IMG/VR virus record: IMGVR_UViG_3300009448_000011
Span: 32,001 to 96,000 of that record
Length of the DNA stretch: 64,000 bases
Reading direction: 5' to 3' (one strand)
DNA from: a virus
Below the pieces are notes generated by a model. The model had not been told where the DNA came from, ran no database searches, and was given only the letters and a program-made list of their open reading frames with translations. Position numbers and translations under genes: made by a program. Below, piece after piece: positions 1 to 64,000 of this stretch. How positions within the stretch are numbered: position 1 is the first letter of the stretch; each line of letters starts with the position of its first letter.

Positions 1-2
1 CG

Positions 3-3000
3 GCAAAATTACCAACTCATTTAGAAAAAGTAGAAGATGTTTTAAAATTAAGACATGCTTTAGGAAAAGAAGAATTACAAGAGTTTATTGCTTTACAAAA
101 TCAAAAAGCAAAAGGACTTCCTTTCGCAACAGAAGAAGAATCTACTTATAAAAAATTCTTAACAAATATAGATGAAAAATTAACTCAAGTTAATGGAAAG
201 GGAATATCTAAATTAAATAATTTAGATAAAGGGTTTCAGCGTATTTCTTCTTTAACTTCTTTTAGTAAAAGAGCAACTGCCTTTTTAGTTGTAGGGTACT
301 TAGTAAAGTTAGGAATAACTACGGTAGGTAATCAAGGGGGAGAAATAGGAAAAGATAGTTATTTAGATAGACTATATAACAAAGCTAATCAAGTAGGTAA
401 AATAGGACAGCGTAGACAAGATGGAAGTATTGTCGGTTTAGAAGGGTTTATAAGCATAGGTGCAGATGCTTTACGTATAATAACTGGGAGAGATATTGCG
501 GATTTAAATACTGTAGTCAGTAGTCTTGATGGAAAGATGATTAAGAGTACAGGACAAAAATTAAGAACAAATGCAAAAGGAATTGCTGATTTACAAAAAG
601 GAGTAAAAGATTTATCAGAAATGTTAATTGTAGACAATCCTAATGCTTATTTAGCTACTTTTGATTTTGGGGGAAGAACATTACGCAATGATGATAAAGG
701 ATTAACATCTTCTTCTTATTTTCAATTACAAGGGCCTGGGCAAGATATTTCTACAGCTACTTATTCAATGGCGTCTAAATTTATTTTTTCACAATATACA
801 GGAGGACGAGGTAGACTTAGTGGCATTATTGATAAAGGGTTAGCTACTTTTGATAAAAATAATCCAGATACTTGGGATGTAGCAACAGTTAATATTAGAA
901 ATGCAACTAGTATGATGGATGCAATGAAAAATGCTAGACAATATTCTAGAGACACTTCTGCCGCCTTAGCAGGAGATAGTTTAGCAAATATGATATTATC
1001 TTTACGTCAAGAAGCACTTGCACATATTGCGTGGCAACCAACAGATAGTCTTTATACTAATATGTTCTGGGAAAACTATGAAAAACTTAAAGTTAGAAAA
1101 AATCCTTCAAATGTTAATAAATTTTTAAACAAATTAGCCCGTAGTGAAAAAAGTGTATTAAATGAATTTGCTAAATTAATGGAAGAAGGTATTTTTGAAA
1201 ACTTTTTTACTAAATCAGCAATAACTAATGTAATATTTTTTACTGGTAGTGGTAAGCAACCGCCTCAAAGAGGTAATGCTCAATTCATGTCTACAGATAT
1301 TTCTCAGTTATGGTATCAAACACAAGATTTATCTGTTCAAGCAGAAATGTTTAAACAAAGTAGAATAGAACTATATGATCAATATTTCGATAAAGTAATT
1401 ATGCCACTTTCTAGTTCTGGCATTTTTGCTATAATTCCAGAGTGGATGAAAATAGCTGGAATAAGTTTTACTGTAATAGGGGTGTCTGCCGTAATTGTTA
1501 ATAGTATAGCGACTATAACAGAAAATAAAACTTTTAATCAAAGTACAAGTGAATTATTAGATATTTTTGGACGTGTCGAAAATACAATAGGGCCCAAAAT
1601 GAAGGCATATCCTAACGATACTAAAAAAATAATAAAAGAATTAAAAGAACATATAGCTCAGGGACAAAAATATAATTGGAATGTAGATGGACATATCGCT
1701 AAAGGAAGTTCAATAGTTCCTGGGTCTAATTCTGTAATAGGTTTATTAAATATTGGTCAAGAGGGCAAAGCACTTCATGTTCGTTTTGAAATTAATCCTT
1801 ACTTTGAAGCATTAGATGTAAAAGATAGTAATATTTTTATTAACACTTTAGAAACTAAAGGAGAGCACTTAAGAAATCTATTTACATATGTAGAAGACAC
1901 TTTAGATGAAAGTAATAAAACAATAGGAAGAACTCGTAAAAGTATTGCTTCTTCTTTATTAGACCATAGAGAAGTACAAAAATGGTTTAATAAAAATAGT
2001 ACTGGTAATATTATAGAAAGTGTTTATGATATATTCACTACAACACACACAATAATAAGTAAATCTGAATTTATAGGATCTGCTGTAACTAATTTTCAAG
2101 ACAAATTCAAACAAGGTTTAGATAGATTGTTTGATTTAAATGATATGAATAAAGTAAATCATCATTTATTACAAACAGTAATGGTAAATGGTGAAGAAAT
2201 GTTAGTAGCAGAACTATTAGATCCTGATTTTCATACAAGTGGAATATCTAATGCCGATGAATTTGGCCCTGCTACTTCTTTAGAATCAAGAAAACAAGTA
2301 TACATACAAAAATATCAAGAAGCCAAATTAAAGTTTCAAAAAGAAGTACAAGAAATTGTAGAACAAGAATATTCTAAAATTGCTTTTAAGGGTAAGGGTT
2401 CAACTTTAATAGACGATACTGCTCAAATTGCAGAAGCAAACCGAAAAGCTCTTATGGCTATAAAAACAAAAATGGTTGACCCTAGTAGCTCTATTGGAGC
2501 TGTTGTAAAAGGTGCAGGAATAATACAAGCTACTACTTTACTAGATCAACAAGCAACTATAAGCGAAGCAACAAAAGGTTCTCAAAGAAAATCAAATAAA
2601 AGTATTGTTAGAGATAATTCAGTTAAAGGAAATCCTATAGATACTTTTACAGACGATGTATGGGAAACTTTACATTATACGCGGCCTTTAGGTAATGTAG
2701 GTTTTTGGGATAATTTAGCTGCAGGAGGTAAAGGTTTAATAGTTGCCGGCTGTACTTTTTTTGATGTACTAAGTGGTGCAGATGTACTAGGTTCTTATTT
2801 AAGAGTAGCAGAAATACAAAGTAATCCGTACGCGACAGATTTAGATAAAGAAATGGCTAGTAAAGAGTTAGGAAGATCGTTACTAGCTTCGTTAATAGGG
2901 GTAGGACTGGGACTAGCAAGTAATAAATTGTTAGGAATATTTGGTAACGAAAAAGTAAGAAATTTTTTAACTAAACCTAGTAATATAGTGAAGAGTGCTT

Positions 3001-4358
3001 TAGGGTTAGTAACAGGAGGGTTAATAGGAGGGGCAGCGTGGAAAAGTATTATTGGACCAGGGTTGGATAAATTAGCCAAAAAAGGTTCTTCTAGTAATAT
3101 AGAAAATAGACTAAATAAAGGATTTGCTGACTTAGGGTTTACTGCAGGAGATTTCTTAGGTAAAGTTGCGAGCGCTCCTGTAATAGGGGCATATAATTTA
3201 GGAAATAAAATTGGAATTGGGAAAGAAGCGGCTTTTTTTACTGGAGGTTTTTCTGGAGGCTTTGTTTTAGGAAGTATAGTTGGAACAGGACTTGCTGCTT
3301 TTGGTTTATCAATAAGTTTACCTGTATTGGCTTTATCTACGGTAGGGGTGGGGTTAGCAGTAGGGGTTGCCGCAATATTTGGGGGCAAACAGATGACTAG
3401 TGGTATGTCATATGCTACTAAAGAATTTATGAAAATTCCTATTATAGGTCAATCTATAGGATTAACAGATCCCTACAGAGCCATAAGAAATCAAGAAAGA
3501 TTTAAACATAATTTTAAAGATAGTCCTTTCTTGTTAGGGTATGTTGGAGATATTGTTAATAGTAATTGGATGCAATTATTGTCTGCTGCAGAAAACCCAG
3601 GAGGCAGAGATACTGTTGCTTTATTATTTGGGGATGTATTGGGTCAAGGAGAAGAATATAATACTGGTTCTGCTTGGAAACAAAATGCAGCAGAGAGTTC
3701 TATAGGAGGCCCCCGACCTATTATTGATGAAGTAATTCAAAATGAATTACGTATTAGAGCGGAAGCTTATTCTGATGCAGTAATTGGGCGTTATAGTTGG
3801 GAGCAAATACTAGCACATGCAGATAATAGTAATGTAATTAAATCACAAGAAGCATTACAAAGAGCTGAAAAAGTTAAGATACAAGAAAAGGCTAGGGCTC
3901 AATTATTAAAAAGTGCTAAAGATGCAGGAGGCCCTACTGCTGCGCTTAAAACAGGTAATTCTAGAACAAGTGCAGTAACTCAACAACAATTAGCAAAAAT
4001 AGAACAAGTATATAATGATTTAGACACATATGGAAAACCTCATGTACAAGTAACTGCTGCAAGTGTAACAACACATAAATCTAAAACAAGTAATTCTGAT
4101 TTAAAAGCAGGAGATAAAGCCAAGGCTCAAACTATTAATCCAGGGGGTACTTTATTAGCCCCCATTACTAAAAATCATGTATATAAAACTAAAGTAGTAA
4201 TTAATAATAAAATGGCAGTAATTAATTTTAATAAAGAACAAGACCCCATGAACCCTATTTTATTAGCACAAGCAGAAGTTATGGGGGCTAATAAAGCAAA
4301 TTCACCTGATGTACAAACACAAGTGAATTCTTATAATGCTTATAAAAATGAAAATTAA
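3..4358 (+). CDS. Very large virion/tape-measure-like protein, 5'-truncated by window edge
   Basis: The frame of the 537..4358 ORF reads open from position 3 (AKLPTHLEKV...) as far as I traced it; Gly/Ala-rich hydrophobic segments in the C-terminal half. Function is inferred. Confidence 0.45.
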   Translation, partial: AKLPTHLEKVEDVLKLRHALGKEELQEFIALQNQKAKGLPFATEEESTYKKFLTNIDEKLTQVNGKGISKLNNLDKGFQRISSLTSFSKRATAFLVVGYLVKLGITTVGNQGGEIGKDSYLDRLYNKANQVGKIGQRRQDGSIVGLEGFISIGADALRIITGRDIADLNTVVSSLDGKMIKSTGQKLRTNAKGIADLQKGVKDLSEMLIVDNPNAYLATFDFGGRTLRNDDKGLTSSSYFQLQGPGQDISTATYSMASKFIFSQYTGGRGRLSGIIDKGLATFDKNNPDTWDVATVNIRNATSMMDAMKNARQYSRDTSAALAGDSLANMILSLRQEALAHIAWQPTDSLYTNMFWENYEKLKVRKNPSNVNKFLNKLARSEKSVLNEFAKLMEEGIFENFFTKSAITNVIFFTGSGKQPPQRGNAQFMSTDISQLWYQTQDLSVQAEMFKQSRIELYDQYFDKVIMPLSSSGIFAIIPEWMKIAGISFTVIGVSAVIVNSIATITENKTFNQSTSELLDIFGRVENTIGPKMKAYPNDTKKIIKELKEHIAQGQKYNWNVDGHIAKGSSIVPGSNSVIGLLNIGQEGKALHVRFEINPYFEALDVKDSNIFINTLETKGEHLRNLFTYVEDTLDESNKTIGRTRKSIASSLLDHREVQKWFNKNSTGNIIESVYDIFTTTHTIISKSEFIGSAVTNFQDKFKQGLDRLFDLNDMNKVNHHLLQTVMVNGEEMLVAELLDPDFHTSGISNADEFGPATSLESRKQVYIQKYQEAKLKFQKEVQEIVEQEYSKIAFKGKGSTLIDDTAQIAEANRKALMAIKTKMVDPSSSIGAVVKGAGIIQATTLLDQQATISEATKGSQRKSNKSIVRDNSVKGNPIDTFTDDVWETLHYTRPLGNVGFWDNLAAGGKGLIVAGCTFFDVLSGADVLGSYLRVAEIQSNPYATDLDKEMASKELGRSLLASLIGVGLGLASNKLLGIFGNEKVRNFLTKPSNIVKSALGLVTGGLIGGAAWKSIIGPGLDKLAKKGSSSNIENRLNKGFADLGFTAGDFLGKVASAPVIGAYNLGNKIGIGKEAAFFTGGFSGGFVLGSIVGTGLAAFGLSISLPVLALSTVGVGLAVGVAAIFGGKQMTSGMSYATKEFMKIPIIGQSIGLTDPYRAIRNQERFKHNFKDSPFLLGYVGDIVNSNWMQLLSAAENPGGRDTVALLFGDVLGQGEEYNTGSAWKQNAAESSIGGPRPIIDEVIQNELRIRAEAYSDAVIGRYSWEQILAHADNSNVIKSQEALQRAEKVKIQEKARAQLLKSAKDAGGPTAALKTGNSRTSAVTQQQLAKIEQVYNDLDTYGKPHVQVTAASVTTHKSKTSNSDLKAGDKAKAQTINPGGTLLAPITKNHVYKTKVVINNKMAVINFNKEQDPMNPILLAQAEVMGANKANSPDVQTQVNSYNAYKNEN

Positions 4359-5044
4359 GTGGGGGGCAATAAAGCATTAAATAGTGCTTTATCTTGTTCT
4401 AATTTTTGTATGATTACTTGAGCAGTATTTGGATCAATAGTTCTAATAGTATCAATTACTAAATATTTAAACTCGTCTAATTTTTGCTGTTGATTTACAG
4501 TTTTAAGTATTTCTTTAGCATCTCGTGTCAAAGTTCTAATATCTTTTAATACTTCTAGTATTACTTGTTCTCTAGTAGTTTTACCTTTAAAGAACTCTTC
4601 TTTATTAGTGCTTCTAATTTCTTCTAAATGATCTTGTAATTGTTCAAAAATAATTTGCATTCGTTCTTGAACATTAAAAATATTTCCATAATTTTTAACT
4701 TTCCTAGTATGCATAATATTAGAATAATTATCATACCAATATTTCAATTCATCTATGGTAATACCTTGCCCACTAATAATACTTAAACTTTGCGCGGTAT
4801 CTTTTAATGAAACTCCTGAATTAGCAAATTTAACTGCATGTTCTGATAAACCAAATCTATCTATTTTATGTTCTTCTATTTTTATATAGTAATCTTCATT
4901 TTCTTGCAAACTACCTATAATAAGAGCAAAACTTTCTTCTAAATCTGAAAATTCTTTTATTCCAAAAACGCCCGTATTAACAATAGCTTCTTTTAATTTT
5001 AATTGAAAATCTAGTAGATATGGTTTTAGTTTTACTTCAATCAT
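4355..5044 (-). CDS. Hypothetical helical protein
   Basis: 229 aa ORF; stop overlaps the convergent gene (TTAA); no motif recognised. Confidence 0.5.
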   Translation of the reverse strand: MIEVKLKPYLLDFQLKLKEAIVNTGVFGIKEFSDLEESFALIIGSLQENEDYYIKIEEHKIDRFGLSEHAVKFANSGVSLKDTAQSLSIISGQGITIDELKYWYDNYSNIMHTRKVKNYGNIFNVQERMQIIFEQLQDHLEEIRSTNKEEFFKGKTTREQVILEVLKDIRTLTRDAKEILKTVNQQQKLDEFKYLVIDTIRTIDPNTAQVIIQKLEQDKALFNALLPPT

Positions 5045-5426
5045 TTTCGTTATAAGTATCTTGATATATAATATCTACTCCATCTAATTTTTCAATTAAA
5101 GGAATTTCATTATTATACGAAGTACCGTGCATTAGCCAATTTTGTAAGATATACATTGCTTTATCCCATTGTCTTTTTAATGTACTACTATCCAGAAACA
5201 ATGATTGCGCAATATCAGACCTACTTCTATTTGTCATATATCTATACGTAAGTAATCTATGCAAAGTAGGATCTGTTGTTTTTAATTTTATTAACGCTTC
5301 TTTTACTTGTTCGTAACTAAATACTTGATCAATTTCTTCTGTACAACATCTATATTCTTTTTTCCAAGGAAATTCAACCCTTAAATAAATAGTTAATAAC
5401 CTTAATCCTGGATGACTTCTTGCCAT
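5037..5426 (-). CDS. HTH transcription regulator (sigma region-4/RinA-like)
   Basis: LLTYRYMTNRSRSDIAQSLFLDSSTLKR resembles a sigma-4/LuxR-type HTH. Confidence 0.5.
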   Translation of the reverse strand: MARSHPGLRLLTIYLRVEFPWKKEYRCCTEEIDQVFSYEQVKEALIKLKTTDPTLHRLLTYRYMTNRSRSDIAQSLFLDSSTLKRQWDKAMYILQNWLMHGTSYNNEIPLIEKLDGVDIIYQDTYNEND

Positions 5427-5509
5427 ATTGTTAATATATATATATATATACGCTAAATTTAATACATGTGTATATTAACAATAAATAGGCAAAATGTCAA
5501 ATAAAATAT

Positions 5510-6646
5510 TTAAAATGAGACAAGAAAATCATCAGAAAAAGAATGTCGAGTAGAAAATTCGTAGGATTGGGGCCAACAATTTTTAAGAAAAGGACAAGGA
5601 GCATTAAAGCTATTTAAACAAGCAGAATATCTAGAATCAGGATAATGTTTAACAAAGTTATTATTAATAATATTGTTGATAACAGTATTAAAACCTTTTA
5701 TTACTTCTGTCTGTAATTCTTTATCCACAGGAACTAAGACTAAATCATTTTTTAACAAAGATAAAATACCAATATATTCAATAGGTTGTTGTAAAACATA
5801 TTCTGCTCCTGCGGCATATAACAGTAATTGTTGATTATGTTGTACAATACTTTTATTAAAAGTTTCTTTAGATGTTTTATAGTCTATTACAGCAGTAACT
5901 AATTGACCATTTACTTGCACTTTAGAAATATTATCAATAAATCCATTTAAATATATATTTGGATGTGTGCAATCAGGAAAAGGAACTGGATTTATTAAAG
6001 TGTTAGTTTTTTTATCCCAATTACTAAGGGGCAATTCTAAATGTAAAATATCTTTAAATTCTTCAGGAGTGCTGTACTTAGAAGCTAGTTTAAATGATTT
6101 AGAAAACACATCAGTAATGGAAACTAATTCTAGTCCATTTTTACCACTTTGAATAGTGTAATCAATTAGTTCTTTTCTATCTGCTAATCGTAATCTTTTA
6201 ACTTCAGATTTCCAAATTCCTGTTTGTTCAGGAACTTTAGGTACTTCTCCTTTTCCTGTGCGAATAGCGTCTACTCCTCTATAACGAAACGAAGCTCTTA
6301 AATATAAATTAGAAATATCTTCATGATATTCTAATAATTCTCCTAATATACTTTCAATAGAAACAATACCTATTTTACCAAATTCAGTAGAAAGTATTTT
6401 AAAAAAAGCATCTTGGGCATTGTTAACTTCAGGATCTTCTACTCCATATAAATATTCAAGAGTAGCATGCATTAATGTTCCTGTTAAAGTAGCAGTACTT
6501 TGATTATATACATCTAATTTATCTACATACTTTAATTTAAACATTTGAGAACACTCTTTATATGTTTTAATTTTACTAACTGAAAATGTTCTATAATCAT
6601 TCTGCGAAGTATACTGAGATGTTTCAGTTATTTTATTAGATTTCAT
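5510..6646 (-). CDS. PD-(D/E)xK RecB/Cas4-like exonuclease
   Basis: FSVSKIKTYKEC, GTLMHATLE, GFIDNI, IDYKTS, QLLLYA and terminal C..CPF..C. Confidence 0.85.
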   Translation of the reverse strand: MKSNKITETSQYTSQNDYRTFSVSKIKTYKECSQMFKLKYVDKLDVYNQSTATLTGTLMHATLEYLYGVEDPEVNNAQDAFFKILSTEFGKIGIVSIESILGELLEYHEDISNLYLRASFRYRGVDAIRTGKGEVPKVPEQTGIWKSEVKRLRLADRKELIDYTIQSGKNGLELVSITDVFSKSFKLASKYSTPEEFKDILHLELPLSNWDKKTNTLINPVPFPDCTHPNIYLNGFIDNISKVQVNGQLVTAVIDYKTSKETFNKSIVQHNQQLLLYAAGAEYVLQQPIEYIGILSLLKNDLVLVPVDKELQTEVIKGFNTVINNIINNNFVKHYPDSRYSACLNSFNAPCPFLKNCWPQSYEFSTRHSFSDDFLVSF

Positions 6647-6666
6647 TGGTGTTAATTAAGTTATTT

Positions 6667-7200
6667 TTAGTGCGATTTTTTCAAACTAAGACCGTAGGCA
6701 GCTATACAAATAGCATCTGCTAATCCATCACTAGGTTTAGTTTGTCTTTTACTAGTAAATAAATAACTATTACCGTATGTTTGTTCTACATAGGCAATAG
6801 CAGGTAATTTAGTTTTTTTATAATTATAAGGATTTATATCATCAGGATTTACTTTTTTAAAAATAGAAGTCTGCCAATCTTGTGCATTAATTTCTTGTAA
6901 ATTATCACACTGCGCAAAACATAATCCGTGTAATAATCCAAATTGATACATTGTTTTACTACCACTAGACATTCCTTGACTTCTTAAAATAAACTGTCTT
7001 TCTATATAAATACCTTCTACAATTTCTACATTATTGGAAGTATATTTTGTTATAAACTCATACACAATTTTTAAATCTATATAATTTCCTTTTCGATGGG
7101 GTCTAGTGCATAACGGCATTTTTATTATATCCACTATTCCTGTTGGATTAAGAACACAAATCCCGCCATTCAATCCAGGGTCAATACCTATAATATTCAT
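6667..7200 (-). CDS. ruvC: RuvC-like Holliday junction resolvase
   Basis: IIGIDPGLNGG, IYIE, DGLADAICIA. Confidence 0.85.
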   Translation of the reverse strand: MNIIGIDPGLNGGICVLNPTGIVDIIKMPLCTRPHRKGNYIDLKIVYEFITKYTSNNVEIVEGIYIERQFILRSQGMSSGSKTMYQFGLLHGLCFAQCDNLQEINAQDWQTSIFKKVNPDDINPYNYKKTKLPAIAYVEQTYGNSYLFTSKRQTKPSDGLADAICIAAYGLSLKKSH

Positions 7201-7233
7201 ACGATATAAAAAAAACTATATTAATATTATAGT

Positions 7234-7590
7234 TTAATATCTTTTACGAGATTTAATTAAAAAATCCCAATAACAAGTAATTAAATAAAATTCTTGATCT
7301 ATCCAATTACCTATAATAGTTAATCCTCGTAATTTATTGGAATATTTTTCATAAGATGTATTTAATAAATTACGATCTAATAATGTATATCTTATGTCTT
7401 GATAACTATATTTTTTAGTCCCATAGTTTAAAGTAAGCAACATCATATTAGTAGTAATTGCTCTTTGTTGTTGTTTTCTTTCAACATGTAGAACATCTTT
7501 TTCATTACTAACTATATGAAGTTGCTTAATTAAAATAGAGTTATCATTAGCAATAAGAGAGTCTAATTGCTTAATGTTTCTCATGATCAT
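7234..7590 (-). CDS. Hypothetical protein (DUF4258-like)
   Basis: HVERKQQQRAIT...LITCYW pattern; weak. Confidence 0.4.
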   Translation of the reverse strand: MIMRNIKQLDSLIANDNSILIKQLHIVSNEKDVLHVERKQQQRAITTNMMLLTLNYGTKKYSYQDIRYTLLDRNLLNTSYEKYSNKLRGLTIIGNWIDQEFYLITCYWDFLIKSRKRY

Positions 7591-7955
7591 TTACCTAAAC
7601 TAATAAACTCTTCAAATAATACAATGTCATCTTTAAAATAAGTCTCATATAACTCTAATTTAAAACTTTTATAGTTAGTAAGTCTGAAAGGCATATCTAA
7701 AAATTGAATTACTGCTTCATTATCATAAGCAAGTTTTTCTTTCTCACTAAATTGTGTTCCTAACCCTAACATTATAAATAAAGCGTTAACTATTCTAATG
7801 TTATTAACATAAGTGTTTAGTTCATAGTCATCTTCTAAATTTACTGCATGAGAAGCTAAACGATAATCAATTAATTTAATTATAAAGTTTAAATCTAAAT
7901 TATGGTCTGCTGCAAATTGAACTATATCTTTTATTAATAAGTTTACTAAATTCAT
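7587..7955 (-). CDS. Hypothetical protein
   Basis: 122 aa, translationally coupled to its neighbours. Confidence 0.55.
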   Translation of the reverse strand: MNLVNLLIKDIVQFAADHNLDLNFIIKLIDYRLASHAVNLEDDYELNTYVNNIRIVNALFIMLGLGTQFSEKEKLAYDNEAVIQFLDMPFRLTNYKSFKLELYETYFKDDIVLFEEFISLGK

Positions 7956-8572
7956 GAATTTTTATTTTTAAGTATATTATTTAAATCAATTAATTCTCTC
8001 AAAAACCAAGCAGGTTTAGGTTCAATATTTTTACATAAAGAAATACAATTACTTAATATATAATTAGAAGGTAAAAATTTAAAAGTACATATTAAATCTT
8101 TATGCGCATTAATATTTTTTTCTAGTTCTATATAATTTACTTTATGTATATAATGATTAGATCTTCTTATTAAATATTGTTTACGATAAAAACACGCACA
8201 TAATACTGTTAATTTTTCATCCCATGTTTCTGGAATGGTTATTTTATTAATCTTTAACGGTCGATGTTTTGTAAGGGATACTGATTTGTAATAACTCATT
8301 ATTTTAGATTCTGCTTCCAAAATAGAATAAGAACCTTTACTATTTATAGTAGTTGCAGGTATAGAAATCATACTAAATCTAGTTTTTAAAAGATAATCAT
8401 ATTCGCTTAAATTAGAAGGAATTTCATTAAAATTAAAAGGAGCGGGATCTAATAACACAGAAGGAATAATTTCTTTATTTAATTTGTAAAAATTATGTAA
8501 AAACCCTACAGTAATCCAAGGTCCTATTAACGCACTAGAAGGTCCTTTAAACGTATATAAATTTAATTTCAT
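7952..8572 (-). CDS. Hypothetical protein
   Basis: 206 aa, coupled to the primase stop. Confidence 0.55.
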   Translation of the reverse strand: MKLNLYTFKGPSSALIGPWITVGFLHNFYKLNKEIIPSVLLDPAPFNFNEIPSNLSEYDYLLKTRFSMISIPATTINSKGSYSILEAESKIMSYYKSVSLTKHRPLKINKITIPETWDEKLTVLCACFYRKQYLIRRSNHYIHKVNYIELEKNINAHKDLICTFKFLPSNYILSNCISLCKNIEPKPAWFLRELIDLNNILKNKNS

Positions 8573-9822
8573 TAGTCTCCGAGTATTTTTAAAACATATT
8601 GTAATGGGGTTAGATCCGCAGGAATAAATTTTTCTAAGTGAATAAAGCCTCTATTAGTTGCATTAATAAGTTTGGCTGCCGTTTTATGATAAGTCATATC
8701 TCCTTTATGTAGTTCTATATAGTGTTCAACAATATCTTTAGATAGACTATTTAGTTCTCTTATTAAGTTGGAAGAATTACATTCTAAATAAAGATAAAAA
8801 TCATTAATATCCTTAACTAAATTGTTATTAAAAGATAAGCCTTCTGGGACCATGACTGTTTTGATCAGCACTTCTTTACCTAAATACAATTGTAGACTTA
8901 CTAGTTGTTCTAGTACAATTCTCCACGATTTAAATTGACCTGGAAAATGGGGATGATCTACCTCAAACCTATCATTATCAAACACAGCAATAATTGTATT
9001 AAAATCTTGAATTTTATTACTTTGTTTAAGTATTTTAGCTAAGCCCATTAATCCCACTACATTGCATCCACTTTGTTTTAATATATACGCATCCCCTACC
9101 CCTTCTACTAAAAATAAAACTTTTTTATTATTTTTATATAACTGTATATGTTTTTCAAATAATAAATAATCCTTGCATGAATTAATTATCGGTATTGCTT
9201 TAGTATCTAAGTATTTATACTCAGTACATTCTCCTGGAAAAAAACGACCAGTCAAATGTACTAAATGTCCTTGTAAATTATAAACAGGAAAGATTATACG
9301 ATTAAAAAGAAACTCACCTGTAGTATTAGCAAGGTTATGGCGTCTAAGAGCATTTATATTTATAGAATAATCTTTTAATACATTATTAGTAGGAGCATAT
9401 CCTATTTCTTCTTGTTTAATAAAGTCAGGGGTAAATCCTCTACTAAATAAATAATCTTGTGCTTTAGAATCTTTATTTAATTCATTATTATACGCACTAA
9501 GTACAGAAGAAAGAAATTCTGTACGTGTAGTATAAAATTCTTGCTGAACTTCAATATCAATATTACCTATATTTTCTAAAAACAACAGCGCTTCGTAAAA
9601 AGAACACTGTTTTATTTTTTGATAAATAGAAAGTTTATCTCCTTTAACATTACATTTAGAACTAAAACATTTAAAGTAATATTCATATAAGTACCCTTTA
9701 TTTTTAGAAAAACAAAACGGACAATCTACTGTACCTTTATTTTTATTAAATCCAATATTTAACTCCATCCAGCTATTACTTTCTCTTGCTAATTCAATTC
9801 TATTTAAAAATAAGGAATCCAT
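8572..9822 (-). CDS. dnaG: DnaG-type DNA primase
   Basis: CPFC zinc finger, YLFSRGF, NRIIFPV, TOPRIM VEGVGD and FDND. Confidence 0.9.
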   Translation of the reverse strand: MDSLFLNRIELARESNSWMELNIGFNKNKGTVDCPFCFSKNKGYLYEYYFKCFSSKCNVKGDKLSIYQKIKQCSFYEALLFLENIGNIDIEVQQEFYTTRTEFLSSVLSAYNNELNKDSKAQDYLFSRGFTPDFIKQEEIGYAPTNNVLKDYSININALRRHNLANTTGEFLFNRIIFPVYNLQGHLVHLTGRFFPGECTEYKYLDTKAIPIINSCKDYLLFEKHIQLYKNNKKVLFLVEGVGDAYILKQSGCNVVGLMGLAKILKQSNKIQDFNTIIAVFDNDRFEVDHPHFPGQFKSWRIVLEQLVSLQLYLGKEVLIKTVMVPEGLSFNNNLVKDINDFYLYLECNSSNLIRELNSLSKDIVEHYIELHKGDMTYHKTAAKLINATNRGFIHLEKFIPADLTPLQYVLKILGD

Positions 9823-9826
9823 ATTT

Positions 9827-12067
9827 TTATTGTATCCATTTTAAATACGAAGGATCTATAAAACAACATTTAATTAAATCTTCAGGAGTTCCTACGATAA
9901 CAAGTCCTTCGGGAGTTTTAACTCTACTCAAAGCAGTATAAATCATGCCACTTTGTTTAGATAAGAATCTTTGTCCCTCGCCGTTAATACATAATTGAAC
10001 TTTATCTAAGGTAAGTCCTTGAACTCTGTGTATAGTAGCCGCGCTAGCTAATCTAGCTCTCATAACAGTTAACTTTCCTATGGCTTCTTGTTTGTTTGCA
10101 AAACGATTTTTACTAAAATCAAAATGAAGTAATTCTTGAGGTTTTAAAAATATTTCTTTATTTTTTCTAAGTAATGAAAGATATAAAGTATTTTTCCATA
10201 AATCAGTAACTATGGCAGTATCCCCGTTAGCAAACCCTTCTTTTAAATTATTATATAATAATTGAACTAATGAACCTTTTTTAACTTCTAGCTTTAAAGG
10301 AAAATTATTCCAAGTAGGATGGGGCACACCTGTTAAAGTTGCATAATAACACCTACTTTCTCCTCGTAGTCTTTCAAGACAAATTTTATTATGCATTTCT
10401 ACTTCATTATTTGTTGAAAAAAAAGTAGTACCTCTAAAATAACTATCTACTTCTGGCACAAAACTAATATTATTTTTAAGCCAATCTAAACATTCATGAA
10501 TTTTTCCTTTTCTTATACAACTTAAAGCTTCTATAAACTCTTTATTATCTTGTCTTTTAACTTCTGTTAAATACTTTATTTCAAATCTTTGCCAACATTT
10601 AGCTCTAAAAATAGGGGCCCCTTCTACTGGGGCTAATTGGGCTAAATCTCCACTAATTAATAATCCTAAATCTTTATTATAGTCTTTATTAAATCTATCT
10701 AAAGATAAAACAATTAAATCTAATACGCTGGCGCTTATTAAGGAAATTTCATCAATTACTATATTATTATATTTCTTAGCAATCTTACTTAATGATTTAT
10801 CTATTGTTTTTGTACAAAACGCTCTTAATAAACTTTCTGCATTAAAATATCCTAACGCTGAATTAATAGTGGTAGCTTCTGTAGCATCTCTAATAGATCC
10901 TAAATTTAAAGCAGCTATCCCTGTGGTAGCAGTTCTTAACGCAAATTTAGGATCTTCTTGTATTTTTGAGTTTATATAATAACTATTATGTGTGACTACA
11001 AAGTTTTCCACTACATATGTGTGTAAAGGATTTTCTACCTGTATACATCTGCCATCTTTTTTTCCTACATAAATTATGTCAACTATTTTTTTATTTAAAA
11101 TATCTCCTATTTTTCCTTCTATAAATAAGTCACTTTTTCGTTGTAATGAAAATATATTTAAATTAATTCTAATAGAAACATTGTATTCTGTTGGAAAATT
11201 TTCATTACCTATATATTGTTCTAATTTAGCTATACCCCCTAACGATCTAACTAAAAACATTACATCATTTGCTAATTTATTAGATGTAGTATTAAATGTC
11301 ATTTTTTTAACTTTAGAAGGGCTTAAATTAATATCTCCCCTACTATCCATTAATCCTTTTAATATTTTTAATCTATCTGAAATTGACGAATATAAATAGT
11401 TATTAGGAATAAATTTACAGGAATTATAAAACCACAATAAACCTAAATCTGAAAGATATTGTTTTATTTCACTAGATAGCGTAAATGTACCTGAAGACTT
11501 ATTTAAAGGTGTTTGTAATAATGTAGTTTTAATATTTAAAGGTAATAAGTTATCAAAAATAAGTTTAATTTCTATTGCATCTTTTAAAGGACAACTAACT
11601 GTTATTTGTTCCTGAAAATTTCCATTTCCTAACATATATCCTAATATATAAGGATGTAATGTTAACAGTTGTGCGTTTATATTAATAGGACTACATAAAG
11701 GAATAGAATATTTATAGCTTTTTATTTTATTATCACTTTTAAAATCTTTTAACATTTCTTTTGTAGAAAGCACTTTATACTTATTTCTCTTTAATGATTT
11801 TAAGTTTGTTGTTTGTACTTTCCATAAATGATCTTCACAAGCTTCTATAAACGTGTCGTCATTAAATACTACTTTATATATATTTAAGTCTTTTCCTTCC
11901 CATATATTTAAAATTTTAGTGGGATTTCCATCCTCACATATTACTTCACTATTAATTGTTAATTCTTTATTCTTAATATATCCTTCAGGCGTTAACACTA
12001 ATGTTTCATTTGTTAGTAATTTTCCAGTTCCTGCTGAACCAAATAAAGCGTTTAATCTAGTTTCCAT
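9827..12067 (-). CDS. Pif1/RecD-like SF1B helicase containing an intein
   Basis: GSAGTGK|S Walker A after intein removal; TATTGIAA, IDEISL, GDLAQLAPV, TIHRVQGLT, YTALSR. Confidence 0.9.
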   Translation of the reverse strand: METRLNALFGSAGTGKLLTNETLVLTPEGYIKNKELTINSEVICEDGNPTKILNIWEGKDLNIYKVVFNDDTFIEACEDHLWKVQTTNLKSLKRNKYKVLSTKEMLKDFKSDNKIKSYKYSIPLCSPININAQLLTLHPYILGYMLGNGNFQEQITVSCPLKDAIEIKLIFDNLLPLNIKTTLLQTPLNKSSGTFTLSSEIKQYLSDLGLLWFYNSCKFIPNNYLYSSISDRLKILKGLMDSRGDINLSPSKVKKMTFNTTSNKLANDVMFLVRSLGGIAKLEQYIGNENFPTEYNVSIRINLNIFSLQRKSDLFIEGKIGDILNKKIVDIIYVGKKDGRCIQVENPLHTYVVENFVVTHNSYYINSKIQEDPKFALRTATTGIAALNLGSIRDATEATTINSALGYFNAESLLRAFCTKTIDKSLSKIAKKYNNIVIDEISLISASVLDLIVLSLDRFNKDYNKDLGLLISGDLAQLAPVEGAPIFRAKCWQRFEIKYLTEVKRQDNKEFIEALSCIRKGKIHECLDWLKNNISFVPEVDSYFRGTTFFSTNNEVEMHNKICLERLRGESRCYYATLTGVPHPTWNNFPLKLEVKKGSLVQLLYNNLKEGFANGDTAIVTDLWKNTLYLSLLRKNKEIFLKPQELLHFDFSKNRFANKQEAIGKLTVMRARLASAATIHRVQGLTLDKVQLCINGEGQRFLSKQSGMIYTALSRVKTPEGLVIVGTPEDLIKCCFIDPSYLKWIQ
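10985..12019 (-). mobile_element. Intein (345 aa, class-3 signature) with degenerate LAGLIDADG domain
   Basis: Inserted in the P-loop between K and S; ends VTHN|S; block B HLW, block F GRCIQV; motifs LGYMLGNG and LKGLMDSRG. Confidence 0.85.
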
Positions 12068-12285
12068 TATAAAGAAGTCCTTTTCAAATTATCTACTGAA
12101 AGTTTTTTAACAATAGTATCGCCGTGCACCCAAGCAAGCTCATGTTCATTCAAATAAATTTGTTTATATAAGTCAATCATTTTAGCAAATAATTCTGTAT
12201 ATTCCATACCACTTTGAGTTTTAACAAAGTTGATAAAATAGGAGGATTCTCCTTTTAATACAAGTGTAATAGTAAGTTCATTCAT
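12067..12285 (-). CDS. Small hypothetical protein
   Basis: 72 aa, coupled to the helicase start. Confidence 0.5.
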   Translation of the reverse strand: MNELTITLVLKGESSYFINFVKTQSGMEYTELFAKMIDLYKQIYLNEHELAWVHGDTIVKKLSVDNLKRTSL

Positions 12286-12297
12286 TTTTTAAAGAAT

Positions 12298-12570
12298 TTA
12301 AAATCCTAATTGAATTTTATTTAAATTGTCAAATAAATTGTTATGTGTTTTGGTATCCAGTATTAAATTAGTAAAATTCAAAGACTGATTAAACCTTAAA
12401 GCTTGCGCGGGTGTTAAACTAACACAATATAAATTAAGATCTTTATGTGTATTTATCCTAGCCCTTAATTCTAATTTTGATAAATTTTCTTTACTTAAAA
12501 TTAATTCTGTATCAAATCTTTTTAGTACAGAAGAATACAAAAATACATAAATTTTTTCTTGAGATTTCAT
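12298..12570 (-). CDS. Hypothetical protein
   Basis: 90 aa ORF in operon order. Confidence 0.5.
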   Translation of the reverse strand: MKSQEKIYVFLYSSVLKRFDTELILSKENLSKLELRARINTHKDLNLYCVSLTPAQALRFNQSLNFTNLILDTKTHNNLFDNLNKIQLGF

Positions 12571-12575
12571 GTTAT

Positions 12576-12599
12576 AAAAAAAAAGGGGCTCCCCCCTCT
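12576..12599 (-). terminator. Intrinsic terminator
   Basis: Minus strand AGGGG-GGAG-CCCCT followed by a T-tract, downstream of 12623..13417. Confidence 0.6.
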
Positions 12600-12622
12600 A
12601 AATATTAAATTAATTCGAAAAT

Positions 12623-13417
12623 TTAAACTAGTGAATTAAATTGTGTAAATATTCCTTGCCAACGCCAATCAAATTCAATTTCAGGCATCCAATATATTCC
12701 TTTATGTTTATCACTATAATTAGTAGAAGGCTTAGTTCCCCAAGGATCATAGATTAAGAATCCTTTAGTTTTATCATAATCAACAATTACAATAATATGC
12801 CCCCCAGCTCTAAAACTTTTTGTTAAACCTTTGTGGTAAATATTAACACAAGTAATTTTAGTTTTATCTAATTCTTCTAAAAGTGCTTTTTTACCTGCAT
12901 TGGAATACTTACATTTAACTCCAAAAGACTTACAAACATTATGTACTATATCCCATGAAGCAGAATTGTTATTAGCATATTTTCCATATTTATTAGAATA
13001 TACCCTAGTAACAAATTCATTGTCATTTACTAACTGCCCTTTATTATTTTTTCTTAATATAAAATCTACATACATTGAGTGGCTAGAAGAACTACAAGAA
13101 ATTGCCCAAGATTGAACATTATCTCTTTGACTAAAATACTTAATAGATAAATCTTCTGCTTTTTGTGTATTTTGTTGAAATAAATTAGTCCGCCATAACG
13201 CAATAAACTTATCAAGCGTTGGTTTACTTAATTGTAATTCTAACCAACTTAGATCTGCCTCTGTAGCCTCAATCCAATCAGAACTTTTTATTAACTTTAA
13301 TTTTGTAGCCGCAGGAGTCTTTAATAATAAATTACCCAGATACTCTACTGCCTCAATTTGATGCGGTTCTTTTTTATAATACTTCTTAACATTAATAAGC
13401 GATATATTTGTGCTCAT
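12623..13417 (-). CDS. Peptidase C39-like cell-wall hydrolase/endolysin candidate
   Basis: YFSQRDN...SCSSSS (Cys), GGHIIVI (His), DPWG (Asp). Confidence 0.7.
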   Translation of the reverse strand: MSTNISLINVKKYYKKEPHQIEAVEYLGNLLLKTPAATKLKLIKSSDWIEATEADLSWLELQLSKPTLDKFIALWRTNLFQQNTQKAEDLSIKYFSQRDNVQSWAISCSSSSHSMYVDFILRKNNKGQLVNDNEFVTRVYSNKYGKYANNNSASWDIVHNVCKSFGVKCKYSNAGKKALLEELDKTKITCVNIYHKGLTKSFRAGGHIIVIVDYDKTKGFLIYDPWGTKPSTNYSDKHKGIYWMPEIEFDWRWQGIFTQFNSLV

Positions 13418-13901
13418 CTATTTCTATTTACTTCTATTTTTACATTTTACATTTTACATTTTAAGTTAAAATTAACGGTAAAAAGTAATTAAAACATTAA
13501 AATTAAAATTAAAATAAATTTTCTAATTAATTCAAAACATACTCTTACTACTTTTTCAATAAAAGAATAAAAAGGATTTAATACATATATCTGCACAATA
13601 ATTAGTGTTTGTTCAGGATAATGTAAAAAGTAAAAATACCCTTCTTTTACTTTATTTATTAAGTTTTTCATAAGCTTTTTATTATTTTTTTAATGGTAAT
13701 TAATTTACCTAAAATTTTAATACTTGGTTTTTTGTTTTGTAAGACACAATATAGACAATATTTTAACCAAGTCTCTCTACAAAAGTAAGCACAATACATA
13801 TGTACGTATATACTTACAGATAATTTGTTTAATAAAGATTTCATTTTTTTAATTAAATGAGAATTCCCCCGTCAAGCAAGTGCGCTATAACGGTGGATAG
13901 T

Positions 13902-14318
13902 TCACATTAGGCGTATTTTCAATTCAGTATATTTTAAATTATGGGATAGTTTAAAAACTTCTACGTCATATAAACAACAGATCTTTTCAAACACATCATA
14001 ACCTTTCCAAGTACTTAAGCCTTTGCCAAACAAAACAATTAATAATTTTTTAGGAGGATTAAAAAAATAAGAATAACACAAAATTTGGCCTAGGGCTTCT
14101 TTTGCATTAGTATATATTTTGAATTCTACTATATATTTTTGAGTAACTAGATCAATATAACCTAAAGGAGTTTTAACTTCTGATTTTCCTAAATGTCTAA
14201 AATTATCTACACATTGTTTTTCTTGACCTTTATTAGGTGTTTTAATTTTACGGGGCTTTTTTGCTTTAATTAAGGCATTAGCTAGTAATTGTTGTCTAGG
14301 TGACGTAGGCTTAGTCAT
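13902..14318 (-). CDS. PD-(D/E)xK nuclease-domain protein
   Basis: EVKTPLGYIDL...IVEFK...ALGQILCY. Confidence 0.7.
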   Translation of the reverse strand: MTKPTSPRQQLLANALIKAKKPRKIKTPNKGQEKQCVDNFRHLGKSEVKTPLGYIDLVTQKYIVEFKIYTNAKEALGQILCYSYFFNPPKKLLIVLFGKGLSTWKGYDVFEKICCLYDVEVFKLSHNLKYTELKIRLM

Positions 14319-14868
14319 TTAAAATAGTAAACACAAGGTCATATATAGCATCTGTAAATAATTGCGAACCATCATTTTGTATTACAGTAGTACATATATC
14401 AGGCCCTAAATCTAAATAGCTTCTACTATCCCCGTTAAATGTATGCCCTTCTCTTTCAATTTTTACTAGAATTATATTATGAGCTCCGTATTCTTTTATT
14501 AACACTTCAGCTTCTTCTGTGAATCCACTATCAGAAATAACAATTAATTTATTGTTATACTCTTTTAATTCTTCTGCTAAGATTTTACCAAATATATTTT
14601 TTCCATGAGTTGGTTTAAAATATAATTCAGATACATTTATATATGCTTGACGTGGTGTAATTCCATAAAAGTCACAATTAGGAAGATCTTTTACTTCTTC
14701 ATAATAATTATAAGGACGATTAATAAATCCATATAAGGCATGAGTCTTTTCTTTAAGGATGCCTGCAAATTTTACTTGTCTAGTATTTTTAAAAGTTTTA
14801 ACTATATAAGTTGCTGCAAAATCTTTGCCACTACTAGGTGGCCCATTAAGTAATATAATTTTCATCAA
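14311..14868 (-). CDS. Deoxynucleoside monophosphate kinase
   Basis: NGPPSSGKD P-loop, TPRQ, VISDSGF.EE. Confidence 0.8.
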   Translation of the reverse strand: MMKIILLNGPPSSGKDFAATYIVKTFKNTRQVKFAGILKEKTHALYGFINRPYNYYEEVKDLPNCDFYGITPRQAYINVSELYFKPTHGKNIFGKILAEELKEYNNKLIVISDSGFTEEAEVLIKEYGAHNIILVKIEREGHTFNGDSRSYLDLGPDICTTVIQNDGSQLFTDAIYDLVFTILND

Positions 14869-14927
14869 ATAACAATATAAATTTTTTTGTAATCAATTCC
14901 CTTCAGACATACCTATCCTATGTCAAC

Positions 14928-16523
14928 TTAATTCTTGCTCTCCAATTGAGTAGTTTTATTATTAACTTTTAAGCCAGCGTATTCGTCTTTTATAGCCTTA
15001 ATGGTTATATTAATTAAGTCAGCATATGCCTTTGCAACTTCACATTTAATAACTGAAACATTATTAATTTTGTGAAATATTAATTGTTGCGATAATTCTT
15101 CGTTAGGTTGTTCGTTAATAGGAAAAGCAGAACCTGAAATTGTGGCGAATCCAAATTGATCAATATTAACTACTGTTTTGTTATCAACACCTAGTGCTTG
15201 ATTAAGTAACAAAACATTATTATATGAAACTCTTGCTTCAACTTTAGACATAGGTTTTAATTCAATTTGTAATATATTAGACAATTGTTTTAATTTAATT
15301 AAAGCTGAACTTAATAGAATACCGCCATCGTGTTGATACGATACAGATTCATTATGCAAATCTTTCAAATATTCTCTTTCATATCTTTGAAGATTCTCAG
15401 ATGTTTTGGCCATTTTGGAAAATGATTTACAAGTTTGCATCCATTTGCTTAATTTCTTTGTAAACTTTTTAAGTGCAGTACCTAGCACTATTAATACTTT
15501 CAATTGACCAAGGAAGTTCAACTTACCTGCAATTTCATCATTCAAAATTAACTTTTGCAAAGTAAATCTATTTTTAGACGCCACTTTGTTAAGAGTTCTA
15601 GGAATACGCGCACCGTTCAAAACACTTAAAAATGCAATTTTTAAACTTCCTTTTGTTAATTCAGGAATATTAATTTCATTATTAAGAATTCCTTCTAGCC
15701 CACTAGAGTCAAACATTTTTGTTAAATGTTGATGTGCAATAGTAATATGACATTTAACTGCGTCAACATTAATAGTCTCAGCTCCTGACATCGAGTAAGA
15801 CCTTAATTCTTTTGATAGATTCAAATAGCCGCCGCCAACCTCATACAATCTACAACCCTGTACAGGTTCAATATACTCAGGAATATACTTAAATATACCA
15901 CTTGAAAAATCTCTTGAAGTAGTACGCGCCAACATTGCTTGAAAACACCGTATATTGTGCGCCAACTTTAATTTTAAACTTTTTCTTTTTTTTAAATTTG
16001 TTTGTTGTTTAAACTCGGTATGAATATTTCGTAATCCCGCTATAATACCAAAAGCATTAAAAGGACATTCTTTCTGATCTTTGAATTTAAATCTATTTTT
16101 TTTAATTAAAGATTTTGCACTCAACGAAACATTTTCCAAAACAGAATAAGTACGTTTTTTTAAACCACTTTTAACCAACAATTCTTTAATTGCCAAATCA
16201 TCTAAAGTTTCAATCACAATAGGTGCAACTTTAAAAGCTGTACAAAAATGACGATATTGATTATATCCTGATTTTGTAATTAAACCTTTGGCGATTAAAG
16301 AATTAACATTGGCGCCTTGAAAAAACTTTTGTTTAAAAGACCAAGGAATAGGCACGCCTAGCCAATTATCATCTTTGTTTACAGCCAAATTATTTAAATG
16401 ACAATTTAACAAATGAATGAACCACATTTTTGTTTTTTCATTTTCACCCAATAACAAATCTTGCAAATATTCATTTTGCAATTTATAGACTCTTAAAGAA
16501 CATTGAGTGAATAATTTAGTCAT
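14928..16523 (-). CDS. Divergent family-A polymerase-like (TV-Pol-like) protein
   Basis: GCRLY...YLNLSKELR...INVDAVKCH (motif A-like), LKIAF (B-like), YQHDGG (C-like). Confidence 0.5.
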   Translation of the reverse strand: MTKLFTQCSLRVYKLQNEYLQDLLLGENEKTKMWFIHLLNCHLNNLAVNKDDNWLGVPIPWSFKQKFFQGANVNSLIAKGLITKSGYNQYRHFCTAFKVAPIVIETLDDLAIKELLVKSGLKKRTYSVLENVSLSAKSLIKKNRFKFKDQKECPFNAFGIIAGLRNIHTEFKQQTNLKKRKSLKLKLAHNIRCFQAMLARTTSRDFSSGIFKYIPEYIEPVQGCRLYEVGGGYLNLSKELRSYSMSGAETINVDAVKCHITIAHQHLTKMFDSSGLEGILNNEINIPELTKGSLKIAFLSVLNGARIPRTLNKVASKNRFTLQKLILNDEIAGKLNFLGQLKVLIVLGTALKKFTKKLSKWMQTCKSFSKMAKTSENLQRYEREYLKDLHNESVSYQHDGGILLSSALIKLKQLSNILQIELKPMSKVEARVSYNNVLLLNQALGVDNKTVVNIDQFGFATISGSAFPINEQPNEELSQQLIFHKINNVSVIKCEVAKAYADLINITIKAIKDEYAGLKVNNKTTQLESKN

Positions 16524-16530
16524 TCAGATA

Positions 16531-16971
16531 TTATAACACATGTTTAAGATGAAGGTGAGAAAAAATAGAATCAAGGTTAGAACATTTTTCAAAATTAAGA
16601 AAAAAAGGATGGTGATAGAATTTTGGAGGGAGTCCCACCAAAATTACTCGTTTTCCAAGTTCTAGGGCCATGCCCAATTCCAGTAGAGTGCCTATCATAG
16701 GAAGATGCCCCAAAGTATCTACCTTTGCAATGATGATATCTGAGTGTTTAATGTCCCAGCGATCACGTCGTAGAATATACAAAGGATTGGTGGTTAAGTT
16801 CGCATCATTTAAAATTTCGGTAGAAAGATATTCAAGTGAATTTAAATAGCGAGTAGGTGACAAAACATTATATCCGTATTTTGTTAATGAAGTCCCAAGA
16901 GTTTCTCGCCACTGAGTAGCTTCCTTAAAAATTAATCCGTTAATACTGCCTGCCAAATAGACTGTTTTCAT
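16531..16971 (-). CDS. Nucleoside 2-deoxyribosyltransferase family
   Basis: VYLAGSI, RDRWDIKHSDII, GTLLELGMA. Confidence 0.8.
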   Translation of the reverse strand: MKTVYLAGSINGLIFKEATQWRETLGTSLTKYGYNVLSPTRYLNSLEYLSTEILNDANLTTNPLYILRRDRWDIKHSDIIIAKVDTLGHLPMIGTLLELGMALELGKRVILVGLPPKFYHHPFFLNFEKCSNLDSIFSHLHLKHVL

Positions 16972-16975
16972 TATT

Positions 16976-17410
16976 TTAAAGTTTTTTTTCCTGATAAGAA
17001 CCCGACAATATTAAATCACCTTGACTTAAATCTTTGTTTTGTTTGTACCCAAAAGTCCGCCTTGTTTTAAAAGAATCGTTTAAAAATACAATTTTTTCAT
17101 CAAAAATGACATTATTATAGATTGTAAGTGTATGCAATACTTTGTGTGAAATAGAAAGAATGCGGGAAGTAGTAGGATGAGAGGTAAAGTAGCCAGAGCC
17201 CCGTTGTATTTGAGTATCGTCGTTAAAAGTACAATTAAAAGAACCTTTGCCGTTAATGGAAGACCAAACAACGTCATAATAGTTAACAAAAGGATTAGTC
17301 CAAGTAAAGGTAGTAATGAAACTTTTGATAGTGCCGGAAGTAGGATAAAGATAAGTACGATGACTTTCCCAAGTACCCAAACTGCGATTAAAAAAAGAAG
17401 TTAATTTCAT
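16976..17410 (-). CDS. CpcS/CpeS-type phycobiliprotein lyase
   Basis: FFNRSLGTWESHRT, GYFT..P, EKIVFLND..RT, terminal SYQEKK resemble the CpeS/CpcS barrel. Confidence 0.7.
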   Translation of the reverse strand: MKLTSFFNRSLGTWESHRTYLYPTSGTIKSFITTFTWTNPFVNYYDVVWSSINGKGSFNCTFNDDTQIQRGSGYFTSHPTTSRILSISHKVLHTLTIYNNVIFDEKIVFLNDSFKTRRTFGYKQNKDLSQGDLILSGSYQEKKL

Positions 17411-18906
17411 AAAAGGTTAATATTTTCTTTACCATATATAGTAGTAGCAATTTGAATTCTATTTTGGGATTGATTTTTAAACCAAAACTGAGTATCTATA
17501 AAATCAATAACAGTAGGAAATTGTTTGCCGTCTTTCTTACGTAATAAACGGCCGACGCGTTGTATAAAATCATTACTAGATTTACCTGCGGCGGCCAAAA
17601 TAATACTAGAAAGACTAGGAATATTGATACCTGCAGTAAGAACTTTAGGACCAGCAATAACGCCATTTATTTTACTATCCTTTAAATCTTGAATAATAAG
17701 TTCTCTTTTTTTCTTAGAAAGATAGCCACTAATAATAGGAAAATTCAAACCATGTTGTGATAAGAGAGAAGAAATAATATCAGCATGATTGCCATCGCCT
17801 TTAACTTTATTAACAATAATAATAATAGGACCTTGTTTCTTATTAACTTCTTCAATTGCTTTAGTAACAATAATATGATTACGACCTGAATTATTTATAA
17901 TTAAATTATTATAAACAAGAGGTAAAATTTTATATCTATGAGAGTCAGAAAGAGTACTAATATTAGCGGCATTTTTTTGCAAAGAAGTAGGTAAAAACCC
18001 TTTAGGAGAAGTATAGAAATAAAATTTAGGTTGCATTATAATATTTTGTTGTATTAAATCCAGTTCAGAGATAGTACAAATACGAGAACCAAAAAAGGCT
18101 TCTAAAAAGAGAGAGTGAGGGCCAACAATGTCGGGAGTAGCAGAAAAAGCCAAAGAAATGCGGCGATTAGTTAAGTGTTCAATTAAAGATTGAAAAGTAG
18201 GATTACAAGTTAAATGACATTCATCAGTCAACAAAACATCGACAGAATTTAAATAAGATTTTGATTTAGATAAATTAGATAAAGAATTAGGAATACCGAC
18301 AGTGACATCATTAAAGATATAATGTCCATCGCCGACAATACCGATATTAATTAAAGGAGAATGAGAGAGAGAAAAATAGTCATTAATATCGTGAGTCATT
18401 TGATATAACAAATTAATAGTAGGAACTGTAATTAATACTTTCAAATGATCTTGAGTAAATATTTTAACTAATTCGCCGATACAGAAACTTTTCCCAGAAC
18501 TAGTAGGAGATTTTACAATGCCGCGTTTAAATTGTAAACAAGAGGTTACAATTTGTTTTTGGTGAGGACGTAAGATAGAGCTAAGAGAGAGAGAGTGAGG
18601 AATATATTTAGGAATAGTAGAAACAATTTCCAAATCAGAGCGTGAAATAACGGTATTATCGTCCCAAATATCTGTTAAGAGTCTAGAAATAAAACCTGAG
18701 TACAAAAAAACATCCCAAGTATTATTATTATTTTTAGTAGCTTTAAAGAGATATTTTTTAGTAGCGGCAAGAGTCAAACAATTAGGACTAAAAAGAGATA
18801 GAGTAGCTTCATCAATAAAGTGTACTAATTCTTTAGATAAATACTCTACATACTCTCGGGGACATTCTTTCAATATAGAATATGTAGGTGAATATTTTAT
18901 TTTCAT
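17407..18906 (-). CDS. SF2 DNA helicase (UvsW-like)
   Basis: LRPHQ, SPTSSGKS, DECH, SATP, GINIP, QRVGRLLR. Confidence 0.9.
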   Translation of the reverse strand: MKIKYSPTYSILKECPREYVEYLSKELVHFIDEATLSLFSPNCLTLAATKKYLFKATKNNNNTWDVFLYSGFISRLLTDIWDDNTVISRSDLEIVSTIPKYIPHSLSLSSILRPHQKQIVTSCLQFKRGIVKSPTSSGKSFCIGELVKIFTQDHLKVLITVPTINLLYQMTHDINDYFSLSHSPLINIGIVGDGHYIFNDVTVGIPNSLSNLSKSKSYLNSVDVLLTDECHLTCNPTFQSLIEHLTNRRISLAFSATPDIVGPHSLFLEAFFGSRICTISELDLIQQNIIMQPKFYFYTSPKGFLPTSLQKNAANISTLSDSHRYKILPLVYNNLIINNSGRNHIIVTKAIEEVNKKQGPIIIIVNKVKGDGNHADIISSLLSQHGLNFPIISGYLSKKKRELIIQDLKDSKINGVIAGPKVLTAGINIPSLSSIILAAAGKSSNDFIQRVGRLLRKKDGKQFPTVIDFIDTQFWFKNQSQNRIQIATTIYGKENINLL

Positions 18907-19049
18907 ATGACATATTTAATCTTTTTAAATACCAGTTAATATATTTTAACACAATTTTTATTTTACCTAAAACATATTAACTAGTTAATTTAAAAAAAAT
19001 AAATTAAAGAGGGAGAGAGAGAGAAGTTAAGGAAGAATAATATATTTAA

Positions 19050-20303
19050 TTAAAAAGGCATACTATCGAGATCATAATCAGAAGGCTGAGAGATAGTACG
19101 AATAGAAGGAGAAGGAGAAGGAGAAGGAGAGGAAGGGACATTAATAGTACCATCGACTTGAATAGAAGTAGAAGGTTCAAGAGTTAAAGATTCAATAGTA
19201 GGAGAAGGAACTTCAACGGACCAAGATTTAAAAGCACGAGAATACTCAGGAATAAAAACTGCGCCGAGACTTCCAAAATGAGCTTGAAAGAGAGGAGAAG
19301 GGCCAGGGCTTTTGCGATAAGTCAAAGAAAGATAGTGAAATACAGGATTACGGAGGGGATCACGAGAATTTTTAAATTGGAAATGTAAGTCGCGACAATA
19401 AGATTCAAAACCAACGACAGAAAGATCAGGATCTCTTTTACCATTAGAGGATTTAATAGAGCGACCTTGAATATTAGTTTTACTTAAAGGAACTTCCATA
19501 AAAACAAATTCGCCAATATTGTTGCCATTAAGATCTAAAAGAGAAGAAACAGGATAGCTAACATTAGACATAACATAAGAAGATTTGCCATTAGCATCAG
19601 TTGTTTTAACATTTTTACGAACAAGGACTTCAAAAACAGCGAGATAAAGTTTGCCACGAGGGTCGCAAGAAATACGTTTATCAGAACCACCGTCACCAAT
19701 ACCGGGAATAACTTCAGTAGAGAAGCCACATTTAATACAATCAGAACAACTAGTAGTTTTTTCGCCTCTATAACCGACTAAGCCCAATTTTTCCACAGAA
19801 GGATTAGGTTTAGTATTATTAACAGACCATTTATTAGTAGACATATCCTTTTCAAAAGCATACTTCATACCATAAGGAACAGTAGGAAGAGCTTTAATTA
19901 ATTGACCTTTCTCTGTATAGCCAAGAACAGAACAAAGAACATTTGTTTTTTCACCATCAAAATATCTTAATTCATCACGTTGTTGATAGAGCATTACAGC
20001 GCCACGAAGTTCAATTACATTACCTAATTCAATAGGCTCACCACCTTCTTCTTTAGGAGGTAGAAATAGATATTCACTTTCTCTAATAGAGGGATTACCA
20101 TCATTATGTAAAGAAGTCCATTTAATAACACCATCAGATTTATGTGTATCAAAAACACTTCTAATTTTTTTAGGACGAGAATAAGAAGTAGATTTTTTAC
20201 TACCACCTCCTGAATAAAAATCAGAAGAACTATCCAAGTTAATATTTAATTCTTCCGCCAATAACAATAAATCATTATTATTTGTTTTAATTAAATCCGA
20301 CAT
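19050..20303 (-). CDS. Probable single-stranded DNA-binding protein
   Basis: Replication context, SP-repeat linker, acidic C-terminal tail ending DSMPF (SSB-tail-like). Confidence 0.5.
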   Translation of the reverse strand: MSDLIKTNNNDLLLLAEELNINLDSSSDFYSGGGSKKSTSYSRPKKIRSVFDTHKSDGVIKWTSLHNDGNPSIRESEYLFLPPKEEGGEPIELGNVIELRGAVMLYQQRDELRYFDGEKTNVLCSVLGYTEKGQLIKALPTVPYGMKYAFEKDMSTNKWSVNNTKPNPSVEKLGLVGYRGEKTTSCSDCIKCGFSTEVIPGIGDGGSDKRISCDPRGKLYLAVFEVLVRKNVKTTDANGKSSYVMSNVSYPVSSLLDLNGNNIGEFVFMEVPLSKTNIQGRSIKSSNGKRDPDLSVVGFESYCRDLHFQFKNSRDPLRNPVFHYLSLTYRKSPGPSPLFQAHFGSLGAVFIPEYSRAFKSWSVEVPSPTIESLTLEPSTSIQVDGTINVPSSPSPSPSPSIRTISQPSDYDLDSMPF

Positions 20304-20322
20304 TTTAAATTTCCTTATTTGA

Positions 20323-21150
20323 TTAATTTAGATTAAATAAATTACGAACAGTAGAAACAGTTAAGTTTGAATAATTATGTACTACATAATCAAAAATAAA
20401 TACAGCTTCTTGTATTCTTATTTTTCCTTTATAGAACGCATCTTTAAAAATCATGTAATATAAAAGTAATTGAGGAGCATAAGTTTCGAGACTTTTAAAA
20501 ACCTGAGAATTATTATGAGGGCCTCGTATAAAAAGTAGAAACAAATCAGTTGTGTTTATATGTAATAAATACTTTTTAGAATCAGTGGCATACATATTTA
20601 ATAAATAAGTTTTAGAAGCATCGCTTGTTTTATTATATAGAAAATCCAAATCTGGAATAGAAAATTTTTTATTACCTCGTTCTTGATAAAGAAAAAATAA
20701 ATAACGAACTTCATTTTTCCATTTAGTAGGATTAGAGTTAAATTTTTTTATACAATATTCTGACCAAAAATAAGGCCAAGCATCTATATCTAAAATAGAA
20801 GACACACATAAAATTTCATGTTGATATTGCAGAGGACATAAAGAAAATTCTGTTACCCCTTCTAACTCTAAAAATCGTTTATATACCTTAGTATTTTTAA
20901 TTATTAAATACGTTTTATTATTCTTATTTTGCCTATACTCTTTTTTTAATATTTCTTCTCCTTCATAATTAACAATATAAATAGTCATATTAAGTTCTCC
21001 TAAAGAATCATAAGAAACACTATTAAGGAGAGTATTAGAAATATGTAGTAGAGAATTAGTAGTAGAAAAAGAGAGTAATTTTTGTTCTACATTAGTATTA
21101 AGAATATGATATTTTACAAGATTAAAAGGAGAATTACTAATTATTAACAT
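20323..21150 (-). CDS. Hypothetical protein, possible clamp-loader accessory subunit
   Basis: Overlaps the DnaX-like gene; function inferred from position only. Confidence 0.4.
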   Translation of the reverse strand: MLIISNSPFNLVKYHILNTNVEQKLLSFSTTNSLLHISNTLLNSVSYDSLGELNMTIYIVNYEGEEILKKEYRQNKNNKTYLIIKNTKVYKRFLELEGVTEFSLCPLQYQHEILCVSSILDIDAWPYFWSEYCIKKFNSNPTKWKNEVRYLFFLYQERGNKKFSIPDLDFLYNKTSDASKTYLLNMYATDSKKYLLHINTTDLFLLFIRGPHNNSQVFKSLETYAPQLLLYYMIFKDAFYKGKIRIQEAVFIFDYVVHNYSNLTVSTVRNLFNLN

Positions 21151-22381
21151 AATACTTTAGATATTCCGACCAAGTAGTAAAAGAAAAATTAGCCATTTTA
21201 ATTGGCTTTGAAGTTAAAGGTTTTCCAACCAATTTTTCTAATTGAGAAGTAACTAGTTTACTAACTTTTACTACATTTAAACTTTGAGGTGGAGATTGAG
21301 ATTGAGATTGATTTAAAGATTGAGATTGAGATTGAGATTGAGATTGAGATGAAAGAGATAATAAACATTTACCTTGATAAAGTTTAAAAATAGAAACAAC
21401 AGGAATTTTATAAGAAGATTGAAGCCAAAAAGACAAAGAACTAAGAAAGTGAATACCTTCGAGATTCAAATTTTGAGAAACCAAAAAGGATAAAAAATAA
21501 GAAATAGCAACTTCTTCATTAGTTAAAATAGTTTTAAAAAAAGAAGAGGTATTATCCCAAGAGTTAGATTGAAGACTAAGAAGTAAAGAGTGACAAGATT
21601 CAAGATTCAAGCCGCCTAATTTTTCAGAAGAAATATGAGAAGGAGTTAAGAGAGAAAGAGAGCCTTCAGATTTAGTAATAAAATACTGTAAAGTTTGCCA
21701 AGCTTTTCTAACATTACCGTTAGACAAATAGGCGATTAAATCAGCACAAGAAGGATGAAGATCCGAATAAAAAAATTGAAGTTTAGAACTAATAGAAGAA
21801 GAAGAAATAGGAGATAAAGAAAGTTCAATACAGCGACTTTCGATAGCCTCTCTAACGATAGAATCCATTTTATCTAAATCCATAGAAATCAAAATAACGG
21901 TAACATTATCAAGAGCAAATTCTAAGGAATCAAGAAAGGGGCTAATAGATTGACGAGAAGCAGATTGAACTTCATCAATAATAATAAATCTACGATTATT
22001 ATCATGTCTAACATTATCATGAGTTAAAACTGTAGTAGATTTAGTAAGACTAATTAAATCAGAAACAGCTTCCTTAAACACTGAAGCTTCTGTAATAGAA
22101 TAATAAGTAATATTAGGATGTTGATTTTTATGTATGGTTTTAGAACAAGAAGAACAGTGATTACAAGGTTGAAAATCGTGTTCTAAACGTTGTTCACAAA
22201 GAGTAGCTTTAACATAGAGTTGAGCAATAGTAGTTTTACCTGAGCCACTACCGCCACTAATAATCAAGCCACTAGGATGTTTATTAGTTTTAATAACAGA
22301 TTTCAAATAATTAGCGGCGCCATCTTGTTCTAGATATTCATCCCAAGTAGAGGGACGATAGTCATTAATAGAGTTAGTCAT
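21137..22381 (-). CDS. dnaX: DNA polymerase III gamma/tau-like clamp loader
   Basis: YRPSTWDE, GGSGSGKTT, C..PCNHCSSC, IIDEVQ, ESRC, GNVRKA. Confidence 0.85.
   Translation of the reverse strand: MTNSINDYRPSTWDEYLEQDGAANYLKSVIKTNKHPSGLIISGGSGSGKTTIAQLYVKATLCEQRLEHDFQPCNHCSSCSKTIHKNQHPNITYYSITEASVFKEAVSDLISLTKSTTVLTHDNVRHDNNRRFIIIDEVQSASRQSISPFLDSLEFALDNVTVILISMDLDKMDSIVREAIESRCIELSLSPISSSSISSKLQFFYSDLHPSCADLIAYLSNGNVRKAWQTLQYFITKSEGSLSLLTPSHISSEKLGGLNLESCHSLLLSLQSNSWDNTSSFFKTILTNEEVAISYFLSFLVSQNLNLEGIHFLSSLSFWLQSSYKIPVVSIFKLYQGKCLLSLSSQSQSQSQSQSLNQSQSQSPPQSLNVVKVSKLVTSQLEKLVGKPLTSKPIKMANFSFTTWSEYLKYYVNN
21293..21349. repeat. GAGATT hexamer tandem repeat (SQ linker in DnaX)
   Basis: Imperfect (gagatt)n. 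Confidence 0.8.
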
Positions 22382-23178
22382 AAAGTTTCTTTTAAACCCA
22401 TTACATTATTATAATTTGTAACAACCAATTTTTTAATTAAGATCATATCTTGATTCCAATGCCAAGTAGGAGAGCCCACAATAACAGGTTTAATAGGTTT
22501 AGTAGATTGAACAGAGAGTTTACCTTTTAGATTTAGGCTACTAGAAGAAATGTCCATAGCAGTATAGCGAGAGATGTCGAGAGGATTAAAAGTAATTAAA
22601 GTAGGGTGAGTAGAATTATAAGTAAAGACGGTACGACGACTAGAATAGAGTTTTTGATTGGGATGTAATAATTTAGCAGCTTCAGTGCCACAAAGTAAAA
22701 TAGGGCAAGTAGGATTATATTTAGAAATAACATTTATTTCTTTTTCGAGCCATTTTATTTTACAAGAGCGAATATAGTGATCTTTAATATCAACTTTATC
22801 GCCTCTAGAATCAAAAGGACTGCATTTAAGTATATTAGTAAAAGCAATTTTATCATAGAAAGGTTTTAAAGTTTGTGGAAAATGAACATCCCAATCAAAA
22901 TGAAAGATAGTAGAATATTGAAAAAAGCGGCCGGCATTAGGCTTATCTATAGATTCTGTTTTAAGATTAGGAGCAAAACTAAAACCCTTTTTAAGTTCTT
23001 CTCGAGAAGGAAAAGGAGCAATAATAATTAAATTAACATTAGAAAGGCCGCCAAAAGTATGACCACCGATTGCGGAGCCACAAGAAAGAGCACAATTATT
23101 ACAATTAGAATCAAAATCTGGTAATAGTCTATAAACTCTTTTAGAAGGAGGAGAAGAAGGCAAGTGACCTTTAAGCAT
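22378..23178 (-). CDS. Uracil-DNA glycosylase family-4-like protein with altered motifs
   Basis: CNNCAL, TNILKCSP, CKIKWLEKEI, LLCGTEA; GEAPG is replaced by APFPS and HPA by NPL. Confidence 0.65.
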   Translation of the reverse strand: MLKGHLPSSPPSKRVYRLLPDFDSNCNNCALSCGSAIGGHTFGGLSNVNLIIIAPFPSREELKKGFSFAPNLKTESIDKPNAGRFFQYSTIFHFDWDVHFPQTLKPFYDKIAFTNILKCSPFDSRGDKVDIKDHYIRSCKIKWLEKEINVISKYNPTCPILLCGTEAAKLLHPNQKLYSSRRTVFTYNSTHPTLITFNPLDISRYTAMDISSSSLNLKGKLSVQSTKPIKPVIVGSPTWHWNQDMILIKKLVVTNYNNVMGLKETL

Positions 23179-23189
23179 AAATAATAGAA

Positions 23190-23579
23190 TCAGACATATT
23201 GTTTAAAAACAGAGGAATTTACTTCAAACAAATCAATAAAAGAAGTTTGTAAGACAACTAAATTAGCAATAGGAAAAAGAGGGTCAAGAGTAAGAGGTTG
23301 TGTAGATAGCAAAGAGAGAGACAAAGAAGTAGATTGTTTAGGGGCAACAACTTGACAAGAATCGACAATAGAACAAAGAGGTAAAAGAGGTAAAAGAGTA
23401 TATAACAAAGTAATAGGGGATTCACTATAAAGAAGAACGCCTAAATCTAAAGTAGTAATTAAATTTGGAGATAAAGTAAGAGAAAAAGGAGAATAGACTT
23501 TATAGCCAGTAGGCAGACAAAATTCTAACTGACTATTATGGCTAGAAATTGTTTTAGTAAAAATTATTTTATTTATCAT
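23190..23579 (-). CDS. Degenerate dUTPase-like protein (start probably 23579)
   Basis: TGYKVYSP..LTLSP...LDLGV...IVDS...PIANLVV follows the dUTPase layout, but the RSG and YRGE motifs are missing. Confidence 0.45.
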   Translation of the reverse strand: MINKIIFTKTISSHNSQLEFCLPTGYKVYSPFSLTLSPNLITTLDLGVLLYSESPITLLYTLLPLLPLCSIVDSCQVVAPKQSTSLSLSLLSTQPLTLDPLFPIANLVVLQTSFIDLFEVNSSVFKQYV

Positions 23580-23592
23580 AGTTGTAAAAGAA

Positions 23593-24195
23593 TCACAAAA
23601 ATTTAAGAGACATATTAAAAATAAGTTTGGATTGTTGAAAAGGAAGATTAAGCAACAATTCTTTAAACAAATCGGCCCCAAAGTTTTGACTAGTGGCCTT
23701 AATAGATCTGATGAGAAGTTCACAAAAGTTCCCAACGCCAAACAAATTAACGCGATCAATATCAAATTTAACTTCTGCGTTATGGTAGTAGGCACTAGTA
23801 GAACAGCAAACAGAAGTAATATCAGCGATAACTTTGTTATTTGTGGGGGTAGTATACCAAAGATTGGAAATATGATTATCAGAAGGATTGTGATTTAAGT
23901 GATGAACTTCCACAGAACCTTTCAAAATCTTATGACCAAAATAGAGTTTTTTCCAACCTTTCCAGACATATAGAACTACTTGATGCATGCCCACAATTTG
24001 TTTTTTCTTGTTTGAGGCATGTAGTTTAAAGAAACAAGCATTTTTCAACAATTTAAACAAGGCTGGATTTTGGGTTTGAGTTAAAAACTTATAGCCATTT
24101 TTGTTAACAAAAAACCTAGCAGAAGGCAACAAAGTTTTAATTTTCTCTAATTTAACTTTGAGACTTTTTATACTTTGATTGTTAAATTGTTCCAT
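23593..24195 (-). CDS. HNH endonuclease (free-standing)
   Basis: MHQVV...EVHHLNHNPSDNHISNL. Confidence 0.8.
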   Translation of the reverse strand: MEQFNNQSIKSLKVKLEKIKTLLPSARFFVNKNGYKFLTQTQNPALFKLLKNACFFKLHASNKKKQIVGMHQVVLYVWKGWKKLYFGHKILKGSVEVHHLNHNPSDNHISNLWYTTPTNNKVIADITSVCCSTSAYYHNAEVKFDIDRVNLFGVGNFCELLIRSIKATSQNFGADLFKELLLNLPFQQSKLIFNMSLKFL

Positions 24196-24567
24196 GATTT
24201 TTTATTATTTTTATTATTTTAATTATTTTAATTAAAAAATAAAAGCAATCAGAAATAGATCTAATTGCTTTTAAAGTAGTATTAAGTGCGCCTTTAACTG
24301 TATTTTAATAATTCGGATAGTCACAGTAAAACTATCTATGCTTTCCTACTGCACAACCATTTAAACAAAACTTTTAAAAAAAGTAAAATCTAAGGGGCTC
24401 TGGACTAGGTGATGGGTGCCTATCCCTTCTGATGATTAAAGTCGAGTCTTCTAGACAGATATTTAATTTTAAGGTAACAAGTAAAGGCTAAGATTAATAT
24501 CTATACTCCTAATCAGGACAATATAGATATTAATCTTAGAAATATTATAACATAAAATTACTTAAAA

Positions 24568-25740
24568 TTAACAATTAGCCTCATAAATAATAACATCACT
24601 AGAGACGTCATCTTGTTTATGAGAACACAAATGAATAACTTTAATAGGAGTTGAGTTTTTAACATCAATTTTTTTAATATTAATTTGAACAGTATCAAGA
24701 GGAAGAATTTTATGTTTAGGGCCACCCATAGCGCGAAGAGCTTTAATAATATGGCCAACAGAAAGATTAATTTTCTCAAAAATACCTTGAGTAGAAACTT
24801 TCAAAGAAGAAGGAATAATAATATTACTTTTACTACTATCAATTTTAATATGAAATTGGGAGAGTTCGAGATCAACTTCAAAGTTAATAATATTAGTTTC
24901 AGTAGAATCATAACTTTGCCATTTAATACTTTCAGTAATATCTTCATATTCGACTTGAATAAAGGAATTACAAGGTTGAGAAATAATAGTATCAACTTTA
25001 AGAACAATATTATTAGGAGAATTATCAACTATAAAACACATTTCGCCTTCATTAGAATAAAACTTAAGAGAGTTAAGAGAAGAGCTAAAAGAAAGCATTA
25101 CCTGATCGCCGAGGAGAGGAATAATACGAAGAAGAGCGGGTCTAATAGCGCCTTTAAAATGGCCAGTACTATTAGTAGAAGTAATAGATTTATAGCGAAT
25201 ATAGCTAGTTTCAGTAAATTGAACATACATAAAGATAGTAGAAGAATTAGTAGTAACAAATATTTCTCTATCATTATAAGAATTAGCACAAGCAATAGGA
25301 ATCAAGTCCAAGAAATAAGAAAGAGAGGGACAAATATCGACATAAGAAAGAGGATCAAATAATTTATCAGAAAGAAGACTATCTTGACTAAAATATTGAT
25401 TATCAACAATAGAGCCAAAAGGTTTCATTTCATAATGTAAAAGATTATTATTACTAGAGATTTCCAAGCCATATTTAGGATTAAGCTTAGCAGTCATTGC
25501 TTTTAATTTATTAGAGAGAACAATTTGGCGACCTTCTTCAACAATATCAACTAAAAGTTTCAATTTAACAGAATGACTAGTCAAATCAACAGTAGTAATT
25601 TCGAGAGTCCCTTCCGCTTTATTTGTTTTTAACTCAATACATTGTTCCACACTATTAAGTTGTTTTCTTATACTAGGAATCGAGCAAATAGCATTAATGA
25701 TTTTTTTATAATCAGCTATATTTTCTATTCTAACTTTCAT
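24568..25740 (-). CDS. dnaN: Beta sliding clamp-like protein
   Basis: 390 aa; LEITTVDL...IVEEG..IV...L pattern of the DnaN N-terminal domain; near dnaX. Confidence 0.6.
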   Translation of the reverse strand: MKVRIENIADYKKIINAICSIPSIRKQLNSVEQCIELKTNKAEGTLEITTVDLTSHSVKLKLLVDIVEEGRQIVLSNKLKAMTAKLNPKYGLEISSNNNLLHYEMKPFGSIVDNQYFSQDSLLSDKLFDPLSYVDICPSLSYFLDLIPIACANSYNDREIFVTTNSSTIFMYVQFTETSYIRYKSITSTNSTGHFKGAIRPALLRIIPLLGDQVMLSFSSSLNSLKFYSNEGEMCFIVDNSPNNIVLKVDTIISQPCNSFIQVEYEDITESIKWQSYDSTETNIINFEVDLELSQFHIKIDSSKSNIIIPSSLKVSTQGIFEKINLSVGHIIKALRAMGGPKHKILPLDTVQINIKKIDVKNSTPIKVIHLCSHKQDDVSSDVIIYEANC

Positions 25741-25780
25741 AATATTATTTATATTCTTTATTATTAATAATCAATTACAT

Positions 25781-25810
25781 TTGACATACTAAGTTATGGT
25801 ATGTTATACT
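25781..25810 (+). promoter_or_regulatory. Sigma70-type promoter of cassette copy 1
   Basis: TTGACA-N18-TATACT with TG extended -10. Confidence 0.75.
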
Positions 25811-25834
25811 TTAAAAAAGGAAAAAGAGAATAGA

Positions 25835-26419
25835 ATGAATTTAGAAACTTGTCAAAACTTAAGCTTGATAATAGAAAAAGACCAAACAATTGAAGTAATT
25901 GAAATTTGGGCAAAAGTATTATATATAAGAAGAAGCAAAGGAAGAAATTCATTTTATTCGAAGAAAGGAATAACAAAAGAAACAGAAGGAATATTTTGTA
26001 ATAACTTAAAAGTTTCAGAAAATTATAAAAGCCTTTTTAAAAAATACCACCCCGATTTAAACAAAGGAAAAGAAAGTTATGTTGACATTTCAAAAAACAT
26101 TAATAGATGGAAAAACTTATTACTTGAGAGTGGACAAAGAGAGTTTGATCAACAATTATATACAGAGCTTATTGAGTTTTGTGGACCACTCACATCCATT
26201 TTCACTATTGGAACCAGAGCAAGTTTTATCGCAAAACAAACGTGCGGATCTATCAACATCCCTCAATTTAGTTCTGAACAGGAATTTGTTGAGTGGAAAG
26301 CAGCGCCAAAGCAAGTTGCTTCCAGGCAAGCGTTCCTTGATAGCCAACTTACTAGAGCTCAAATCATCAAAAAGTACGGTAAATCCTACTATGATTATGA
26401 AAGAGATCTTCCTTTTTAA
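25835..26419 (+). CDS. Cassette copy 1 ORF A (J-domain-like HPD protein)
   Basis: Start moved to the ATG at 25835 by alignment with the other copies; YKSLFKKYHPDLNKG; ends ERDLPF. Confidence 0.75.
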   Translation: MNLETCQNLSLIIEKDQTIEVIEIWAKVLYIRRSKGRNSFYSKKGITKETEGIFCNNLKVSENYKSLFKKYHPDLNKGKESYVDISKNINRWKNLLLESGQREFDQQLYTELIEFCGPLTSIFTIGTRASFIAKQTCGSINIPQFSSEQEFVEWKAAPKQVASRQAFLDSQLTRAQIIKKYGKSYYDYERDLPF

Positions 26420-26825
26420 TCCTGACCAGGACACTATAATACGTCCTTACGGATTAGAAAAAAATCAAATGTATAGTAATTATATGCCAACGGGCAAAGA
26501 AAGCAAAAATTATTTAAGGAGTTACATTAATAAAGCAGAATCTTTAGGGATCAAAGTCAAAGCTTTCAATTTTAACATTTGCGGTCCTGTTGTCACACAA
26601 GAAGCTATTGAATTCGCCAATTACATGAATATTGCAATTAAAGAATTAAATGGAGTGAAAATACAAATCAATGTATTCACTTTGGAACAATTAATCAAAG
26701 AATTAATGACAAATATAAATGGAAACAAATGGTTCATCACTTCGCAAGTTCCAAGTATATGCTGGGGAAAAGATCAGGTACAATATTTAATTTCAGAAAA
26801 AAAAGCTATATTAACAGAAAGTTAA
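26079..26825 (+). CDS. Cassette copy 1 ORF B (PD-(D/E)xK endonuclease), +1 frame overlap
   Basis: KRADLST...LLELK; homologous to three other copies. Confidence 0.75.
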   Translation: MLTFQKTLIDGKTYYLRVDKESLINNYIQSLLSFVDHSHPFSLLEPEQVLSQNKRADLSTSLNLVLNRNLLSGKQRQSKLLPGKRSLIANLLELKSSKSTVNPTMIMKEIFLFNPDQDTIIRPYGLEKNQMYSNYMPTGKESKNYLRSYINKAESLGIKVKAFNFNICGPVVTQEAIEFANYMNIAIKELNGVKIQINVFTLEQLIKELMTNINGNKWFITSQVPSICWGKDQVQYLISEKKAILTES

Positions 26826-27383
26826 CGTTCTGATTCATCTATTCCTTCAGACTTATCAATTTTATTCATTTCGCCCCAAAGACCATCTAAATTTTCTTCA
26901 TCAGAACCCTCATTGTTCTGATGATTCTTTTTTTTTCTCAACCTTACTAAAGTCTTCAGTTACAGTATTAAAAATTTTAATAATAGCTTGTTTTTCTTGT
27001 AGAAACTTCATTAAGGCACTTGTTAGTGAAGTATTACATTCACTAACAACATGCATAGAATATTCAAGATAAAGATCATCAGGGTTCAAAGAACTAAGAG
27101 AAAGAATACCTTCAAGACCAGGCTGAACACTCATAATAATATTAATCAAAAAATCGGGGCTTATAAAAAGAGGAACTTCTATAGGCAAAACAATACGAAT
27201 TAAATGATTAGATAAAGGATAAATTTGAGAAAAACCGTACGAAGTTTCTCCTTCAATTAACCACCCTTTATCTTCTAAAAATTTAACATTACAAAATTCT
27301 AAATATTGAAATAATATTTTATTATTACGAATAGAAAGCATATATTCGTAAGGATTAAAATTAGGATTAGGAGTAGAAAGCAT
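26822..27383 (-). CDS. Hypothetical protein, probably frameshifted at an A9 run
   Basis: ORF 26910..27383; removing one A at 26928-26936 extends it with an acidic tail to a TAA at 26822-26824. Confidence 0.45.
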
Positions 27384-27406
27384 ATATTCGTAAGGATTAA
27401 AATTAG
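27332..27406. repeat. 33-bp direct repeat (42-bp period)
   Basis: tagaaagcatatattcgtaaggattaaaattag at 27332 and 27374. Confidence 0.85.
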
Positions 27407-27422
27407 TTTTAAAAAAATTGAC

Positions 27423-28993
27423 TTTTTGTTATTTTGATTTACCTAAAATAGCAGAATGCCCCCATCAGAACGGTACTCCGTTTGGTGGCGGGATGAATGC
27501 GAGTGAGGCGACGATTGCCTGTCCTCCTTCCGAGATCTACCGATTGTCGGGATTGTCGGACAGGCATAAGGAGACGAACAAATTCATTGCTTATTCAATG
27601 TTTTATCTGAGTTTTTCTGGATAAAATTATGCTATCATAGTTTCATGATAGTTAGAGAAGCCAAGCTAAAATACGGTACAGCAGAGCAATATTCTGCCAT
27701 TGATAAAGCCATCCGAACAGCACAGTTCATTCGGAACAAAGCCGTTCGCTATTGGATGGACAATCAAGGTACGAGTAAAGCCGATCTGTACAGTATCTGC
27801 AAAGACTTGGCTAAAGAGTTTGACTTTGCTAAAAAGCTTAACTCCGCTGCTCGTCAGGCTAGTGCTGAACGTGCTTGGGTTGCTATCTCTAGCTTCTACA
27901 CCCGATGCAAAAAGCGGCTCACTCCAGTTGGGTCTCCCAACCATGGAAGTAAGACAAAACAAGGCGTAGGCAAGAAAGGTTTTCCAAAGTTTAAGAAACA
28001 TTGTCGTTCTGTTGAGTATAAGGTTTCAGGATGGAAACTATCGAAAGATTGCAAATCGATCGCATTCACTGATGGTTTTGAGATTGGAACATTATCGATA
28101 TTTTGCAACAATGAAACTCAAGAAGACTTGCATAGGCTGAAAATTAATCGTGTGCGGATCGTGCGGAGAGCAGACGGGTATTATGCCCAATTCTGTTTTG
28201 ATGCAGATCGTAAAGAGCAAGGGGAATATTCAGGCAATGTTGTCGGATTGGATTTAGGGTTGAAGTTTTTCACCAAAGACCAAAACGATAATGCTGTAAT
28301 ATATCCACAGTTCTTGAGAAAGGCCCAGATGCAACTCAAGAAAACTCAACGTCGATTAAGCAAGAAATTTGTGAAGGGTGCCAAACCCCAATCAAACAAC
28401 TACCACAAGGCGCAAAAACAACTAGGAAGAATTCATCTCAAAATTCAACGCCAGCGAAAAGATTGGGCGATAAAAGCCGCCCGAAACGTAGTGATATCTA
28501 ACGATGTCGTGGTGTATGAAAATTTGAAGATTGCGAACATGGTCAAAAATCATCATTTGGCTAAGTCAATTTCCGATGCTGGTTGGTATCAATACACTCA
28601 ATGGCTGGACTACTATGGCAAGATTTGGGATAAAGCAGTTGTGGCAGTATCGCCAAACTATACGTCTCAAGATTGCTCTAATTGCGGTCATCGAGTGAAA
28701 AAGTCTCTTAGTACCAGAACGCACTCATGCCCCAACTGCAAAATTGAAATTTGTCGCGATACGAATGCGGCTTTGAATATCTTGCACAAGGGATTGAACA
28801 TTCTTGGTGTTGAGTGGGACAAAAACAGTACTTCTGGGCAAGAAGGATCTGCCTCTGAGAATGAGGGAAAGCGCGGGGAGAGATGTACCTCTACAGTCGA
28901 TGAGTAATTAAAGACTGCAAGTAATTCTCTGTGAACCGCGAATAAGAATCCCCCGCTATATCGGTACTTCGATTAGCGGCGGGAGTATGTCAA
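27423..28993 (+). mobile_element. IS200/IS605-family (IS1341-like, tnpB only) element
   Basis: Higher GC; related subterminal hairpins gaatgcccccatcagaacggtactccgtttggtggcggg and gaatcccccgctatatcggtacttcgattagcggcggg; right end ...gtatgTCAA; left boundary approximate (TTGAC at 27418 or TTGAT at 27434). Confidence 0.8.
27645..28907 (+). CDS. tnpB: TnpB RNA-guided endonuclease
   Basis: RuvC GLDLG, VVYENL, RDTNAA; zinc ribbon CSNC...CPNC. Confidence 0.95.
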   Translation: MIVREAKLKYGTAEQYSAIDKAIRTAQFIRNKAVRYWMDNQGTSKADLYSICKDLAKEFDFAKKLNSAARQASAERAWVAISSFYTRCKKRLTPVGSPNHGSKTKQGVGKKGFPKFKKHCRSVEYKVSGWKLSKDCKSIAFTDGFEIGTLSIFCNNETQEDLHRLKINRVRIVRRADGYYAQFCFDADRKEQGEYSGNVVGLDLGLKFFTKDQNDNAVIYPQFLRKAQMQLKKTQRRLSKKFVKGAKPQSNNYHKAQKQLGRIHLKIQRQRKDWAIKAARNVVISNDVVVYENLKIANMVKNHHLAKSISDAGWYQYTQWLDYYGKIWDKAVVAVSPNYTSQDCSNCGHRVKKSLSTRTHSCPNCKIEICRDTNAALNILHKGLNILGVEWDKNSTSGQEGSASENEGKRGERCTSTVDE

Positions 28994-29036
28994 AAAAAGT
29001 CAATGAAAAAAGTAAAAAAATTAATAGTTAAAAAAA

Positions 29037-29459
29037 TTAATAGTTAAAAATATCTATAGTTGTATTATTGTTAGTTCGTTTAAAGATATAACTATTATTT
29101 TGATAGAGGGTGTATTCTTTTAATTGAATACCAGGAGTGATCAAGTCATAATCAAAAGCAACAATAGCATAGCCAGTGCCATCATTAATAGTCCAGGTTA
29201 TATAGAACTTACTTTTCAAATATTGATCATAGCTAGTATCCATGTCGTAGTAGATACCGTAGGGGGTAGTATTTTCCAGGTAAATTTGGCTAGAAGAAGT
29301 AGCACAATAATTCGATTCTGTCAAACCCAACCACATATTATCGGGAGAACAAGTATTTTGAGAATTTGGCTCGGTTAATTGAAGTTCTGCAGAGGCAGAA
29401 GAACCGCTGATCAAAATACTTAAAATAACTACAATGCCGATTTTCAAATTATTAAACAT
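29037..29459 (-). CDS. Secreted/periplasmic hypothetical protein
   Basis: N-terminal signal peptide ending ASA. Confidence 0.55.
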   Translation of the reverse strand: MFNNLKIGIVVILSILISGSSASAELQLTEPNSQNTCSPDNMWLGLTESNYCATSSSQIYLENTTPYGIYYDMDTSYDQYLKSKFYITWTINDGTGYAIVAFDYDLITPGIQLKEYTLYQNNSYIFKRTNNNTTIDIFNY

Positions 29460-29587
29460 TATTTTTTTTATAGTAAATAGTGAATATTAAATAAATTACA
29501 TATTTTCAATTAAAGCAGCAAAATGTCCTCCTTCGGACTAGTATTCCAGTTAAAGGAGGGTAAGGAAGTAATGTTAACAATTTTTTT

Positions 29588-32500
29588 TCATTTAGCGGCC
29601 CAACTAGTACCCAATTTACATTCTGCTTTAGAAGGAAAATCAGGCACTAATTTATGTAATAATTCATCCATTGCTTTTTTCATTCCTAATTCTTGTGCAG
29701 CAGCATATTCATAAGAAATATCTTGAAATTTATATTCAGGAATATAAACTTCCCCATCTTTTCTTACATTTACTACTTCACCTTGTCCAGGGATATAAGT
29801 AATACATTCATCATGAACTAAGCCTACGATATAGCCTGGAGAAGAATGTTGTTTATACTTAGTATTAAGCTGAGTAAAAAACTGATCGATATAATGTGCG
29901 GCGCGTTTTGTCATAATACTAGAAAGGCCTTGTATAATGGTATTACAACCTTTACGCATAGTAGCGCCATCATTTTCTATTCCGTGAGCATTACCTTCGC
30001 CAACGAAATAGCGTCTATTTGTTATAGGACATTGTACCCATTTTTGATATCTAGCCAAAGAACTAGTATTATCAATATAGACTTGCAATTCTGGAAATAA
30101 ATTAAAATAGTTTTTAAGAAGTTGTTCAGCAACCTTAATATCTATTTGAAGAGCGGTAGAAATTCTATTAGCACTTCCACCATAAATTACCTTAAACCCT
30201 AAATTTTCATCTAGGTTTGGACTATACCTTTTAATGTAATTATTTGACATACATTAAAACACCGTGTTATAATTAGTATAACAAAGAAACATTTTAGATA
30301 ATGGACATACAAACAGCGGCGAATTTACAAGAATTAATAGAACAAGATCCTTTAATAGAATTAATCGAAATATGGGATAAAGTTTTATACATAAGAAAAG
30401 TAAAAGGCCGAGGAAGGTTTCATACTAAAAAAAATATTACTTTGTTAAAAAGTGGAATATACATCAATACAAAATATATACTCCAAGAATACAAAAGACT
30501 TCAAAAAAAATATCACCCTGATTTAAACAAAGGAAAAAAAAATTATGTTGAAATTTCAAAAAGCATTAATCAATGGAAAGACTTATTATTTGAATGTGAC
30601 GAAAGAGAACTCAATAGAACAGTATATCAGTTACTTATTACAACATGTGGACCGCTCACATCCATTTTCAGCATTGGAAAATCAGCAGACTTTATTTGGG
30701 GGCAAGAGGCCGGATTTCTCCACATCCCTAGATTTAATTCTGAACAGGAATTCAAGGAATGGAAAATTCCCTTTAGGAATTGGGCGGAAAAACTCGATGA
30801 TTGCCGATTGCCTAGAAGTAAAAGGAAGTTCTCAGATGTTGAGCACTACGGAGTTAATGAAAGAGATCTTCCTTTTTGATGCAGCAGAAACTATTGTTCC
30901 TACTTATGATGTTTCTATGTCTGATTTTCAATCTCAATATTTTCCATTGGGGAAAGAAAGCAAGAATTATTTCAGAAGTTATGTGCAGGAAGCACTTAAT
31001 AGAGGCATCAAAGTGAAATCATTTACTTTTTGGTTTGCGGGCCCTCTAGTGTCTATTGAAGCCATCAAATTTTCTATTTATTGGAATCGCGTGATCAAAC
31101 AAATAGGTGGAATTCAAGTAGAAATCAAAGTTTTGTCTTTGGAACAATTAATTAATTACATCATTTCCAATATTCCAACAAAAAAATGGTATGTATTAAA
31201 TCAACATCCTTCTGTTTGTATGAGTAGAGCGCAGGTTGAAGCTCTAATAGAAGCTCAACTAGCCATTTTAGTATAATCTTTTAATATCTAATTATCTTTA
31301 AGTCGCCTTGTACATTAATGTATTTAGGCGTTTTTTATTATGTATTCTTAAAAGTCTCTGAACCATTTTATAAACTTTCATTTATAGCTGGCTGCTGATT
31401 GACATATAGTATTTTTTAAACTACTTAGTGTTCCAGCAATTGAGTGTTTTTTACTTCACCATAATTTACAATTTAGTGAAGCCGCAGACTTTACCACGGT
31501 CTCTTCTTGTCCATCCATTCATATCTTTTTTAGCTTCTTTAATAACATTCCATTTAGGAACAGTAGCTAATTCAGGGTACATTCCAATAGCCGAAACTAC
31601 ATGAAGATCCCCGTCAGGATTAGGATATGTTTCTTTTGTATGTGGATTAATAAGAAAGGGATTATGCACTTCGGCATCGAAAAACGCATTAATCATTCTC
31701 TCTATTTTTGCTATACAAGCAATAGCTCTTACTTCTTGCAATATAGTTTTATTCTATACTGGCACTACTCTTCACCATCTCTATTAAGTACAGGTGTTTT
31801 ACGTCAGTGCTCTACTCTTGCCCAATTAATATAATAGAATAATAGTTCTAATTAATTTGCTAGATCGGGATTAGTTTACTATCACTTTCCCCGAATTGGT
31901 AAAATATTTTTTATACTATTTCTAATATAAACGACCCTTTTTTATTGTATTTATTTGTTTGACATTCAGCCATATAAGAGATACAATAAAAAAAAGACAA
32001 AAAACAAATAAGGTATGGATGCTCAAACTTGTAGAAACCTACAAACATTAATTGATAAAGATAATAATATTGAACTCATAGAAATATGGGCCAAGGTACT
32101 TTATCTAAGAATGAAAAAAGGAAAAAACAAGTTTTGCAGTAAAAAAGGAATAACTAATTTAAGCTCAGGAATTTATTTAAACTTAACTAACTTTAAAAAT
32201 GAATACACAAAATTGCAACGAAAATATCACCCAGACAAAAATGCAAAACATTTTGAAATTTCAAAAGGTATTAATCAATGGAAAGCATTTATATTTGAAT
32301 GTGACAAACGAGAACTTAATAGAACAGAACTTAATACATTACTTGAATCATGTCCCCCCAACACATCCTTATTCTCTCTTAGAGAACCAGCAAGTTATTT
32401 ACAACAACAAGAGACCGGACTTTTCAACCACCTTGACGACATTGCCAGGCACTATTGGGCCACTGTTACGCCTAAGCAAAGAGCTGAGGCAGAAGCTAGG

Positions 32501-33147
32501 GAAGAAGAATGGCTTGCTCGTCGATGTGGTAGAAACAAAGATGGAAGTAAATACGTCGACCCTTATGAAGGAACTTGTCCCTTTTAAAGAAGATGCACAA
32601 CAATTTGTTGATTCATCTTTTAGAAAGGAACAATTTACTTTTAATGCAGAACGCGTTGTCAATTATAAATGTTACATAAGCAATTATGTGAAAGCTGTTC
32701 AACAAAAAAAAGGTAAAGTAAAACAAATTACTTTTGCTTTTGTAGCTCCAAAAATAACAGTAGATGCATATGAATTGGCGTGGATTTTAACACATAGTCC
32801 AATTTACAATAATATTGGTGGCGTTAAAATCATAGTAGAATTATATACATTAGAAGCTTTTATCGAAAAACTGATTAATATAATCCCAGCCAATAAATGG
32901 TTCATTAAAAGTTCAATTCCTTTTAATTGTGTAAATGGGAGAGATGTAGATCTTCTAGTTAAAGAAAATAGAGCTATTATTATTTAATTTATTTATTTTT
33001 TATCTTTAGTAATAAACTCAGTATATAGGTGTATACTGAGTTTCAATTTATATTTAGTTAAGCCGAGTAATCACTAATACCCACACACATACCTTTAGGC
33101 GCCGCACCTAAAGCTTTTCTTACCGTTGTTGTAATTTCATATGACAT
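29588..33147 (-). CDS. polA: Family-A DNA polymerase, C-terminal (palm/fingers) half; 3 exons 33147-33061, 31738-31475, 30190-29588 (317 aa)
   Basis: Splicing restores motif A DYSA|QEVR and motif B RDRGKVCGFT|VIYGG; motif C VHDE; NTIIQG. Confidence 0.9.
30244..30273 (+). promoter_or_regulatory. Sigma70-type promoter of cassette copy 2
   Basis: TTGACA-N18-TATAAT with TG extension, overlapping intron P3/P8 on the opposite strand. Confidence 0.8.
30301..30879 (+). CDS. Cassette copy 2 ORF A (J-domain-like)
   Basis: YKRLQKKYHPDLNKG; ends ERDLPF. Confidence 0.75.
   Translation: MDIQTAANLQELIEQDPLIELIEIWDKVLYIRKVKGRGRFHTKKNITLLKSGIYINTKYILQEYKRLQKKYHPDLNKGKKNYVEISKSINQWKDLLFECDERELNRTVYQLLITTCGPLTSIFSIGKSADFIWGQEAGFLHIPRFNSEQEFKEWKIPFRNWAEKLDDCRLPRSKRKFSDVEHYGVNERDLPF
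30545..31276 (+). CDS. Cassette copy 2 ORF B (PD-(D/E)xK endonuclease)
   Basis: KRPDFST...CLEVK. Confidence 0.75.
   Translation: MLKFQKALINGKTYYLNVTKENSIEQYISYLLQHVDRSHPFSALENQQTLFGGKRPDFSTSLDLILNRNSRNGKFPLGIGRKNSMIADCLEVKGSSQMLSTTELMKEIFLFDAAETIVPTYDVSMSDFQSQYFPLGKESKNYFRSYVQEALNRGIKVKSFTFWFAGPLVSIEAIKFSIYWNRVIKQIGGIQVEIKVLSLEQLINYIISNIPTKKWYVLNQHPSVCMSRAQVEALIEAQLAILV
31304..31336 (+). terminator. Intrinsic terminator after copy 2
   Basis: CGCCT...AGGCG followed by TTTTTT. Confidence 0.7.
31959..31987 (+). promoter_or_regulatory. Sigma70-type promoter of cassette copy 3
   Basis: TTGACA-N17-TACAAT. Confidence 0.75.
32015..32587 (+). CDS. Cassette copy 3 ORF A (J-domain-like)
   Basis: YTKLQRKYHPDKN; ends EGTCPF. 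Confidence 0.75.
   Translation: MDAQTCRNLQTLIDKDNNIELIEIWAKVLYLRMKKGKNKFCSKKGITNLSSGIYLNLTNFKNEYTKLQRKYHPDKNAKHFEISKGINQWKAFIFECDKRELNRTELNTLLESCPPNTSLFSLREPASYLQQQETGLFNHLDDIARHYWATVTPKQRAEAEAREEEWLARRCGRNKDGSKYVDPYEGTCPF
32199..32987 (+). CDS. Cassette copy 3 ORF B (PD-(D/E)xK endonuclease)
   Basis: KRPDFST...VVETK. Confidence 0.75.
   Translation: MNTQNCNENITQTKMQNILKFQKVLINGKHLYLNVTNENLIEQNLIHYLNHVPPTHPYSLLENQQVIYNNKRPDFSTTLTTLPGTIGPLLRLSKELRQKLGKKNGLLVDVVETKMEVNTSTLMKELVPFKEDAQQFVDSSFRKEQFTFNAERVVNYKCYISNYVKAVQQKKGKVKQITFAFVAPKITVDAYELAWILTHSPIYNNIGGVKIIVELYTLEAFIEKLINIIPANKWFIKSSIPFNCVNGRDVDLLVKENRAIII
33014..33043 (+). terminator. Hairpin after copy 3 (terminator candidate)
   Basis: aaactcagtata/tatactgagttt 12-bp inverted repeat. 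Confidence 0.55.
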
Positions 33148-33209
33148 ATTTAATTTTAAATTTGGTTTAATTAATGAAAAAGAATAAATAGCAATAGAAT
33201 TAAAATATT

Positions 33210-33563
33210 TTAAACAATATTATGTTTCAACAAAACAAGAATGATTTGTTTAATAATATCGCCATGACAATCATTAGGTTTGCACCAACAAGCAAGTTTA
33301 AAATCTACCCCTTTTTTTTCTAATTGAGCTAAGCGAATCAATTCATCATAAACAGAGCCTTTTTTCAAAGAATACATTTGAAGAATCCAGGCCTTATAGA
33401 GCTGTAGACTTTCTGCAAGAGTTCTATTATGTCTAACTGCATAAGGATTATTTAAAGGGCTAGCTTTTAAATTGTAATAAGCATTTTTACGGCCAATGTA
33501 GATAATATCTTCGCCAACAAATCCGTCTTTTTTCCCATTGATAATGTGCATAGAGTTGTTCAA
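33210..33563 (-). CDS. DUF4326-like protein
   Basis: IYIGR...SPLNNPY...LACWCKPNDCHGDII. Confidence 0.8.
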   Translation of the reverse strand: MNNSMHIINGKKDGFVGEDIIYIGRKNAYYNLKASPLNNPYAVRHNRTLAESLQLYKAWILQMYSLKKGSVYDELIRLAQLEKKGVDFKLACWCKPNDCHGDIIKQIILVLLKHNIV

Positions 33564-33570
33564 TTAAATA

Positions 33571-34860
33571 TCAAAATTGATGTTGATCAATAGAAATAAC
33601 AGCAAGAGTAGAAGAAACTTGTTGTAAATTAGCAGAGCCACTAGAACTCATGCGACCTGTACTAGAACCTATAGAAGAAAAACCGACATGTACGTTATTA
33701 GTAGTACTATTAATAATAGAGTTATACTTCAAACATTCAGACCAAAGTTTACTATATTTTTTATAACGTAACAAATTTTTAATTAAATTAATATGACTAT
33801 ATTTAGAAATCAAATAATTCTCATCAAATAAAGGTTCTTTTTCTTCATCAAGGGCTTCTTGTTTTAGTAGATCAAGATATAATTTTATTTCATCTGCTTG
33901 CAAGCTAGATAAAGAAGCGCCGCCTAATTTAGTCAAATAATCATTAATAAAAGAAACTAAGCCCTTATTATTATTAAGTAAAGTTTTGACTTTATCAGGA
34001 ATAACATACTTAAGTTCCCAATGACCTTGAGCATTAAGATCAGTATCAGTATAGATAGTAAAACCTAATTCATGTACTAAATAAGATCTATGAAGATTAG
34101 TTTGTTCTTCGGCATAAGAAGTAATCTTAGCTAATAGAGAAGTATCGAGACACATGCCGTAATATTCCATTTTTGCACAAATAACAGTAGCTTGCTGATC
34201 TGATTCGTATGCAAATTGTTGATGAAGAAGATCAAGTTGAGTTTTAAATAAATAATAACCTTCAATTAATATAGAATTAATAGAAGAAAGTTTAGGAGCG
34301 CCAACATCTAAAGCGGCATAACCTAATTGGCTAGTAGTTAAAGGTCGTTCACCCCAAGAACTAGTAGCTTCACTTTTATCGAGATGGATATCAAAATAAT
34401 CCCTTGCTAAATCTTTAAGACCATGGCCTCTAAATATAGAAGCTTTCATTCCTGTAGTAATGGCCAAACTTTTCATTAAAGTCAAAGAACAAACAGTATT
34501 AACGGGCCAGGATTTAAACTCGTTATAAAATTGTTTTAAATCAAATTGACTATAGTGAAGTATTTTTAATATATTTTCATTAAGCAATACTTTTGTATTA
34601 AATAAAGATTTAGCAGAAGAACTCAATAATATAAAATCTAAAATATAAGGAATAGAATGATTTATACTATTTAATTGAACTAAAGATATTTTAGAACTAT
34701 GAGGATCCAAAGCACTAGGATTTACTTTAGATAAATCAATCATAGTTTCAGTATCCAGTGCAATTTCCTTACTTTCTACACAAAAATCAATTATTGCCTC
34801 TATATCTTTATCTTCTGTTACATAATAAATATCAATTTCCGCTGTTTCTATTAATTTCAT
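33571..34860 (-). CDS. polA: Family-A DNA polymerase, N-terminal half (3'-5' exonuclease and thumb)
   Basis: ALDTET, HYSQFDL, YAALDV, MEYYGM.LD, TGRMSS..ANLQQV, then stop. Confidence 0.9.
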   Translation of the reverse strand: MKLIETAEIDIYYVTEDKDIEAIIDFCVESKEIALDTETMIDLSKVNPSALDPHSSKISLVQLNSINHSIPYILDFILLSSSAKSLFNTKVLLNENILKILHYSQFDLKQFYNEFKSWPVNTVCSLTLMKSLAITTGMKASIFRGHGLKDLARDYFDIHLDKSEATSSWGERPLTTSQLGYAALDVGAPKLSSINSILIEGYYLFKTQLDLLHQQFAYESDQQATVICAKMEYYGMCLDTSLLAKITSYAEEQTNLHRSYLVHELGFTIYTDTDLNAQGHWELKYVIPDKVKTLLNNNKGLVSFINDYLTKLGGASLSSLQADEIKLYLDLLKQEALDEEKEPLFDENYLISKYSHINLIKNLLRYKKYSKLWSECLKYNSIINSTTNNVHVGFSSIGSSTGRMSSSGSANLQQVSSTLAVISIDQHQF

Positions 34861-34922
34861 ATTAAAAAAAATATATAATTCTAATTAAATATTTAATTAG
34901 AGTATATAATATAGAATTAGGA

Positions 34923-35366
34923 TTAAGAAGACAAAGTAGAAATATCTTGTTTCAAAGATTCTATTTCAGAAGAAACAGCTAAAGAATTAAAATCAAATTC
35001 AACAGAAGAAGAAAGGTCAGGATTAGGGGAAGAATCTTGTTGAAGTTGTTGAGAGACATAAGAATCTGCATCAAAAACAGAAAAGCCAGAAGATTGATCT
35101 AGAGAATTGGGGGCAACTCTAGGAATAGAGGGGGCCTCAGTAGAAATAGTGACTTGATTTTTGTCAGTATAACGAGGTTGAAAAGGAGAATCATTAGAGG
35201 AAGAAAGAGAAGAGTTGCGAGAATATAAAGAAGATGTAGAGCTTTTAACTGCTTCTGCGGCGGTATTTAAGATACAATCAATTTGATATGTTTTCTCTAT
35301 TAATTCTTTCCGAGCAGCAACTAATTCTGAAACAGACATAGTTTTATAAGATTTCTTTTTTATCAT
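34923..35366 (-). CDS. Ser-rich hypothetical protein
   Basis: 147 aa ORF in operon order. Confidence 0.5.
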   Translation of the reverse strand: MIKKKSYKTMSVSELVAARKELIEKTYQIDCILNTAAEAVKSSTSSLYSRNSSLSSSNDSPFQPRYTDKNQVTISTEAPSIPRVAPNSLDQSSGFSVFDADSYVSQQLQQDSSPNPDLSSSVEFDFNSLAVSSEIESLKQDISTLSS

Positions 35367-35371
35367 AGGAT

Positions 35372-36466
35372 TTAAGAAAGATTTAGAATAGAATTTAATT
35401 GAAGTTGGAGATCGAGATAAGAGTCGGGATGTTCCAAATAATAGTCGTAAACTTTTTGAAGACCTGCGACTTTTTTATCTAAATGAGGAACATAGAACCA
35501 AGCACCGTGTTGTTGAATAATATTTGCATCAAGAGATAAATTAACGGTATCAGCAAAAACATCAACACCTGCTATTATAGTATCATTTCGTTTAATAGGA
35601 AAAATAAAAGGAATTTCCACTTTTTTAAAGGGGGTAGAGGTTTTATTTTTAACAGCTTGAATAGAAACAATTTGACCTATTTTTTCTTTAGCGTCTTCAA
35701 GCCAACTAACACGATTTAAATCTAATCTAACAGAACAATAATAGTGAACAGCTCTACCTCCACAAGTAGTAGATTTAGAACCATAACCAAGAAGATTCTG
35801 ACCACGTTCTTGATTAAGTAAGATAATAGAAATATTACGTTCAGCAGCAAGAGTAACTAATTGTTTAAGAGCATTACTCATTAAGCGTGCTAAAGAACCA
35901 ATCATAGTAGTACCCATTTCTTTTTTTTCATCTAGATCGCCACTAGGAACAAGAGCTGCTACAGAATCAAGAACAATTAAATTTAGTACAGGATTACCAG
36001 CACTATCTTGTAATTTTATACCTGTTCGTATAGCCTCTAGAGCTTCTTCTGCAGAATTAGGTGCAAAGGTACAAAGTTTATCTAAATTAACGCCACAATA
36101 TATCATAAAGTCAGGATCTATAGCATGTTCAGCATCGACCCACATACAAAGTTTGTTTTGTTTTTGATAACTAGAAACAATATGGGAAGCCAAAGTACTT
36201 TTACCAACACTAGTATCTCCAAAAATCTCTATAATTCTGCCTACGGGGAGACCGCCGCCCAAAACGTTATTTAAACTTAAACAATCTAATTTAACTCTAC
36301 CGACGCTTTCAAATTTATTTTTATTACGAAATCCAGCATATTGAGTACCAAACTTTTTACTAAGAGTTTTATCAAATAATTCTAAAGATTCAAAGTCAGT
36401 TTCAGGTAGATCAGTTTCAAGTAGATCAGTTTCAAGTAGATCAGTTTCAGGTAGATTTTTTTTCAT
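35372..36466 (-). CDS. recA: RecA/UvsX recombinase
   Basis: GGGLPVGRIIEIFGDTSVGKST, DAEHA, LDSVAALVP, KNKTSTPF. Confidence 0.95.
   Translation of the reverse strand: MKKNLPETDLLETDLLETDLPETDFESLELFDKTLSKKFGTQYAGFRNKNKFESVGRVKLDCLSLNNVLGGGLPVGRIIEIFGDTSVGKSTLASHIVSSYQKQNKLCMWVDAEHAIDPDFMIYCGVNLDKLCTFAPNSAEEALEAIRTGIKLQDSAGNPVLNLIVLDSVAALVPSGDLDEKKEMGTTMIGSLARLMSNALKQLVTLAAERNISIILLNQERGQNLLGYGSKSTTCGGRAVHYYCSVRLDLNRVSWLEDAKEKIGQIVSIQAVKNKTSTPFKKVEIPFIFPIKRNDTIIAGVDVFADTVNLSLDANIIQQHGAWFYVPHLDKKVAGLQKVYDYYLEHPDSYLDLQLQLNSILNLS
36396..36455. repeat. 15-bp tandem repeat x4 in the RecA N-terminus
   Basis: (tcagtttcaRgtaga)4 encoding L(P/L)ETD. Confidence 0.9.
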
Positions 36467-37229
36467 CTTTAAAATTAGTAATAGAGTTATATAAATAAAT
36501 TAATTCAAAAAAAGTAGATTCAGACATACCAACATAGGAACCGACTTTATTTGTATATATATAGCAAAAATTACTACCAAAACTATTATCAAAAGACTGA
36601 GTAGTAATTTTGGGCAATTCTTGTAGAGCAAAAAGGTAAGAAGAAGAAGGAGAAGAAGAAGTTAAAGTAAATAGAAATTTATAGATGCCCTGAGAAAAAG
36701 ATTGAAAATGGTGTATAAGTAATAAAGGAAAAGTAGTTAAAAAAGTAGTCCAAATAGTAATAAAAGTTTTATAATCTAAATAAAAATAAGAGTTATGAGT
36801 AAGGACTAAATGAATAATAATAAGTTTAATATTCTGAGAATAAGATTCTTTGTATTCTTTTAAAGAAGGTAAAAAAGAAGAAGTAGATTTAAATCTACAT
36901 TTAATTTCCACTTTAAGTTTACCTATATTGGATAAATAGAGAGAAGCATCGCCATCGCCATTAATAGAACCACTACCTCTAGTAGGATTAAAAAAAGGTA
37001 AATTTTTTATAACAACTAATTCTTTAGTCTTACCCAATTTACTATAAGAGACTGCTTTAGATTTTTGAACAATATTTGCGGGATGTTTATTAATATCTTT
37101 ATTAATAGGAGAATATAGTAAATACTTACTTTTTAAATTAGCTTTACATTCATGACATCTAGTTTCATAGTTTTTACAATTCAAAAAATATTCAGCGGGA
37201 CAGTTCTTTAATATAATTTCTTCTAACAT
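36447..37229 (-). CDS. PD-(D/E)xK resolvase-like nuclease
   Basis: RGSGSINGDGDA...VEIK; N-terminal Cys cluster. Confidence 0.55.
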   Translation of the reverse strand: MLEEIILKNCPAEYFLNCKNYETRCHECKANLKSKYLLYSPINKDINKHPANIVQKSKAVSYSKLGKTKELVVIKNLPFFNPTRGSGSINGDGDASLYLSNIGKLKVEIKCRFKSTSSFLPSLKEYKESYSQNIKLIIIHLVLTHNSYFYLDYKTFITIWTTFLTTFPLLLIHHFQSFSQGIYKFLFTLTSSSPSSSYLFALQELPKITTQSFDNSFGSNFCYIYTNKVGSYVGMSESTFFELIYLYNSITNFKDEKKST

Positions 37230-37754
37230 ATGACTACTAATTTAAATTTAAAATATTCTATTACATTTAGTGCAGCCACAAAAGTAATAGACAATAATGC
37301 TGAATTTTCATCTGAGGATATAGCGCAACAACAATTACAATTCAATAGCAATAGTTTAATTAATTCTGCGGCAAAAAGAATAGAGATACAATTATACCCT
37401 ACACCTTATTTAACTCCGTCTATACATAGAGTATATGATTTAGATTTAAATTCTTTAAAAATTGGGTTTCTGAGAATGATTTATATTAAATCAGAAACCC
37501 AATTTTTATATTCAACAGCAGACAGTTTAATTAATTTAGGAACTGCACCTAGAGAATTAACACAATGTTATGTAATAGATAAAGGATTCATGCCTTCACC
37601 TACTATATTCACCCCAGATATTCCTTATGCTAAATTTATTAGATTAATCAATCCTCTTGAAATTAATGGAGGAGGTTCAGGAAATAGTGAGGCAGATATT
37701 CCTATACTAGTTAGTTTATTAATTGTGTCTACGCCTGCTACTCCCCTTATTTAA
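37230..37754 (+). CDS. Hypothetical protein (possibly structural)
   Basis: 174 aa beta-rich ORF on the + strand. Confidence 0.5.
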   Translation: MTTNLNLKYSITFSAATKVIDNNAEFSSEDIAQQQLQFNSNSLINSAAKRIEIQLYPTPYLTPSIHRVYDLDLNSLKIGFLRMIYIKSETQFLYSTADSLINLGTAPRELTQCYVIDKGFMPSPTIFTPDIPYAKFIRLINPLEINGGGSGNSEADIPILVSLLIVSTPATPLI

Positions 37755-38041
37755 ATGGTAGGTTTATAAACAACAGGTTCTGCCGCCTCTTTATCACGTA
37801 AACCTACATAAATAAAAGGATTGCCTTTAAAAGAGGTAGATTTAATATATTCTCTATAGCCTGCGGGAACTATAAAACTAACTTCTAGATTAGTATTAGG
37901 TCTCATTTTTTTACCATTTAACTCTTTAAATTCACCACTAATAATAGTCAAAGTTTTATTATTATAGGGATTTTGTAGTTCAGTTCTAATAATCATATCT
38001 TCGTCACCAGGCAAAGAAAAATCAAAATCATCAATATCCAT
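37751..38041 (-). CDS. Hypothetical protein
   Basis: 96 aa ORF. Confidence 0.5.
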   Translation of the reverse strand: MDIDDFDFSLPGDEDMIIRTELQNPYNNKTLTIISGEFKELNGKKMRPNTNLEVSFIVPAGYREYIKSTSFKGNPFIYVGLRDKEAAEPVVYKPTI

Positions 38042-38042
38042 A

Positions 38043-38468
38043 TCAACTTCTCCTAATATTATTTAATTCACTAAGTAGTAATTTCATAAAAACGGGGTTA
38101 TTTTTTCTAAAATCATCTGTGTATTCTTCTAAATTAACACAAGCTAAATCTTTAAAATACGCAATATTTTTATTAGTTTGAATTACTGCAATGTTGCTCC
38201 AATCTTTTAAAACAACAGTATTAAAAGCAACATTATATCTTTCTTCATAAGCTAAACGATAATAAGTTTCTGTAGATAAACAAAAAGCTATTTCTTTTGT
38301 TAGTTTATGACAACTAATTTTACGCATAGCTTGTGTTAATGAATATATAGGAATAAGAGAAGGATTTCTTTTACGAGTAAAGAACCCTTTTTTTATTAAC
38401 TTTAATAATAACTTTTCTTTGGTATTTTTTATATGTGGCACATTTAGTAGCATAAGAATTAACTTCAC
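38043..38468 (-). CDS. Hypothetical protein
   Basis: 141 aa ORF overlapping the DHFR 3' end; start uncertain. Confidence 0.4.
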   Translation of the reverse strand: MKLILMLLNVPHIKNTKEKLLLKLIKKGFFTRKRNPSLIPIYSLTQAMRKISCHKLTKEIAFCLSTETYYRLAYEERYNVAFNTVVLKDWSNIAVIQTNKNIAYFKDLACVNLEEYTDDFRKNNPVFMKLLLSELNNIRRS

Positions 38469-38925
38469 TAAAAAGGTTATTTATACTAGCAGGATACTCA
38501 TCTAACTTAACAATATCTCCTTCTATTTTAATAACTTCTTCTTTATTAATAATAGTTAAATATAATTCATCCCATATATTTAATGTTTGTTTATATATCG
38601 AACCTCCTCCTATAATAAAAATATCTTTAGTAGGATATTTTAATTGGGCGCTTTCTATTGCATAAAAAATATCTGTAAAAACACAAGCATGAGTATTTTC
38701 TATTAAATTAAAAGTTCCAGTTTTACTTATTACATAATTTATTCTATTAGGTAAGCACTTTTTACCCAAACTTTCCCAAGTATTTCGACCCATGATTACG
38801 ACATTATTAGTAGTAAGCTGTTTAAAATGTTTTAAATCTTCAGAAACATTCCAAGGAATAGAGTTATTACAACCAATAATTCCATCTTCATTTATAGCAA
38901 CAATTGCAATAATTTTAGTACTCAT
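38371..38925 (-). CDS. folA: Dihydrofolate reductase
   Basis: IGCNNSIPW..SEDLKHFK, IMGRNTWES, LPNR, IIGGGSIY. Confidence 0.95.
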   Translation of the reverse strand: MSTKIIAIVAINEDGIIGCNNSIPWNVSEDLKHFKQLTTNNVVIMGRNTWESLGKKCLPNRINYVISKTGTFNLIENTHACVFTDIFYAIESAQLKYPTKDIFIIGGGSIYKQTLNIWDELYLTIINKEEVIKIEGDIVKLDEYPASINNLFSEVNSYATKCATYKKYQRKVIIKVNKKRVLYS

Positions 38926-39322
38926 CCTAATTCTTAATAATAGTTAAACTCATGTGTTTCCTCATTAAATACCAGTAAATTACCCTTATATTTTTTTAAA
39001 GATTGTCGTACAGGGGTATATTCTTTTGTATTTTTTGTTTTTAATTTGGCAATTGCCAGACGTAAACTAGTCATTAAATCATCAGACATAATATTAATTC
39101 CTTATTTTTAAAAATTGATATTATATTCCGTTCAGTCTTTCCTCAAAATAACAGGAAGATTGTTATGAACAAAAGGAATATAATAATTTTGTTTATTGTG
39201 TATTTTGTACAAAGCAACATCATAAAAGTGGATATGTTTATGTACTACCCAAACACCCCACAAATTTTCCAATTCAATCTCATCCGTAAGTCTAAATGTA
39301 TCATTAATATCTATCATAGAAA

Positions 39323-40141
39323 TTAAAGAGCCAAAGGTAATTTAATAATAGGGCCACTTTGATAATTAATTAATTTAAAGTGATCTAAAGTAAAATCTTG
39401 AATATTGTTAACAATATCAATTATTTCGACTTGAGGATTTGAATAAGATTTGCGTTCCATAGATTTAAGGGGCTCGATATGATTATTATAAATATGTAAA
39501 TCATTCATATAATAAGTAAGAGTACCAGGTATTTTATTAGTAAGAATAGACAACATAATAAGTAGAAGGGAATAACTAACCCAATTATGTTGTAGTCCAC
39601 AACCTACGTCATTGGAACGCTGTAAAGTAGACATATGTAGTACATTATTATTATCAACTATTAATTGAGTAGTTAAACCATGACAAACATATAAGCTACC
39701 TAAGTCAGCGTGGGAAGGATTATAAGTAGTCAATAAAATACGTCTACTAAAAGGGGAGGTTTTAATAGTATGAATAACATTATGTAATTGATTAATGCCT
39801 TGATGATTAAAATCAGTAAGTTGAGTGCCGTACATAGGACCTATTGTGCCATCGTTTTGAGCAAAATCTTGCCACCACTTATAAGCAGAACCGCCATAGG
39901 ATTTTAAATCTGCTATAGAATTACTACCACTAATAAACCAAAGTAATTCTCTTAAAGTATTTTTAAAAGAAGCATGTTTACAAGTAATAAGAGGAAAACT
40001 TTGCATTAAATTAAACTTAACCATATGGCCAAATATTCGTTTAGTACCGACACCGGTTCTATCGTTATGATCTTCGCCATAAGTTAAAATCGCGTCAATT
40101 ATATCAAAATAAGCTTGATCTGCGGGGGTAATTTCATTCAT
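39323..40141 (-). CDS. thyA: Thymidylate synthase
   Basis: DRTGVGT, ELLWFISG, GPMYG, CHG, QRSND, HIYNNH. Confidence 0.93.
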   Translation of the reverse strand: MNEITPADQAYFDIIDAILTYGEDHNDRTGVGTKRIFGHMVKFNLMQSFPLITCKHASFKNTLRELLWFISGSNSIADLKSYGGSAYKWWQDFAQNDGTIGPMYGTQLTDFNHQGINQLHNVIHTIKTSPFSRRILLTTYNPSHADLGSLYVCHGLTTQLIVDNNNVLHMSTLQRSNDVGCGLQHNWVSYSLLLIMLSILTNKIPGTLTYYMNDLHIYNNHIEPLKSMERKSYSNPQVEIIDIVNNIQDFTLDHFKLINYQSGPIIKLPLAL

Positions 40142-40213
40142 ATATGATTACTAATTACTATATTTTTTTTCTTATTATAATAGGAACAACTTAATTACTT
40201 ATATATATATATT

Positions 40214-40996
40214 ATGTCTAGACGTAAAAAAGCTCAAGCCTTTATTGAACAAGCTCACGCTAATTTTACTAATGAAAATGCAAAGTTATATTCAGCGCAT
40301 TCAAAAATAGAAACTACAACATATATAAGAAGTGTTAATGTTCACCAAAAACAATTTGTTAAATCAATTAAAAACAATATTTTAACGTTAGGCAGTGCTC
40401 CTGCGGGTTGTGGAAAAACCCTATTAGCGTTATTTACAGGAATACAACTAATTAATGATAAAGAATCTCCCATTGAAAAAATCTTATATGTTAGGGCTAA
40501 CATTGATGATAGAGAAGAAAAAGAGTTAGGGGCGCTACCCGGGGAACTTTTAGATAAAACTAAACATTTAGCTTACCCCATCCTAGATAATTTAGAAATG
40601 TTTATGAAAAAAGAAGCAGTAGAGAGTGCCTTAACTTCTTCTAAAATAGAAGTACTTCCTTTCCAAATGATGAGAGGTAGAAGTTTTCATAATACATTTG
40701 TAATACTTGACGAAACACAAAACGCAACAAAAAAACAATTAAAAACATTAATGACGAGGTTATGTGAAACATCGAAATTAATAATTATTGGAGATCCAAG
40801 CCAATGTGATATAGATGCGTTTAAGAATGGATTAATTGATTTAGAATGGCGGTTAAATAAAAAAGCAAATACAAGTATTACAGAAGAAAACAAATATCAA
40901 GCACAAGTTAATTATGGAGTAATACACTTTGATTATGAAGATATACTTAGATCAGAGTTAACCAAATTTGCAATAGATTTATATAATATTAAGTAG
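40214..40996 (+). CDS. phoH: PhoH family ATPase
   Basis: PAGCGKT, LGALPG, MRGRSF, DETQN, GDPSQCD. Confidence 0.93.
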   Translation: MSRRKKAQAFIEQAHANFTNENAKLYSAHSKIETTTYIRSVNVHQKQFVKSIKNNILTLGSAPAGCGKTLLALFTGIQLINDKESPIEKILYVRANIDDREEKELGALPGELLDKTKHLAYPILDNLEMFMKKEAVESALTSSKIEVLPFQMMRGRSFHNTFVILDETQNATKKQLKTLMTRLCETSKLIIIGDPSQCDIDAFKNGLIDLEWRLNKKANTSITEENKYQAQVNYGVIHFDYEDILRSELTKFAIDLYNIK

Positions 40997-41060
40997 TCAA
41001 TCCTAGCTAGTGATATACTTAGGGAGTCAATAAATACACTTTTTATAAAAATACAAAATA

Positions 41061-42572
41061 ATGGTAGATCCGTTAAAAATTGCGGTCAAAGGAAGTCCTT
41101 TAACTTGTGATGAATTTGATGAAGCATTAGACATATTACAAAATAGAGCTAACCACGTAGGAACTCAAAGTTGTAATACTATTAATGATTTAGATGTATG
41201 TTTAATAACTTCTAGTACAGTAATTGCTATTAATACATCTATAAGCCAAACAACAGCAAGAGTAACTAATTTAGAAAATACATTATCTGCTAGTGGGAGT
41301 ATTGCTAATGATTTAAATACATTGGAAGCAACATTAACGGCAGATATAAATCAAAATAGAGCGTCTATTACTGCGCTTGAAACAGAAGTTGATTTATTAC
41401 AAACTAATGTACAAGGAGTTGAATTTAATTTAGCCAGCCTAACTACGTTAGTTACTAGTAATAAATCTGATTTAGAAATTCAGATAGATAATGTTGAAGC
41501 AGTTAATGTTACACAAAATGCTCGATTAACCACAGTAGAAAATAGAGCTACTGTATTAAATAGTAATATATTAAGTGAAGCAGCAGCGAGACAATTAAAA
41601 GATAATAGTCTTCAAGCAGAAGTAGATGCAGAAGAAATTAATAGAATTAACGATATATCTACGGTGAATTTAAGTATTGTAGATGAAATTACTGCAAGGA
41701 CTGCAGGAGACGTAAGTTTAAATAATAGTATTACTGCTACAAATCTTGCAATTGACACTAAAATACTTACTGAAAAAAATGCACGTATTGCGGCGGATGC
41801 AAATTTACAAGTAGAAATTAATAATTTAGCTAGTTCTTTAACTAATGCAATACCTACAGGGACCATATTACCTTATGCAGGTAATTTTAATACTATACCT
41901 AGTGGATATTTATTATGCGCAGGGGCTGCAATTTCTCGTACAACGTATTCTAATCTGTTTAATATTATAAATACTAGATACGGAATAGGAAATGGAACAA
42001 CTACGTTTAATATTCCTGATTTAAGAGATAAAACTTTATATGGGGCTTTTGCGGGCAACTTAGATAGTTCGCCCCCAATAATAGGCGAGAATGTTAAAGC
42101 TATTACAGTAGGAAACTTACCACCTCATAGCCATACAGTATCTGCAGGAAATCATAGTCATGAAGTAGATACAGATCATTTCCATGGATTATATATACAT
42201 AATCATACCCATACTAGTGGTAATGTGGGAAGCCATAGTCATAGTTTAAATCCTTATCGTAAAGTAGCTTTGGGCGGAGGAAATAATGATGAAGCAGGTG
42301 CAGAATTAACTACCATACCTGTTAATGATGGTAGTAGTAATGTTTATCCTAATACTGCTGCTGCGGTTGCTTCAGGACCAGTTATTAATGCCTCACCTGT
42401 ACAAATATATCCACCACCTTTCACAGGAATAAATAAAACAGACAATGGAGGAGGAGTTAAGGTAACAAACCTTAATGGAGGATATACAACATCTACATCT
42501 ACAATAGGGAGTAATGTTGATTTTGATGTTAGACAGGCAGGGTTACGTGTAAACTTTATGATTAAAAGCTAA
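41061..42572 (+). CDS. Tail fibre protein with collar domain
   Basis: Coiled-coil repeats; PTGTILPYAG..P.GYLLC.GAAISRTTYSNLF; TFNIPDLR; HxH repeats. Confidence 0.88.
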   Translation: MVDPLKIAVKGSPLTCDEFDEALDILQNRANHVGTQSCNTINDLDVCLITSSTVIAINTSISQTTARVTNLENTLSASGSIANDLNTLEATLTADINQNRASITALETEVDLLQTNVQGVEFNLASLTTLVTSNKSDLEIQIDNVEAVNVTQNARLTTVENRATVLNSNILSEAAARQLKDNSLQAEVDAEEINRINDISTVNLSIVDEITARTAGDVSLNNSITATNLAIDTKILTEKNARIAADANLQVEINNLASSLTNAIPTGTILPYAGNFNTIPSGYLLCAGAAISRTTYSNLFNIINTRYGIGNGTTTFNIPDLRDKTLYGAFAGNLDSSPPIIGENVKAITVGNLPPHSHTVSAGNHSHEVDTDHFHGLYIHNHTHTSGNVGSHSHSLNPYRKVALGGGNNDEAGAELTTIPVNDGSSNVYPNTAAAVASGPVINASPVQIYPPPFTGINKTDNGGGVKVTNLNGGYTTSTSTIGSNVDFDVRQAGLRVNFMIKS

Positions 42573-43165
42573 TGCATAAAACAATTAAATATTATAATGA
42601 TAAATTTGATATTGATGGAATACAATTTCCAAATTCAATAGTTAAAACAACTAAACCGTCTTTTGCCTGCGAAGATGAAATAAAAGAATTATTTTATAAA
42701 GAAGCGTCAGGTCAAAATCAAATAGTGTTTAAAGATGATTCTATAAAAAATATTTCTGATTTTGACCCTTTTTATAATGAATTAATATTATTAGCTTCTT
42801 ATTTTGAATTTGAATATAAAGAAATTTTATTTAAAGAAACTCAAATAATTATAGATAAACCGCTTCCTATTGTAGATTTTAAAGAACTTTTTGCGCACGA
42901 CATTACTGCAAAAAAACAAAGTATTAAGATAAAAATAGTAGAAGAATTAATAGGAAAAGAAATACTAACAGATAAATTTTATTTTAATATCCTAGATAGA
43001 TTGAAAAAAACTTTATTAATTCAAAGTGATTGGACTCAACTACCCGATGTTCAATCTTCTTTTTCTGATGAAGAAAAACAATCCTGGATTATGTATAGGT
43101 TATCGTTACGTAATTTAGATAATGTTACAGATCCTTTAAAAGCAAGATTGCCTAAATACCCTTAA
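42572..43165 (+). CDS. Tail fibre assembly chaperone-like protein
   Basis: LLIQSDWTQLPDV...W..YR..LR. Confidence 0.75.
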   Translation: MHKTIKYYNDKFDIDGIQFPNSIVKTTKPSFACEDEIKELFYKEASGQNQIVFKDDSIKNISDFDPFYNELILLASYFEFEYKEILFKETQIIIDKPLPIVDFKELFAHDITAKKQSIKIKIVEELIGKEILTDKFYFNILDRLKKTLLIQSDWTQLPDVQSSFSDEEKQSWIMYRLSLRNLDNVTDPLKARLPKYP

Positions 43166-43176
43166 TTTCAACTTCA

Positions 43177-45543
43177 TTAAAACATTTTGTGAAGATTTAA
43201 TTTGTGTTCCATTAAATTAATATAAAATAAAAAATCTTTTTCTTCTATACTAATTTCCGATTGAAAATAATTTTTAACACGGTAGTATTTAAGAAAAGGA
43301 AGTTTAGTTAAATAATCCTGACATTCATTATATATATATATACATTCTTTTTGTATTTTTAAGGGTACTTTAAGGTCAACAAAAAGTTCATTATATCCTT
43401 TTTGTTGTAAACTTTTCTTCATTAATTGTAAATCATTATTAATTAATAAAGCATAGCTTTCTAATTCTTTATTGTTATTTAAATATTTTAGTGCTCCCTG
43501 ATATTGATTATTTAAGTAACCAAATAAACTATTTTTTTCAGACAAGTTTTTATAATTAAAAAGAAGAAAAACTTCTTGATGATTTTGGAAGTAATAGTAA
43601 ATAAAAAGATTTAGGCCTAAGAGATTTAAATTAGATTGATGAATTAAATAATCTTGTTTAATAACGTCTAACAAATTAACCCAATTAGAGCTAGTGAAAT
43701 TCTTAGTTAAAGTAGGGATATAGTAAATATTAGATATAGAAATTTTTTTATAAATTAAATAGTTATTTAATCTTTCTATAAAATTTTGGATAACTTCTGG
43801 ATATCTAGTAGTAATACCTAAATTTAGAAAAGGCACTAAATTCTGGGATAATTCTTCTTCATTTAAAAAATAACAAGTGCGAAGGGGAGCTTTTAACACT
43901 TTTATTTCTTTACACCACGCGCCTAAACCTCGAGCTCTTTCTCTTTGTTTAGTTTTGTGTAATTGTAATATAGTAAATACATTTGTATTAGAAGGTTTTT
44001 TTTTAACAAAAGGATTATCTTCATTAAATTCTTTAATAATATTAGATAAATATACTGTATCTAAAGTTCTAAGAATCCATGGTTGTACTTTATCTAAATC
44101 TACAGAAGAAACACAAATAAAATTAGTGTCACTTAATTGTTCCCTATTTTTTTGGATATAAGCTTTTAAATATTTTTTATAATTATTATATTTACTATCT
44201 TGTACACATAATATATACTTATTTTTTCCTGTATAAATAGTACTAGTTTGTATTTTATTTAATACATCAATTTCTTTAGATTTTAATTTAGACCAGGATT
44301 TATCTAATTTATAGACTTTAAAAGTATCAGGGAGTTCTTTTTCGATAAAAATAGCATAAAACTTATCAAAAGAAAGGTTTTCAGGTTGCCAAGTTAATAA
44401 ACTTAAAAATTTTGTACGTAATATATTAGGATAATTTACATAAGAAATAGTTGCGGAAATAAAGTCAGGGTTATGAATTAAATCAATACGCAAATATTTA
44501 TAAAATTCTATAAAAAAAAGATATAAATATTGATAAAGTTCTAAGCAAGTTTTTTTAGTATATTGTAAATTTTCTCTAGAGGCAGAAATATCTAAAGTAC
44601 CTATAGGGACGTTAATCTCAAAAGAATACAAACATAAAACGTCAATAAATGTAAAAAACAACTCAGTATTTTTTAGATTGTCTATGTAATAAGGACAATT
44701 AGTAGTTATATAATATAAAACTTCGGGTGTAATATTACTAAAAGAACTTTTTAATAATTCTAAATCTAATTTATAAGGAATATCATATATAACGACTACG
44801 TGTTTACAACCGTGTTTAGCTTCCCAATAATTAGTATCTACTAATAATAACGACCATAGTTTACCAAAATAGTTATAAGTATTTGTTTTTAAAGTTAAAC
44901 GAGCTTCTAAAGTTTTATTTAAAAAATTAAACTTACTTTTAGTATATGTTAAATACAAAGATAAGCTTTTGAAAATATGAGTTAAATCTTTTGTATTAAA
45001 AGGAACACTAACTTTTGTTCCAGGTAAAAACTCAATAATATTACTATCATTTTCTTCTAATAAAGTTAAAGAGCCTACCCGAGACTCATCAATATATTGA
45101 ACCCATTTTCTATAAATATTTATATTATTTTCTACAGTATAAGTTTCAATCCAAAAATGATCAGAATAAGCTAAAGCAGATTTACTACCTAAGCCCCAAC
45201 CACCTTGAAGATTATTATCTTCTCTTTTATCAGATTTTCCCATTTTAGAATACACATTAAAAATAATATCTTTATCCATAGAGTGGCCATAATCTCTTAT
45301 AGAAAAGATATTAGACCCAAAGAGATATTCAATATTAATATCTATGGGAAGATCTATGTTAGCTTTTGTATGCGCGTCTACTGCATTGCTATAGAGTTCT
45401 CGTACAAAAGAAGAAATAGGATCTGTATAAATATTATTCCTCAATAAATTCATAATAGTTGAGGTATTTTCTAAATCTAGACTCATTTGTGTAGAAAGTT
45501 TCCCTTCAAAATGTCTAGACGTATTAACATTATTTAATTTCAT
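43177..45543 (-). CDS. rIIA-like protein (GHKL/Hsp90-type ATPase N-terminus)
   Basis: IYTDPI..VRELYSNAVDAH, IRDYG, GGWGLGSKS. Confidence 0.75.
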   Translation of the reverse strand: MKLNNVNTSRHFEGKLSTQMSLDLENTSTIMNLLRNNIYTDPISSFVRELYSNAVDAHTKANIDLPIDINIEYLFGSNIFSIRDYGHSMDKDIIFNVYSKMGKSDKREDNNLQGGWGLGSKSALAYSDHFWIETYTVENNINIYRKWVQYIDESRVGSLTLLEENDSNIIEFLPGTKVSVPFNTKDLTHIFKSLSLYLTYTKSKFNFLNKTLEARLTLKTNTYNYFGKLWSLLLVDTNYWEAKHGCKHVVVIYDIPYKLDLELLKSSFSNITPEVLYYITTNCPYYIDNLKNTELFFTFIDVLCLYSFEINVPIGTLDISASRENLQYTKKTCLELYQYLYLFFIEFYKYLRIDLIHNPDFISATISYVNYPNILRTKFLSLLTWQPENLSFDKFYAIFIEKELPDTFKVYKLDKSWSKLKSKEIDVLNKIQTSTIYTGKNKYILCVQDSKYNNYKKYLKAYIQKNREQLSDTNFICVSSVDLDKVQPWILRTLDTVYLSNIIKEFNEDNPFVKKKPSNTNVFTILQLHKTKQRERARGLGAWCKEIKVLKAPLRTCYFLNEEELSQNLVPFLNLGITTRYPEVIQNFIERLNNYLIYKKISISNIYYIPTLTKNFTSSNWVNLLDVIKQDYLIHQSNLNLLGLNLFIYYYFQNHQEVFLLFNYKNLSEKNSLFGYLNNQYQGALKYLNNNKELESYALLINNDLQLMKKSLQQKGYNELFVDLKVPLKIQKECIYIYNECQDYLTKLPFLKYYRVKNYFQSEISIEEKDFLFYINLMEHKLNLHKMF

Positions 45544-45599
45544 TTGTAAAATTTGTTAAAAATATTAAAGAAGGTTTCAATACGACCTTCCTTAATAAT

Positions 45600-47972
45600 T
45601 TAAGTTTTAATAATATATAGTGCTTTACCGGCAGTTTTAGGAACTTCCACTGTTGTATTAATGACCCACAATAAATTAGTATTTTTAATTTGGGAAGCAG
45701 TAGGAAAAACACAATAACCATCTGAAGCAATAATGCTTAAAATAGGGGTATATTTTTTAATACCGTAAAGTAGAGGAGTTACCATATCAGTGCCCCCACC
45801 ACCTTCAGCGCGAATCCACCCGTTTTTAATTTTATCTAAAAAGTTAGCGCCATCAGCTTTAACAATATATTCACTACGAACTTTTGTATCTGCAAAAATC
45901 AAAGCAATTTCTACATTAGTTTGTGTTTGAACATTTTGTATTTCTGTACAAAACATAGTTAATTCTTCTTCATTAAAACAAGAACCACTAGTATCTATTA
46001 TTACTAACATTTTATCTAGACCCTTTTTATTTAAAAGACCAGGCATATAAACATTAGGGTTAGGTAAAGAGCCCATTCTTCTTGCAGGTTTACTCCACGT
46101 TTGTTCTAAAACAGGCATACACCTTTTAATTAAATATTTACGTAATTCTACATGCCAAGAAATTTGAGGTTTATAAACATCAGGATTAACTTTACCTAAT
46201 ATAGAATTGTTAGAATTAAGTGATTGAGCTTTAGCCCTATTATATCTTTGTGTCCATTGAAAATCATCTATTTGTGAAGAAGTAGAATCTTCTTTATTGG
46301 CTTCTTTTATATCATCGCCTGCAAATAATGTATGTTTGCTTGCTAATTTTTTAGATAATTCTTCTACTTCTTTTTCTAATTTTTCTAATACACTTTCTTC
46401 ATTATTAGAAGAATCAGGAGGTTTTTTACTATTATTAGCCTTGCCCCCTTTTTTTTTATTTTGGGACTTTGACTGATTTTCTACTTGTTTTTGTAAATTA
46501 TCTCGTAATGTTTTAATTAAATATTCATATAAACTTTCTGAGGTCCAGTGACTAAAATGTTTTCTTTCACTTTGCGCAATATTACACTCAGAATATATAC
46601 TCTCTAAATTAACTACTTCTTTTTTATTTAAATATAAATAGGAGGGTGATCCTACTTTTTGTTCATCTTTAAATCCAATACTTTCATTTATAATTGCATC
46701 ACAATTATGAGTCACTACATTACTTGCAAGATATATGTGCGTTTCAGTTTCAATGTTATACACTAATCCTTCATAATATTGCTTAGAAATATGTTTAATA
46801 GGAGTTAATATATAATCCTTAGTAGTTTTCCATATTTGACTATTATTTACATTTCTAGAAGATTTAGTAGTTTTAATATATGACAGTAAATAGCCACTTT
46901 CTACATAATCAATAGTTAAAAATTTATTATGTTTTGCAAATAATAATTGTAATTGTCTAGCTAATAAATTTGAAGATGTCCACGCAGTTAATTTATTTTT
47001 ATTTCGGTGCCCTTCCCCATCAAAATAACCTTTAATAAAACTAGCAGTTAAATTATTAGGTAAATCTAAAAGCCAATTCGGCAATTCTGTTTTTTCTTTT
47101 ATTAAAATTGAATTACAAATAGATACAATATAATAATAGTAGGAAAGAAAAGTAGAAGAAATTAAGGCTAAAGAATTAAAATAAGATGAGATTCGATTAT
47201 TTGGAATTAAATCAAAAGAACCTTTAGCCAGAAAATAGCCTATGGAATATAATAAATCATTTGTAAGGAGAAAGTTAGAAGGAAAAGGAGGGAGAATAGG
47301 AGGAATTAAAGAAGAATGAAGTTTAGGGATACATAAATAATCTTGAGTAATATTTAACTCTTGTGCTGTTTTCCAACTATAATTAATTTGGTTATTAGAG
47401 TTAAAGTTAGCAACGTAAAAAGGATGATCTTGGGTAGCTTCAATATTCAAACAACCAGTGGGTTTAATAGTATACATATCATCTTGATATATATTTTCCA
47501 TAGTGTTTGTAATAGTGCCGCCAACTAAAGTGGTATCGCCTATGATTAAATCTTCTATATTCTTGAAACCTTCTAAGGTAAGAATAGGTTCTCCTGGTTT
47601 AAAACAAGCAATATTATATAAATTGCTAATTCTTTTTTTACCACGTATACAATGTCTAAATACAATATGAAGCATTTCATGAATAATAACTGCACATTGT
47701 ACAGGAATTTCTAATGAAAAAAATCTATCAGCAAAAAACATTTCATCGCCATTAGTATAAGCCACCTGTTCAAAATAAGGGTGAGAATCAGGGACTACAG
47801 AACTAGGAACAAAAGTCAATAAGCCTTGTAGAGAATTATCTTCACATATAATACGAGCTCTTAAATTATGTAAAATCCTAATTTTTTTATCATAAGAAAT
47901 ATTAGAAGGAGGAAAACTATCTGCTAATTTTTCATCAGACATAGAAAATAAAGAAGTTTCAATCATAGTCAA
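45600..47972 (-). CDS. HExxH metallopeptidase-vWA protein (DUF2201-like) containing an intein
   Basis: HEMLH, NIA|CDAIIN after intein removal, DTSGS MIDAS, GGGGTD, SDG. Confidence 0.85.
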   Translation of the reverse strand: MTMIETSLFSMSDEKLADSFPPSNISYDKKIRILHNLRARIICEDNSLQGLLTFVPSSVVPDSHPYFEQVAYTNGDEMFFADRFFSLEIPVQCAVIIHEMLHIVFRHCIRGKKRISNLYNIACFKPGEPILTLEGFKNIEDLIIGDTTLVGGTITNTMENIYQDDMYTIKPTGCLNIEATQDHPFYVANFNSNNQINYSWKTAQELNITQDYLCIPKLHSSLIPPILPPFPSNFLLTNDLLYSIGYFLAKGSFDLIPNNRISSYFNSLALISSTFLSYYYYIVSICNSILIKEKTELPNWLLDLPNNLTASFIKGYFDGEGHRNKNKLTAWTSSNLLARQLQLLFAKHNKFLTIDYVESGYLLSYIKTTKSSRNVNNSQIWKTTKDYILTPIKHISKQYYEGLVYNIETETHIYLASNVVTHNCDAIINESIGFKDEQKVGSPSYLYLNKKEVVNLESIYSECNIAQSERKHFSHWTSESLYEYLIKTLRDNLQKQVENQSKSQNKKKGGKANNSKKPPDSSNNEESVLEKLEKEVEELSKKLASKHTLFAGDDIKEANKEDSTSSQIDDFQWTQRYNRAKAQSLNSNNSILGKVNPDVYKPQISWHVELRKYLIKRCMPVLEQTWSKPARRMGSLPNPNVYMPGLLNKKGLDKMLVIIDTSGSCFNEEELTMFCTEIQNVQTQTNVEIALIFADTKVRSEYIVKADGANFLDKIKNGWIRAEGGGGTDMVTPLLYGIKKYTPILSIIASDGYCVFPTASQIKNTNLLWVINTTVEVPKTAGKALYIIKT
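46704..47606 (-). mobile_element. Intein (301 aa) with LAGLIDADG-type domain
   Basis: Starts CFKPG, ATQDHPF, FIKGYFDGEG, ends VTHN|C. Confidence 0.9.
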
Positions 47973-48372
47973 TTCCTAATAATTCTGTTAAAGCAAACTG
48001 AGCATCAAATAATTGAATAGTGTTAGGTCTACTAAACTCAAATAAATATTGTTGAAATACGCCTAAAGATTTTTCATAATATTTTTCAACAATAGCATTT
48101 ACAATAAGTTTTTCATCAAATAAAAAAGTAATTTCTTGGTATTGAGCTGCGGTGCCTAAATAGACAGTAAATCTAATAGTAGGATCTACTACATCAACTC
48201 CCTGACTATTTTGATAAGTAGGAAAAAATATCAAAACAGCAAATTTTACTATATCTTCGTGTGTAAAATTACGAGAAGATAGAATTTCATACCCTCGATT
48301 AGTAAAACTATAGTAAGCCAATAATTCTGCTATTACTTTTAATTTGTTTTTATATTCTAAGTTTTTTGTCAC
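47959..48372 (-). CDS. Hypothetical protein in the MoxR-vWA operon
   Basis: 137 aa ORF. Confidence 0.5.
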   Translation of the reverse strand: MTKNLEYKNKLKVIAELLAYYSFTNRGYEILSSRNFTHEDIVKFAVLIFFPTYQNSQGVDVVDPTIRFTVYLGTAAQYQEITFLFDEKLIVNAIVEKYYEKSLGVFQQYLFEFSRPNTIQLFDAQFALTELLGIDYD

Positions 48373-48402
48373 GGGGAGTTTCTCCTTATATAATTTTAAA
48401 AA

Positions 48403-50992
48403 TTAAACAGATATTAAATCACTAAAAGCTTGCATATGTTCTTTGCGCATTGCTTTATATGCCTCAGACTTACCAATTTTGTAGGGTAGTTTTTTATTAT
48501 CTATTTTTTGTGCTTTACTAAATAGAGTAATCACACTTGTCACTAAAATTTCTTTACGAGGTAAATTATCTTCAATACTTCCTAATACATTAAATACATA
48601 ACATGCCGCTATAAATTCTTCTTCTGTTTTACAATACGACGGTAATGAATAACTTAATCCATATAAACCAGTTATTTTAGTAGGAAGAATATTTTTAATT
48701 AAGCGATCATCTTGGAGGACACCTAGACGAATATATTCAGACATAGGGGCAAGGCTAGCTAATTCTTCAATAACAAAAAAGAATTCATGAGCAGTAGCGG
48801 CGCCTAAAAGACCTGGTAAAATAATTTTTAATTGTTGTTCATCAGTAATTTTCTCCATAATATTGGAACATTTTTCCCATGAACGGCTAGAAGGATTAAT
48901 TTTATCATCATTATCTGCGACTGATTTAAAACCTTCGTCAAGAAATTCAGGACGAGCTCTTAAAAAAGCTTTAATAGAAGGAATAATAGGGCGGCCGTTT
49001 TCTGCGCGATGGGCTTCCCATTTTAACCAAGCATTTACAGAAGTCATTACGTCAAAATGAATAAAACGATCTGAGATAGCACTAGATAACTCATAGGCTA
49101 TAGCACCATCTTCTACTCTATTTCCTGCTGCAATAATCATTACATTATCAGGAACTTTATATTTATCAATTTTTCTATCTAATATTAATTCGTACATTAA
49201 TATACCTTTAATTTTCATTAAAGAACGGAATACATTTTAATCTTTACTATATTTATATAGTATTAAGACTTGGACACTCTAGGTAAAATTATAGTCTGTT
49301 TAACTTAAGACATCATTTACTACTCTCTACATTATTATTAAACATTACTTTAATAATTAACACGGGATTACCTTATAGTTTCCTACTTAGGTTTCCCCGT
49401 TAGCCTAATCTCTATTTGTTCTTTTTTGATTAAACCCTATTGACTTATTAAAACCAATACATTATAATATATTTAAATACACACACATTTACAAATAAGA
49501 AATTCAAGTGGACATACAAAGTTGTAAAAATCTTCAAGCATTAATTGATAAAGACAATAATATTGAACTCATAGAAATATGGGCTAATATATTGTATTTA
49601 AGAATGCGAAAAGGAAAAAACAAATTTTGTAGTAAAAAAAGAATAACTAATTTAAAAGAAGGTGTTTATTTAAATATCTATACTTTTTCTAAAAATGAAT
49701 ACAAACAATTACAGCAAAAATATCACCCTGACACCAGCTCAAAATATTTACACATTTCAAAAAGTCTTAATCAATGGAAAGATTTATTATCTAGATGTGA
49801 CTACAGAGTCCAAAATAGAAGCATATATCTTGACATTGCTGCAACATATTCCAACAACCCATCCATATTCTCTATTGAAAAATCAATTAGAATATTCAGT
49901 ATGGCAAAAGAGGCCCGACTTTTCGACGGACTACTCGAGGATACCGCAGAGTGGGCAGAAGGATGTGATGAAGCCTGGCTCGCTCAACAAAGAGCTGAGA
50001 GCCAATCTAGGTGGAAAGAATGGTCTAACTGGCAACGTGGTCGAGATAAAGAAGGAAATAAAATTAGAGACACTTATGACGGAACTCTTCCTTTTTAATA
50101 CAGAAGAAGAAGTATTTCTTGCTCCTCTCGGTAAAACTCACGATCAATTTCTAAAAGAAAATCCTATAGAAACTTCTTCATCTAAAATGTATATACTTGC
50201 CACTAAACTTCATGCACAAAAATTAGGATTTAAACTAAAAAGATTAAATATGACTTTTGTGGCGCCTCTTGTTTCTAACAAAGCATTACAATATGAACAA
50301 TATCATAACAAAGCTATTAAAAATATAGGAGGAATTGCAGTAGATTTAAAAGTATTTACCTTAGAACAATTCATTAATGAATTATTTACTTTAATTCCCG
50401 ACAGTAAATGGTACATAAAAGATAATCATATTCCTTTTATCGCCTTGTCAAAATCTAAAGTAGAAATATTACAAGAAAATAATTTAGCCGTTATAATGTA
50501 ATCATATTCATTTTTATTTAAATCTCTCTTATTGTGTTATTGCTTTAAGAGAGATTTTTATTTGGTACGCAATAGTTTGCCCAGTTTTACTTATATATTT
50601 CTATATAAGGTGCCTACGAATATTTAAGCACTTGCTTGTAAACGCGGTTCAGCCGCACTTAATTCATCTAGAAAAATAATACAACCTTCTTTACCCCAAC
50701 TAGCAATCATTTCTTCTGTTGGTAAAAATTCAGGTAAATAATAAATAGTTTTTTTACTTTCTTGATGTAGATAAGGAAGTCCTGTTAAATCAGTACTATC
50801 CATTCTAGTAAGTCTTAAATCAATTAGCCCCCAATTTAATTCTGTAGCTATTTGTCTTACAATATCAGATTTACCACAACCAGGTTGTCCATGTATATAT
50901 ACAGCATTTTTACGTAAGTCTGTATCTTTTGCCATTGTTAAAATACAATTTTTAATTAAATCAGGCGTAGTGGGAATAGTATTAATTGTCAT
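48403..50992 (-). CDS. MoxR-type AAA+ ATPase; 2 exons 50992-50627 and 49194-48403 (385 aa)
   Basis: GQPGCGKS, DLTGLP, FLDELSAA, QASA|YELILDR after splicing, AAGN, DRF. Confidence 0.9.
49440..49468 (+). promoter_or_regulatory. Sigma70-type promoter of cassette copy 4
   Basis: TTGACT-N17-TATAAT. Confidence 0.75.
49508..50098 (+). CDS. Cassette copy 4 ORF A (J-domain-like)
   Basis: YKQLQQKYHPD; ends DGTLPF; GTG start. Confidence 0.75.
   Translation: MDIQSCKNLQALIDKDNNIELIEIWANILYLRMRKGKNKFCSKKRITNLKEGVYLNIYTFSKNEYKQLQQKYHPDTSSKYLHISKSLNQWKDLLSRCDYRVQNRSIYLDIAATYSNNPSIFSIEKSIRIFSMAKEARLFDGLLEDTAEWAEGCDEAWLAQQRAESQSRWKEWSNWQRGRDKEGNKIRDTYDGTLPF
49695..50501 (+). CDS. Cassette copy 4 ORF B (PD-(D/E)xK endonuclease)
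   Basis: KRPDFST...VVEIK. Confidence 0.75.
   Translation: MNTNNYSKNITLTPAQNIYTFQKVLINGKIYYLDVTTESKIEAYILTLLQHIPTTHPYSLLKNQLEYSVWQKRPDFSTDYSRIPQSGQKDVMKPGSLNKELRANLGGKNGLTGNVVEIKKEIKLETLMTELFLFNTEEEVFLAPLGKTHDQFLKENPIETSSSKMYILATKLHAQKLGFKLKRLNMTFVAPLVSNKALQYEQYHNKAIKNIGGIAVDLKVFTLEQFINELFTLIPDSKWYIKDNHIPFIALSKSKVEILQENNLAVIM
50520..50563 (+). terminator. Hairpin and T-tract after copy 4
   Basis: aaatctctctta/taagagagattt followed by ttattt. Confidence 0.6.
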
Positions 50993-51043
50993 GTTTTTTC
51001 CTATATAAAAAATTAAATCAATTATTTTTCCAAAAGAAGACTT

Positions 51044-51235
51044 TCAGTTTGACTGATGAGATGAATTTTGGTTAAGAATAGTAGAAGCAATAAGATAAAT
51101 ATCCTTGCCAATAGCGACAGGCTTCCCATGCCACTTAGTGACCAAAGCTTGCATTAAACTTTCATTAAGAATTAACGTTAATTCTAATTTAAGTAATTCA
51201 GAAGGTTGAATGTTTTTTTGATTTTGAAATGTCAT
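51044..51235 (-). CDS. Small hypothetical protein
   Basis: 63 aa, coupled to the ligase stop. Confidence 0.4.
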   Translation of the reverse strand: MTFQNQKNIQPSELLKLELTLILNESLMQALVTKWHGKPVAIGKDIYLIASTILNQNSSHQSN

Positions 51236-52401
51236 AATTTTTTTTCAGTTTTATACAAAATTTTCACAATAGGAAATCTCAAACTTCCTTCAGGGGTTTT
51301 CCCAAAAAATTTAACGGTAACAATTCCCCCAATATATTGTTCTTTTTCTTCTAGAACTTTTCTACAAAAATCCCAAGAACCCGCCATATTGGGGTAGACT
51401 AGTATGTCATTAACAGAAATCATAATTTTCGCAGCCATACCCGCATTATTGCCGTCGCCTTCAATGATATCCAAAATAGTAAATTCGGCATCTTGAAATT
51501 GTTTAACTTTAAGCAAATCTTTTGTTCTTGTATTTTGTTGATATTTAGCATTTATTTTTCTCAAGATTGCGCCTTCATAGCCTTGTTGTACAAATTTATT
51601 ATGCATTCTAGTAACTTCTGTTAAATCTTTAACATAAGAACCCTCAAGTAAAACAACAGAAGAAGGAAATTCTAAAGATAAATTATTTAATAAAAGAGCT
51701 CGTTCTTTATATATAGAATGATTAATAAGATCATAAACAAAAAAAGAAATACTTTTTCTAATTAATTGTTGTTCAGTATTATCTTGTTTTAATTCTCTTC
51801 TAATTGTGCCTGAGATAACATCAAAACCCAGAGTGTGATTATATAATTCTCCATCTAAAATTACATGAGGATATGTATTAAAAAATTGCTGCATAGGTTG
51901 TGTAATATGAGGTGCCCCTAAAATCAAAGCACCGTTTCTACTATATGCGCCATCTTTAGAAAGAATCATTCTAATGCCATCAAGTTTTCTTTGAATTATT
52001 ATTCCGTCTCTAAACTCAGTAGTAGAAGGAATATTATTTTTAATTTTAGAGTTTTTAGACTCTGGATTAAAAGTTTCAGAATAATAAGTCGCGGCCAACA
52101 TAGGTTTTATAAATGTAGGTTTATATAAATCATTTTTAGAGATAACATAAGAACCTTTAGAGGTTTTATGGTTATATTTAGCTTTTATTTCTTTTGAAGC
52201 TTGTTGAAATGAATTAAGAGCATTTTTTTTACCTGTGTTTGTAGCAATAGCAGTAGTCCATGCACTAATAGTGTATTGTCCTAATTCGAGACCACTAACT
52301 GTTCTATAACGTTCTCCTTCTTGTTCAACAAACCATTCTAATATTTTTCCTGAAAGATTCAGTTTGTATAAAACAGGATGCACTAAGTTAACAATATTCA
52401 T
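51232..52401 (-). CDS. ATP-dependent DNA ligase
   Basis: PMLA, KLDGIR, LDGELY, YEGAILR, LLKVK, LRFP. Confidence 0.93.
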   Translation of the reverse strand: MNIVNLVHPVLYKLNLSGKILEWFVEQEGERYRTVSGLELGQYTISAWTTAIATNTGKKNALNSFQQASKEIKAKYNHKTSKGSYVISKNDLYKPTFIKPMLAATYYSETFNPESKNSKIKNNIPSTTEFRDGIIIQRKLDGIRMILSKDGAYSRNGALILGAPHITQPMQQFFNTYPHVILDGELYNHTLGFDVISGTIRRELKQDNTEQQLIRKSISFFVYDLINHSIYKERALLLNNLSLEFPSSVVLLEGSYVKDLTEVTRMHNKFVQQGYEGAILRKINAKYQQNTRTKDLLKVKQFQDAEFTILDIIEGDGNNAGMAAKIMISVNDILVYPNMAGSWDFCRKVLEEKEQYIGGIVTVKFFGKTPEGSLRFPIVKILYKTEKKL

Positions 52402-52424
52402 TTTAAGTTTTTTTCAGTTAAGTT

Positions 52425-52456
52425 AAAAAAACATTCCACTTAATTTTAAGTGGAAT
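52425..52456 (-). terminator. Intrinsic terminator candidate
   Basis: attccactta/taagtggaat hairpin followed by a T-tract on the minus strand. Confidence 0.55.
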
Positions 52457-52482
52457 ATCTACATTTATAATTAATTAATTAA

Positions 52483-52776
52483 TTAATTATAAGAAATAAT
52501 TTTGGAATCAAGGTTTGTAATTAAATTAATAGCTACTACTGTTTTAAATTCAGTTTGTAGTTCTATTTGCATAAAATAATCAATAGATTCATTTAAACAC
52601 TTAAATTGATAGCACCACATAGTAGCATTATTAATTATGTGTGATTTAGTAGAAAGACAAAACCAATTATCTTCGTGAGTCAAAAGTTGAAAAAGATGGG
52701 GAGAAATGTGAAGGCCGCCCATTTTATAAGTAGCCTTAATAGTAGAAGTAATAATATATTTTAATTCTTCTTTCAT
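52483..52776 (-). CDS. Hypothetical protein
   Basis: 97 aa ORF. Confidence 0.45.
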   Translation of the reverse strand: MKEELKYIITSTIKATYKMGGLHISPHLFQLLTHEDNWFCLSTKSHIINNATMWCYQFKCLNESIDYFMQIELQTEFKTVVAINLITNLDSKIISYN

Positions 52777-52804
52777 TAATTAATTAATTAAATCAGGGGG
52801 TGTA

Positions 52805-55762
52805 TTAAGCTTCACAAGAAGAACATTCTTGAAAAGAAGAAGTAACAGGAGAAAGAGAAGGAACAGAGTTTAGAGAAGAAGTGTTATAAGATTTATTATT
52901 ATTAATATTAGTAAATTCTAATAAATCATGATAGCCGCCAATAAAATGACCTTCTAGCCAAATTTGAGGAACAGTGTTCCAAGTAAAATGTGTAACAGTA
53001 TCAAGAGAATACTCAGAATAAGAAATACCTAAAGTAGTAAATAATTCTTTTGCTTTAGTACAATAAATACAATCAGGTTTAGTAATAATATGTGCTTTAT
53101 TTTTTACTTTATCAATTATTTTTTCACTAGAAGATTTAGTATAGTAAGTACTTTTAACACCACTTTTCCAGGTTTTAAAAATCAAATCATTTAGTTTTTT
53201 AATAGGAATATTAGGATGAACAAATCTATTAAGAGATTGACCTTGATCAATATAAGGAGTTCTATCTGCGGCTTGAATAAGAAGAGCTTCAGGATCTATT
53301 TCGCGAGCAGTAGCAAATAATAGTTTTTCATTAATGTCTAAAAAGTCTAAATGAAAAACAGAGCCATTATGATAAAGAATACTATCCCAAACTTCATAAG
53401 TATTTTTATTTTTAGTTTCTAATAAAGCTTCAAGCATATGATTTTTTCTAATAAAAGAACCTTTGGCTTGTTTTGCAGTATAACTATTACTATCACTAGG
53501 TTCTATACCAGGACTATGAGCGCCACTAATTACACAATTAGTTCTAGTAGGAGCGGTTGCTCTTAATAAGGAATGACGCATTTTTGTGCCTTCAGACCAT
53601 TCACATCCCCCATACTCTAGGTACATATCCCTACTAGCTTTTTCAGTTAATTGTTTAATATATTTATGTATTTCTATATTAAGATTTCTACTATCAAAAG
53701 AATGAAAAGGAAGATTTTTCTGTTGATATAAATAAGCTAAACCCATAGTACCAATACCTAATGCGCGACCTTTTTGAGCACTACGAACAGCATTAGCTAA
53801 GCCTGGTTCTTTACTACCCCTAAAAATAAAATCATCCATAACAGCATCTAATAAATATACTGCTAATTCAGGTACAGTTTTATTTGTATTTTGAGATTTA
53901 TAATCTTTCCAATCTTCCCATAAAGATAAATTTAAAGAACATAAACAACATACAAAAGTATGGAGAGGGTCTGCGTATTCTAAAATCTCGGCACAATTTC
54001 CCACTAAAATACCGTTAAACATACCTAAATTTCTTAAAGGTTCTGTAAAACAATAAGTATCCTCTGTATATGAAAGATGTTCAACTTTTTTTATTTTAAT
54101 AAATTGAGTTGCCTCTCGATTAGCTTTGCTACTCTTAATGCATAATCTATGGCAATTTAAACCTAGCTTTAATAAAGTCTCTACTCCAGAAGAAGCTATA
54201 ACAAGTCTATAACATTCTTTACAATTAAATTCACGTAAAAGACCTGTACCATTATTTGCAGGCAAGAAGTAGATTCCTTCTGTTTTATTTTTAGTTATTT
54301 TGGAATAAACCCCTAACATTTGAAGAAACAATTGTACTTCTTTTATAAAAGGTAAATTTATAGAAGTTATTTGTAAACCCTGAGTATTGTATTGTTTATT
54401 AGTTAATAAACAACCATCTGAGTCTAAAAGTCCTGCAAACCAATCTAATCTACTTTGTAAACTATACGTTACATTAGGGATAAAAAATTTAGAAAATAAA
54501 GTAGTATAATTTCCTACTAATCTATCAGAACATTTTGACTCAGTAAACTTACAAGTAAATAAGTGGGCTAATTTTTTCTTTTTTCCGTATAAATAAATTT
54601 GTTGTTTATTTTTTACTTTAGTACCGTCTCCAGTATAAAAGCCATTAGCATACGCATTTTCTAAAATTTTGTCACCTTGTTGTAATAAAGGCAACTCAAA
54701 TTTTATTAATTTATCATTTACTAATAAATCTTGTGCGTCTTTAATTACAATATTTTTTTTAGAGCCTGAGTGCAAATGAAATTTATGGTAAGGAGTACAA
54801 ATTAGTTCTTGTCCAGAATCAGTAGTAATTTTCAATAAAGATTGATTAACTCCTGTTTTGTACACAGTAGTTTGAGAAAATACTTCTCCATTCCAAACTT
54901 CAATTGTCTTATTTTCTAATTCTTTAATAGGAATATGCCCTTCACTAGTTAATATTTTTGTATCACCTACTACGCATAAGTTAGAAGTTTTAATAAATAA
55001 ATTATGTAATTTATAGGCTTCACTTCTTTGATTATTAACATTATCAATAAACAATAAATAGGGAGTTCCTACTTTTAGATTCATTTCTAATGTTTTGCCC
55101 CAAATCTTATGGGCTTTCTCATCTCCTGCTAACACTTTTTGCATAAAAGCATCTGTAATAGTAAAAGCAATATTGCTATCTAACATATTACGAGGATCTC
55201 CTTCCAAATGATCTTTTGCTAATAAAAAATCATAAGCATCTGGATGTTCTATTGGAATATAATGCGCAAATGATCCTCTACGTGTATTTCCTTGTGATAC
55301 TGAACTAGAACAAAGATCAAATTGTTTAGCCCAAGTTAAAACAGAACCACTAGTACCATTATTTTTACCTATAGGACTACCGGCGGGTCTAAGATCACCA
55401 TAATATAAACCATGACCGCCCCCTGCTTTAGAAAGAAGAGCAGCTTCTCGTAAAGATTTATAAATACCGTCAACACTATCGGAAATGACTGCGCTAAAAC
55501 AAGAAATAGCTTGGCCTTTATTAGTGCCAAAATTAGAAGCAACAGGAGTAGAAAGACCTATATAAGCTTTATAAAGAACATCAAAAAAATCTTGCTGAAG
55601 TTCAGGTTTATTAAGATATTTAGCAGCAGTATGAGCTACTCTAAGATAAAGATCGCGAGGACATTCACCGGGTAATAAATAACCTGCTTCAAGTGTACGA
55701 AGTCCTTCGTCACTTAACCAGTGAGGACAAGGAGCATAAGAACTTACATTTAATTTTTCCAT
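52805..55762 (-). CDS. nrdA: Class I ribonucleotide reductase alpha subunit with intein and internal glutaredoxin domain
   Basis: STPVASN, ISCF, RRG, SNL|CAEI, VCCL, APT, DQGQS, YY, CIYC Grx domain, terminal CSSCEA. Confidence 0.95.
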   Translation of the reverse strand: MEKLNVSSYAPCPHWLSDEGLRTLEAGYLLPGECPRDLYLRVAHTAAKYLNKPELQQDFFDVLYKAYIGLSTPVASNFGTNKGQAISCFSAVISDSVDGIYKSLREAALLSKAGGGHGLYYGDLRPAGSPIGKNNGTSGSVLTWAKQFDLCSSSVSQGNTRRGSFAHYIPIEHPDAYDFLLAKDHLEGDPRNMLDSNIAFTITDAFMQKVLAGDEKAHKIWGKTLEMNLKVGTPYLLFIDNVNNQRSEAYKLHNLFIKTSNLCVVGDTKILTSEGHIPIKELENKTIEVWNGEVFSQTTVYKTGVNQSLLKITTDSGQELICTPYHKFHLHSGSKKNIVIKDAQDLLVNDKLIKFELPLLQQGDKILENAYANGFYTGDGTKVKNKQQIYLYGKKKKLAHLFTCKFTESKCSDRLVGNYTTLFSKFFIPNVTYSLQSRLDWFAGLLDSDGCLLTNKQYNTQGLQITSINLPFIKEVQLFLQMLGVYSKITKNKTEGIYFLPANNGTGLLREFNCKECYRLVIASSGVETLLKLGLNCHRLCIKSSKANREATQFIKIKKVEHLSYTEDTYCFTEPLRNLGMFNGILVGNCAEILEYADPLHTFVCCLCSLNLSLWEDWKDYKSQNTNKTVPELAVYLLDAVMDDFIFRGSKEPGLANAVRSAQKGRALGIGTMGLAYLYQQKNLPFHSFDSRNLNIEIHKYIKQLTEKASRDMYLEYGGCEWSEGTKMRHSLLRATAPTRTNCVISGAHSPGIEPSDSNSYTAKQAKGSFIRKNHMLEALLETKNKNTYEVWDSILYHNGSVFHLDFLDINEKLLFATAREIDPEALLIQAADRTPYIDQGQSLNRFVHPNIPIKKLNDLIFKTWKSGVKSTYYTKSSSEKIIDKVKNKAHIITKPDCIYCTKAKELFTTLGISYSEYSLDTVTHFTWNTVPQIWLEGHFIGGYHDLLEFTNINNNKSYNTSSLNSVPSLSPVTSSFQECSSCEA
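53996..54976 (-). mobile_element. Intein (327 aa) with LAGLIDADG endonuclease
   Basis: CVVGDT...CTPYHKF...GFYTGDG / AGLLDSDG...LVGN|C; inserted at the catalytic NLC. Confidence 0.92.
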
Positions 55763-56788
55763 TTATTTTACAAAAGTAGAATGTTTTTGATTAGCCCAAT
55801 TAAAGTCAACGTTACTATAATTAAAATTATTAAAATCTTGTTTTAAAAGACTAGTATAATTATCACCATTGATTGCTTGCGCAAAAAAGTCGTGTGAAGA
55901 TTGTCCAATTACTTCATTTAAAAACCAATTAGAAATATTGTACGCTCTTTTATCAAAACTAAAAATAGGCGTTAATCCTAATGCTTCTAATCTATTATTA
56001 GCCCTTAGATACATGTATTGTTTTAAATCTTCACTATTAATAAAAGGTAAAAGTCTATTGTTAAATATTTGATTAATAAAATTAAATTCATTATCTAATA
56101 CAGTTCTAAACCCTTCATATATTAATTCTTCTTCTTCTTCTGTTATTCCTTTTTCTAATACTAAATCTTTGAATAATGCACAACCCATATCACTATGTGT
56201 CATTTCATCAGATATACTCCAACTAATAATTTGAGCTAATCCTTTATATCTTCCATTACGAGATAAAGATAACAGAACTGCAAAACTAGAAAATAAAGCG
56301 ACGCCTTCTCCCGCACCACTAAATACTGCAAGAGATACTAATTTATTAGGATGCTCTACAAAATATTCTATTTTTGTTTTAGTCGTAGGATCATCAAGAA
56401 ACGCATTATAATCATTTAATCCTAAACAATCACTTAAATGAGAATATGCCTGACTATGGATAACTTCAAAAAAAGCAAAAGCTCTACACGCCGCTACAAT
56501 CTCGTGTTTAGGAAATATTTTAGGCACTATGTCTGACCAATAATCCCCTATTCGTGTTTCTAAAATAGTAAACCCTTTTAAAATACCTTGAATAATTTCT
56601 TGTTCTTCTATACTCCCTGTTTGATAATTAAGAATATCACTATTCATGTCTACTGTTTCTACACGCCATACCGTAGATAACGCTTGTTTAAAATACTCAA
56701 AATATTTGGGATGTGAAAACGGTTTATACGCAACCCTAAGGTCTTGTATTCCTAAATTATAAGTATTGTTTATTTCTATATGTGACAT
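55763..56788 (-). CDS. nrdB: Class I ribonucleotide reductase beta subunit
   Basis: EVIHSQAY, EGVALFSSF, DEMTH, DFF. Confidence 0.93.
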   Translation of the reverse strand: MSHIEINNTYNLGIQDLRVAYKPFSHPKYFEYFKQALSTVWRVETVDMNSDILNYQTGSIEEQEIIQGILKGFTILETRIGDYWSDIVPKIFPKHEIVAACRAFAFFEVIHSQAYSHLSDCLGLNDYNAFLDDPTTKTKIEYFVEHPNKLVSLAVFSGAGEGVALFSSFAVLLSLSRNGRYKGLAQIISWSISDEMTHSDMGCALFKDLVLEKGITEEEEELIYEGFRTVLDNEFNFINQIFNNRLLPFINSEDLKQYMYLRANNRLEALGLTPIFSFDKRAYNISNWFLNEVIGQSSHDFFAQAINGDNYTSLLKQDFNNFNYSNVDFNWANQKHSTFVK

Positions 56789-56838
56789 TTAATCTTTCTA
56801 TTTTAATTTTTTATTAATCAATTTAACTTTTGACATCA

Positions 56839-57372
56839 TTAATTATACTTTTCTGTATACGTTAATATTTCACTCAAATACTCATTATCCCCCACTATAT
56901 CGTAATATTTTAGTGAAGGGTTTGTAATATGAGGTACTACGTCTCCACTAAAAGAACCAAAAATATCATAAATTTCTAAATTAGGGCCGGGATCGGAGGC
57001 AACAAATTGAAATAAATAACTAGAACAATATGCATGTTGTTCGTTATTTATTATTAACACTTTATTGTAATAGTCTTGTGTATTTTCAGTAATACGTACT
57101 ATAGCAAAAGGTAGATTTTCAAATAGAATAGTAACAAGATAAGCATAAGTGATTTCTTTAAAAGGTTCTAGGGGGCGTTTAATCAAATGTTGATTTAACC
57201 ATTTAATTTTTACTTTATTTTGATTTTTTAAATTAGTTTTTGTAGTAATATTAGGCGCCCCTGAAATACCTAATCCTGCAAACAAATCTGTATATTGTCC
57301 TATATAACTATTAATATTAGTATTAGAGTTAGTAGTAAGCAATATTTGGGCCAAGTAATCATTAATATTCAT
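56839..57372 (-). CDS. Hypothetical protein
   Basis: 177 aa ORF. Confidence 0.5.
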   Translation of the reverse strand: MNINDYLAQILLTTNSNTNINSYIGQYTDLFAGLGISGAPNITTKTNLKNQNKVKIKWLNQHLIKRPLEPFKEITYAYLVTILFENLPFAIVRITENTQDYYNKVLIINNEQHAYCSSYLFQFVASDPGPNLEIYDIFGSFSGDVVPHITNPSLKYYDIVGDNEYLSEILTYTEKYN

Positions 57373-57791
57373 TATGAATATAATTCATCTATTAATTGTA
57401 ATTTATTTTTCCAGGATAATAAATTACCTGAGTCAATTAAGTTCAAATTTACTTTTAATAATTTAAATAAAGAATCTTGATTATGAAACGTCATGTCATA
57501 ATAAATTTCTGTATCCATATTTTTTAAAACAGGCTCTATTTCTAGTTCTTTTTCTAAATAAATAAAAATATTAGGTTTAACTGTTATTTTATTTTGGATA
57601 TATAAAAAATTAGTATTATTGAAGATTTCTTGGGCACTATAGACACAGATTCTATATTCAAAAGGAAAGGTCCAAATTCCTGATTTTAAGAAAAAATTAT
57701 TACTATCAGGATTATTAGAACTAGTATTAAAACATAAACCATCAGTATAAACTGTAACATCTACTCCATTAATAGGAAAACTAATACTCAT
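57372..57791 (-). CDS. Hypothetical protein
   Basis: 139 aa ORF. Confidence 0.5.
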   Translation of the reverse strand: MSISFPINGVDVTVYTDGLCFNTSSNNPDSNNFFLKSGIWTFPFEYRICVYSAQEIFNNTNFLYIQNKITVKPNIFIYLEKELEIEPVLKNMDTEIYYDMTFHNQDSLFKLLKVNLNLIDSGNLLSWKNKLQLIDELYS

Positions 57792-57829
57792 GTGAAAAGT
57801 TTTTTTTTGTATATAATCGACGTGTTAAT

Positions 57830-58429
57830 TTAAACATATTTTAAATTAATTTCTTTTAATTGTTCAAAAGTAACAGGTCTATAATTTACAATTTCTACAC
57901 AACTATTTAAATATCGCATGTCTTTTTTATGTTCCTTTTTAATATGATAATCATGAGTATGTCCCGCTATATTATAATCAAACCTAACTTTTCCTTCTAA
58001 ATGTATTTGAGGGCCTAAAAAACTAGGATGGATAGGAACATGTGATAAAATACATTTAATTTTAGGTAAATATAATACTCCGTATATTTTATCAAAACAC
58101 TCTATGTATGTATTAATATCACTCTTATTATCATGATTTCCCATAATTAAATGTTTTGATCCTTTTTTCATATATTTTAAAATCTGAGGCCCCCTTTTTT
58201 TATCTAACCAAACATCTCCTAAAAAGTATACAATATCGTTATCTTTAACAATAGAATTGTAATTATCTACCATTACTTTTTCACATGCGTACATAGAACT
58301 AAATGAACGCATATTTCTATCACCATCTGCAGAAGGAAATTTATATGCATTGGAGTGTCCCAAATGAAGATCTCCCCAAAAGTAAATATTTCTAATCATA
58401 TTTTTAAATCCCTGTATATTAATTGTCAC
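57830..58429 (-). CDS. Calcineurin-like metallophosphoesterase
   Basis: GDLHLGH, LGD, GNHD, SHVP, GHTH. Confidence 0.9.
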   Translation of the reverse strand: MTINIQGFKNMIRNIYFWGDLHLGHSNAYKFPSADGDRNMRSFSSMYACEKVMVDNYNSIVKDNDIVYFLGDVWLDKKRGPQILKYMKKGSKHLIMGNHDNKSDINTYIECFDKIYGVLYLPKIKCILSHVPIHPSFLGPQIHLEGKVRFDYNIAGHTHDYHIKKEHKKDMRYLNSCVEIVNYRPVTFEQLKEINLKYV

Positions 58430-58788
58430 GGCTTATAATATTCCATTCGCACAATCTGTTCATCCAAATAATCTTCATATTGATGTTGTAGAACAGCTTC
58501 TCTAAATAGAAATTCATTATATAAAAATTGTGCATAATTATTATAAGAAACCCCATTATAAGATTTAAAATCTTGTATTAATGGAAATATTTTGCTTGTT
58601 TGAATCGCAATACTTATATCTCTTAAACATAATAATATATGATTATCTTCTAATTCCCAAATAGGAATTTCTACTTTATGTAAAGATAACCATTTAATAT
58701 TTTTATATAACAATCTATTTTCACTTAATTCATTTAATGAAGTTGAACTTGATAGTTTAAATTGTAAGTCAATCATAGTTAATCCCAA
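58426..58788 (-). CDS. Hypothetical protein
   Basis: 120 aa ORF. Confidence 0.45.
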   Translation of the reverse strand: MGLTMIDLQFKLSSSTSLNELSENRLLYKNIKWLSLHKVEIPIWELEDNHILLCLRDISIAIQTSKIFPLIQDFKSYNGVSYNNYAQFLYNEFLFREAVLQHQYEDYLDEQIVRMEYYKP

Positions 58789-59174
58789 AGATGAGGGTAA
58801 GGGTATATAGGGTACGAAATATTTTTATAATCTATAAAAAACGGTATATAAACTGCCAGTTCTCTTTTCCAATAAAAAGTTCCGATTTCAAATCTATTTT
58901 TAAAAGTATTAAATGTAAGTCTTTCTAAATAATATTCTTGTTCCATTTTTTTTAAATATAAATTTTCAAAAAATTCATTTTTAGAAAAAACTTCTTTTCT
59001 GGCACTAATTAGTTTATCATCCCATGCGCTTGCTATCTGTTTTATTTTTTTATCAGTATAATATCCTTCTTCTCTTAATTCTTCTGCAGATTTTTCTAAC
59101 CCTTTTTTATAATTTTTGGTCTTAGGTCTTGCAAAATAATGTGCGTGTTCTATATTTCTTCTAGTTCTAGACAT
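58779..59174 (-). CDS. Hypothetical protein
   Basis: 131 aa ORF. Confidence 0.5.
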   Translation of the reverse strand: MSRTRRNIEHAHYFARPKTKNYKKGLEKSAEELREEGYYTDKKIKQIASAWDDKLISARKEVFSKNEFFENLYLKKMEQEYYLERLTFNTFKNRFEIGTFYWKRELAVYIPFFIDYKNISYPIYPYPHLWD

Positions 59175-59192
59175 ATGAATACCTAAGTTCCC

Positions 59193-59522
59193 TTAATCTT
59201 TCAAGTACAAAGTCTTGTCTTTACAAGTTTTAAATTTACAGGCTTCTACTACACTAAAATCATCAGTGCCGTCTAATCTAGAATACTTCACAATGAAACA
59301 ATTAAAACTAACTAAACCTGTTTCCATATTATAATTATCTAGAGCTTCTCCTAAAGCAATCCATATGTGGTCATATTCTGCTACACATTTTTGTTTACCC
59401 CTACACCTAGTAATTTGAACTTCTTTTAAACATGCTTTATTATTTTTAATTAAACTAATTTTACCGACAATTCTTAATTTGATTCTTTTTTCATAAAATT
59501 TTTCTAATTCTATTCGATACAT
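59193..59522 (-). CDS. Hypothetical protein
   Basis: 109 aa ORF. Confidence 0.5.
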   Translation of the reverse strand: MYRIELEKFYEKRIKLRIVGKISLIKNNKACLKEVQITRCRGKQKCVAEYDHIWIALGEALDNYNMETGLVSFNCFIVKYSRLDGTDDFSVVEACKFKTCKDKTLYLKD

Positions 59523-59548
59523 TTTTAACTAAAACCTTTTTGTTAATA

Positions 59549-60163
59549 TTAAAATTCCTCACAAAGTCCTTTTAATTTTGATATTATTAGATCTACCGGA
59601 TCAATAATACGTCTGGGTTTAAATGTTTCTTGAAACTCTTTTTTAATGATTGAGTAATGCGAACACCCCAACAAAATAGTAGAAGTACACGCAATATTTA
59701 AACGCTCAGTATATTGCATTAAATTGTGGGTAATTAACCCTCCTTTTTCAATATCACTAGACAATATGCTACAAGGAACTTCTATGCAATAATTAAATCG
59801 GCCACTATTTATTGTTTTGGGTGTTGCAAAAATTGTTGTGTTATTTGTTAAAAAAGGTAAACATGTAATTAAATCTAGAACAAGAGTATTAGGCTTACTT
59901 AAAGATTTTAAAAACTCTAAGCAGTTACTAGACAAAGTCATACAAGCCACAATGATTATATCTGGCTTACCTTTGCTATAGATGTAATCCATATGTAATT
60001 TGCATAAAACACATAATCTTTCCGTAGAAATATTGGAATAAGTTTCAAATATCAAAGGGGCATACCTGATAGTTGTAATCGAAGGAAACAAAATATTTAA
60101 TTGTTGTTCTAGATATTTGCCGCCCGCCCCAGAATCAATCACCCCAATTGTCGTAAATTTCAT
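59549..60163 (-). CDS. murI: Glutamate/aspartate racemase-like protein
   Basis: IGVIDSGAGG, VACMT, FATPKT, LLGCSHY, IIDP; both catalytic Cys present. Confidence 0.75.
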   Translation of the reverse strand: MKFTTIGVIDSGAGGKYLEQQLNILFPSITTIRYAPLIFETYSNISTERLCVLCKLHMDYIYSKGKPDIIIVACMTLSSNCLEFLKSLSKPNTLVLDLITCLPFLTNNTTIFATPKTINSGRFNYCIEVPCSILSSDIEKGGLITHNLMQYTERLNIACTSTILLGCSHYSIIKKEFQETFKPRRIIDPVDLIISKLKGLCEEF

Positions 60164-60246
60164 TTTAAATAACCTGCTTATTTTTTTCCTAGATTAATGT
60201 ATTAAATTAAAAAAGCGTTGTCAATATATTAATACAAAACCTTTTT

Positions 60247-60744
60247 ATGAATTTTAATTTTAAAGATACTGTTGAAAAATTATTAAATAGAAAAGCTACT
60301 AATTTAATAACTAAAGTAGTGGAAGCCCCTATTGAGATTACAGAAACATCAGAAGAAGCATCGACAGAAATAAAAACAGAAGGTGCTCTTCAAACTGATA
60401 ACTATCTAACGTTAATAGAATTAATTAAATTAACTTCTCAATCAAGTATAAAAACTCAACCTACCCAAAGTTTATTTACTGCTAAATCTGTTTTAATAGT
60501 ATTTGCTTTTTTATTAACTAGTATTCTTGTTCAGTTAGATAACGCTTTAGCTGATGATGTTTTTTCCTTTAAAGAAGGTATTCAAGTAGCTATTGCTCTA
60601 ATTGGGGCCATATCTACAGTAGCTGCTAGAGGTTCTGAAGGAAATACAGGAATATATACCCCTAATTATATGCTTGGTTTAAATAAAGAAGATTATTCTT
60701 CCAATATTTCTGATAATACAAATTCTGAAACTACTTTTTTTTAA
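60247..60744 (+). CDS. Two-TM membrane protein (holin candidate)
   Basis: Two hydrophobic helices. Confidence 0.4.
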   Translation: MNFNFKDTVEKLLNRKATNLITKVVEAPIEITETSEEASTEIKTEGALQTDNYLTLIELIKLTSQSSIKTQPTQSLFTAKSVLIVFAFLLTSILVQLDNALADDVFSFKEGIQVAIALIGAISTVAARGSEGNTGIYTPNYMLGLNKEDYSSNISDNTNSETTFF

Positions 60745-61487
60745 TTTTTAATTAATTTAATTTGGCTAAATGCTTTATCTAAATTGTATATTTTAAATAT
60801 AAAATAATCTAAATTTACTAGCCAATCATACACATCTTTTGCTAGCCATATATATTGCGTTTTATATGGCATTATTAACATGTGTTTTTCTAAATCTTCT
60901 TTTATATCTTTTAATTTAACTGTTGTATTTATTTCTTTTAATATTTGTCGTACAGTTACCGCTTTTATAAGATTAGGTTTACTTGATAAAGCAAGTCTTT
61001 TATAAAAACATAAATGAGGCGTTAAACTAGCATATTTCTCTGAAAAAATATTAGGCGGATAATTTATATATTTATTGATGCTATCTAAGTAAGGATATAA
61101 TGTGTCTTTTTGCTCCATATGATATTTGTATAACGTATATTCATATAATAGCTGCGACACCGAAAATAAACTCATTTTACAAAAAATACGATTTATTAAC
61201 GTATTATTTAATGTTCTATACGCTGCTTTTAGCAGAAATCCTCTCTTTACATACTTCCTGCTCAGCCCTTTTCCTTGTCCTAACACATCTATATAACTAT
61301 TTAAATTGGTAATATATTCTGAGATTGCTTCTCTACTAGAAAAAGTATAATTATGAAAAAATATTATATATTCTTCTTTAGAAGCTAAATATTTAAATTC
61401 TCCTGTGCAATGGCATAGTAAAACAAAATAAGAAACTTCTATAGGTTTTTTATTTATATAAATTTTATAAGTTTTTTCTAAATACAT
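60741..61487 (-). CDS. Hypothetical protein
   Basis: 248 aa ORF. Confidence 0.5.
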   Translation of the reverse strand: MYLEKTYKIYINKKPIEVSYFVLLCHCTGEFKYLASKEEYIIFFHNYTFSSREAISEYITNLNSYIDVLGQGKGLSRKYVKRGFLLKAAYRTLNNTLINRIFCKMSLFSVSQLLYEYTLYKYHMEQKDTLYPYLDSINKYINYPPNIFSEKYASLTPHLCFYKRLALSSKPNLIKAVTVRQILKEINTTVKLKDIKEDLEKHMLIMPYKTQYIWLAKDVYDWLVNLDYFIFKIYNLDKAFSQIKLIKN

Positions 61488-61917
61488 TTGTTTTTTTCTT
61501 AAATGCGAATATCGATAATAGCATACAAAGTGAAACTATTAAATTGTATACAAAATGTAATTCCAATCGGGGTAGCAAAAATGATCCTATACTTATTCGG
61601 TCCTTTAAAGGAATTTTGTTTAACCATTGATTTAACAAAATTACATGCTCCAAATAATGATACGTTTGTATCCCTATCCCTACATTCCACCAAAATTTGT
61701 TGGTAACTTTGTAGTAGAAATAATTCATCCCTACCAACATATATATTGCAAAAAAATAATGTAGTAATTCATTTTGTATTAATAACGGATACTTTAAACC
61801 AATTAAACCTAAACAATCAAGTCTAGGCCAGTTTAAAAAGTATAATTGGTATACTTGCGCTAAGTGTTCACAAAAATGAATTAATACAATTATTAAAAAA
61901 AGAAAATAGGTAAACAT
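61465..61917 (-). CDS. His-rich multi-TM membrane protein
   Basis: HFCEH, ELLH, HYLEH, ELH motifs within hydrophobic helices. Confidence 0.55.
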   Translation of the reverse strand: MFTYFLFLIIVLIHFCEHLAQVYQLYFLNWPRLDCLGLIGLKYPLLIQNELLHYFFAIYMLVGMNYFYYKVTNKFWWNVGIGIQTYHYLEHVILLNQWLNKIPLKDRISIGSFLLPRLELHFVYNLIVSLCMLLSIFAFKKKTNVFRKNL

Positions 61918-62177
61918 TAATTAAAATTTTGTAATAATTGTTCTATCTGTTTAGCCAAATCTTTTAACTCAGCCCTAGATAATTCTTGTCTGGGTTTTTT
62001 GGGTACATGCGTTACTTCTTTACGCTCTACAGGAATAACGTCTGTCATTCCTATAGTATATAACCAAGTATTTAAACATCTTTTATCATATTTAACATTA
62101 ACTTCTAACCCTAAACGAGCGGCTTCTAACTTTGCTTGACGCATAGTTATTTTTTTAACTTTTTTGTTTTTTTTCAT
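61917..62177 (-). CDS. Hypothetical protein
   Basis: 86 aa ORF. Confidence 0.5.
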   Translation of the reverse strand: MKKNKKVKKITMRQAKLEAARLGLEVNVKYDKRCLNTWLYTIGMTDVIPVERKEVTHVPKKPRQELSRAELKDLAKQIEQLLQNFN

Positions 62178-62210
62178 CTGTAATTCTAAGTATTTAATTA
62201 GTTTAAAATT

Positions 62211-62246
62211 AAAAATCTTTATAGCAAAATTGTTATAAAGATTTTT
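62211..62246. terminator. Bidirectional terminator-like hairpin
   Basis: aaaaatctttatagcaa/ttgttataaagattttt. Confidence 0.5.
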
Positions 62247-62270
62247 GAAGTCTATGTATATTTTTTTAAT

Positions 62271-62687
62271 CTAGAACATTTCAAGCGAATTATCTAGCAT
62301 ATACTCTAGGGAGGCATTACTTGCTTCTGCAACAACTTCTAACTCTAACGAATTTAATCCTAAAGATATTACTGAAGCATTTTGTACATCTATGAAAGAA
62401 TTAGAACTTTCTGTAACAGTAGTATAACTATCATTAGATACTCCTTCCATATTGTTTACTGCGTTTAAAAAAGCTTCTTCAAAAGAAGTGCCTTCACTAT
62501 TTTCTAGTACATTATTATTAATATTTTGTAAATTAGAATTAATAAGATTATTAATACTATTCACTACATTTACTTGTTGAGTAGTAATTTGTTCTAATGT
62601 ATTTTCATACAATTCATTGAAATTATTACTTAACCCATAATCTATATTAGGCGGTATATCCATATCAGGATTAATTATACAACTCAT
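62271..62687 (-). CDS. Asn/Ser-rich acidic hypothetical protein
   Basis: 138 aa ORF. Confidence 0.45.
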   Translation of the reverse strand: MSCIINPDMDIPPNIDYGLSNNFNELYENTLEQITTQQVNVVNSINNLINSNLQNINNNVLENSEGTSFEEAFLNAVNNMEGVSNDSYTTVTESSNSFIDVQNASVISLGLNSLELEVVAEASNASLEYMLDNSLEMF

Positions 62688-62781
62688 TATGTTTTTAATT
62701 TAATATTTTTAATTATTTAAGCGTAGTTATTATGTTTAAAAAAAAAACACATAACGTATTTGTTTGGTGTAAGTATTTCAC

Positions 62782-63108
62782 TTAAGAATCAAAAATAGTA
62801 TCAAAATTTTGATTAACACTTACTACAGGGGGTACTTTTTGAGGTGTAACAATATCGGCAATTTCGTAGTCATCCAAAAAATCCCCGACAATTGTATCAA
62901 CAATTAAATCTTTTGTATTTTTAAATTTATTTAAATTTACCCTTAGATTTTTTGTTTTTTTTAATAAGGTCATTAAAGTTTGTTTTTCTTCATCAGAAAC
63001 ATAAGTATTAAAAATAAATACAAGAGTAGTAAATAGAACTAGGTAAGGATGATCCAAAGTGAATAACAAAAATCCGGAGGCTAGCAAATATTTAAGTATA
63101 TTTTTCAT
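62782..63108 (-). CDS. Membrane-anchored hypothetical protein
   Basis: N-terminal hydrophobic segment. Confidence 0.45.
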   Translation of the reverse strand: MKNILKYLLASGFLLFTLDHPYLVLFTTLVFIFNTYVSDEEKQTLMTLLKKTKNLRVNLNKFKNTKDLIVDTIVGDFLDDYEIADIVTPQKVPPVVSVNQNFDTIFDS

Positions 63109-63116
63109 TTAAATTT

Positions 63117-63467
63117 TTAATATGTGGGTTGGGTTTCAATCCAATCTTTAGTGTAGGAAGCCAAAATTAAGTCTTGTTGAACAAAAGTATAGCCTTGTAT
63201 ATTTTCTACAATGAATATATGTTTACGTTTAAAAAAAGTAACAAGATTTTCTCCAAACATAAGTTCACCAATTAAGTAGTTTTTAACACTACCGTTAAAT
63301 TGGCCAAAATAATAAAGATAAGAAGAAGGTTCTGCTGAATTTTTTGTAGTGGAACTACCTGAAAAAAACTGACAATATTGTTTTTTAAAAATTCTATATA
63401 GTTTTTGTTCAAGTAGAATACTAGGAGTAAGGGAGGTTATTTTGTTTAATTTAAACTTCTGCGTCAT
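63117..63467 (-). CDS. Hypothetical protein
   Basis: 116 aa ORF. Confidence 0.45.
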   Translation of the reverse strand: MTQKFKLNKITSLTPSILLEQKLYRIFKKQYCQFFSGSSTTKNSAEPSSYLYYFGQFNGSVKNYLIGELMFGENLVTFFKRKHIFIVENIQGYTFVQQDLILASYTKDWIETQPTY

Positions 63468-63819
63468 AAAAAGCGTTTTTAAAAATAGAATAAGCTTGAT
63501 TTAAAATTGCAAAAGCATTAGGGTGCCCATCCCTATCAGGATGAAATGTTTTAGATAAAGTTTTATACTTTTGTTTTATAGTAAATAAAGAATCGTTACT
63601 AGAAAAGTTTAAAATTTTTATTGCTTTAGTAGCAGCTACTACAGGATCATCCCCAAAATATTCTTCTGGTAATATGTTAATCCATTCTGATTGGGGGCCT
63701 AAAATTTTACTAATATTCTTAAAAGAACTTTTTTTATATATAGGGGCTCCTTTACCAGTAGTAAGATAGATAATAGTTTTTTTAAATCTTCGATCTAATA
63801 ATTTAATGTTTATGTTCAT
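63451..63819 (-). CDS. J-domain (DnaJ-like) protein
   Basis: IKQKYKTLSKTFHPDRDG...AFAILNQAY. Confidence 0.8.
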   Translation of the reverse strand: MNINIKLLDRRFKKTIIYLTTGKGAPIYKKSSFKNISKILGPQSEWINILPEEYFGDDPVVAATKAIKILNFSSNDSLFTIKQKYKTLSKTFHPDRDGHPNAFAILNQAYSIFKNAFYDAEV

Positions 63820-64000
63820 TTGTAAGTGTGGGTGTAAAATAGGGGTTAAAAAGTAGATATTATTTTATCTATAGTTTTTTCATGAGACTGAATTAAACAT
63901 TTAGCATCTAGAGTTAAATGTTCAAAATTCCGATAAGATACATCATCAATATCATCATTTGCATGTAGTAACTGAGTATCCAAATTATAGTAAGTTAAGC

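What the first reader, a model, noticed from the sequence alone, without database searches (positions are those of the whole stretch)
25781..50563. Four-copy antisense two-frame cassette (promoter, J-like ORF A, overlapping nuclease ORF B): candidate new mobile system
Seen in the sequence: four diverged but homologous ~1 kb units at 25781-26825, 30244-31336, 31959-33043 and 49440-50563. All lie on the + strand within minus-strand operons. Each has a near-consensus sigma70 promoter, ORF A (190-196 aa), and ORF B (243-268 aa) in the +1 frame overlapping A by 341, 335, 389 and 404 nt. Both frames stay open and keep conserved residues across the overlap (A: ISK.(I/L)N.WK and terminal PF; B: FQK.LI.GK, HP(F/Y)S.LE and RPDFST-type motifs). 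That is unlikely by chance in DNA this AT-rich. Three copies sit inside group I introns and one is free-standing. Inference: a self-contained selfish module, either a homing endonuclease with an overprinted regulator or chaperone, or a toxin-antitoxin-like unit that protects introns from loss. I know of no described intron-borne element with this architecture.
Basis: partly seen in the sequence, partly recalled or inferred. Interest (0 to 1): 0.95.

Follow-up and report, generated by a model that had tools for sequence, protein, structure and literature searches.

The report
Two-frame nuclease/J-protein cassette in phage introns
A phage carries four diverged copies of a small self-contained gene cassette, three lying backwards inside self-splicing introns, in which about 110-135 codons of DNA are read in two frames to make a likely DNA-cutting enzyme and a chaperone-recruiting partner, an architecture I could not find described for any mobile nuclease gene.

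Summary
Four paralogous + strand units lie among minus-strand genes of a 105.7-kb viral contig. Each has a near-consensus sigma70 promoter; these are four of only five matches of at least 11/12 in the window. Each also has ORF A (190-196 aa), ORF B (243-268 aa) in the +1 frame overlapping A by 335-404 nt, and a hairpin/T-run.

Both frames have no stops in the overlap. The third frame has 15-18, and each frame has 6-15 stops where it is not coding. Codon resampling expects 11-12 stops in A and 4-7 in B. An independent metagenomic pair of proteins fits one DNA across a 120-codon overlap.

A is a J-domain-like protein with HPD invariant in 20/20 homologues. B is a new sequence family with a PD-(D/E)xK nuclease fold and conserved E..D..ExK residues that lie inside the overlap.

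Three units sit antisense in group I introns of the family A DNA polymerase (motifs A and B) and of an AAA ATPase. One is free-standing.

Most likely this is a homing-endonuclease-type mobile cassette with an obligate J-domain partner. Cleavage, expression, splicing and A's role are untested. First-stage notes on this same genome said much the same; the scan has no note of it on other DNA.

The parts
25781..25810 (+). Unit 1 promoter (TTGACA-18-TATACT, TG before the -10)
25835..26419 (+). Unit 1 ORF A (194 aa, J-domain-like; the ATG at 25796 lies inside the promoter)
26079..26825 (+). Unit 1 ORF B (248 aa, PD-(D/E)xK-type), +1 frame, 341-nt overlap with A
26898..26924 (+). Unit 1 terminator-like hairpin followed by a T-run
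30244..30273 (+). Unit 2 promoter (12/12 consensus, TG-extended)
30301..30879 (+). Unit 2 ORF A (192 aa)
30545..31276 (+). Unit 2 ORF B (243 aa), 335-nt overlap; AAAGGA lies 11-16 nt upstream of its ATG
31300..31337 (+). Unit 2 hairpin plus T-run after B (approximate coordinates, read by eye)
31959..31987 (+). Unit 3 promoter (TTGACA-17-TACAAT)
32015..32587 (+). Unit 3 ORF A (190 aa)
32199..32987 (+). Unit 3 ORF B (262 aa; a second possible start at 32241), 389-nt overlap
33014..33043 (+). Unit 3 terminator-like hairpin
49440..49468 (+). Unit 4 promoter (TTGACT-17-TATAAT)
49508..50098 (+). Unit 4 ORF A (196 aa, GTG start)
49695..50501 (+). Unit 4 ORF B (268 aa), 404-nt overlap
50523..50563 (+). 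Unit 4 hairpin plus T-run after B (approximate coordinates, read by eye; not found by the scan)
30191..31474 (-). Inferred group I intron in polA motif B (junction GFT|VIYGG); unit 2 lies between the R-like and S-like elements
   Evidence: Sequence read. phrog_17 profile continues 1070|1071 across the gap. Taq alignment. No Rfam hit.
31739..33060 (-). Inferred group I intron in polA motif A (junction DYSA|QEVR); unit 3 lies upstream of the P/Q-like core
   Evidence: Sequence read. The 28-position gap in phrog_17 matches the 29-aa mini-exon at 33061-33147. No Rfam hit.
49195..50626 (-). Inferred group I intron in an AAA ATPase gene, between Walker B and the rest of the domain; unit 4 lies upstream of the core
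   Evidence: phrog_1297 profile continues 119|119 across the gap. Weak Intron_gpI hit at 49324-49400 on the minus strand, 16 bits, E 0.081. Sequence read.

Best explanation
Each unit is a self-contained mobile transcription unit: a host-type sigma70 promoter, two genes and a terminator. It encodes a homing-type PD-(D/E)xK endonuclease (B) and an obligately linked J-domain-like partner (A). The two genes share 110-135 codons read in two frames. In the first ~45-60 shared codons both products are folded and under amino-acid constraint: J-domain helices III-IV in A, and the N-terminal hairpin and first core helix in B. In the remaining ~70 codons B's catalytic core (D57, E91, K93) is the constrained reading. 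There A's frame encodes a charged, probably disordered tail that is kept stop-free up to a conserved C-terminal Pro-Phe/Trp. Inferred steps are as follows. Host RNA polymerase transcribes the cassette early. B cuts cassette-free alleles of the polymerase or ATPase genes, or of the intergenic site, in co-infecting relatives, and recombinational repair copies in the cassette together with its intron. A assists through its HPD J-domain, for example by recruiting DnaK to fold, activate or release B, or by controlling B. The cassette has moved independently of any single intron, because it occupies different positions in three introns and one intron-free site. Shown here: anatomy, dual-frame maintenance, folds and context. 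Inferred: cleavage, homing, A's role, and translation of both frames.
For: Dual coding: stop counts were 0/0 in the overlap against 15-18 in the third frame and 6-15 in the flanks. Codon resampling gave P<2e-4 per copy for A and 0-0.0026 for B. Synonymous sites of A are more conserved in the overlap (0.76 against 0.60). Synonymous sites of B are more conserved only in the first part (0.70 against 0.54-0.58). The outside pair P0003 (B, 253 aa) and P0033 (A, 185 aa) fit one DNA at 117 of 120 overlap codons, while shuffles give runs of at most 7. Eighteen outside A homologues are 169-210 aa, and 16 of them end in P-F/W (or PFL). B's ~140-aa database versions begin 7-20 codons before A's stop. This is what a gene caller that caps same-strand overlaps at about 60 nt would produce; that such a cap applied is my own inference. 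B as a nuclease: AlphaFold pLDDT 79.7 and pTM 0.75. The top VIA matches are nearly all PD-(D/E)xK nucleases: N.BspD6I Z 7.2, NucS 6.8, AF1548 6.4, Can2 6.3, R.BspD6I small subunit 6.3, FokI 6.2. Weak Foldseek hits are of the same kind. E21, D57, E91 and K93 are invariant in the six full-length sequences. A as a J-domain protein: the 40 PDB profile hits at E up to 1 are essentially all J-domain proteins, best 1.5e-5. HPD is invariant in 20/20. J-domains top the fold search, Z 5.3 and 5.2. Mobile-element context: profile continuity across the three inserts, canonical U...G boundaries and P/Q/R/S-like elements, one free-standing copy, five A copies on one 282-kb contig, and four of the five strongest sigma70 matches in the window.
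Against: There are no expression, cleavage or splicing data. No Pfam, PHROG, NCBIfam, PADLOC or PDB sequence match exists for B, and the fold Z-scores are middling (at most 7.2), a range the tool warns is common. B has no recognisable separate DNA-binding domain. A's DnaJ score is below Pfam's cut-off (24.4 against 27.8), and a canonical helix I is not evident. No J-domain partner is known for any homing endonuclease. Rfam does not call the introns, apart from one 16-bit hit. A's tail shows no amino-acid-level constraint on B's synonymous sites (0.42 against 0.59 expected), so its product may matter only weakly. No cassette-free or intron-free alleles were available to show mobility.
Confidence: 0.6

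Rival explanations
1. The pair is a toxin-antitoxin-like, addiction or (anti-)defence module. B would be a non-specific or conditionally active nuclease held in check by A, and its residence in introns would be incidental or would stabilise the introns, rather than serving site-specific homing.
For: It is a tightly linked two-gene unit with a strong constitutive-type promoter. The upstream gene overlaps the nuclease gene, so translation of A could gate B. PD-(D/E)xK effectors are common in defence systems, and Can2, Card1, SduA, Avs and NucC appear among the fold hits.
Against: No PADLOC family matches A or B, apart from one weak AAA-type hit to one A copy. Three of the four copies sit exactly at conserved-motif codons inside group I introns and the family is multi-copy and diverged; by my own knowledge this is the signature of homing endonuclease genes. 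J-domains are not known antitoxins.
Confidence: 0.15
2. A's long tail is not a functional peptide. The A frame would be kept open only for translational control, so that ribosomes on A occlude or regulate initiation of B and the nuclease stays scarce. The real proteins would then be a ~120-aa J-domain protein plus B.
For: The tail has low pLDDT (40-65) and low identity (0.28). It imposes no detectable constraint on B's synonymous sites.
Against: A stop soon after B's start would give the same occlusion. Instead the stop is held at one position after P-F/W in 20 of 22 sequences. In the pair P0036/P0014, A keeps an aromatic C-terminus (W) while B's otherwise conserved Phe becomes Gly. This points to selection on A's terminus.
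Confidence: 0.12
3. The overlap serves programmed +1 frameshifting. Ribosomes would slip on the U-run at A's end (CCU UUU UGA/UAA) or elsewhere, producing an A-B fusion protein, as in prfB or Listeria phage PSA.
For: B is in the +1 frame. All four copies end A with CC(T/C)-TTT-T(A/G)A, where tRNA-Phe could re-pair in +1. Unit 2 has an A9 run just before B's ATG.
Against: A frameshift needs only a few shared codons, not 110-135 open in both frames. A fusion at A's stop would omit B's catalytic half. Homologues ending in PW or PFL lack the U-run. The A-run is absent from units 3 and 4.
Confidence: 0.06
4. Only one frame is truly coding in the overlap, and the other is open by chance or composition.
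For: Database gene callers mostly reported only one long ORF per locus.
Against: Stop counts and resampling. Both frames are kept in an outside homologue. B's catalytic residues and A's J-domain helices III-IV both lie in the overlap. There is reciprocal synonymous-site constraint in the first part of the overlap.
Confidence: 0.04

Closest known systems
PD-(D/E)xK homing endonucleases (I-Ssp6803I, from a cyanobacterial tRNA group I intron; own knowledge)
   Same: An intron-borne small nuclease with a restriction-endonuclease-like fold and a D...(D/E)xK catalytic signature, and no separate DNA-binding domain.
   Different: No detectable sequence relation. B's nearest folds are the FokI and BspD6I type IIS cleavage domains and NucS. 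B is antisense to the intron, has its own promoter, and is always paired and overlapped with a J-domain-like gene.
Free-standing and intron-encoded phage homing endonuclease gene families (T4 seg/mob/I-Tev, PMC2988022; I-PfoP3I in the cyanophage Pf-WMP3 polymerase intron, PMC3428280)
   Same: A multi-copy diverged family within one phage. Copies occur both inside group I introns and between genes. Targets lie in conserved motifs of replication genes, including a family A DNA polymerase.
   Different: Those are single-gene GIY-YIG or HNH enzymes in the sense orientation. Here there are two overlapping genes, a different nuclease fold, antisense orientation and consensus sigma70 promoters.
Antisense homing endonuclease genes in nuclear rDNA group I introns (PMC9548176)
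   Same: The endonuclease gene lies on the strand opposite to the ribozyme and its host gene.
   Different: Those are eukaryotic His-Cys box enzymes expressed through Pol II signals. Here the setting is a phage, with bacterial promoters and a two-gene unit.
Out-of-frame or 'hidden' homing endonucleases (cyanobacterial dnaX intein, bioRxiv 10.64898/2026.09.14.751524; ShiLan/hidden HNH, PMC11855218)
   Same: A homing-type nuclease shares its DNA with a second reading frame that is kept open by selection.
   Different: There the second frame belongs to the host gene or intein. Here both overlapping frames belong to the mobile cassette itself, and the partner is a J-domain-like protein.
Embedded or overlapped phage gene pairs such as lambda Rz/Rz1 (own knowledge; reviews PMC8227390, PMC7017920)
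   Same: A same-strand +1 overlap of two functionally linked genes in a dsDNA phage.
   Different: Those are spanins, not a mobile nuclease cassette. Here both ancient folds (J-domain, PD-(D/E)xK) extend into the shared segment.
Phage and viral J-domain proteins (RB43 Rki, polyomavirus T antigens; own knowledge)
   Same: A small viral protein with an HPD J-domain presumed to engage host Hsp70.
   Different: None is known to be coupled to, or overlapped with, a nuclease gene or carried in an intron.

Membership tests
PD-(D/E)xK nuclease superfamily (ORF B) | Restriction-endonuclease-like alpha/beta core fold | tested here: met
   The model has pLDDT 79.7 and pTM 0.75. The VIA top rows are almost all PD-(D/E)xK nucleases, Z 5-7.2 over residues ~6-228, and the Foldseek top rows are of the same kind but E is at least 0.024. 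The Z-scores are middling, so support is moderate.
PD-(D/E)xK nuclease superfamily (ORF B) | Catalytic signature: an acidic residue in the first helix, D at the start of beta-2, and (D/E)xK in beta-3 | tested here: met
   E21, D57, E91 and K93 are invariant in the six full-length sequences. They sit on H23-32, E58-60 and E84-92 of the model. A residue-level superposition on a solved active site was not done.
PD-(D/E)xK nuclease superfamily (ORF B) | Match to a curated sequence family | tested here: not met
   No Pfam, PHROG, NCBIfam, PADLOC or PDB sequence hit. The Atlas gave only leads below 0.9 (MunI, PDDEXK_18).
Homing endonuclease gene (functional class) | Resides in a self-splicing intron or intein, or free-standing between conserved genes, at conserved target sequences | tested here: met
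   Three copies interrupt polA motifs A and B and an AAA ATPase at single profile positions. One copy is intergenic.
Homing endonuclease gene (functional class) | Site-specific cleavage of the cassette-free allele, and presence/absence polymorphism among relatives | not testable with these tools
J-domain (DnaJ, PF00226) (ORF A) | Invariant HPD tripeptide between helices II and III | tested here: met
   H72, P73 and D74 are invariant in 20/20 sequences.
J-domain (DnaJ, PF00226) (ORF A) | Score above Pfam's gathering cut-off | tested here: not met
   The best window copy scores 24.4 bits against 27.8 and 26.2. One outside homologue (P0025) carries a precomputed PF00226 hit. The family profile's 40 PDB hits at E up to 1 are essentially all J-domain proteins, best E 1.5e-5.
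J-domain (DnaJ, PF00226) (ORF A) | Four-helix J fold, including helix I | tested here: inconclusive
   Helices at 60-70, 80-98 and 106-116 match II, III and IV. J-domains top the fold list at Z 5.3 and 5.2. The place of helix I is taken by a helix-plus-four-strand N-terminal domain.
Group I intron (the three inserts) | Covariance-model match (Rfam RF00028) | tested here: not met
   Nothing at gathering score or at E up to 10 in 10 kb. Only a 16-bit hit, E 0.081, for the ATPase insert, and none for the motif A insert. The ~1.1-kb antisense cargo may hinder the model.
Group I intron (the three inserts) | Precise interruption of a coding sequence, with U before the 5' splice site, a terminal G, and P/Q/R/S core elements | tested here: met
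   Profile continuity: phrog_1297 119|119 and phrog_17 1070|1071, with a 28-position gap filled by the 29-aa mini-exon. Boundaries and core-like elements were read directly. Base-pairing was checked by eye only.
Group I intron (the three inserts) | Self-splicing | not testable with these tools
Long same-strand overlapping gene pair (dual coding) | Both frames kept open and both under purifying selection | tested here: met
   Openness. Reciprocal synonymous-site constraint holds in the first ~45-60 codons. In the remaining ~70 codons only B is constrained, together with openness of A. Formal overlapping-gene dN/dS was not possible because the paralogues are saturated and no outside DNA was available.
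Type II toxin-antitoxin pair | Match to known toxin or antitoxin families, and toxicity neutralised by the partner | tested here: inconclusive
   No family match. Toxicity is not testable here.

The most novel reading that the evidence does not exclude
A is an adaptor that couples the break made by B to host machinery through two handles. One is a J-domain for DnaK. The other is an overprinted, disordered tail ending in a mimic of the bacterial SSB C-terminal tip: A ends in ..D-(L/I)-P-F/W, compared with SSB-Ct DDDIPF (PMC5872125). Such a tip could recruit or compete for SSB-binding repair and restart proteins. The functional tail would have been created de novo by reading through the nuclease's catalytic core in another frame. 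That would make this a homing element that brings its own repair-recruitment factor.
Probability: 0.12. Interest if true: 0.9.

Novelty: new variant of a known kind. Interest (0 to 1): 0.74.

Why it matters
Homing endonuclease genes are regarded as minimal single-gene parasites. This family is seen only in a few viral and metagenomic contigs and is invisible to Pfam, PHROGs, NCBIfam and PADLOC. It would show a two-protein version in which a chaperone-recruiting partner is welded to the nuclease by more than 100 codons of dual coding. It is also a clean natural case in which two ancient folds (J-domain, PD-(D/E)xK) share sequence in different frames, replicated in four diverged paralogues. That makes it useful for studying how overlapping genes arise by mutual extension. 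It shows that gene callers systematically truncate such genes: B is stored as ~140 aa in most database entries. It adds phage examples of antisense cargo with consensus host promoters inside ribozymes of essential replication genes, which raises testable questions about transcription conflict and splicing. If B is site-specific, it is a new scaffold related to the FokI and BspD6I cleavage domains.

Tried and rejected
1. Rfam on the whole window at gathering score, and at E up to 10 on 25-35 kb and on the two intron cores. The only result was one 16-bit Intron_gpI hit.

2. Pfam, PHROGs, NCBIfam and PADLOC for A and B. Nothing for B, and sub-threshold DnaJ/HscB hits for A.

3. Outside DNA:
- blastn and tblastn against GenBank phages: no match.
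- The search for related loci in viral contigs, metagenome contigs and genome contigs: no confirmed locus.
- Alignment A3 was too diverged to make search patterns.
- Because of this, no codon-level test on outside homologues and no RNA evidence was possible.

5. B starting at the Met just before A's stop (a short 139-aa B): rejected. That Met is absent in P0003, P0004, P0010, P0011 and P0013, and the catalytic residues lie upstream of it.

6. A conserved slippery run for frameshifting at B's start: only unit 2 has the A9 run.

7. Host genes reading straight through the cassette on the minus strand: rejected, because the minus-strand frames of the overlap all carry 3-13 stops.

8. The phage's other J-domain ORF as parent of A: only 27 aligned columns around HPD.

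9. An SSB or Hsp70 gene in the record: none found in a record estimated 62% complete.

10. The pairing of P0004 with P0030 suggested by equal contig counts was not borne out.

11. Pairwise dN/dS between paralogues was not attempted. Synonymous sites are saturated: same-codon frequency equals the codon-usage expectation in the single-coding parts.

Full report
**Setting.** The window is bases 32001-96000 of a 105,687-base viral contig estimated 62% complete. GC content is about 27-30%. Genes around the finding run on the minus strand and form a T4-like replication and recombination block. This includes family A DNA polymerase pieces, a UvsX-like recombinase, DNA ligase, RIIA-like proteins and an AAA ATPase.

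**Observation.**
- The ORF listing reproduces the four pairs.
- The four B proteins are 37-49% identical to unit 2's B, and the four A proteins are 41-51% identical to unit 2's A.
- A whole-record search finds exactly these four copies.
- B is in the +1 frame of A in every copy, with overlaps of 341, 335, 389 and 404 nt.
- The promoters at 25781, 30244, 31959 and 49440 score 11-12 of 12.
- A scan of both strands of the whole window finds only five sites of at least 11/12, and four of them are these promoters. They are therefore a property of the cassette, not of the phage's own transcription signals.
- Unit 1's upstream ATG (25796) lies inside its promoter, so A there most likely starts at 25835 and is 194 aa.
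- A hairpin with a T-run follows each B.

**Is the double reading frame more than chance?**
- In the shared segment A and B have no stops, while the third frame has 15-18. Just outside it, the A frame has 8-15 stops in the B-only part and the B frame has 6-11 stops in the A-only part.
- I held B's protein fixed and redrew synonymous codons from the window's own usage. This gave 11-12 stops in the A frame, and A was open in 0 of 5000 trials for every copy. With A held fixed, B expects 4-7 stops and was open in 0-0.26% of trials.
- The paralogues are old enough that synonymous sites are randomised where only one frame codes. There, the same-codon frequency at identical residues is 0.60 for A and 0.54 for B, against 0.57-0.60 expected from codon usage. 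The four copies are therefore close to independent tests.
- I split the overlap at the conserved S(I/L)F motif. In the first part both genes' synonymous sites are over-conserved (A 0.81, B 0.70, against about 0.58). This means each frame's amino acids constrain the other.
- In the second part only A's synonymous sites are over-conserved (0.71). B's are not (0.42), and A's identity falls to 0.28. There B's protein is the constrained one, and A is kept open but otherwise free.

**Outside homologues.**
- The family is rare. A profile of B finds 18 representatives among 1.84 billion proteins, some of which are the window's own products. A profile of A finds 22 proteins, 18 of them from outside this contig. 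Five of those lie on one 282-kb ENA contig.
- No outside DNA could be fetched (see tried and rejected), so I tested overlap from the protein sequences alone.
- For each A/B pair I asked whether a single DNA could encode both in the +1 register. B's many ~140-aa database versions each begin 7-20 codons before the stop of a matching full-length A. That is what a gene caller which caps same-strand overlaps at about 60 nt would produce; that such a cap applied to these database calls is my own inference. The short B entries are therefore probably annotation artefacts.
- The full-length B P0003 (253 aa, JGI) and the A cluster P0033 (185 aa, JGI) are compatible at 117 of 120 overlap codons, with an unbroken run of 91. 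Shuffled controls reach runs of 5-7. At least one independent, diverged locus therefore keeps both full frames.
- Of the 20 aligned A sequences, 18 end in Pro-Phe, Pro-Trp or PFL at an aligned position.
- In the pair P0036/P0014, A ends in Trp while B's otherwise conserved Phe at that site is Gly. This suggests that A's aromatic C-terminus is itself selected.

**What A is.**
- Pfam DnaJ scores are just under the cut-off (best 24.4 against 27.8 bits).
- A profile of 20 homologues gives 40 PDB hits at E up to 1, essentially all J-domain proteins. The best E is 1.5e-5, covering helix II, HPD, helix III and the start of helix IV. His-Pro-Asp is invariant in 20/20.
- The AlphaFold model is confident (pLDDT above 90) for residues 1-100. 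It shows a helix plus four strands, then the J-type helices. The model falls to pLDDT 40-65 after about residue 125.
- J-domains head the structural list, at low Z of 5.3 and 5.2, and the Atlas structure rows.
- The tail is 24-36% charged.

**What B is.**
- B has no sequence-family match anywhere.
- The model has pLDDT 79.7 and pTM 0.75. It aligns best to PD-(D/E)xK nucleases: the N.BspD6I nickase catalytic domain (Z 7.2), NucS (6.8), AF1548 (6.4), Can2 (6.3), the R.BspD6I small subunit (6.3) and the FokI cleavage domain (6.2). Many restriction enzymes follow.
- Foldseek's weak top rows are of the same kind.
- E21, D57, E91 and K93 are invariant. They fall on the first core helix and on the two strands where the superfamily's catalytic residues sit. 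All four lie inside the overlap.
- The Z-scores are middling, so the fold assignment is moderately rather than strongly supported. The consistency of the hit list and the motif together make a nuclease the best reading.

**How the overlap is built.** The pLDDT profiles are complementary.
- B residues 1-20 have pLDDT about 50 where A's helix III has above 90.
- A residues 128-192 have pLDDT 40-65 where B's core has 85-92.
- This fits two once-adjacent genes that each extended into the other. A would have lost its stop and B would have gained an upstream start. Only a short stretch then holds both well-folded parts. This is inference.

**Context.**
- The ATPase fragments at 50624-50992 and 48403-49218 match one PHROG profile at positions 14-119 and 119-332.
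- The polymerase pieces match phrog_17 at 657-987, 1016-1070 and 1071-1232. The 28-position gap corresponds to a 29-aa mini-exon at 33061-33147.
- The junctions I read rejoin motif B (GFT|VIYGG), motif A (DYSA|QEVR) and the ATPase (QASA|YELI). Each has a U before the insert and a G at its end, and each has P-, Q-, R- and S-like elements on the minus strand.
- Rfam does not reach its threshold, and there is only one 16-bit hit on the correct strand. 'Group I intron' therefore rests on anatomy, not on the covariance model.
- The cassette lies between the R- and S-like elements in one intron and upstream of the core in the other two.
- Unit 1 has no room for a ribozyme, with about 85 and 95 nt of flank. 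The cassette therefore appears to move on its own.

**Mechanism and rivals.**
- The best reading (0.6) is a homing-type endonuclease cassette with an obligate J-domain partner. Host RNA polymerase would express it from consensus promoters.
- What A does is open. Options are chaperone recruitment for folding or product release, control of B, or an adaptor role.
- A's tip resembles the SSB C-terminal hexapeptide (PMC5872125). However, it overlaps a conserved helix of B, so the likeness may be a by-product. I rate the adaptor idea at 0.12.
- A toxin-antitoxin or defence reading (0.15), a purely regulatory open frame (0.12), +1 frameshifting at the U-run before A's stop (0.06) and a spurious frame (0.04) are less likely, for the reasons listed under rival explanations.

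**Comparison and novelty.**
- Each ingredient has precedents: PD-(D/E)xK homing endonucleases, phage homing endonuclease families that are both intron-borne and free-standing (PMC2988022, PMC3428280), antisense endonuclease genes in eukaryotic rDNA introns (PMC9548176), out-of-frame homing endonucleases (bioRxiv 10.64898/2026.09.14.751524; PMC11855218), and overlapped phage gene pairs.
- I found no description of a nuclease/J-domain pair, of a long overlap within the mobile cassette itself, or of this protein family. I class it as a new variant of a known kind.
- Other first-stage notes on this genome reached similar readings. A follow-up on another genome reported an antisense nuclease in a phage polymerase intron. 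These are leads, not evidence.

**Limits.** There are no expression, splicing or cleavage data and no outside DNA.

Noticed in passing
window 33061-34860 (-): Besides the two introns, the family A DNA polymerase is split into two translation units. The exonuclease/N-terminal part (33571-34860) ends with its own stop. A DUF4326 gene (33210-33563; Pfam 1.5e-13) follows. The polymerase then restarts with an ATG at 33147. The phrog_17 profile continues across the split (987 to 1016).
   Followed up: partly
window 27645-28907 (+): A 420-aa TnpB/IS605-type transposase-like ORF (phrog_506, 1.2e-81) lies on the + strand about 0.8 kb from the free-standing unit 1, inside a phage replication block.
   Followed up: no
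window 63451-63819 (-): A second, separate small J-domain ORF (122 aa). It passes Pfam's DnaJ cut-off (32.4 bits) and resembles ORF A only around HPD (hhalign over 27 columns). No Hsp70 or SSB gene was found in the record.
   Followed up: partly
window 48366-48394 (+): The only other sigma70 match of at least 11/12 in the window (TTGTCA-17-TATAAT). It is on the + strand within a minus-strand ORF (47959-48372), about 1 kb upstream of unit 4. Its purpose is unknown.
   Followed up: no
window 26410-26419, 30870-30879, 32578-32587, 50089-50098 (+): ORF A always ends CC(T/C)-TTT-T(A/G)A. This is a U-run followed by a stop on which tRNA-Phe could re-pair in the +1 (B) frame. It may simply reflect B's conserved Phe and A's Pro-Phe end.
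   Followed up: partly
window 45600-47972 (-): A 790-aa ORF whose C-terminal 320 residues match an HNH-endonuclease PHROG (phrog_1314, 2.6e-39). It lies next to an RIIA-like gene (43177-45543).
   Followed up: no
database proteins P0001, P0002, P0005-P0010, P0012-P0014: Public gene calls store ORF B mostly as ~140-aa C-terminal pieces that begin 7-20 codons before ORF A's stop. This looks like an artefact of gene callers limiting same-strand overlaps, and it hides the catalytic half of the nuclease from databases.
   Followed up: yes

Follow-up and report, generated by a model that had tools for sequence, protein, structure and literature searches.

A predicted restriction-fold endonuclease of a two-gene cassette, found within introns and free-standing in a groundwater phage genome, is a candidate homing enzyme

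In the genome of a groundwater phage we have found a small two-gene cassette, consisting of ORF A and ORF B, in four diverged copies, and on balance we consider it probable that ORF B encodes a restriction-fold endonuclease of an autonomous mobile cassette, most likely one of the homing type. The window, i.e. the whole stretch of DNA that was analysed, comprises 64,000 nucleotides of a viral record of 105.7 kb, and a search of that entire record revealed no ORF B paralogues beyond these four. Its structural model makes it very probable that ORF B cuts DNA and has the fold of restriction enzymes, and the sequence searches support the view that this enzyme is of a known kind but of a new sequence family. 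We infer both its nuclease activity and its site specificity.

The four copies of ORF B (Table 1) share pairwise identities of 37-49%. Their first motif reads KRPDFST in three copies and KRADLST in the other one, the second is LLELK, CLEVK, VVETK or VVEIK, and the third, S/Y-K-x-Y, opens a predicted helix. This arrangement of R(P/A)D, a hydrophobic E-x-K, a K-x-Y helix and a variable loop had been described in the sequence-only reading of this DNA and was recovered in all four copies; the spacing of about 30 residues given there proved somewhat too short, the distance from D to E being 34-42 residues in the window copies (32-33 in the relatives). Residues E21, D57, E91 and K93 do not vary among the seven full-length members of the family, which are 31-49% identical, and three additional members, known only in part, have the ExK motif as well. 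K140 is likewise invariant, and the tyrosine of the third motif is conserved in six of the seven full-length members. The only invariant histidine of the family, H39, is part of an HP motif located away from E21, D57, E91 and K93. The segment between PD and ExK is poorly conserved and has many insertions and deletions, and residues 109-139 form a second variable segment.

Table 1. Positions of the cassette genes, intervening sequences and expression signals in the window (copies are numbered by their order along the window)
Feature	Position	Strand	Remarks
ORF A, copy 1	25796-26419	+	likely start is the Met at 25835
ORF B, copy 1	26079-26825	+	248 aa; RAD in place of RPD
Intervening sequence, PolA motif B	30191-31474	-	between GFT and VIYGG; holds copy 2 in antisense orientation; boundaries checked by translation
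Cassette promoter, copy 2	30244-30273	+	consensus sigma-70, TTGACA-18 nt-TATAAT, TG before the second hexamer; 12/12 matches
ORF A, copy 2	30301-30879	+	192 aa; J-domain-like, HPD motif; overlaps the first 111 ORF B codons, -1 frame relative to ORF B
ORF B, copy 2	30545-31276	+	open frame, 243 aa; predicted PD-(D/E)xK nuclease; E21, D57, E91, K93, K140-x-Y142
Terminator-like hairpin and T-run after the ORF B stop, copy 2	31303-31340	+	imperfect stem; read from the sequence, not called by scan
Partial group I intron core, copy 2	31353-31438	-	Rfam RF00028, model positions 60-147; 241-nt search, E 7.9e-5; score of 25.6 bits, under the gathering threshold
Intervening sequence, PolA motif A	31739-33060	-	between DYSA and QEVR; holds copy 3
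Cassette promoter, copy 3	31959-31987	+	TTGACA-17 nt-TACAAT; 11/12 consensus matches
ORF A, copy 3	32015-32587	+	
ORF B, copy 3	32199-32987	+	262 aa
Intervening sequence, MoxR-like AAA ATPase	49216-50626	-	just after Walker B, between LQASA and YELILD; holds copy 4
Weak group I core match, copy 4	49324-49400	-	E 0.084
ORF A, copy 4	49508-50098	+	GTG start
ORF B, copy 4	49695-50501	+	268 aa

An AlphaFold2 model of ORF B, for which 18 sequences served as input, has a pLDDT of 90.4 and a pTM of 0.86. The N-terminal half, with pLDDT values of 92-95, contributes core strands to one compact domain, and the segment between PD and ExK is modelled at low confidence (pLDDT 56-70). The predicted domain has the core fold of the PD-(D/E)xK superfamily, i.e. 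a helix, three strands, a helix and a strand that form a mixed sheet flanked by helices, and the catalytic motifs occupy the places expected for this superfamily: E21 opens helix 21-32, which is the first core helix, D57 immediately precedes strand 58-60, and E91 and K93 close strand 84-92, in agreement with the helix-strand-strand-strand order of the restriction-fold core. In a VIA search of the full set of PDB representatives, at least 34 of the 50 best structural matches were named PD-(D/E)xK nucleases. The best one was NucS (2vld; Z 7.7, rmsd 2.7 Å, 102 residues aligned, from the E21 helix onward), together with AF1548 (1y88; Z 7.6), FokI (2fok; Z 7.5, 145 residues), the BspD6I small subunit (Z 7.0, 131 residues) and Can2 (Z 7.0), and it should be noted that these Z scores, at most 7.7, are moderate and fall in the range that the tool terms "middling". 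The best Foldseek matches were EcoRII, Nt.BspD6I and FokI. The sequence-only reading had called ORF B a PD-(D/E)xK nuclease and had proposed AlphaFold and Foldseek as a check, and a restriction-endonuclease fold was indeed predicted. We regard the PD-(D/E)xK nuclease fold as well supported by the confident model, its restriction-fold neighbours, and the invariant E...PD...ExK residues on the canonical helix and strands.

The locations of the cassettes agree with those expected of a homing-type element. Conserved genes are split by the insertions that hold copies 2 to 4, matches to a group I core accompany copies 2 and 4, and copy 1 is free-standing between two minus-strand genes, where the flanking non-coding DNA is too short for a ribozyme. 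Copies 2, 3 and 4 lie antisense within their insertions, and excision of these restores PolA motif B, PolA motif A and the ATPase region after Walker B, respectively. The partial group I cores of copies 2 and 4 emerged only in short-range Rfam searches; at the gathering score Rfam found no group I intron in the window, nor did it at E values up to 5 over 11 kb, and it detected no core in the insertion of copy 3. Because the cassette lies 5' of P4-P6 in copy 4 but 3' in copy 2, it entered the ribozymes at different points. Every copy has its own strong promoter, including copy 4, for which TTGACT-17-TATAAT was identified by eye. The only sequencing run that contains this DNA, a groundwater metagenome available as contigs and probably the source of the record, yielded no contig joining across an intron or cassette, i.e. 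no empty site, and no RNA sequencing run containing this DNA is listed. The contextual features, namely sites at conserved motifs both in introns and free-standing, several copies that have diverged from one another and a promoter of their own, make a homing role of ORF B plausible, and to this extent the designation "homing endonuclease" in the earlier reading stands.

The cassette would be a small autonomous mobile unit in which a promoter and a terminator flank ORF A and the ORF B that overlaps it, and ORF B would be the catalytic protein, a single-domain, Mg-dependent DNA endonuclease of the PD-(D/E)xK type. Judging from the model, E21, D57 and E91-x-K93 may form its metal-binding active site. 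Each of the diverged paralogues would cut, close to the point of its own insertion, an allele of a conserved phage gene that lacks the cassette. The break would be repaired on the template of a genome that has the cassette, which would in this way be transferred to the cut allele, either alone or along with its group I intron. ORF A, encoded on the same transcript in another frame, would be an obligate partner, and its candidate roles are those of a regulator, a chaperone recruiter or a targeting subunit. In a more tentative extension, which we hold to be possible though not probable, these proteins would constitute a further family of homing endonucleases acting as a two-protein unit, in which a PD-(D/E)xK cutter and a J-domain-like partner are encoded in overlapping frames of one transcript, both antisense in group I introns and free-standing. 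Through this partner, host DnaK or some other factor might be brought in to target, regulate or detoxify the nuclease.

In its model, ORF A has a small sheet, a helical hairpin resembling that of J domains and a tail that is disordered, which gives no support to the idea of a recognition subunit that binds DNA. The nucleotides between PD and ExK of ORF B also encode this disordered and poorly conserved tail, and the variability of the ORF B loop may therefore only reflect relaxed constraint. The interpretation given in the sequence-only reading holds in part: the nuclease assignment and the new sequence family are retained, and the proposal that the variable loop between PD and ExK sets the specificity is unsupported, the more so as residues 109-139 vary too. 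That reading also left out of account that ORF B is in every case accompanied by an overlapping J-domain-like partner and that it runs antisense to the gene into which it is inserted.

A different view, to which we give some weight but which we consider unlikely, is that ORF B is an active PD-(D/E)xK nuclease but has no site-specific homing function. It would form, with ORF A, a selfish or accessory two-gene module, which might be a pair of the addiction or toxin-antidote type, a weapon against co-infecting phages or against host DNA, or a counter-defence factor, and recombination of another kind would have carried this module to intron loops and intergenic places. In agreement with this view, ORF A and ORF B are strictly paired in every copy, and homologues of both are recorded on contigs of matching lengths. 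In addition, the folds nearest to ORF B are those of non-specific cleavage modules and of defence nucleases, including FokI, BspD6I, Can2, NucC, Shedu and Cap4. The cleavage domains of FokI and BspD6I are non-specific modules that depend on a recognition partner, and a dedicated DNA-recognition domain is seen neither in the model of ORF B nor in ORF A. Partner genes of putative homing nucleases also occur in large aquatic phages, in which two-gene modules made up of a putative homing nuclease and an antitoxin-like gene are known by their pairing, not by the role of the partner (PMC12619734). However, the insertion points of the cassettes coincide exactly with those motifs of essential replication genes that are conserved best, in self-splicing introns, which is a signature of homing and not of cargo, and the cassette has no match to PADLOC or to toxin-antitoxin families.

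It is quite improbable that ORF B is a structure-specific or RNA-directed restriction-fold factor, i.e. a junction or flap resolvase or a maturase-like protein, instead of an endonuclease of duplex DNA. Such a role would fit with the top structural match, the NucS/EndoMS nuclease domain, belonging to a mismatch- and flap-specific enzyme, and with the structural closeness of I-Ssp6803I, the one characterised PD-(D/E)xK homing enzyme, to the Hjc resolvase (PMC3384342). However, copy 1 (26079-26825) lies in no intron that it could assist and, because the cassette is antisense to the introns, the ORF B protein is not made from the intron RNA. Moreover, four diverged paralogues per genome would not be expected for a housekeeping resolvase.

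The motif-bearing N-terminal part of ORF B, 111-134 codons depending on the copy, lies within ORF A in the +1 frame. When ORF A was resampled synonymously, frame B stayed open in at most 0.12% of the trials per copy, and in the converse resampling, in which ORF B was recoded and frame A was checked, it remained open in none of 5000 trials. Mismatches in the overlap are distributed over the three codon positions of frame B as 0.41/0.34/0.52, which is a coding pattern, and over those of frame A as 0.53/0.40/0.44. Since the frames stay open beyond chance and the mismatches follow frame B, the motif-bearing part of ORF B is under selection as a protein, and the dual coding is real. The weakest of the alternatives, and a very improbable one, is that ORF B lacks nuclease activity, either because only its C-terminal ~140 aa are made or because the fold is retained for binding only; it would agree with public gene calls that mostly cover the C-terminal 113-166 aa and with the lack of sequence-family support for catalysis, but the openness of frame B across the whole overlap, which chance would hardly allow, the substitutions that follow this frame and the confidently modelled N-terminal half of the compact domain led us to reject the C-terminal part alone as the real gene, and the invariance of E, D and E-x-K in all full-length members would be unexpected after loss of catalysis.

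Automatic gene calling also explains why the family has remained largely invisible in databases, because gene finders miss the catalytic half of ORF B owing to the overlap; the part mostly listed is the one that is free of overlap with ORF A. No usable match to ORF B or its relatives was obtained in Pfam, PHROGs, NCBIfam or PADLOC, the family profile matched no PDB sequence at E values up to 10, and a tblastn search against 50,697 GenBank phage records returned nothing. NucS_C (PF01939) had no match in ORF B, in its relatives or in the six-frame translation of the phage record. Only sub-threshold leads were obtained from the ESM Atlas (0.88-0.89), including one MunI-like cluster and one PDDEXK_18 cluster, and a Foldseek search of BFVD gave weak matches only. 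The family comprises only 18 clusters among 1.84 billion representatives. These results bear out, at the level of sequence, the earlier claim of a new family. Relatives lie on contigs of 282, 109 (109,119 bp), 56, 14 and 12 kb; five ORF B and five ORF A homologues are recorded with a contig size of 282,341 bp in ENA, presumably on one contig. The nearest relative of each window copy is located on another contig and not in the window, and the orthologous lineages pair copy 1 with P0003, copy 2 with P0011, copy 3 with P0004 and copy 4 with P0009, the pairing of copy 3 having a support of 100/99. No related loci were detected in IMG/VR, for which the queries were profiles of ORF B and of ORF A as well as three individual relatives, and none were found in JGI metagenomes or GTDB genomes.

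Comparison with known systems places the cassette close to several of them without making it identical to any. ORF B shares with I-Ssp6803I, which resides in a cyanobacterial tRNA-fMet group I intron, the catalytic superfamily, the niche of an intron-borne selfish nuclease, and the world of cyanobacteria and cyanophages (PMC3384342). It differs from this enzyme in its size of 243-268 aa, in the 32-42 residues between PD and ExK, in being antisense to the intron with a promoter of its own, in overlapping a J-domain-like ORF, and in also occurring free-standing. I-Ssp6803I was absent among the structural matches listed for ORF B, which does not exclude a relationship, and there was no match at the level of PDB sequences. 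Enzymes of the EDxHD family (I-Bth0305I, Vsr-like), known from a phage recA intron and "fractured gene" loci, resemble ORF B in being phage-borne homing enzymes with a restriction-type core topology that are associated with replication and recombination genes (PMC3239194, PMC2677866, PMC3384342). However, they have a His-based, Vsr-like active site, whereas the classical D...E-x-K, including an invariant lysine, is found in ORF B, which has no sequence match to them. We therefore rejected ORF B as an EDxHD or Vsr-like enzyme, as the alignments contain no EDxHD pattern and the invariant residues are E21, D57, E91 and K93.

The cleavage domain of FokI and the small subunit of R.BspD6I, which are among the best structural matches, are compact catalytic modules that have no recognition domain of their own, but they belong to bacterial restriction enzymes, are not intron-borne, and are only 10-15% identical to ORF B. 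NucS/EndoMS, whose C-terminal nuclease domain is the top structural match, has an N-terminal DNA-binding domain that is missing from ORF B, and the Pfam family NucS_C finds no match in ORF B. With the seg, mob and I-Tev genes of T4-like phages the cassette shares that one nuclease family is both intron-borne and free-standing, has its own expression signals, and is represented by several diverged paralogues per genome. The latter enzymes are of the GIY-YIG or HNH type, are encoded by single ORFs, and are normally located on the sense strand of the intron. To our knowledge, neither the obligate overlapping J-like ORF nor the antisense, self-promoted layout within ribozymes has a described counterpart among phage homing endonuclease genes, and both features weigh against the homing reading.

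As far as we know, the classical PD-(D/E)xK homing class rests essentially on one bacterial enzyme, I-Ssp6803I. If the homing reading of ORF B is true, the family would be a second, unrelated PD-(D/E)xK homing lineage, present in phages, and the restriction fold would have been recruited for homing more than once. Homing endonucleases are at present assigned to no more than six structural families (PMC3384342). The paralogues presumably recognise different sites of 15-25 bp in the PolA and ATPase genes, and they would then provide a natural set in which the re-setting of specificity on the restriction fold can be studied. Finally, the layout of the cassette raises the questions of how a selfish nuclease is regulated and how transcription of the cassette and splicing of the intron may interfere with each other.

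Judged by its predicted structure, ORF B is very probably an enzyme of the PD-(D/E)xK fold whose active site is intact. The AlphaFold2 model of the cassette c2 copy (residue numbering throughout), obtained from an 18-sequence alignment (pLDDT 90.4, pTM 0.86), is a single compact domain predicted to be built from both halves of the protein. Exhaustive comparison of this model with 48,161 PDB representatives gave as its best matches NucS (2vld; Z 7.7, rmsd 2.7 Å, 102 aligned), AF1548 (1y88; Z 7.6), FokI (2fok; Z 7.5, 145 aligned), the R.BspD6I small subunit (Z 7.0) and Can2 (Z 7.0), a range of Z scores that the tool rates as middling. The case for the fold is therefore made by a list of matches that is nearly uniform in kind, taken together with motif placement. 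At least 34 of the best 50 matches are named restriction-fold nucleases, including EcoRII, SgrAI, BsoBI, NucC, Card1, Shedu, MspJI, Bax1, Cfr10I and BglII; a second structural-comparison run agreed on restriction-fold neighbours, and Foldseek placed EcoRII, Nt.BspD6I and FokI on top (E 0.03-0.15), in line with the restriction-endonuclease fold for which the sequence-only reading had proposed AlphaFold with Foldseek or HHpred as a check. In the model the motifs occupy their canonical places, with E21 at the start of helix 21-32, D57 ahead of strand 58-60, and E91 and K93 at the end of strand 84-92. The earlier assignment as a PD-(D/E)xK nuclease is thus well supported.

The motifs on which that assignment was based, KR(P/A)D(F/L)ST, a hydrophobic E-x-K and a helix-opening K-x-Y, occur in all four copies and in the order described, at a PD-to-ExK distance of 34-42 residues rather than about 30. 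The intervening segment is variable, as had been noticed, with many insertions and deletions, and residues 109-139 form a second variable segment. Among 1.84 billion representatives, just 18 ORF B clusters were recovered by profile search, most of them called as the C-terminal ~140 aa alone, which is the part outside the overlap with ORF A, the J-domain-like partner gene; three full-length relatives (P0005, P0006 and P0012) carry the same motifs. Residues invariant in all seven full-length proteins (31-49% identity) include E21, H39-P40, K54-R55-D57, E91, K93, E107, K140 and K158. ORF B had no match in Pfam, PHROGs, NCBIfam, PADLOC, PDB sequences or GenBank phages, so that the proposal of a new family holds at the sequence level, and the NucS_C model had no match in the phage record.

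The virus record is 105.7 kb long, 62% complete (CheckV) and has a G+C content of ~28%; its DNA occurs in one public sequencing run only, a groundwater metagenome, and the closest PolA proteins, at just 31% identity, come from Ma-LMM01-group phages of Microcystis. Most genes lie on the minus strand, and four plus-strand cassettes break up this array, each consisting of an ORF A of 190-207 aa and an ORF B of 243-268 aa that starts inside ORF A in the +1 frame (overlap 335-404 nt). The 105.7-kb record contains no fifth copy. The c2 promoter matches the consensus at 12/12 positions and has an extended -10, that of c3 matches at 11/12, and that of c4, read by eye, is TTGACT, 17 nt, TATAAT; hairpins are found 3' of the ORF B stops.

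Coordinates of the cassettes and neighbouring features
Feature	Position	Strand	Remark
Cassette c1	25796-26825	+	
Cassette c2	30301-31276	+	
Cassette c3	32015-32987	+	
Cassette c4	49508-50501	+	
ORF A ends	26410-26422, 30870-30882, 32578-32590, 50089-50101	+	
c2 promoter	30244-30273		within 3' part of PolA motif B intron
PolA join	33061-33147 + 31475-31738 + 29588-30190	-	catalytic half
Group I match near c2	31353-31438	-	P4-P6 region, E 7.9e-5
Group I match near c4	49324-49400	-	weak, E 0.084
PolA exonuclease/N-terminal ORF	33571-34860		
DUF4326 gene	33210-33563	-	Pfam E 1.5e-13
UvsX/RecA-like recombinase	35372-36466	-	PHROG 97, E 4.8e-54
420-aa ORF	27645-28907	+	G+C 34-37%, above surroundings
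Variant short contigs	28350-28730		several, groundwater run
506-nt segment	28994-29499		
140-aa ORF	29037-29459		hydrophobic N-terminus, no family match

Joining the three PolA segments restores DYSA|QEVR and GFT|VIYGG, which are PolA motifs A and B, as checked by translation. In a MoxR-like ATPase, the interruption by cassette c4 follows Walker B (LQASA|YELILD), and the ORF downstream of the split matches ATPase PHROG positions 119-332. Both Rfam group I matches are below the gathering score, and no Rfam group I core was found in the c3 insertion. Relative to P4-P6, the cassette is on the 3' side in the c2 intron (PolA motif B) and on the 5' side in the c4 intron (ATPase), and therefore occupies different peripheral points in different ribozymes. 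Since only 55 and 84 nt of non-coding DNA flank c1, this copy is free-standing. The DUF4326 gene separates the PolA exonuclease/N-terminal ORF from exon 1 of the catalytic half, so that PolA, besides its two interruptions, is divided between two genes. The 420-aa ORF between c1 and the PolA C-terminal exon looks TnpB-like by eye from its zinc-finger motifs. The 506-nt segment, which contains the 140-aa ORF, is absent from the contig assembled from the groundwater run, either as a presence/absence variant or through an assembly difference.

Translation of the motif-bearing half of ORF B matters because gene finders discard it. When the ORF A protein was held fixed and its codons were redrawn by the phage's own usage, frame B stayed free of stops in no more than 0.12% of the trials with any one copy; in the converse test, with ORF B fixed, frame A was open in 0/5000 trials. 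Mismatches among the copies in the overlap are distributed as 0.41/0.34/0.52 over frame-B codon positions 1/2/3, a normal coding pattern, and as 0.53/0.40/0.44 over those of frame A, position 1 being the most variable, and amino-acid identity there is 48% for ORF B and 35% for ORF A. Together, these results indicate that both frames are maintained and that B is the more constrained in the overlap. All four ORF A ends read CC(T/C)TTT with TAA or TGA as the stop. If tRNA-Phe slipped by +1 on the T-run there, translation would pass into the ORF B frame and yield A joined to B's C-terminal half; the shared ending may also be a mere by-product of dual coding (A ends in ...PF, where B reads F-L/P-F).

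DnaJ matches of ORF A, centred on an invariant HPD, are sub-threshold (Pfam E 3e-5). Its model, confident for residues 1-100, predicts a helix, a four-stranded sheet and a helix-HPD-helix hairpin, which shares 37% identity over 46 columns with the J domain of E. coli DnaJ and superposes on that of P58IPK with an rmsd of 2.1 Å over 48 residues; no DNA-binding fold was recognised in the model. Conservation of ORF A extends over 20 clusters, and its invariant W25, Y30, R32, G36, F40, K43 and G52 lie in the small N-terminal sheet domain, an unrecognised fold. Beyond the hairpin comes a disordered tail with D(L/I)PF or P(F/W) as its last residues. The nucleotides of the PD-ExK loop also encode this least conserved, disordered part, and the variability of the loop may therefore reflect relaxed constraint in both frames; the suggestion that the loop sets specificity finds no support.

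For five ORF B and five ORF A relatives the contig on record is a 282,341-bp ENA contig, presumably one and the same, and further A/B pairs are recorded on contigs of matching size (14,224, 12,427 and 1,361 bp). In a tree built from the last 135 aa of ORF B, the nearest relative of each window copy comes from a different contig: P0003 for c1 (52%), P0011 for c2 (46%), P0004 for c3 (62%, support 100/99) and P0009 for c4 (49%), with strong support for the c3 pairing only. The paralogues are therefore old lineages common to several genomes rather than products of recent duplication in place.

Taken as a whole, the evidence inclines us towards ORF B being a PD-(D/E)xK nuclease of homing type. The homing part draws on anatomy, cleavage and gene conversion being putative: the cassettes are inserted at replication-gene motifs of the highest conservation, occur both in group I introns and free-standing, comprise several diverged copies, bring their own expression signals and are scattered patchily over multiple genomes, all of which points to a homing-type selfish nuclease. 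The main rival, which we consider rather unlikely, is a non-homing module of the two genes; it stays in contention because ORF B resembles partner-dependent cleavage modules (FokI, BspD6I), has no recognition domain and has an obligate J-like partner. Such a pairing has a published precedent in large aquatic phages, where a putative homing nuclease with a second, antitoxin-like gene has been described (PMC12619734).

Homing endonucleases fall into six recognised structural families, in which the classical PD-(D/E)xK class is represented by the cyanobacterial I-Ssp6803I and the EDxHD class of phages resembles Vsr (PMC3384342). The PDB sequence search with ORF B gave no match to I-Ssp6803I, nor is that enzyme among the structural matches listed; the EDxHD pattern of the phage class is missing from ORF B. 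Antisense homing endonuclease genes are known from nuclear rDNA group I introns (PMC9548176); no phage example was found in the literature searched. We therefore class ORF B as a sequence family that is new, as is its gene architecture, and not as a new principle. The UvsX/RecA-like gene just past the PolA genes supplies the phage with a strand-exchange protein of its own, as double-strand-break repair during homing would need.

Follow-up and report, generated by a model that had tools for sequence, protein, structure and literature searches.

The group I intron of a cyanobacterial tRNA-fMet encodes I-Ssp6803I, a homing endonuclease with a PD-(D/E)xK fold. Phage mobile group I introns with endonucleases include T4 td with I-TevI, SPO1 polA with I-HmuI, and the IA2 intron in polA of cyanophage Pf-WMP3 with I-PfoP3I (PMC3428280). 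Homing endonuclease genes can also be free-standing, as are seg and mob of T4-like phages and F-CphI of a cyanophage, with T4 segD as an antisense precedent, and the idea of "collaborative homing" holds that recombination brings such genes into introns that already exist but lack an endonuclease, giving composite mobile introns (PMC2988022). Antisense homing endonuclease genes are described from nuclear rDNA group I introns, Dir.S956-2 and Dsq.L2066, the latter with I-DsqI (PMC9548176).

The window analysed here spans 64,000 nt of an AT-rich, 105.7-kb virus record that derives from a groundwater metagenome and represents an uncultivated phage. Four copies of a ~1.1-kb cassette are present, all on the + strand, and no fifth occurs in the whole 105.7-kb record. 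The copies have diverged to 64-71% nucleotide identity among themselves, and all four keep one layout: a sigma70-like promoter, ORF A, ORF B overlapping ORF A, and a hairpin. On this layout the cassette is self-contained, bringing along both promoter and terminator, and resembles free-standing endonuclease genes. One copy, c0 (25781..26825, delimited by repeat families and ORFs), is itself free-standing, with a TTGACA promoter box at 25781, ORF A from an ATG at 25835 (or 25796) to 26419, and ORF B at 26079-26825. Only 40 nt separate it from the start of one complete - strand gene (24568-25740) and 84 nt from the stop of another (26910-27383), so it is intergenic without room for a ribozyme, and a search for a P/Q core around it found none, as the preliminary description had stated.

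The other three copies lie antisense within introns. Copy c1 (30244..31330), in polA intron 2, has a promoter at 30244-30273 that matches 12 of 12 consensus positions with an extended -10, and whose -35 box and spacer overlap L8/P8/P3′ of the ribozyme; ORF A (30301-30879), ORF B (30545-31276) and a hairpin (31304-31330) follow. Copy c2 (31959..33043), in polA intron 1, comprises a promoter (31959-31987; 11 of 12 consensus positions), ORF A (32015-32587), ORF B (32199-32987) and a terminator hairpin with a 13-bp stem (33014-33043). Copy c3 (49440..50555), in an intron of an AAA/MoxR-like ATPase gene, has promoter boxes TTGACT (49440-45) and TATAAT (49463-68), ORF A with a GTG start (49508-50098), ORF B (49695-50501) and a hairpin (50522-50555) that was also detected as a terminator-like stem.

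ORF A is J-domain-like: its HPD motif is invariant in 22 of 22 sequences, and J domains are the sole matches of the family profile in the PDB (best E 5.5e-6). ORF B (~245 aa) is a predicted PD-(D/E)xK nuclease. Its structural model (pLDDT 85.6) lies nearest to the PD-(D/E)xK nucleases AF1548 (Z 8.1), the cleavage domain of FokI (Z 7.9) and NucS (Z 7.6), followed by Can2, BspD6I and EcoRII, with Z scores of 6-8 being in the range that the comparison tool grades as middling. E21, D57 and an E-x-K motif are invariant across all full-length members. At the sequence level, ORF B falls into none of the known homing-endonuclease families, and no similarity to solved chains was detected. Where ORF A and ORF B overlap, neither frame has a stop over 111-134 codons in any of the four copies, whereas off-frame stops elsewhere occur at rates of 0.08 and 0.15 per codon, and we therefore regard both frames as real. 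The frames and the catalytic motif are intact in every copy despite the deep divergence.

The host genes lie on the - strand. As in the relative Ma-LMM01 (gp180/gp178), polA is split into two genes. The N-half (33571..34860) encodes the 3′-5′ exonuclease and the start of the polymerase domain by Pfam, has its own stop codon, and matches phrog_31382 over its full length (E 4.9e-57). A DUF4326 gene (33210..33563; PF14216, E 1.5e-13) lies between the halves and is not intronic. The C-half consists of exon 1 (33061..33147; 29 codons, MSYEITTTVRKALGAAPKGMCVGISDYSA), which aligns to the N-terminus of gp178, exon 2 (31475..31738; QEVRAIA...GKVCGFT), placed by its frame and junctions, and exon 3 (29588..30190; starting VIYGGSA...), which covers positions 214-342 of Pfam DNA_pol_A and is colinear with gp178. 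When spliced, the C-half aligns end to end with gp178 (E 1e-29), gap-free at both junctions, and the intron 1 junction restores motif A, D-Y-S-A-Q-E-V-R. Exon 1 of the ATPase gene (50627..50992) runs from Walker A to ...FLDELSAAEPRLQASA and matches the N-terminal half only of Pfam AAA/AAA_5/bpMoxR; exon 2 (48403..49194; YELILDRKI...) was placed by the spliced reading and P10 pairing, and with it the gene continues from Walker B into the remainder of the domain. A stop codon stands at, or within two codons of, the 5′ splice site in all three introns.

We accept the three - strand gaps as real group I introns on features of their sequence: each has a U at -1 that would pair with a G of the internal guide (U.G) and a terminal G, P10 can form in two of three, the spliced proteins are colinear with their relatives, and the Rfam RF00028 model gives local minus-strand hits, which came from small-stretch searches and none of which reaches the gathering score. 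Intron 1 (31739..33060, 1322 nt, terminal G 31739) has P1 (5′ strand 33065-61; guide 31936-32, alternatively 31971-66) of only 5-6 bp and no P10, P2 (31931-23/31918-10, GAAA loop), P3 (31904-899/31802-797), P4 (31894-89/31869-65), P7 (31810-06/31766-62), P8 (31796-93/31776-73) and P9 (31760-54/31746-40). Its RF00028 alignment, at 8.5 bits (E 9.5), is not significant, has the same register, and starts at model position 42. Intron 2 (30191..31474, 1284 nt, terminal G 30191) pairs P1 (31481-31475 with guide 31460-31454) over 8 bp and P10 (GUAAUU with AAUUAU) over 8 bp; P3 5′ (31450-44), P4 (31438-34/31397-93), R (31364-53), P3′ (30262-56), P8 (30255-50/30238-33), S (30230-19) and a P9 with a GAAA loop complete it. 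The MoxR intron (49195..50626, 1432 nt, terminal G 49195) has a 5-bp P1 (50631-27 with guide 50614-10), a 7-bp P10 (UACGAA with UUCGUA; strand 50620-15), P2 (50609-02/50597-90, GAAA loop), P4 (49400-395/49366-62), P5 (49391-71), P6 (49356-35), P7 (GAGUA 49325-21/UAUUC 49232-28), a P7.1 hairpin (49309-292), P8 (49270-39) and P9 (49223-06), with the S/P9 register set by aligning it to introns of Staphylococcus and Enterococcus phages.

Helix coordinates and the limits of the RF00028 alignments agree with the earlier proposal that one cassette family occupies three ribozyme positions and one free-standing site. In intron 1, c2 sits in L1, after the 5′ splice site and ahead of the guide and P2; all guide candidates are within or downstream of it. 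In intron 2, c1 lies as described between R/P7 5′ and P3′/P8/S, and the model hit (25.6 bits, E 5.5e-5, positions 60-147) ends at the P7 5′ strand where c1 begins. P7.1/P7.2 occupy this P7-P3′ region in introns of the IA type. In the MoxR intron, P1, P10 and P2 are all upstream of the cassette, whereas in intron 1 the P1 guide and P2 are downstream of it; c3 follows P1-P2 and precedes P4, and the hit to P4-P6 (15.8 bits, E 0.07) starts at model position 60, downstream of c3. Taken with these helices, alignments that end beside the cassette in intron 2 and start downstream of it in the other two introns place the inserts in different positions, with all scores below gathering. The preliminary description had put c3 between P3 5′ and P4. 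Its position before P4 holds; with UUAGG (49408-04) as the P3 5′ strand, c3 is not past that strand and probably lies in J2/3. P3 assignment is ambiguous in this intron, and the alternative strand GUAAAA (50590-85) would put c3 in J3/4.

We favour, at a probability of roughly 60%, the reading that the cassette is a selfish unit of homing-endonuclease type that entered the three introns separately, as well as an intergenic site. On its modelled fold, ORF B may act as a homing endonuclease that would cleave cassette-less alleles, after which repair would copy the cassette in, and the J-domain protein perhaps recruits host Hsp70 to the nuclease. Because the cassette brings its own expression signals, it could survive at any harmless insertion site, whether intergenic (c0) or in a peripheral intron region (c1, c2 and c3), and inside introns splicing would strip it from the host mRNA. 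The host polymerase would transcribe it from the opposite strand, and the intron RNA would therefore bear just its untranslated complement, while the stop codons near the 5′ splice sites would halt ribosomes entering the intron. Without their cargo the three introns are small phage group I ribozymes of an ordinary kind, about 200-310 nt long, and would have been entered at the P1 loop (intron 1), the P7-P3′ region (intron 2) and between P2 and the P3-P4 core (MoxR intron).

Similarity between the cores, relative to shuffles, is absent for introns 1 and 2 (z 0.0), higher for intron 2 and the MoxR intron (z 2.4), and highest for intron 1 and the MoxR intron (z 3.8). The claim that the cores differ thus holds for their divergence, but their overall architecture is common to all three. 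P4-P6 of the MoxR intron is about 80% identical to Staphylococcus and Enterococcus phage introns, and its core has relatives in the polA intron of Staphylococcus phage SpP and in Enterococcus phage VRE9_3; the intron 2 core has one in the rIIA intron of crAss-like phage cr116_1. The related cores in those phages hold endonuclease genes that are unrelated to the cassette, run on the sense strand and sit elsewhere again in the intron, so core and cargo associate independently, and we infer that the three insertions were independent as well. The cassette-free introns sought among related phages did not emerge: no cassette-less or intron-less allele was present in any collection searched, nor among contigs of the source sample. 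The copies have diverged, and for each of them nearer relatives exist in other metagenomic phages, so the insertion events are old, and nothing points to recent movement. Free-standing c0 and intronic c1 form one clade (support 97/100), and no direction, either way, can be read from the copies; to call the locus a snapshot of the transition from free-standing to intron-encoded genes, as had been done, is too strong.

Co-descent, which we consider improbable, would have one ancestral intron carry the cassette, with intron-plus-cassette units spreading to new genes and positions shifting later near the 5′ end; in one variant, a switch of target by intron 1 or the MoxR intron came with recruitment of a new guide and P2 across the cassette. 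It predicts what is in fact seen for the closest cassettes, c2 and c3 (71% nucleotide identity), which are housed in the two most similar introns, and in both of these the guide is followed at once by an AU-rich P2 capped with a GAAA loop, the sole difference being whether the guide-P2 module comes before or after the cassette. Incongruence between cassettes and introns is thus not cleanly borne out, but congruence among three taxa arises by chance one time in three. Moreover, the intron 2 cassette lies beyond the catalytic core, after P7 5′, in a core without detectable similarity to that of intron 1, so two events would be the minimum even here, and relatives of these cores hold other endonuclease genes elsewhere. 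Independent invasion therefore stays the best reading, with the pairing of closest cassettes and closest introns counting against it.

About as improbable is a reading without homing, in which the nuclease and its J-domain partner form a phage module, useful or addictive, that serves host takeover, anti-defence or competitor exclusion, was multiplied by duplication and is no more than tolerated in introns and intergenic DNA. A J-domain partner and a long conserved dual-coding overlap are not known among homing endonucleases, to whose families ORF B has no match, a 282-kb contig likewise has several copies (five ORF A homologues), and the intact frames and motif argue for selection on function. 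Ongoing homing would keep homing endonucleases intact in the same way, however; no defence- or toxin-family match was found in Pfam or PHROGs, and a spread over three different self-splicing introns in conserved genes of replication type, together with one intergenic site, is what homing endonuclease genes classically show. That the gaps are not introns, and that cassette insertion broke polA-C and the ATPase gene into parts yielding separate polypeptides, is very hard to credit. In its favour, polA is truly split once, and an apparent ATG is present in the piece 30250-29588, but that ATG is the c1 -35 box read as its reverse complement. The middle polA piece lacks a plausible start codon. The breaks interrupt motif A (D-Y-S-A / Q-E-V-R) and the O-helix (G-K-V-C-G-F-T / V-I-Y-G-G) or come just past Walker B, and all three gaps have a terminal G, P/Q/R/S elements and a U.G in P1, two with covariance-model hits.

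Separate entry of a selfish cassette into three introns would make this genome, with its four copies, a rare view of a selfish nuclease gene and introns coming together. As in the phage mobile introns, small group I introns interrupt conserved motifs of DNA polymerase or replication-type genes and carry an endonuclease gene in a peripheral part of the ribozyme; unlike them, the cargo is antisense, has its own promoter and terminator and two overlapping genes rather than one, encodes a predicted PD-(D/E)xK nuclease instead of a GIY-YIG or HNH enzyme, and occurs as one family at three ribozyme positions in a single genome. Like seg, mob and F-CphI, c0 is a self-expressed endonuclease-type gene between genes, but the nuclease family differs, and here free-standing and intron-borne members share one genome; to follow the route of collaborative homing, a copy would further have to cut an intron insertion site. 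The rDNA introns share an endonuclease gene opposite the ribozyme strand, in a peripheral helix, with an internal promoter, but there the genes are of the eukaryotic His-Cys box type, lie in introns of rRNA and are transcribed by RNA polymerase II, with spliceosomal introns and polyadenylation, whereas here a bacterial-type promoter and terminator lie within a phage protein-coding gene. With I-Ssp6803I, ORF B would share a restriction-enzyme-like PD-(D/E)xK fold in an intron-associated endonuclease; but a comparison of its sequence with solved chains gave no match, I-Ssp6803I is absent from its top structural neighbours, and ORF B is larger, antisense and accompanied by a partner gene.

The polA C-half gene is interrupted twice and the gene for an AAA/MoxR-like ATPase once, both on the minus strand, with splice junctions at 33061/31738 (intron 1) and 31475/30190 (intron 2) in polA and at 50627/49194 (MoxR intron) in the ATPase gene. 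The split of polA into two genes falls where it does in Ma-LMM01 (gp180/gp178): the N-half (34860-33571, minus strand) has a stop codon of its own, the halves flank a DUF4326 gene (33563-33210, minus strand), and the C-half starts at an ATG at 33147 with a 29-codon first exon missed by ORF lists. Once spliced, the C-half encodes 317 aa that align end to end with the 320 aa of gp178 (E 1e-29) and without gaps at the junctions, and splicing makes motif A whole again (D-Y-S-A-Q-E-V-R), as it does the O-helix (R-D-R-G-K-V-C-G-F-T-V-I-Y-G-G). The spliced ATPase is likewise continuous (...FLDELSAAEPRLQASA/YELILDRKI...). An extra intron containing the DUF4326 ORF after '...NLQQV' was ruled out, because Ma-LMM01 shares the two-gene polA and the 29-codon exon has its own ATG; 'AVISIDQHQF' in the N-half looks like an exon tail but was rejected as motif A, as no U/G splice junction yields the correct D-to-E spacing.

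By sequence and fold the three interruptions are group I introns, and probably self-splicing ones. The core elements P3-P8, P4-P6 and P7, with P, Q, R and S, are present in each, P3 of the MoxR intron being ambiguous. In 3/3 introns the U that ends the 5' exon pairs with a G of the internal guide: P1 and P10 are both 8 bp in intron 2, the MoxR intron has a P1 of 5 bp and a P10 of 7 bp, and intron 1 has a P1 of 5-6 bp (two candidate guides) and no P10. The terminal G lies at 31739 in intron 1, 30191 in intron 2 and 49195 in the MoxR intron, and a stop codon falls right at, or two codons past, every 5' splice site. Without their inserts, the introns are ~237 nt (intron 1), 196-220 nt (intron 2) and 308-316 nt (MoxR) long. 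The Rfam group I model RF00028 matches intron 2 on the minus strand at 25.6 bits (E 5.5e-5), spanning P4-P6 and GGUUCAGAGACU, and the MoxR intron on the same strand at 15.8 bits (E 0.07); its match to intron 1 (8.5 bits, E 9.5) is not significant and agrees in register with the manual fold. These local matches arose only from query stretches of 150-260 nt, and one further narrow search added nothing. Nowhere was the gathering score of 50 bits reached; no group I match came from the whole window at the Rfam gathering score or from 3.5-kb and 1.6-kb stretches at E<=10, and none to RF00028 from the whole record. Each core is split by a 1.1-kb insert, and the structure line of RF00028 marks the R/P7 5' positions as unpaired. 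Our own covariance model was dropped when MAFFT misplaced P4 in introns 1 and 2, and scanning the full record with a P/Q descriptor instead returned precisely these three introns and no convincing fourth.

The inserts are copies of a two-gene cassette (ORF A and ORF B) that occurs four times in the record, always on the plus strand and thus antisense to the introns: c0 (25781-26825), c1 (30244-31330), c2 (31959-33043) and c3 (49440-50555). Repeat and ORF searches found no further copy. The preliminary description placed them at three different positions in the ribozymes and at one free-standing site, and this arrangement holds up. The gap between the 5' splice site of intron 1 and the terminator of c2 is just 16 nt, and the candidate guides (31936-32, with P2 directly after, or 31971-66) are all inside or downstream of the cassette, so c2 fills the P1 loop. 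Intron 2 has P1, the 5' strand of P3, P4-P6 and R (31364-53) ahead of c1, and GUGUUUU (30262-56, forming 7 bp with AAAACAC at 31450-44), P8, S and P9 after it; c1 is therefore between P7 5' and P3', where IA introns have P7.1/P7.2. An alternative P3' just before the cassette, which would put c1 in J3/8, is weaker, with 5 bp that are all A/U. No core elements surround c0, whose neighbours are two complete ORFs, the start of one 40 nt away and the stop of the other 84 nt away.

The MoxR intron has P1, P10 and P2 (50631-50590) before c3 and P4-P6 after it. Fitting its 3' half proved difficult before it was aligned with intron 2 and with introns of Staphylococcus phage SpP and Enterococcus phage VRE9_3, an alignment that supplied the S/P9 register, a P7 of GAGUA (49325-21) and UAUUC (49232-28), a P7.1 hairpin, P8 (49270-39) and a P9 with a GAAA-type loop before the terminal G, all on the minus strand. 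A P7 made of the R-like ACAGACUAUAA (49299-49289) and AGUCU (49270-66) would leave no room for P3' and P8. Two pairings are candidates for P3. The one originally proposed, GUAAAA (50590-85) with UUUUAC (49288-83), would put the cassette in J3/4; the other, UUAGG (49408-04) with CCUAG (49283-79), would put it in J2/3. We favour J2/3, because a normal J3/4 of 3 nt (CUA) then remains, matching the related introns, and because an insert of 1.2 kb is ill suited to J3/4. Under either P3, c3 occupies a third, distinct position.

The four copies share 64-71% DNA identity, c2 and c3 being the closest pair. Their homology starts at a sigma70-like promoter ~55 nt 5' of ORF A and stops at the ORF B stop codon, and 3' of every cassette is a hairpin that differs from copy to copy and is not homologous. 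The top two promoter matches within 29500-33700 are precisely those of c1 (TTGACA-18-TATAAT, 12/12, with an extended -10) and c2 (11/12), and c2 is followed by a 13-bp terminator stem. Within exon 1 of the polA C-half (33093-33113, plus strand), a G+C-rich hairpin of 7 bp that is followed by a T-rich tail could halt antisense transcripts that pass this terminator. Reverse-complemented, the -35 box and spacer of the c1 promoter give L8, the 5' strand of P8 and P3' of intron 2; 30233-30273 is doubly used, as promoter on the plus strand and as ribozyme on the minus strand. The c2 promoter is surrounded by a perfect 13-bp inverted repeat (31938-31994), with the -10 in one arm and the -35 in the loop; read in the sense of intron 1, the repeat comes just upstream of that intron's guide sequence, and Rfam also matched it as a spurious miRNA-like hairpin.

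ORF A encodes ~190 aa, of which the first ~100 are well conserved and confidently modelled and the remainder is of low confidence. His-Pro-Asp (H72, P73, D74) never varies among 22 family members, and in the model this loop is flanked by helices at 60-70 and 80-98. At E<=1 the family profile matches 45 PDB sequences, every one a J-domain protein (best E 5.5e-6). The alignment covers only helix II, the HPD loop and helix III (profile positions 59-101); a beta-rich N-terminal part stands in place of helix I, and a single ORF A sequence scores 24.4 bits against Pfam DnaJ, just under the 27.8 cut-off. Fold searches with ORF A matched the low-confidence C-terminal helix only. The invariant loop and the significant profile match mark ORF A as a likely J-domain protein, and as such it may recruit an Hsp70.

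ORF B (243-268 aa; model pLDDT 85.6) matched nothing in Pfam or PHROG and no PDB sequence at E<=1. Its structural neighbours are mostly PD-(D/E)xK nucleases, led by AF1548 (Z 8.1), the FokI cleavage domain (Z 7.9) and NucS (Z 7.6), with Can2, BspD6I and EcoRII after these. An E...D...ExK motif is invariant in all full-length members, with Glu on the first helix, Arg-Pro-Asp at the start of a strand and hydrophobic-Glu-x-Lys on the next strand. ORF B is thus a predicted PD-(D/E)xK nuclease and may be a DNA endonuclease. The recognised homing endonuclease families are LAGLIDADG, GIY-YIG, HNH, His-Cys box, EDxHD and I-Ssp6803I-like; ORF B fits none of these, and its likeness is to PD-(D/E)xK enzymes in general, at the level of fold.

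ORF B begins within ORF A in the +1 frame, the two overlapping at 26079-26419 (c0), 30545-30879 (c1), 32199-32587 (c2) and 49695-50098 (c3). Both frames are free of stops over 111-134 codons in 4/4 copies; off-frame stops occur at 0.08-0.15 per codon elsewhere in the genome and are abundant in the non-overlapping parts of the same cassettes. The codon-position pattern across the overlap is that of ORF B, and the portion of ORF A inside it is modelled with low confidence. The overlap has the look of genuine dual coding by overprinting. There is no need to invoke an RF2-like +1 frameshift where ORF A stops (CCU UUU UGA/UAA): ORF B starts at an ATG of its own and is called at full length in relatives, and the position of the ORF A stop is conserved because the F-[DNK] of ORF B is invariant. 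Homologues (~20 of ORF A, 18 of ORF B) are without exception metagenomic, and one 282-kb ENA contig bears five copies of ORF A; others are on Logan contigs of 12-14 kb.

Two of the cores resemble introns of other phages. P4-P6 of the MoxR intron is ~80% identical to the SpP intron, which is in a DNA polymerase gene, and to the VRE9_3 intron; both carry different, sense-strand endonuclease genes placed after P4-P6. The core of intron 2 is 74% identical to an intron that interrupts rIIA in the crAss-like phage cr116_1 and has a different, sense-strand endonuclease gene before P4. A blastn search of phages with the core of intron 1 returned nothing meaningful. VRE9_3 has a second group I-like P4-P6 element (L003:2990-3060; AAUUGCUGGGAAA...AAUCAGCAGCC), which is like that of polA intron 2 and is in the same phage region, just before an HNH endonuclease gene.

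We favour separate insertions of the cassette into the three introns, as the preliminary description had claimed, because its positions differ among them, because introns 1 and 2 are unrelated in sequence (z 0.0), and because two of the cores have relatives in which different endonuclease genes, on the sense strand, occupy other positions. What sits less easily with this claim is that the two most similar introns, intron 1 and the MoxR intron, house the closest cassettes, c2 and c3. This leaves room for co-descent of these two introns with their cassettes, the module of guide and P2 having later shifted relative to the cassette, but a match among only three taxa is weak. The four copies are not mutually closest in a tree of ORF A: c2 groups with the metagenomic homologue P0008, c3 with P0010 and P0013, and c0 with P0007, followed by P0009, P0012 and c1. 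Since closer relatives are found outside the genome, the cassette lineages are older than the phage, and there is no sign of recent movement.

The window is AT-rich (GC 26-37%) and covers bases 32001-96000 of a linear viral record of 105.7 kb, about 62% complete, whose nearest cultured relatives are the Microcystis Ma-LMM01-like phages, at about 32% protein identity. A groundwater metagenome is the sole public sequencing run that holds its sequence. The viral, metagenome and genome collections scanned contained no close relative of the virus, and querying them with the cassette, polA and the ATPase turned up no related locus; nor was a cassette-less form seen in contigs of the probable source run, which drop rare variants. 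Between c0 and polA is a TnpB-like gene (27645-28907, plus strand; OrfB_IS605 with a Cas12f1-like TNB domain) at which the contigs of the source sample break, with variant copies present, as expected of a repeated mobile element. One contig of the probable source run joins 28993 straight to 29500, skipping 506 bp (28994-29499) that hold a 140-aa, signal-peptide-like ORF (29037-29459). Word depth there is about 1-2 versus 9-11 elsewhere, so the population has an insertion/deletion polymorphism here.

The distribution of the cassette, inside introns that cut replication-type genes at catalytic motifs and once at an intergenic site, is that of a selfish gene of the homing endonuclease type; homing itself, and its target sites, we infer. 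We put at roughly one in three the probability that the cassette is a previously undescribed two-protein homing system, in which an Hsp70-recruiting J-domain protein and a PD-(D/E)xK nuclease are encoded by deeply overlapping genes, and a self-promoted, antisense cassette can settle between genes or wherever a group I intron has a tolerant loop. The cargo is unusual in its predicted nuclease of no known family, its likely J-domain partner and its conserved dual-coding overlap of >110 codons, and further odd in a promoter that shares DNA with the ribozyme helices P3'/P8. Views of how ribozymes and endonuclease genes assemble into mobile introns rest mostly on single cases. This genome has one cargo family at three ribozyme positions and one free-standing site, and related cores elsewhere have other cargos, making the invasion model directly testable; if the reading is right, the four copies form a natural series of repeated, independent association of intron and endonuclease. 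We know of no antisense endonuclease gene in a phage or bacterial intron, and a literature search found none; on the same reading the cassette would be the first such cargo. Antisense endonuclease genes with internal promoters are known from nuclear rDNA group I introns (PMC9548176), and in having its own promoter and terminator the cassette resembles free-standing endonuclease genes, for which such self-contained signals are known (PMC2988022).

What the first reader, a model, noticed from the sequence alone, without database searches (positions are those of the whole stretch)
30191..30300. Antisense promoter written into the ribozyme core
Seen: copy 2's TTGACA-N18-TG-TATAAT promoter (30244-30273) is the reverse complement of intron P8 and the P3 3' strand, so the same bases serve ribozyme folding and antisense transcription. 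The other intronic copies also have + strand promoters and downstream hairpins inside their introns. Established: phage intron endonuclease genes are normally on the intron's own strand. Inference: antisense RNA or polymerase collision could throttle splicing and so regulate polA and MoxR expression.
Basis: partly seen in the sequence, partly recalled or inferred. Interest (0 to 1): 0.7.

Follow-up and report, generated by a model that had tools for sequence, protein, structure and literature searches.

The report
Backwards promoter interleaved with intron core
A self-splicing intron in a phage DNA polymerase gene carries a backwards-facing gene cassette, and the cassette's near-perfect bacterial promoter sits on top of two helices of the intron's catalytic fold; this is a tidy piece of genome packing, but nothing yet shows that it regulates splicing.

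Summary
TTGACA-N18-TGt-TATAAT lies at 30244-30273 on the + strand, 27 nt before ORF A (30301). It is the only 12/12 match in the 64-kb window.

The surrounding 1,284 nt (31474..30191, - strand) are a real group I intron in a Ma-LMM01 gp178-like polymerase gene. The evidence:
- The intron has P1 with U.G, a 7-bp P10, the P/Q/R/S elements, P3, P7, P8, P9 and a terminal G.
- Rfam gives a partial hit (E 7.6e-5).
- Intact homologues read GFTVIYGG across the junction.
- Contigs of relatives join 30190 directly to 31475.

The promoter does overlie P3' and P8, but the two are interleaved rather than shared. The -35 is in the P8 loop and the -10/TG is in the joiner before P3'. The helices sit in the 18-nt spacer, the one part of the promoter that is sequence-free (30% identity among the four copies, against 83-92% for the hexamers).

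All four cassette copies have such a promoter and a downstream terminator-like hairpin. In the other two introns the promoter lies outside the core.

The most likely function is autonomous expression of a mobile two-gene cassette. Throttling of splicing is untested, because no RNA data were found.

Earlier notes in this scan report antisense self-promoted genes in phage group I introns on other DNA. The papers I read describe them only for nuclear rDNA introns.

The parts
30244..30249 (+). -35 hexamer TTGACA. Its reverse complement UGUCAA lies in the loop of intron helix P8.
30250..30267 (+). 18-nt promoter spacer. It holds the complement of the P8 5' strand (30250-30258) and of P3' (30259-30263), then the TG of the extended -10 (30265-30266).
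30268..30273 (+). -10 hexamer TATAAT, preceded by TGt (extended -10). On the intron RNA it lies just 5' of P3', partly in the arm of a 7-bp local hairpin (30283-30277 / 30271-30265).
30301..30879 (+). ORF A (192 aa). J-domain-like, with a KKYHPD motif. First gene of the cassette, 27 nt after the -10.
30545..31276 (+). ORF B (243 aa) in the +1 frame. It has RPD...E-x-K motifs and is a candidate nuclease; no family match was found.
31304..31336 (+). Terminator-like hairpin of the cassette (CGCCU...AGGCG) followed by U6. It ends 16 nt from the P7 5' strand.
   Evidence: -10.4 kcal/mol, z -2.7
30191..31474 (-). Group I intron 2 of the gp178-like polymerase gene (1,284 nt). The 5' exon ends at U31475, the terminal G is 30191 and exon 3 starts at 30190.
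31454..31481 (-). P1 is exon 31481-31475 paired with the guide sequence 31460-31454 (7 bp, U31475.G31460). The P10 guide 31467-31461 pairs with exon 3 at 30190-30184 (7 bp).
31353..31450 (-). Core 5' half: P3 5' strand (31450/47-31443), P4-P5-P6 with the P and Q elements, J6/7 and the R element with the P7 5' strand (G31358, 31356-31353).
   Evidence: Rfam Intron_gpI 31438..31353, 25.6 bits, E 7.6e-5
30230..30263 (-). P3' (30263-30259) and the P8 hairpin (30258-30250 / 30238-30230, loop 30249-30239).
   Evidence: 10-nt perfect inverted repeat
30191..30229 (-). J8/7 and the P7 3' strand (S element, 30229-19), P9 (30215-09 / 30204-198) and the 3' tail ending in G30191.
31959..31987 (+). Promoter of cassette copy 3 (TTGACA-N17-TACAAT). 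It lies inside intron 1 (33060..31739), in the P1 loop, 22 nt from the guide sequence GGUCG (31936-32). It does not lie in the P3-P9 core.
49440..49468 (+). Promoter of cassette copy 4 (TTGACT-N17-TATAAT) inside the intron of the AAA/MoxR-like gene, about 40 nt 5' (on the RNA) of P4. It lies outside the Rfam-matched core (49400-49324).
25781..25810 (+). Promoter of cassette copy 1 (TTGACA-N18-TGt-TATACT). It has the same design as copy 2.

Best explanation
The motif at 30244-30273 is the cassette's own sigma-70-type promoter. The cassette is a self-contained + strand transcription unit: a promoter, two overlapping ORFs (a J-domain-like ORF A and a candidate nuclease ORF B) and an intrinsic-terminator-like hairpin. 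It sits backwards in the P7-to-P3' region of a group I intron that interrupts motif B of a phage family A DNA polymerase gene.

The promoter is laid over the 3' half of the ribozyme so that the two codes barely compete. The -35 is in the P8 loop. The 18-nt spacer, which is sequence-free for the promoter, carries the P8 5' strand and P3'. The extended -10 lies in the joiner just before P3'.

Its function is to express the mobile cassette from host RNA polymerase independently of polA transcription and translation.

The antisense orientation is probably what lets a unit with its own terminator live inside an essential gene. In the sense orientation the terminator would cut the polA transcript and ribosomes would run through the ribozyme. 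This last step is inference.

Interference between the two convergent transcripts is a likely side effect, not a demonstrated function.
For: - Only five sites in 64 kb match the consensus at 11/12 or better. Four of them lie 24-39 nt upstream of the four ORF A starts, and this one is 12/12 with TG.
- The hexamers are kept at 92% and 83% identity among copies, while the spacer (30%) and flanks (40-47%) have drifted to near-random.
- All four copies end in a stable hairpin followed by a U-rich tract (z -2.7 to -5.2).
- The intron is real. Rfam gives partial hits on the - strand (E 7.6e-5; for S/P9). P1, P10, P3, P7, P8 and P9 all pair canonically. The unconstrained fold of the intron without the cassette recovers P1, P3, P4, P5, P6, P8 and P9.
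- Uninterrupted homologues read RGKICGFTVIYGGSANRIS, exactly the predicted ligation.
- Contigs of relatives in two runs join 30190 to 31475, skipping exactly 1,284 nt.
- Ten IMG/VR introns with the same P/Q elements and an insert between R and S all carry a sense ORF; one of them, L103, also has an antisense open frame.
- T4 intron endonuclease genes are known to have their own promoters inside the intron (PMC2988022).
Against: - There is no transcript evidence of any kind. No RNA run holds this DNA, and the host and its sigma factor specificity are unknown.
- No Shine-Dalgarno sequence is evident before ORF A.
- The nuclease identity of ORF B rests on short motifs only. Pfam, PHROGs and PDB profile searches were blank and the AlphaFold model was poor.
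- The helix assignments are from one sequence. There is no covariation support, because close relatives could not be fetched.
- The unidirectional-terminator argument for the antisense orientation is inference.
Confidence: 0.68

Rival explanations
1. One reading: the overlap is a selected regulatory device. Firing of the antisense promoter throttles intron splicing or polA transcription through one of three routes: polymerase collision, an RNA duplex about 1 kb long between the cassette mRNA and the intron insert that keeps P7 and P3' apart, or RNase III cleavage. Polymerase (and MoxR) output would then be tuned by cassette expression.
For: - Convergent transcription units are certain from the layout.
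- Copy 2 has the strongest promoter in the window (12/12 plus TG), and it sits in the polymerase gene.
- The cassette mRNA would be fully complementary to the roughly 1.06-kb insert that separates P7 from P3'.
- Antisense interference has been raised as a concern for antisense endonuclease genes in nuclear rDNA introns (PMC9548176).
Against: - There are no expression data.
- The predicted transcript (about 30280-31336) does not cover P3'/P8 or P7, so it cannot pair with the core unless the terminator is read through.
- In introns 1 and 3 the promoter lies outside the core. In copy 1 the same promoter design stands outside any intron. The design therefore belongs to the cassette, not to a ribozyme switch.
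- The promoter's specific bases avoid the paired ribozyme positions, which is what selection against interference would produce.
Confidence: 0.12
2. The promoter-like motif is not used. It is a by-product of an AU-rich P8 hairpin in 29% G+C DNA, and the cassette is expressed otherwise or not at all.
For: - The total number of sites at 11/12 or better in the window (5) equals the random expectation (5.5).
- There is no transcript evidence.
Against: - Four of the five sites sit at the same place relative to the four ORF A starts.
- The hexamers are conserved while their surroundings are randomised.
- A 6/6 TTGACA at the right spacing from a TGnTATAAT has a chance of about 1e-3.
- Related introns have short G+C-rich P8 hairpins (4-6 bp, 4-5-nt loops). 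The long AU-rich P8 with an 11-nt loop is therefore special to this intron.
Confidence: 0.08
3. The promoter works, but the P3'/P8 assignment is wrong or the intron is a decayed, non-splicing relic. In that case no functional ribozyme element is overlapped.
For: - Rfam scores are below the gathering threshold (25.6 and 12.0 bits against 50). The whole-window scans gave nothing.
- No covariation data exist.
- P7 has only 5 pairs.
Against: - GGUGU(U) at 30263-30259 is the only complement to the P3 5' strand between P7 and the S element. P8 must lie directly before J8/7, where a perfect 10-nt inverted repeat is found.
- All core elements, the 7-bp P1 and 7-bp P10 are intact.
- All three exons keep open frames that match homologues at 60-68% identity. 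This argues for a gene that is still spliced.
Confidence: 0.08

Closest known systems
[quoted passage not shown]
   Same: A self-splicing intron in a phage DNA-metabolism gene. The endonuclease gene lies in a peripheral part of the ribozyme and is expressed from its own promoter inside the intron, embedded in the host gene's transcription unit (PMC2988022).
   Different: - In T4 the gene and its promoter are on the intron's own strand, the promoters are phage middle or late types, and I-TevI represses its promoter through an operator that mimics the homing site.
- Here the unit is antisense, uses a host-type -35/-10 promoter and has its own terminator. No homing-site-like operator was found.
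Nuclear rDNA group I introns with antisense His-Cys box endonuclease genes (Didymium iridis Dir.S956-2, D. squamulosum Dsq.L2066)
   Same: The endonuclease gene lies on the strand opposite to the ribozyme and is transcribed from an internal promoter. Antisense interference with the host transcript has been discussed (PMC9548176).
   Different: - Those cases are eukaryotic. They use a Pol II promoter, polyadenylation and spliceosomal introns, the insert is in P9/P9.2, and Pol I and Pol II transcription are proposed to be spatially separated.
- Here everything happens in one bacterial cytoplasm. The insert is between P7 and P3', and the promoter is laid over P3'/P8.
Cyanophage Pf-WMP3 DNA polymerase group IA2 intron with I-PfoP3I, and the SPO1/SP82/Bastille polymerase introns
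   Same: A group I intron in a phage family A DNA polymerase gene. In Pf-WMP3 the ORF overlaps core elements (P6a, P6, P7, P7.1 and P7.2), so dual use of ribozyme sequence has a precedent (PMC3428280).
   Different: In those introns a sense HNH ORF overlaps the core as coding sequence. Here a promoter on the other strand overlaps it, and the cassette proteins belong to another, unnamed family.
Free-standing homing endonuclease genes of T4-like phages (seg, mob) and their invasion of introns
   Same: A mobile endonuclease cassette that can stand between genes (copy 1) or inside introns (copies 2-4). The review notes that an invading cassette with a promoter of opposite orientation could create antisense transcripts (PMC2988022).
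   Different: [quoted passage not shown] Here all four copies carry a near-consensus promoter and a terminator.

Membership tests
Group I intron | P1 helix between the 5' exon and an internal guide sequence, with a U.G pair at the 5' splice site | tested here: met
   7 bp, 31481-31475 with 31460-31454, ending in U31475.G31460.
Group I intron | Terminal G, and P10 pairing of the guide sequence with the 3' exon | tested here: met
   G30191 is the last intron base. The 7-bp P10 pairs 31467-31461 with 30190-30184.
Group I intron | Conserved core (P4-P6 domain, P3-P7 pseudoknot, P8, J8/7, P9) recognised by the Rfam covariance model RF00028 | tested here: inconclusive
   Only partial hits below the 50-bit gathering score: 25.6 bits, E 7.6e-5 for P4-P6-R, and 12 bits, E 0.57 for J8/7-P7'-P9. 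Nothing came up in whole-window scans, because the core is split by about 1.1 kb. By hand and by minimum-energy fold all helices are present.
Group I intron | Removal restores the host reading frame at a conserved site | tested here: met
   Ligation gives RRDRGKVCGFT|VIYGGSANRIS. Intact homologues read RGKICGFTVIYGGSANRIS. A joint 30190->31475 that skips 1,284 nt is seen in contigs of relatives in two runs.
Group I intron | Self-splicing activity | not testable with these tools
   Needs an in vitro transcription and splicing assay or RNA-seq. No RNA run holds this DNA.
Sigma-70-type bacterial promoter | -35 TTGACA and -10 TATAAT at 17+/-1 nt, optionally with TGn (extended -10) | tested here: met
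   12/12 with an 18-nt spacer and TGt.
Sigma-70-type bacterial promoter | Placed upstream of a gene, and conserved where the surroundings are not | tested here: met
   The site is 27 nt before ORF A, with the same arrangement at all four copies. Hexamers are 92% and 83% identical against 30-47% for the spacer and flanks.
Sigma-70-type bacterial promoter | A mapped transcription start | not testable with these tools
   No RNA data.
Homing endonuclease gene (PD-(D/E)xK type) | Recognisable nuclease domain | tested here: inconclusive
   The R-P-D and E-x-K motifs are conserved in the four copies. There was no Pfam, PHROGs or PDB-profile match. The AlphaFold model has pLDDT 52.5. The best structural Z is 5.3, with restriction-endonuclease-like chains only at Z 3-4.3.
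Homing endonuclease gene (PD-(D/E)xK type) | Presence/absence polymorphism of the element at a conserved host site | tested here: met
   An intron-less joint is seen in relatives. Homologous polymerases occur with and without interruptions at motifs A and B. The record holds four diverged copies.
I-TevI-type autorepression | An operator overlapping the promoter that resembles the homing site | tested here: not met
   The best 20-nt match between the exon junction and the promoter region was 12/20 (intron 2) and 11/20 (intron 1). These were matched or beaten by 160/200 and 197/200 shuffles.
Intrinsic (Rho-independent) terminator | A stable G+C-containing hairpin followed by a U tract on the transcribed strand only | tested here: met
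   On the + strand the hairpin 31304-31330 is followed by U6. On the - strand the same hairpin is followed by ACUUAAAG, with no U tract.

The most novel reading that the evidence does not exclude
The backwards cassette is a selected switch and not only a passenger. When its host-type promoter fires, converging polymerases and the roughly 1-kb duplex between cassette mRNA and the intron insert hold P7 and P3' apart or draw RNase III. This blocks splicing of the polymerase (and MoxR-like) pre-mRNAs. Each genome copy would then either express the mobile cassette or make replication proteins, and the promoter's placement over P3'/P8 couples the two states.
Probability: 0.12. Interest if true: 0.75.

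Novelty: new variant of a known kind. Interest (0 to 1): 0.45.

Why it matters
In the papers I read, phage and bacterial group I introns carry their endonuclease gene on the intron's own strand. A 2014 review of bacterial group I introns does not use the words antisense, orientation or promoter at all.

Here a full transcription unit (promoter, two genes, terminator) runs backwards through a ribozyme. Its promoter is fitted between ribozyme helices so precisely that the promoter's free spacer carries the helices and the ribozyme's free loop carries the -35. This gives a concrete example of two unrelated sequence codes packed onto the two strands of 30 bp.

It also offers a simple test system for whether convergent transcription affects self-splicing. 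And it bears on genome annotation. Standard RNA-family scans miss such split cores: the whole-window Rfam scan found nothing. Gene callers report the exons as separate proteins: exon 3 is on record as a 220-aa protein whose first 20 residues are intron sequence.

Tried and rejected
- Rfam on the whole window at gathering threshold, and on 14 kb at E<=10, gave no group I hit. Only searches of 150-320 nt gave partial hits. Intron 1 gave none even then.
- No RNA holder was listed for this DNA. Only contigs of runs of unknown kind could be laid, so neither a start site nor splicing in RNA could be checked.
- Close relatives, wanted for covariation and promoter conservation, could not be fetched. 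IMG/VR scans with ORF B, with the ORF A alignment and with exon 3 found nothing. So did the JGI metagenome scan, the GTDB genome scan and blastn against GenBank phages.
The contigs of ORF A homologues P0002-P0004 and of the polymerase homologues therefore could not be read.
- IMG/VR introns that share the P/Q elements are not otherwise alike in sequence.
- A homing-site-like operator at the promoter (the I-TevI model) scored no better than shuffles. No inverted repeat is shared by the four promoters.
- ORF B identity: Pfam, PHROGs and the PDB profile search were blank. The model was poor and the fold search had no clear match.
- Alternatives to an intron that I considered and dropped:
  - Separate polypeptides. 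The split is inside motif B, and exon 1 is only 29 aa.
  - A split intein. The reading frames at the junctions are far too short.
  - A group II intron. There is no GUGYG...AY and the size is wrong.
  - A transposon with a target duplication. The GF duplication at the junction is explained by the intron's 3' end reading GFK by chance. My first guess of a GF|KVIYGG junction was wrong; homologues and P1/P10 give GFT|VIYGG.
- The exact splice sites and the P3/P8 of intron 3 (AAA/MoxR-like gene) could not be settled.
Full report
Setting. The window is bases 32001-96000 of a 105,687-nt IMG/VR virus record with 29% G+C. The DNA came from a groundwater metagenome. The polymerase genes on the - strand are most like those of Microcystis phage Ma-LMM01, where family A polymerase is already divided into an exonuclease gene (gp180) and a polymerase gene (gp178). 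The gp180 homologue is intact at 33571-34860.

The gp178 homologue is in three pieces:
- exon 1, 33147-33061 (MSYEITT...ISDYSA);
- exon 2, 31738-31475 (QEVR...GKVCGFT);
- exon 3, 30190-29588 (VIYGGSA...).

Between the pieces lie two of four diverged copies (about 60-85% identity in their best-aligned blocks) of a + strand unit with two overlapping reading frames. A third copy splits an AAA/MoxR-like gene.

The observation. On the + strand, TTGACA is at 30244-30249, an 18-nt spacer follows, TG is at 30265-30266 and TATAAT is at 30268-30273. ORF A starts at 30301.
- I scanned the whole window on both strands. Only five sites reach 11/12 matches. Four of them lie 24-39 nt upstream of the four ORF A starts, and this is the only 12/12.
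- The total count equals the random expectation of 5.5, so the genome is not enriched in such sites. Their placement is what is non-random.
- Among the four copies the -35 and -10 hexamers are 92% and 83% identical pairwise. The spacer is 30% identical, the 20 nt on either side 40-47%, and the first 150 nt of ORF A 67%. Random expectation at this base composition is about 29%. The hexamers are therefore held by selection.
- All four copies end in a stable hairpin followed by a U-rich tract. In copy 2 the hairpin is 31304-31330, followed by U6.

Is there an intron? The whole-window Rfam scans were blank. On 231 nt alone, the group I model matched the - strand at 31438-31353 (25.6 bits, E 7.6e-5) over P4-P6, J6/7 and the R element. 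On 151 nt it aligned J8/7, P7' and P9 (AAGGUAUAGUCC...CCUAG...UUAGG) with high posterior probability, although the score was weak.

Reading the - strand gives the following elements:
- P1 is 31481-31475 paired with 31460-31454, with U31475.G31460 at the splice site.
- The adjacent guide bases 31467-31461 pair with the first seven bases of exon 3 (P10).
- P3 is 31450/47-31443 with 30263-30256/59.
- P4 is 31438-33 with 31398-93.
- P7 is G31358 plus 31356-53, paired with 30223-19, with a bulged A.
- P8 is 30258-50 with 30238-30.
- P9 follows, and the intron ends in G30191.

All listed pairs are canonical. An unconstrained minimum-energy fold of the intron with the cassette cut out returns P1, P3, P4, P5, P6, P8 and P9 on its own. 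That fold has z -2.9 against dinucleotide shuffles, and P8 alone has z -3.6. P7 cannot appear in such a fold because it forms a pseudoknot with P3.

Two independent lines fix the boundaries:
- Uninterrupted homologues at 60-68% identity read ...DYSAQEVR... and ...RGKICGFTVIYGGSANRIS... across the two junctions. These are exactly the predicted ligation products.
- Contigs of relatives in two public runs join 30190 directly to 31475, skipping 1,284 nt (one contig has 88 nt on its shorter side). The kind of run is not on record. This is either an intron-less allele or spliced RNA, and both fit.

Another contig, about 90% identical, keeps the intron and the cassette. The intron is therefore real, precisely bounded and optional.

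How promoter and ribozyme overlap. The cassette lies between the P7 5' strand (31353) and P3' (30263). The terminator's U tract ends 16 nt from P7. At the other end the promoter runs into the ribozyme:
- The -35 is the reverse complement of six of the eleven loop bases of P8.
- Spacer positions 1-9 are the P8 5' strand.
- Spacer positions 10-14 (up to 16 in the longest reading) are P3'.
- The TG and the -10 lie in the stretch just 5' of P3'. They partly fall in the arm of a 7-bp local hairpin (30283-77 / 30271-65), which may stand in for the small hairpin that related introns have there.

The phrase 'the same bases serve both' does not. The promoter's sequence-specific bases fall where the ribozyme is free (a peripheral loop and a joiner), and the ribozyme's paired bases fall where the promoter is free (the spacer, which one search shows has drifted to random among copies).

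P8 here is unusually long and AU-rich, with 9-10 bp and an 11-nt loop. IMG/VR introns with the same P, Q, R and S elements have 4-6-bp G+C-rich P8 hairpins with 4-5-nt loops. This suggests that P8 was reshaped to hold the -35. That step is inference.

The other copies.
- In intron 1 (33060..31739) the unit lies in the P1 loop. The -35 (31959-64) is 22 nt from the guide sequence GGUCG (31936-32). The P3-P9 core lies further 3'.
- In the AAA-gene intron the promoter (49440-68) is about 40 nt 5' of P4 and outside the Rfam-matched core at 49400-49324. I could not settle that intron's P3/P8 or its exact splice sites.
- Copy 1 has the same TTGACA-N18-TGt-TATA(C)T design.

Overlap with the core is therefore peculiar to copy 2. 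What the copies share is an autonomous, backwards transcription unit.

Is antisense unusual? I took 118 IMG/VR introns that share the P4/Q sequence. Ten of them have an insert of 0.6-0.9 kb between R and S. All ten carry a sense ORF, and one of them, L103, also has an antisense open frame.

In the literature I could search, antisense endonuclease genes with internal promoters are described for nuclear rDNA group I introns of myxomycetes (PMC9548176). T4 intron endonucleases have their own promoters, but on the sense strand (PMC2988022). A 2014 review of bacterial group I introns does not mention antisense, orientation or promoters.

Earlier notes of this scan report backwards, self-promoted genes in phage group I introns in many other genomes. 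I did not check those.

Mechanism. The reading I favour (0.68) is that this is simply the cassette's promoter, read by host RNA polymerase, which makes the cassette independent of polA expression.

A unit that ends in its own intrinsic terminator could not sit in the sense orientation inside an essential gene without truncating that gene's transcript. On the - strand the same hairpin has no U tract after it. That would explain why all three intron-borne copies are backwards. This is inference.

Converging polymerases must meet, and a duplex over the roughly 1.06-kb insert would hold P7 and P3' far apart or invite RNase III. But nothing here shows it. The predicted transcript does not reach the core at either end, and the fact that the promoter's specific bases avoid the paired ribozyme positions looks more like avoidance of conflict than use of it.

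An I-TevI-like operator was sought and not found. The nuclease nature of ORF B remains a motif-level guess.

Verdict. This is a new variant of a known kind: an intron-borne mobile gene with its own promoter, here antisense and interleaved with P3'/P8. It is a neat, testable arrangement of moderate interest.

Noticed in passing
window 27470-28939: A TnpB (IS605 OrfB / Cas12f-like) element on the + strand. A contig in run X3 joins 27469 to 28940, skipping 1,470 nt, which looks like the empty site in a relative. The element has 10-20 times the depth of its surroundings in four other runs, so it is abundant in other genomes of those samples.
   Followed up: partly
window 30248-30250 (- strand AUG in the P8 loop): An AUG inside the P8 loop opens a frame that runs into exon 3. 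Gene callers therefore record exon 3 as a 220-aa protein (P0008) whose first 20 residues (MSNNYIKRYSPNLDENLGFK) are intron sequence. The GFK at its end mimics the true GFT junction and misled my first splice-site guess.
   Followed up: yes
window 49233-50627 (intron in the AAA/MoxR-like gene): The splice sites are not settled. The U.G pair in P1 points to a 5' splice site after U50627, but no in-frame terminal G then exists. A site after U50626 with terminal G49233 gives ...LQASALFRSLM..., which aligns better with MoxR proteins but puts a U-A pair at the splice site. P3 and P8 are also ambiguous.
   Followed up: partly
window 31935-31996: In intron 1 a 16-bp hairpin (31996-31981 with 31950-31935) encloses the -35 of copy 3's promoter and has the -10 in one arm. 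Its other arm includes the first G residues of the guide sequence, so it could compete with P1.
   Followed up: no
window 29585 / 32937 and 30553 / 32160: Contigs of relatives show 'goes back' joints (32937->29585 and 32160->30553). These suggest that in relatives a copy-3-like cassette lies directly downstream of the polymerase gene, and that copies 2 and 3 have recombined.
   Followed up: no
window 30868-30879, 26408-26419 and 50087-50098: ORF A ends in a conserved ...(D/T)LPF-stop, written CTTCCTTTTT(G/A)A, in three copies and in homologues P0002 and P0004. ORF B continues in the +1 frame through the same bases. Whether this is two overlapping genes or a +1 shift at UUU-stop was not examined here.
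   Followed up: no
window 33210-33563: A DUF4326 gene sits between the exonuclease gene and exon 1 of the polymerase gene, where Ma-LMM01 has a 51-aa ORF (gp179).
   Followed up: no
proteins P0009-P0039: Homologues of the gp178-like polymerase come in lengths of about 320, 275, 215 and 125-145 aa. This fits presence or absence of interruptions at motif A, at motif B and at one or more further sites in different relatives. P0022 starts with an intron-derived ...KGIVQ..., the S element read in another frame, which points to a related intron at the same site.
   Followed up: partly
window 48366-48394: The fifth near-consensus promoter-like site (TTGTCA-N17-TATAAT, + strand) has no + strand ORF behind it. 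It overlaps a small hairpin at the 3' end of the AAA-gene exon.
   Followed up: no
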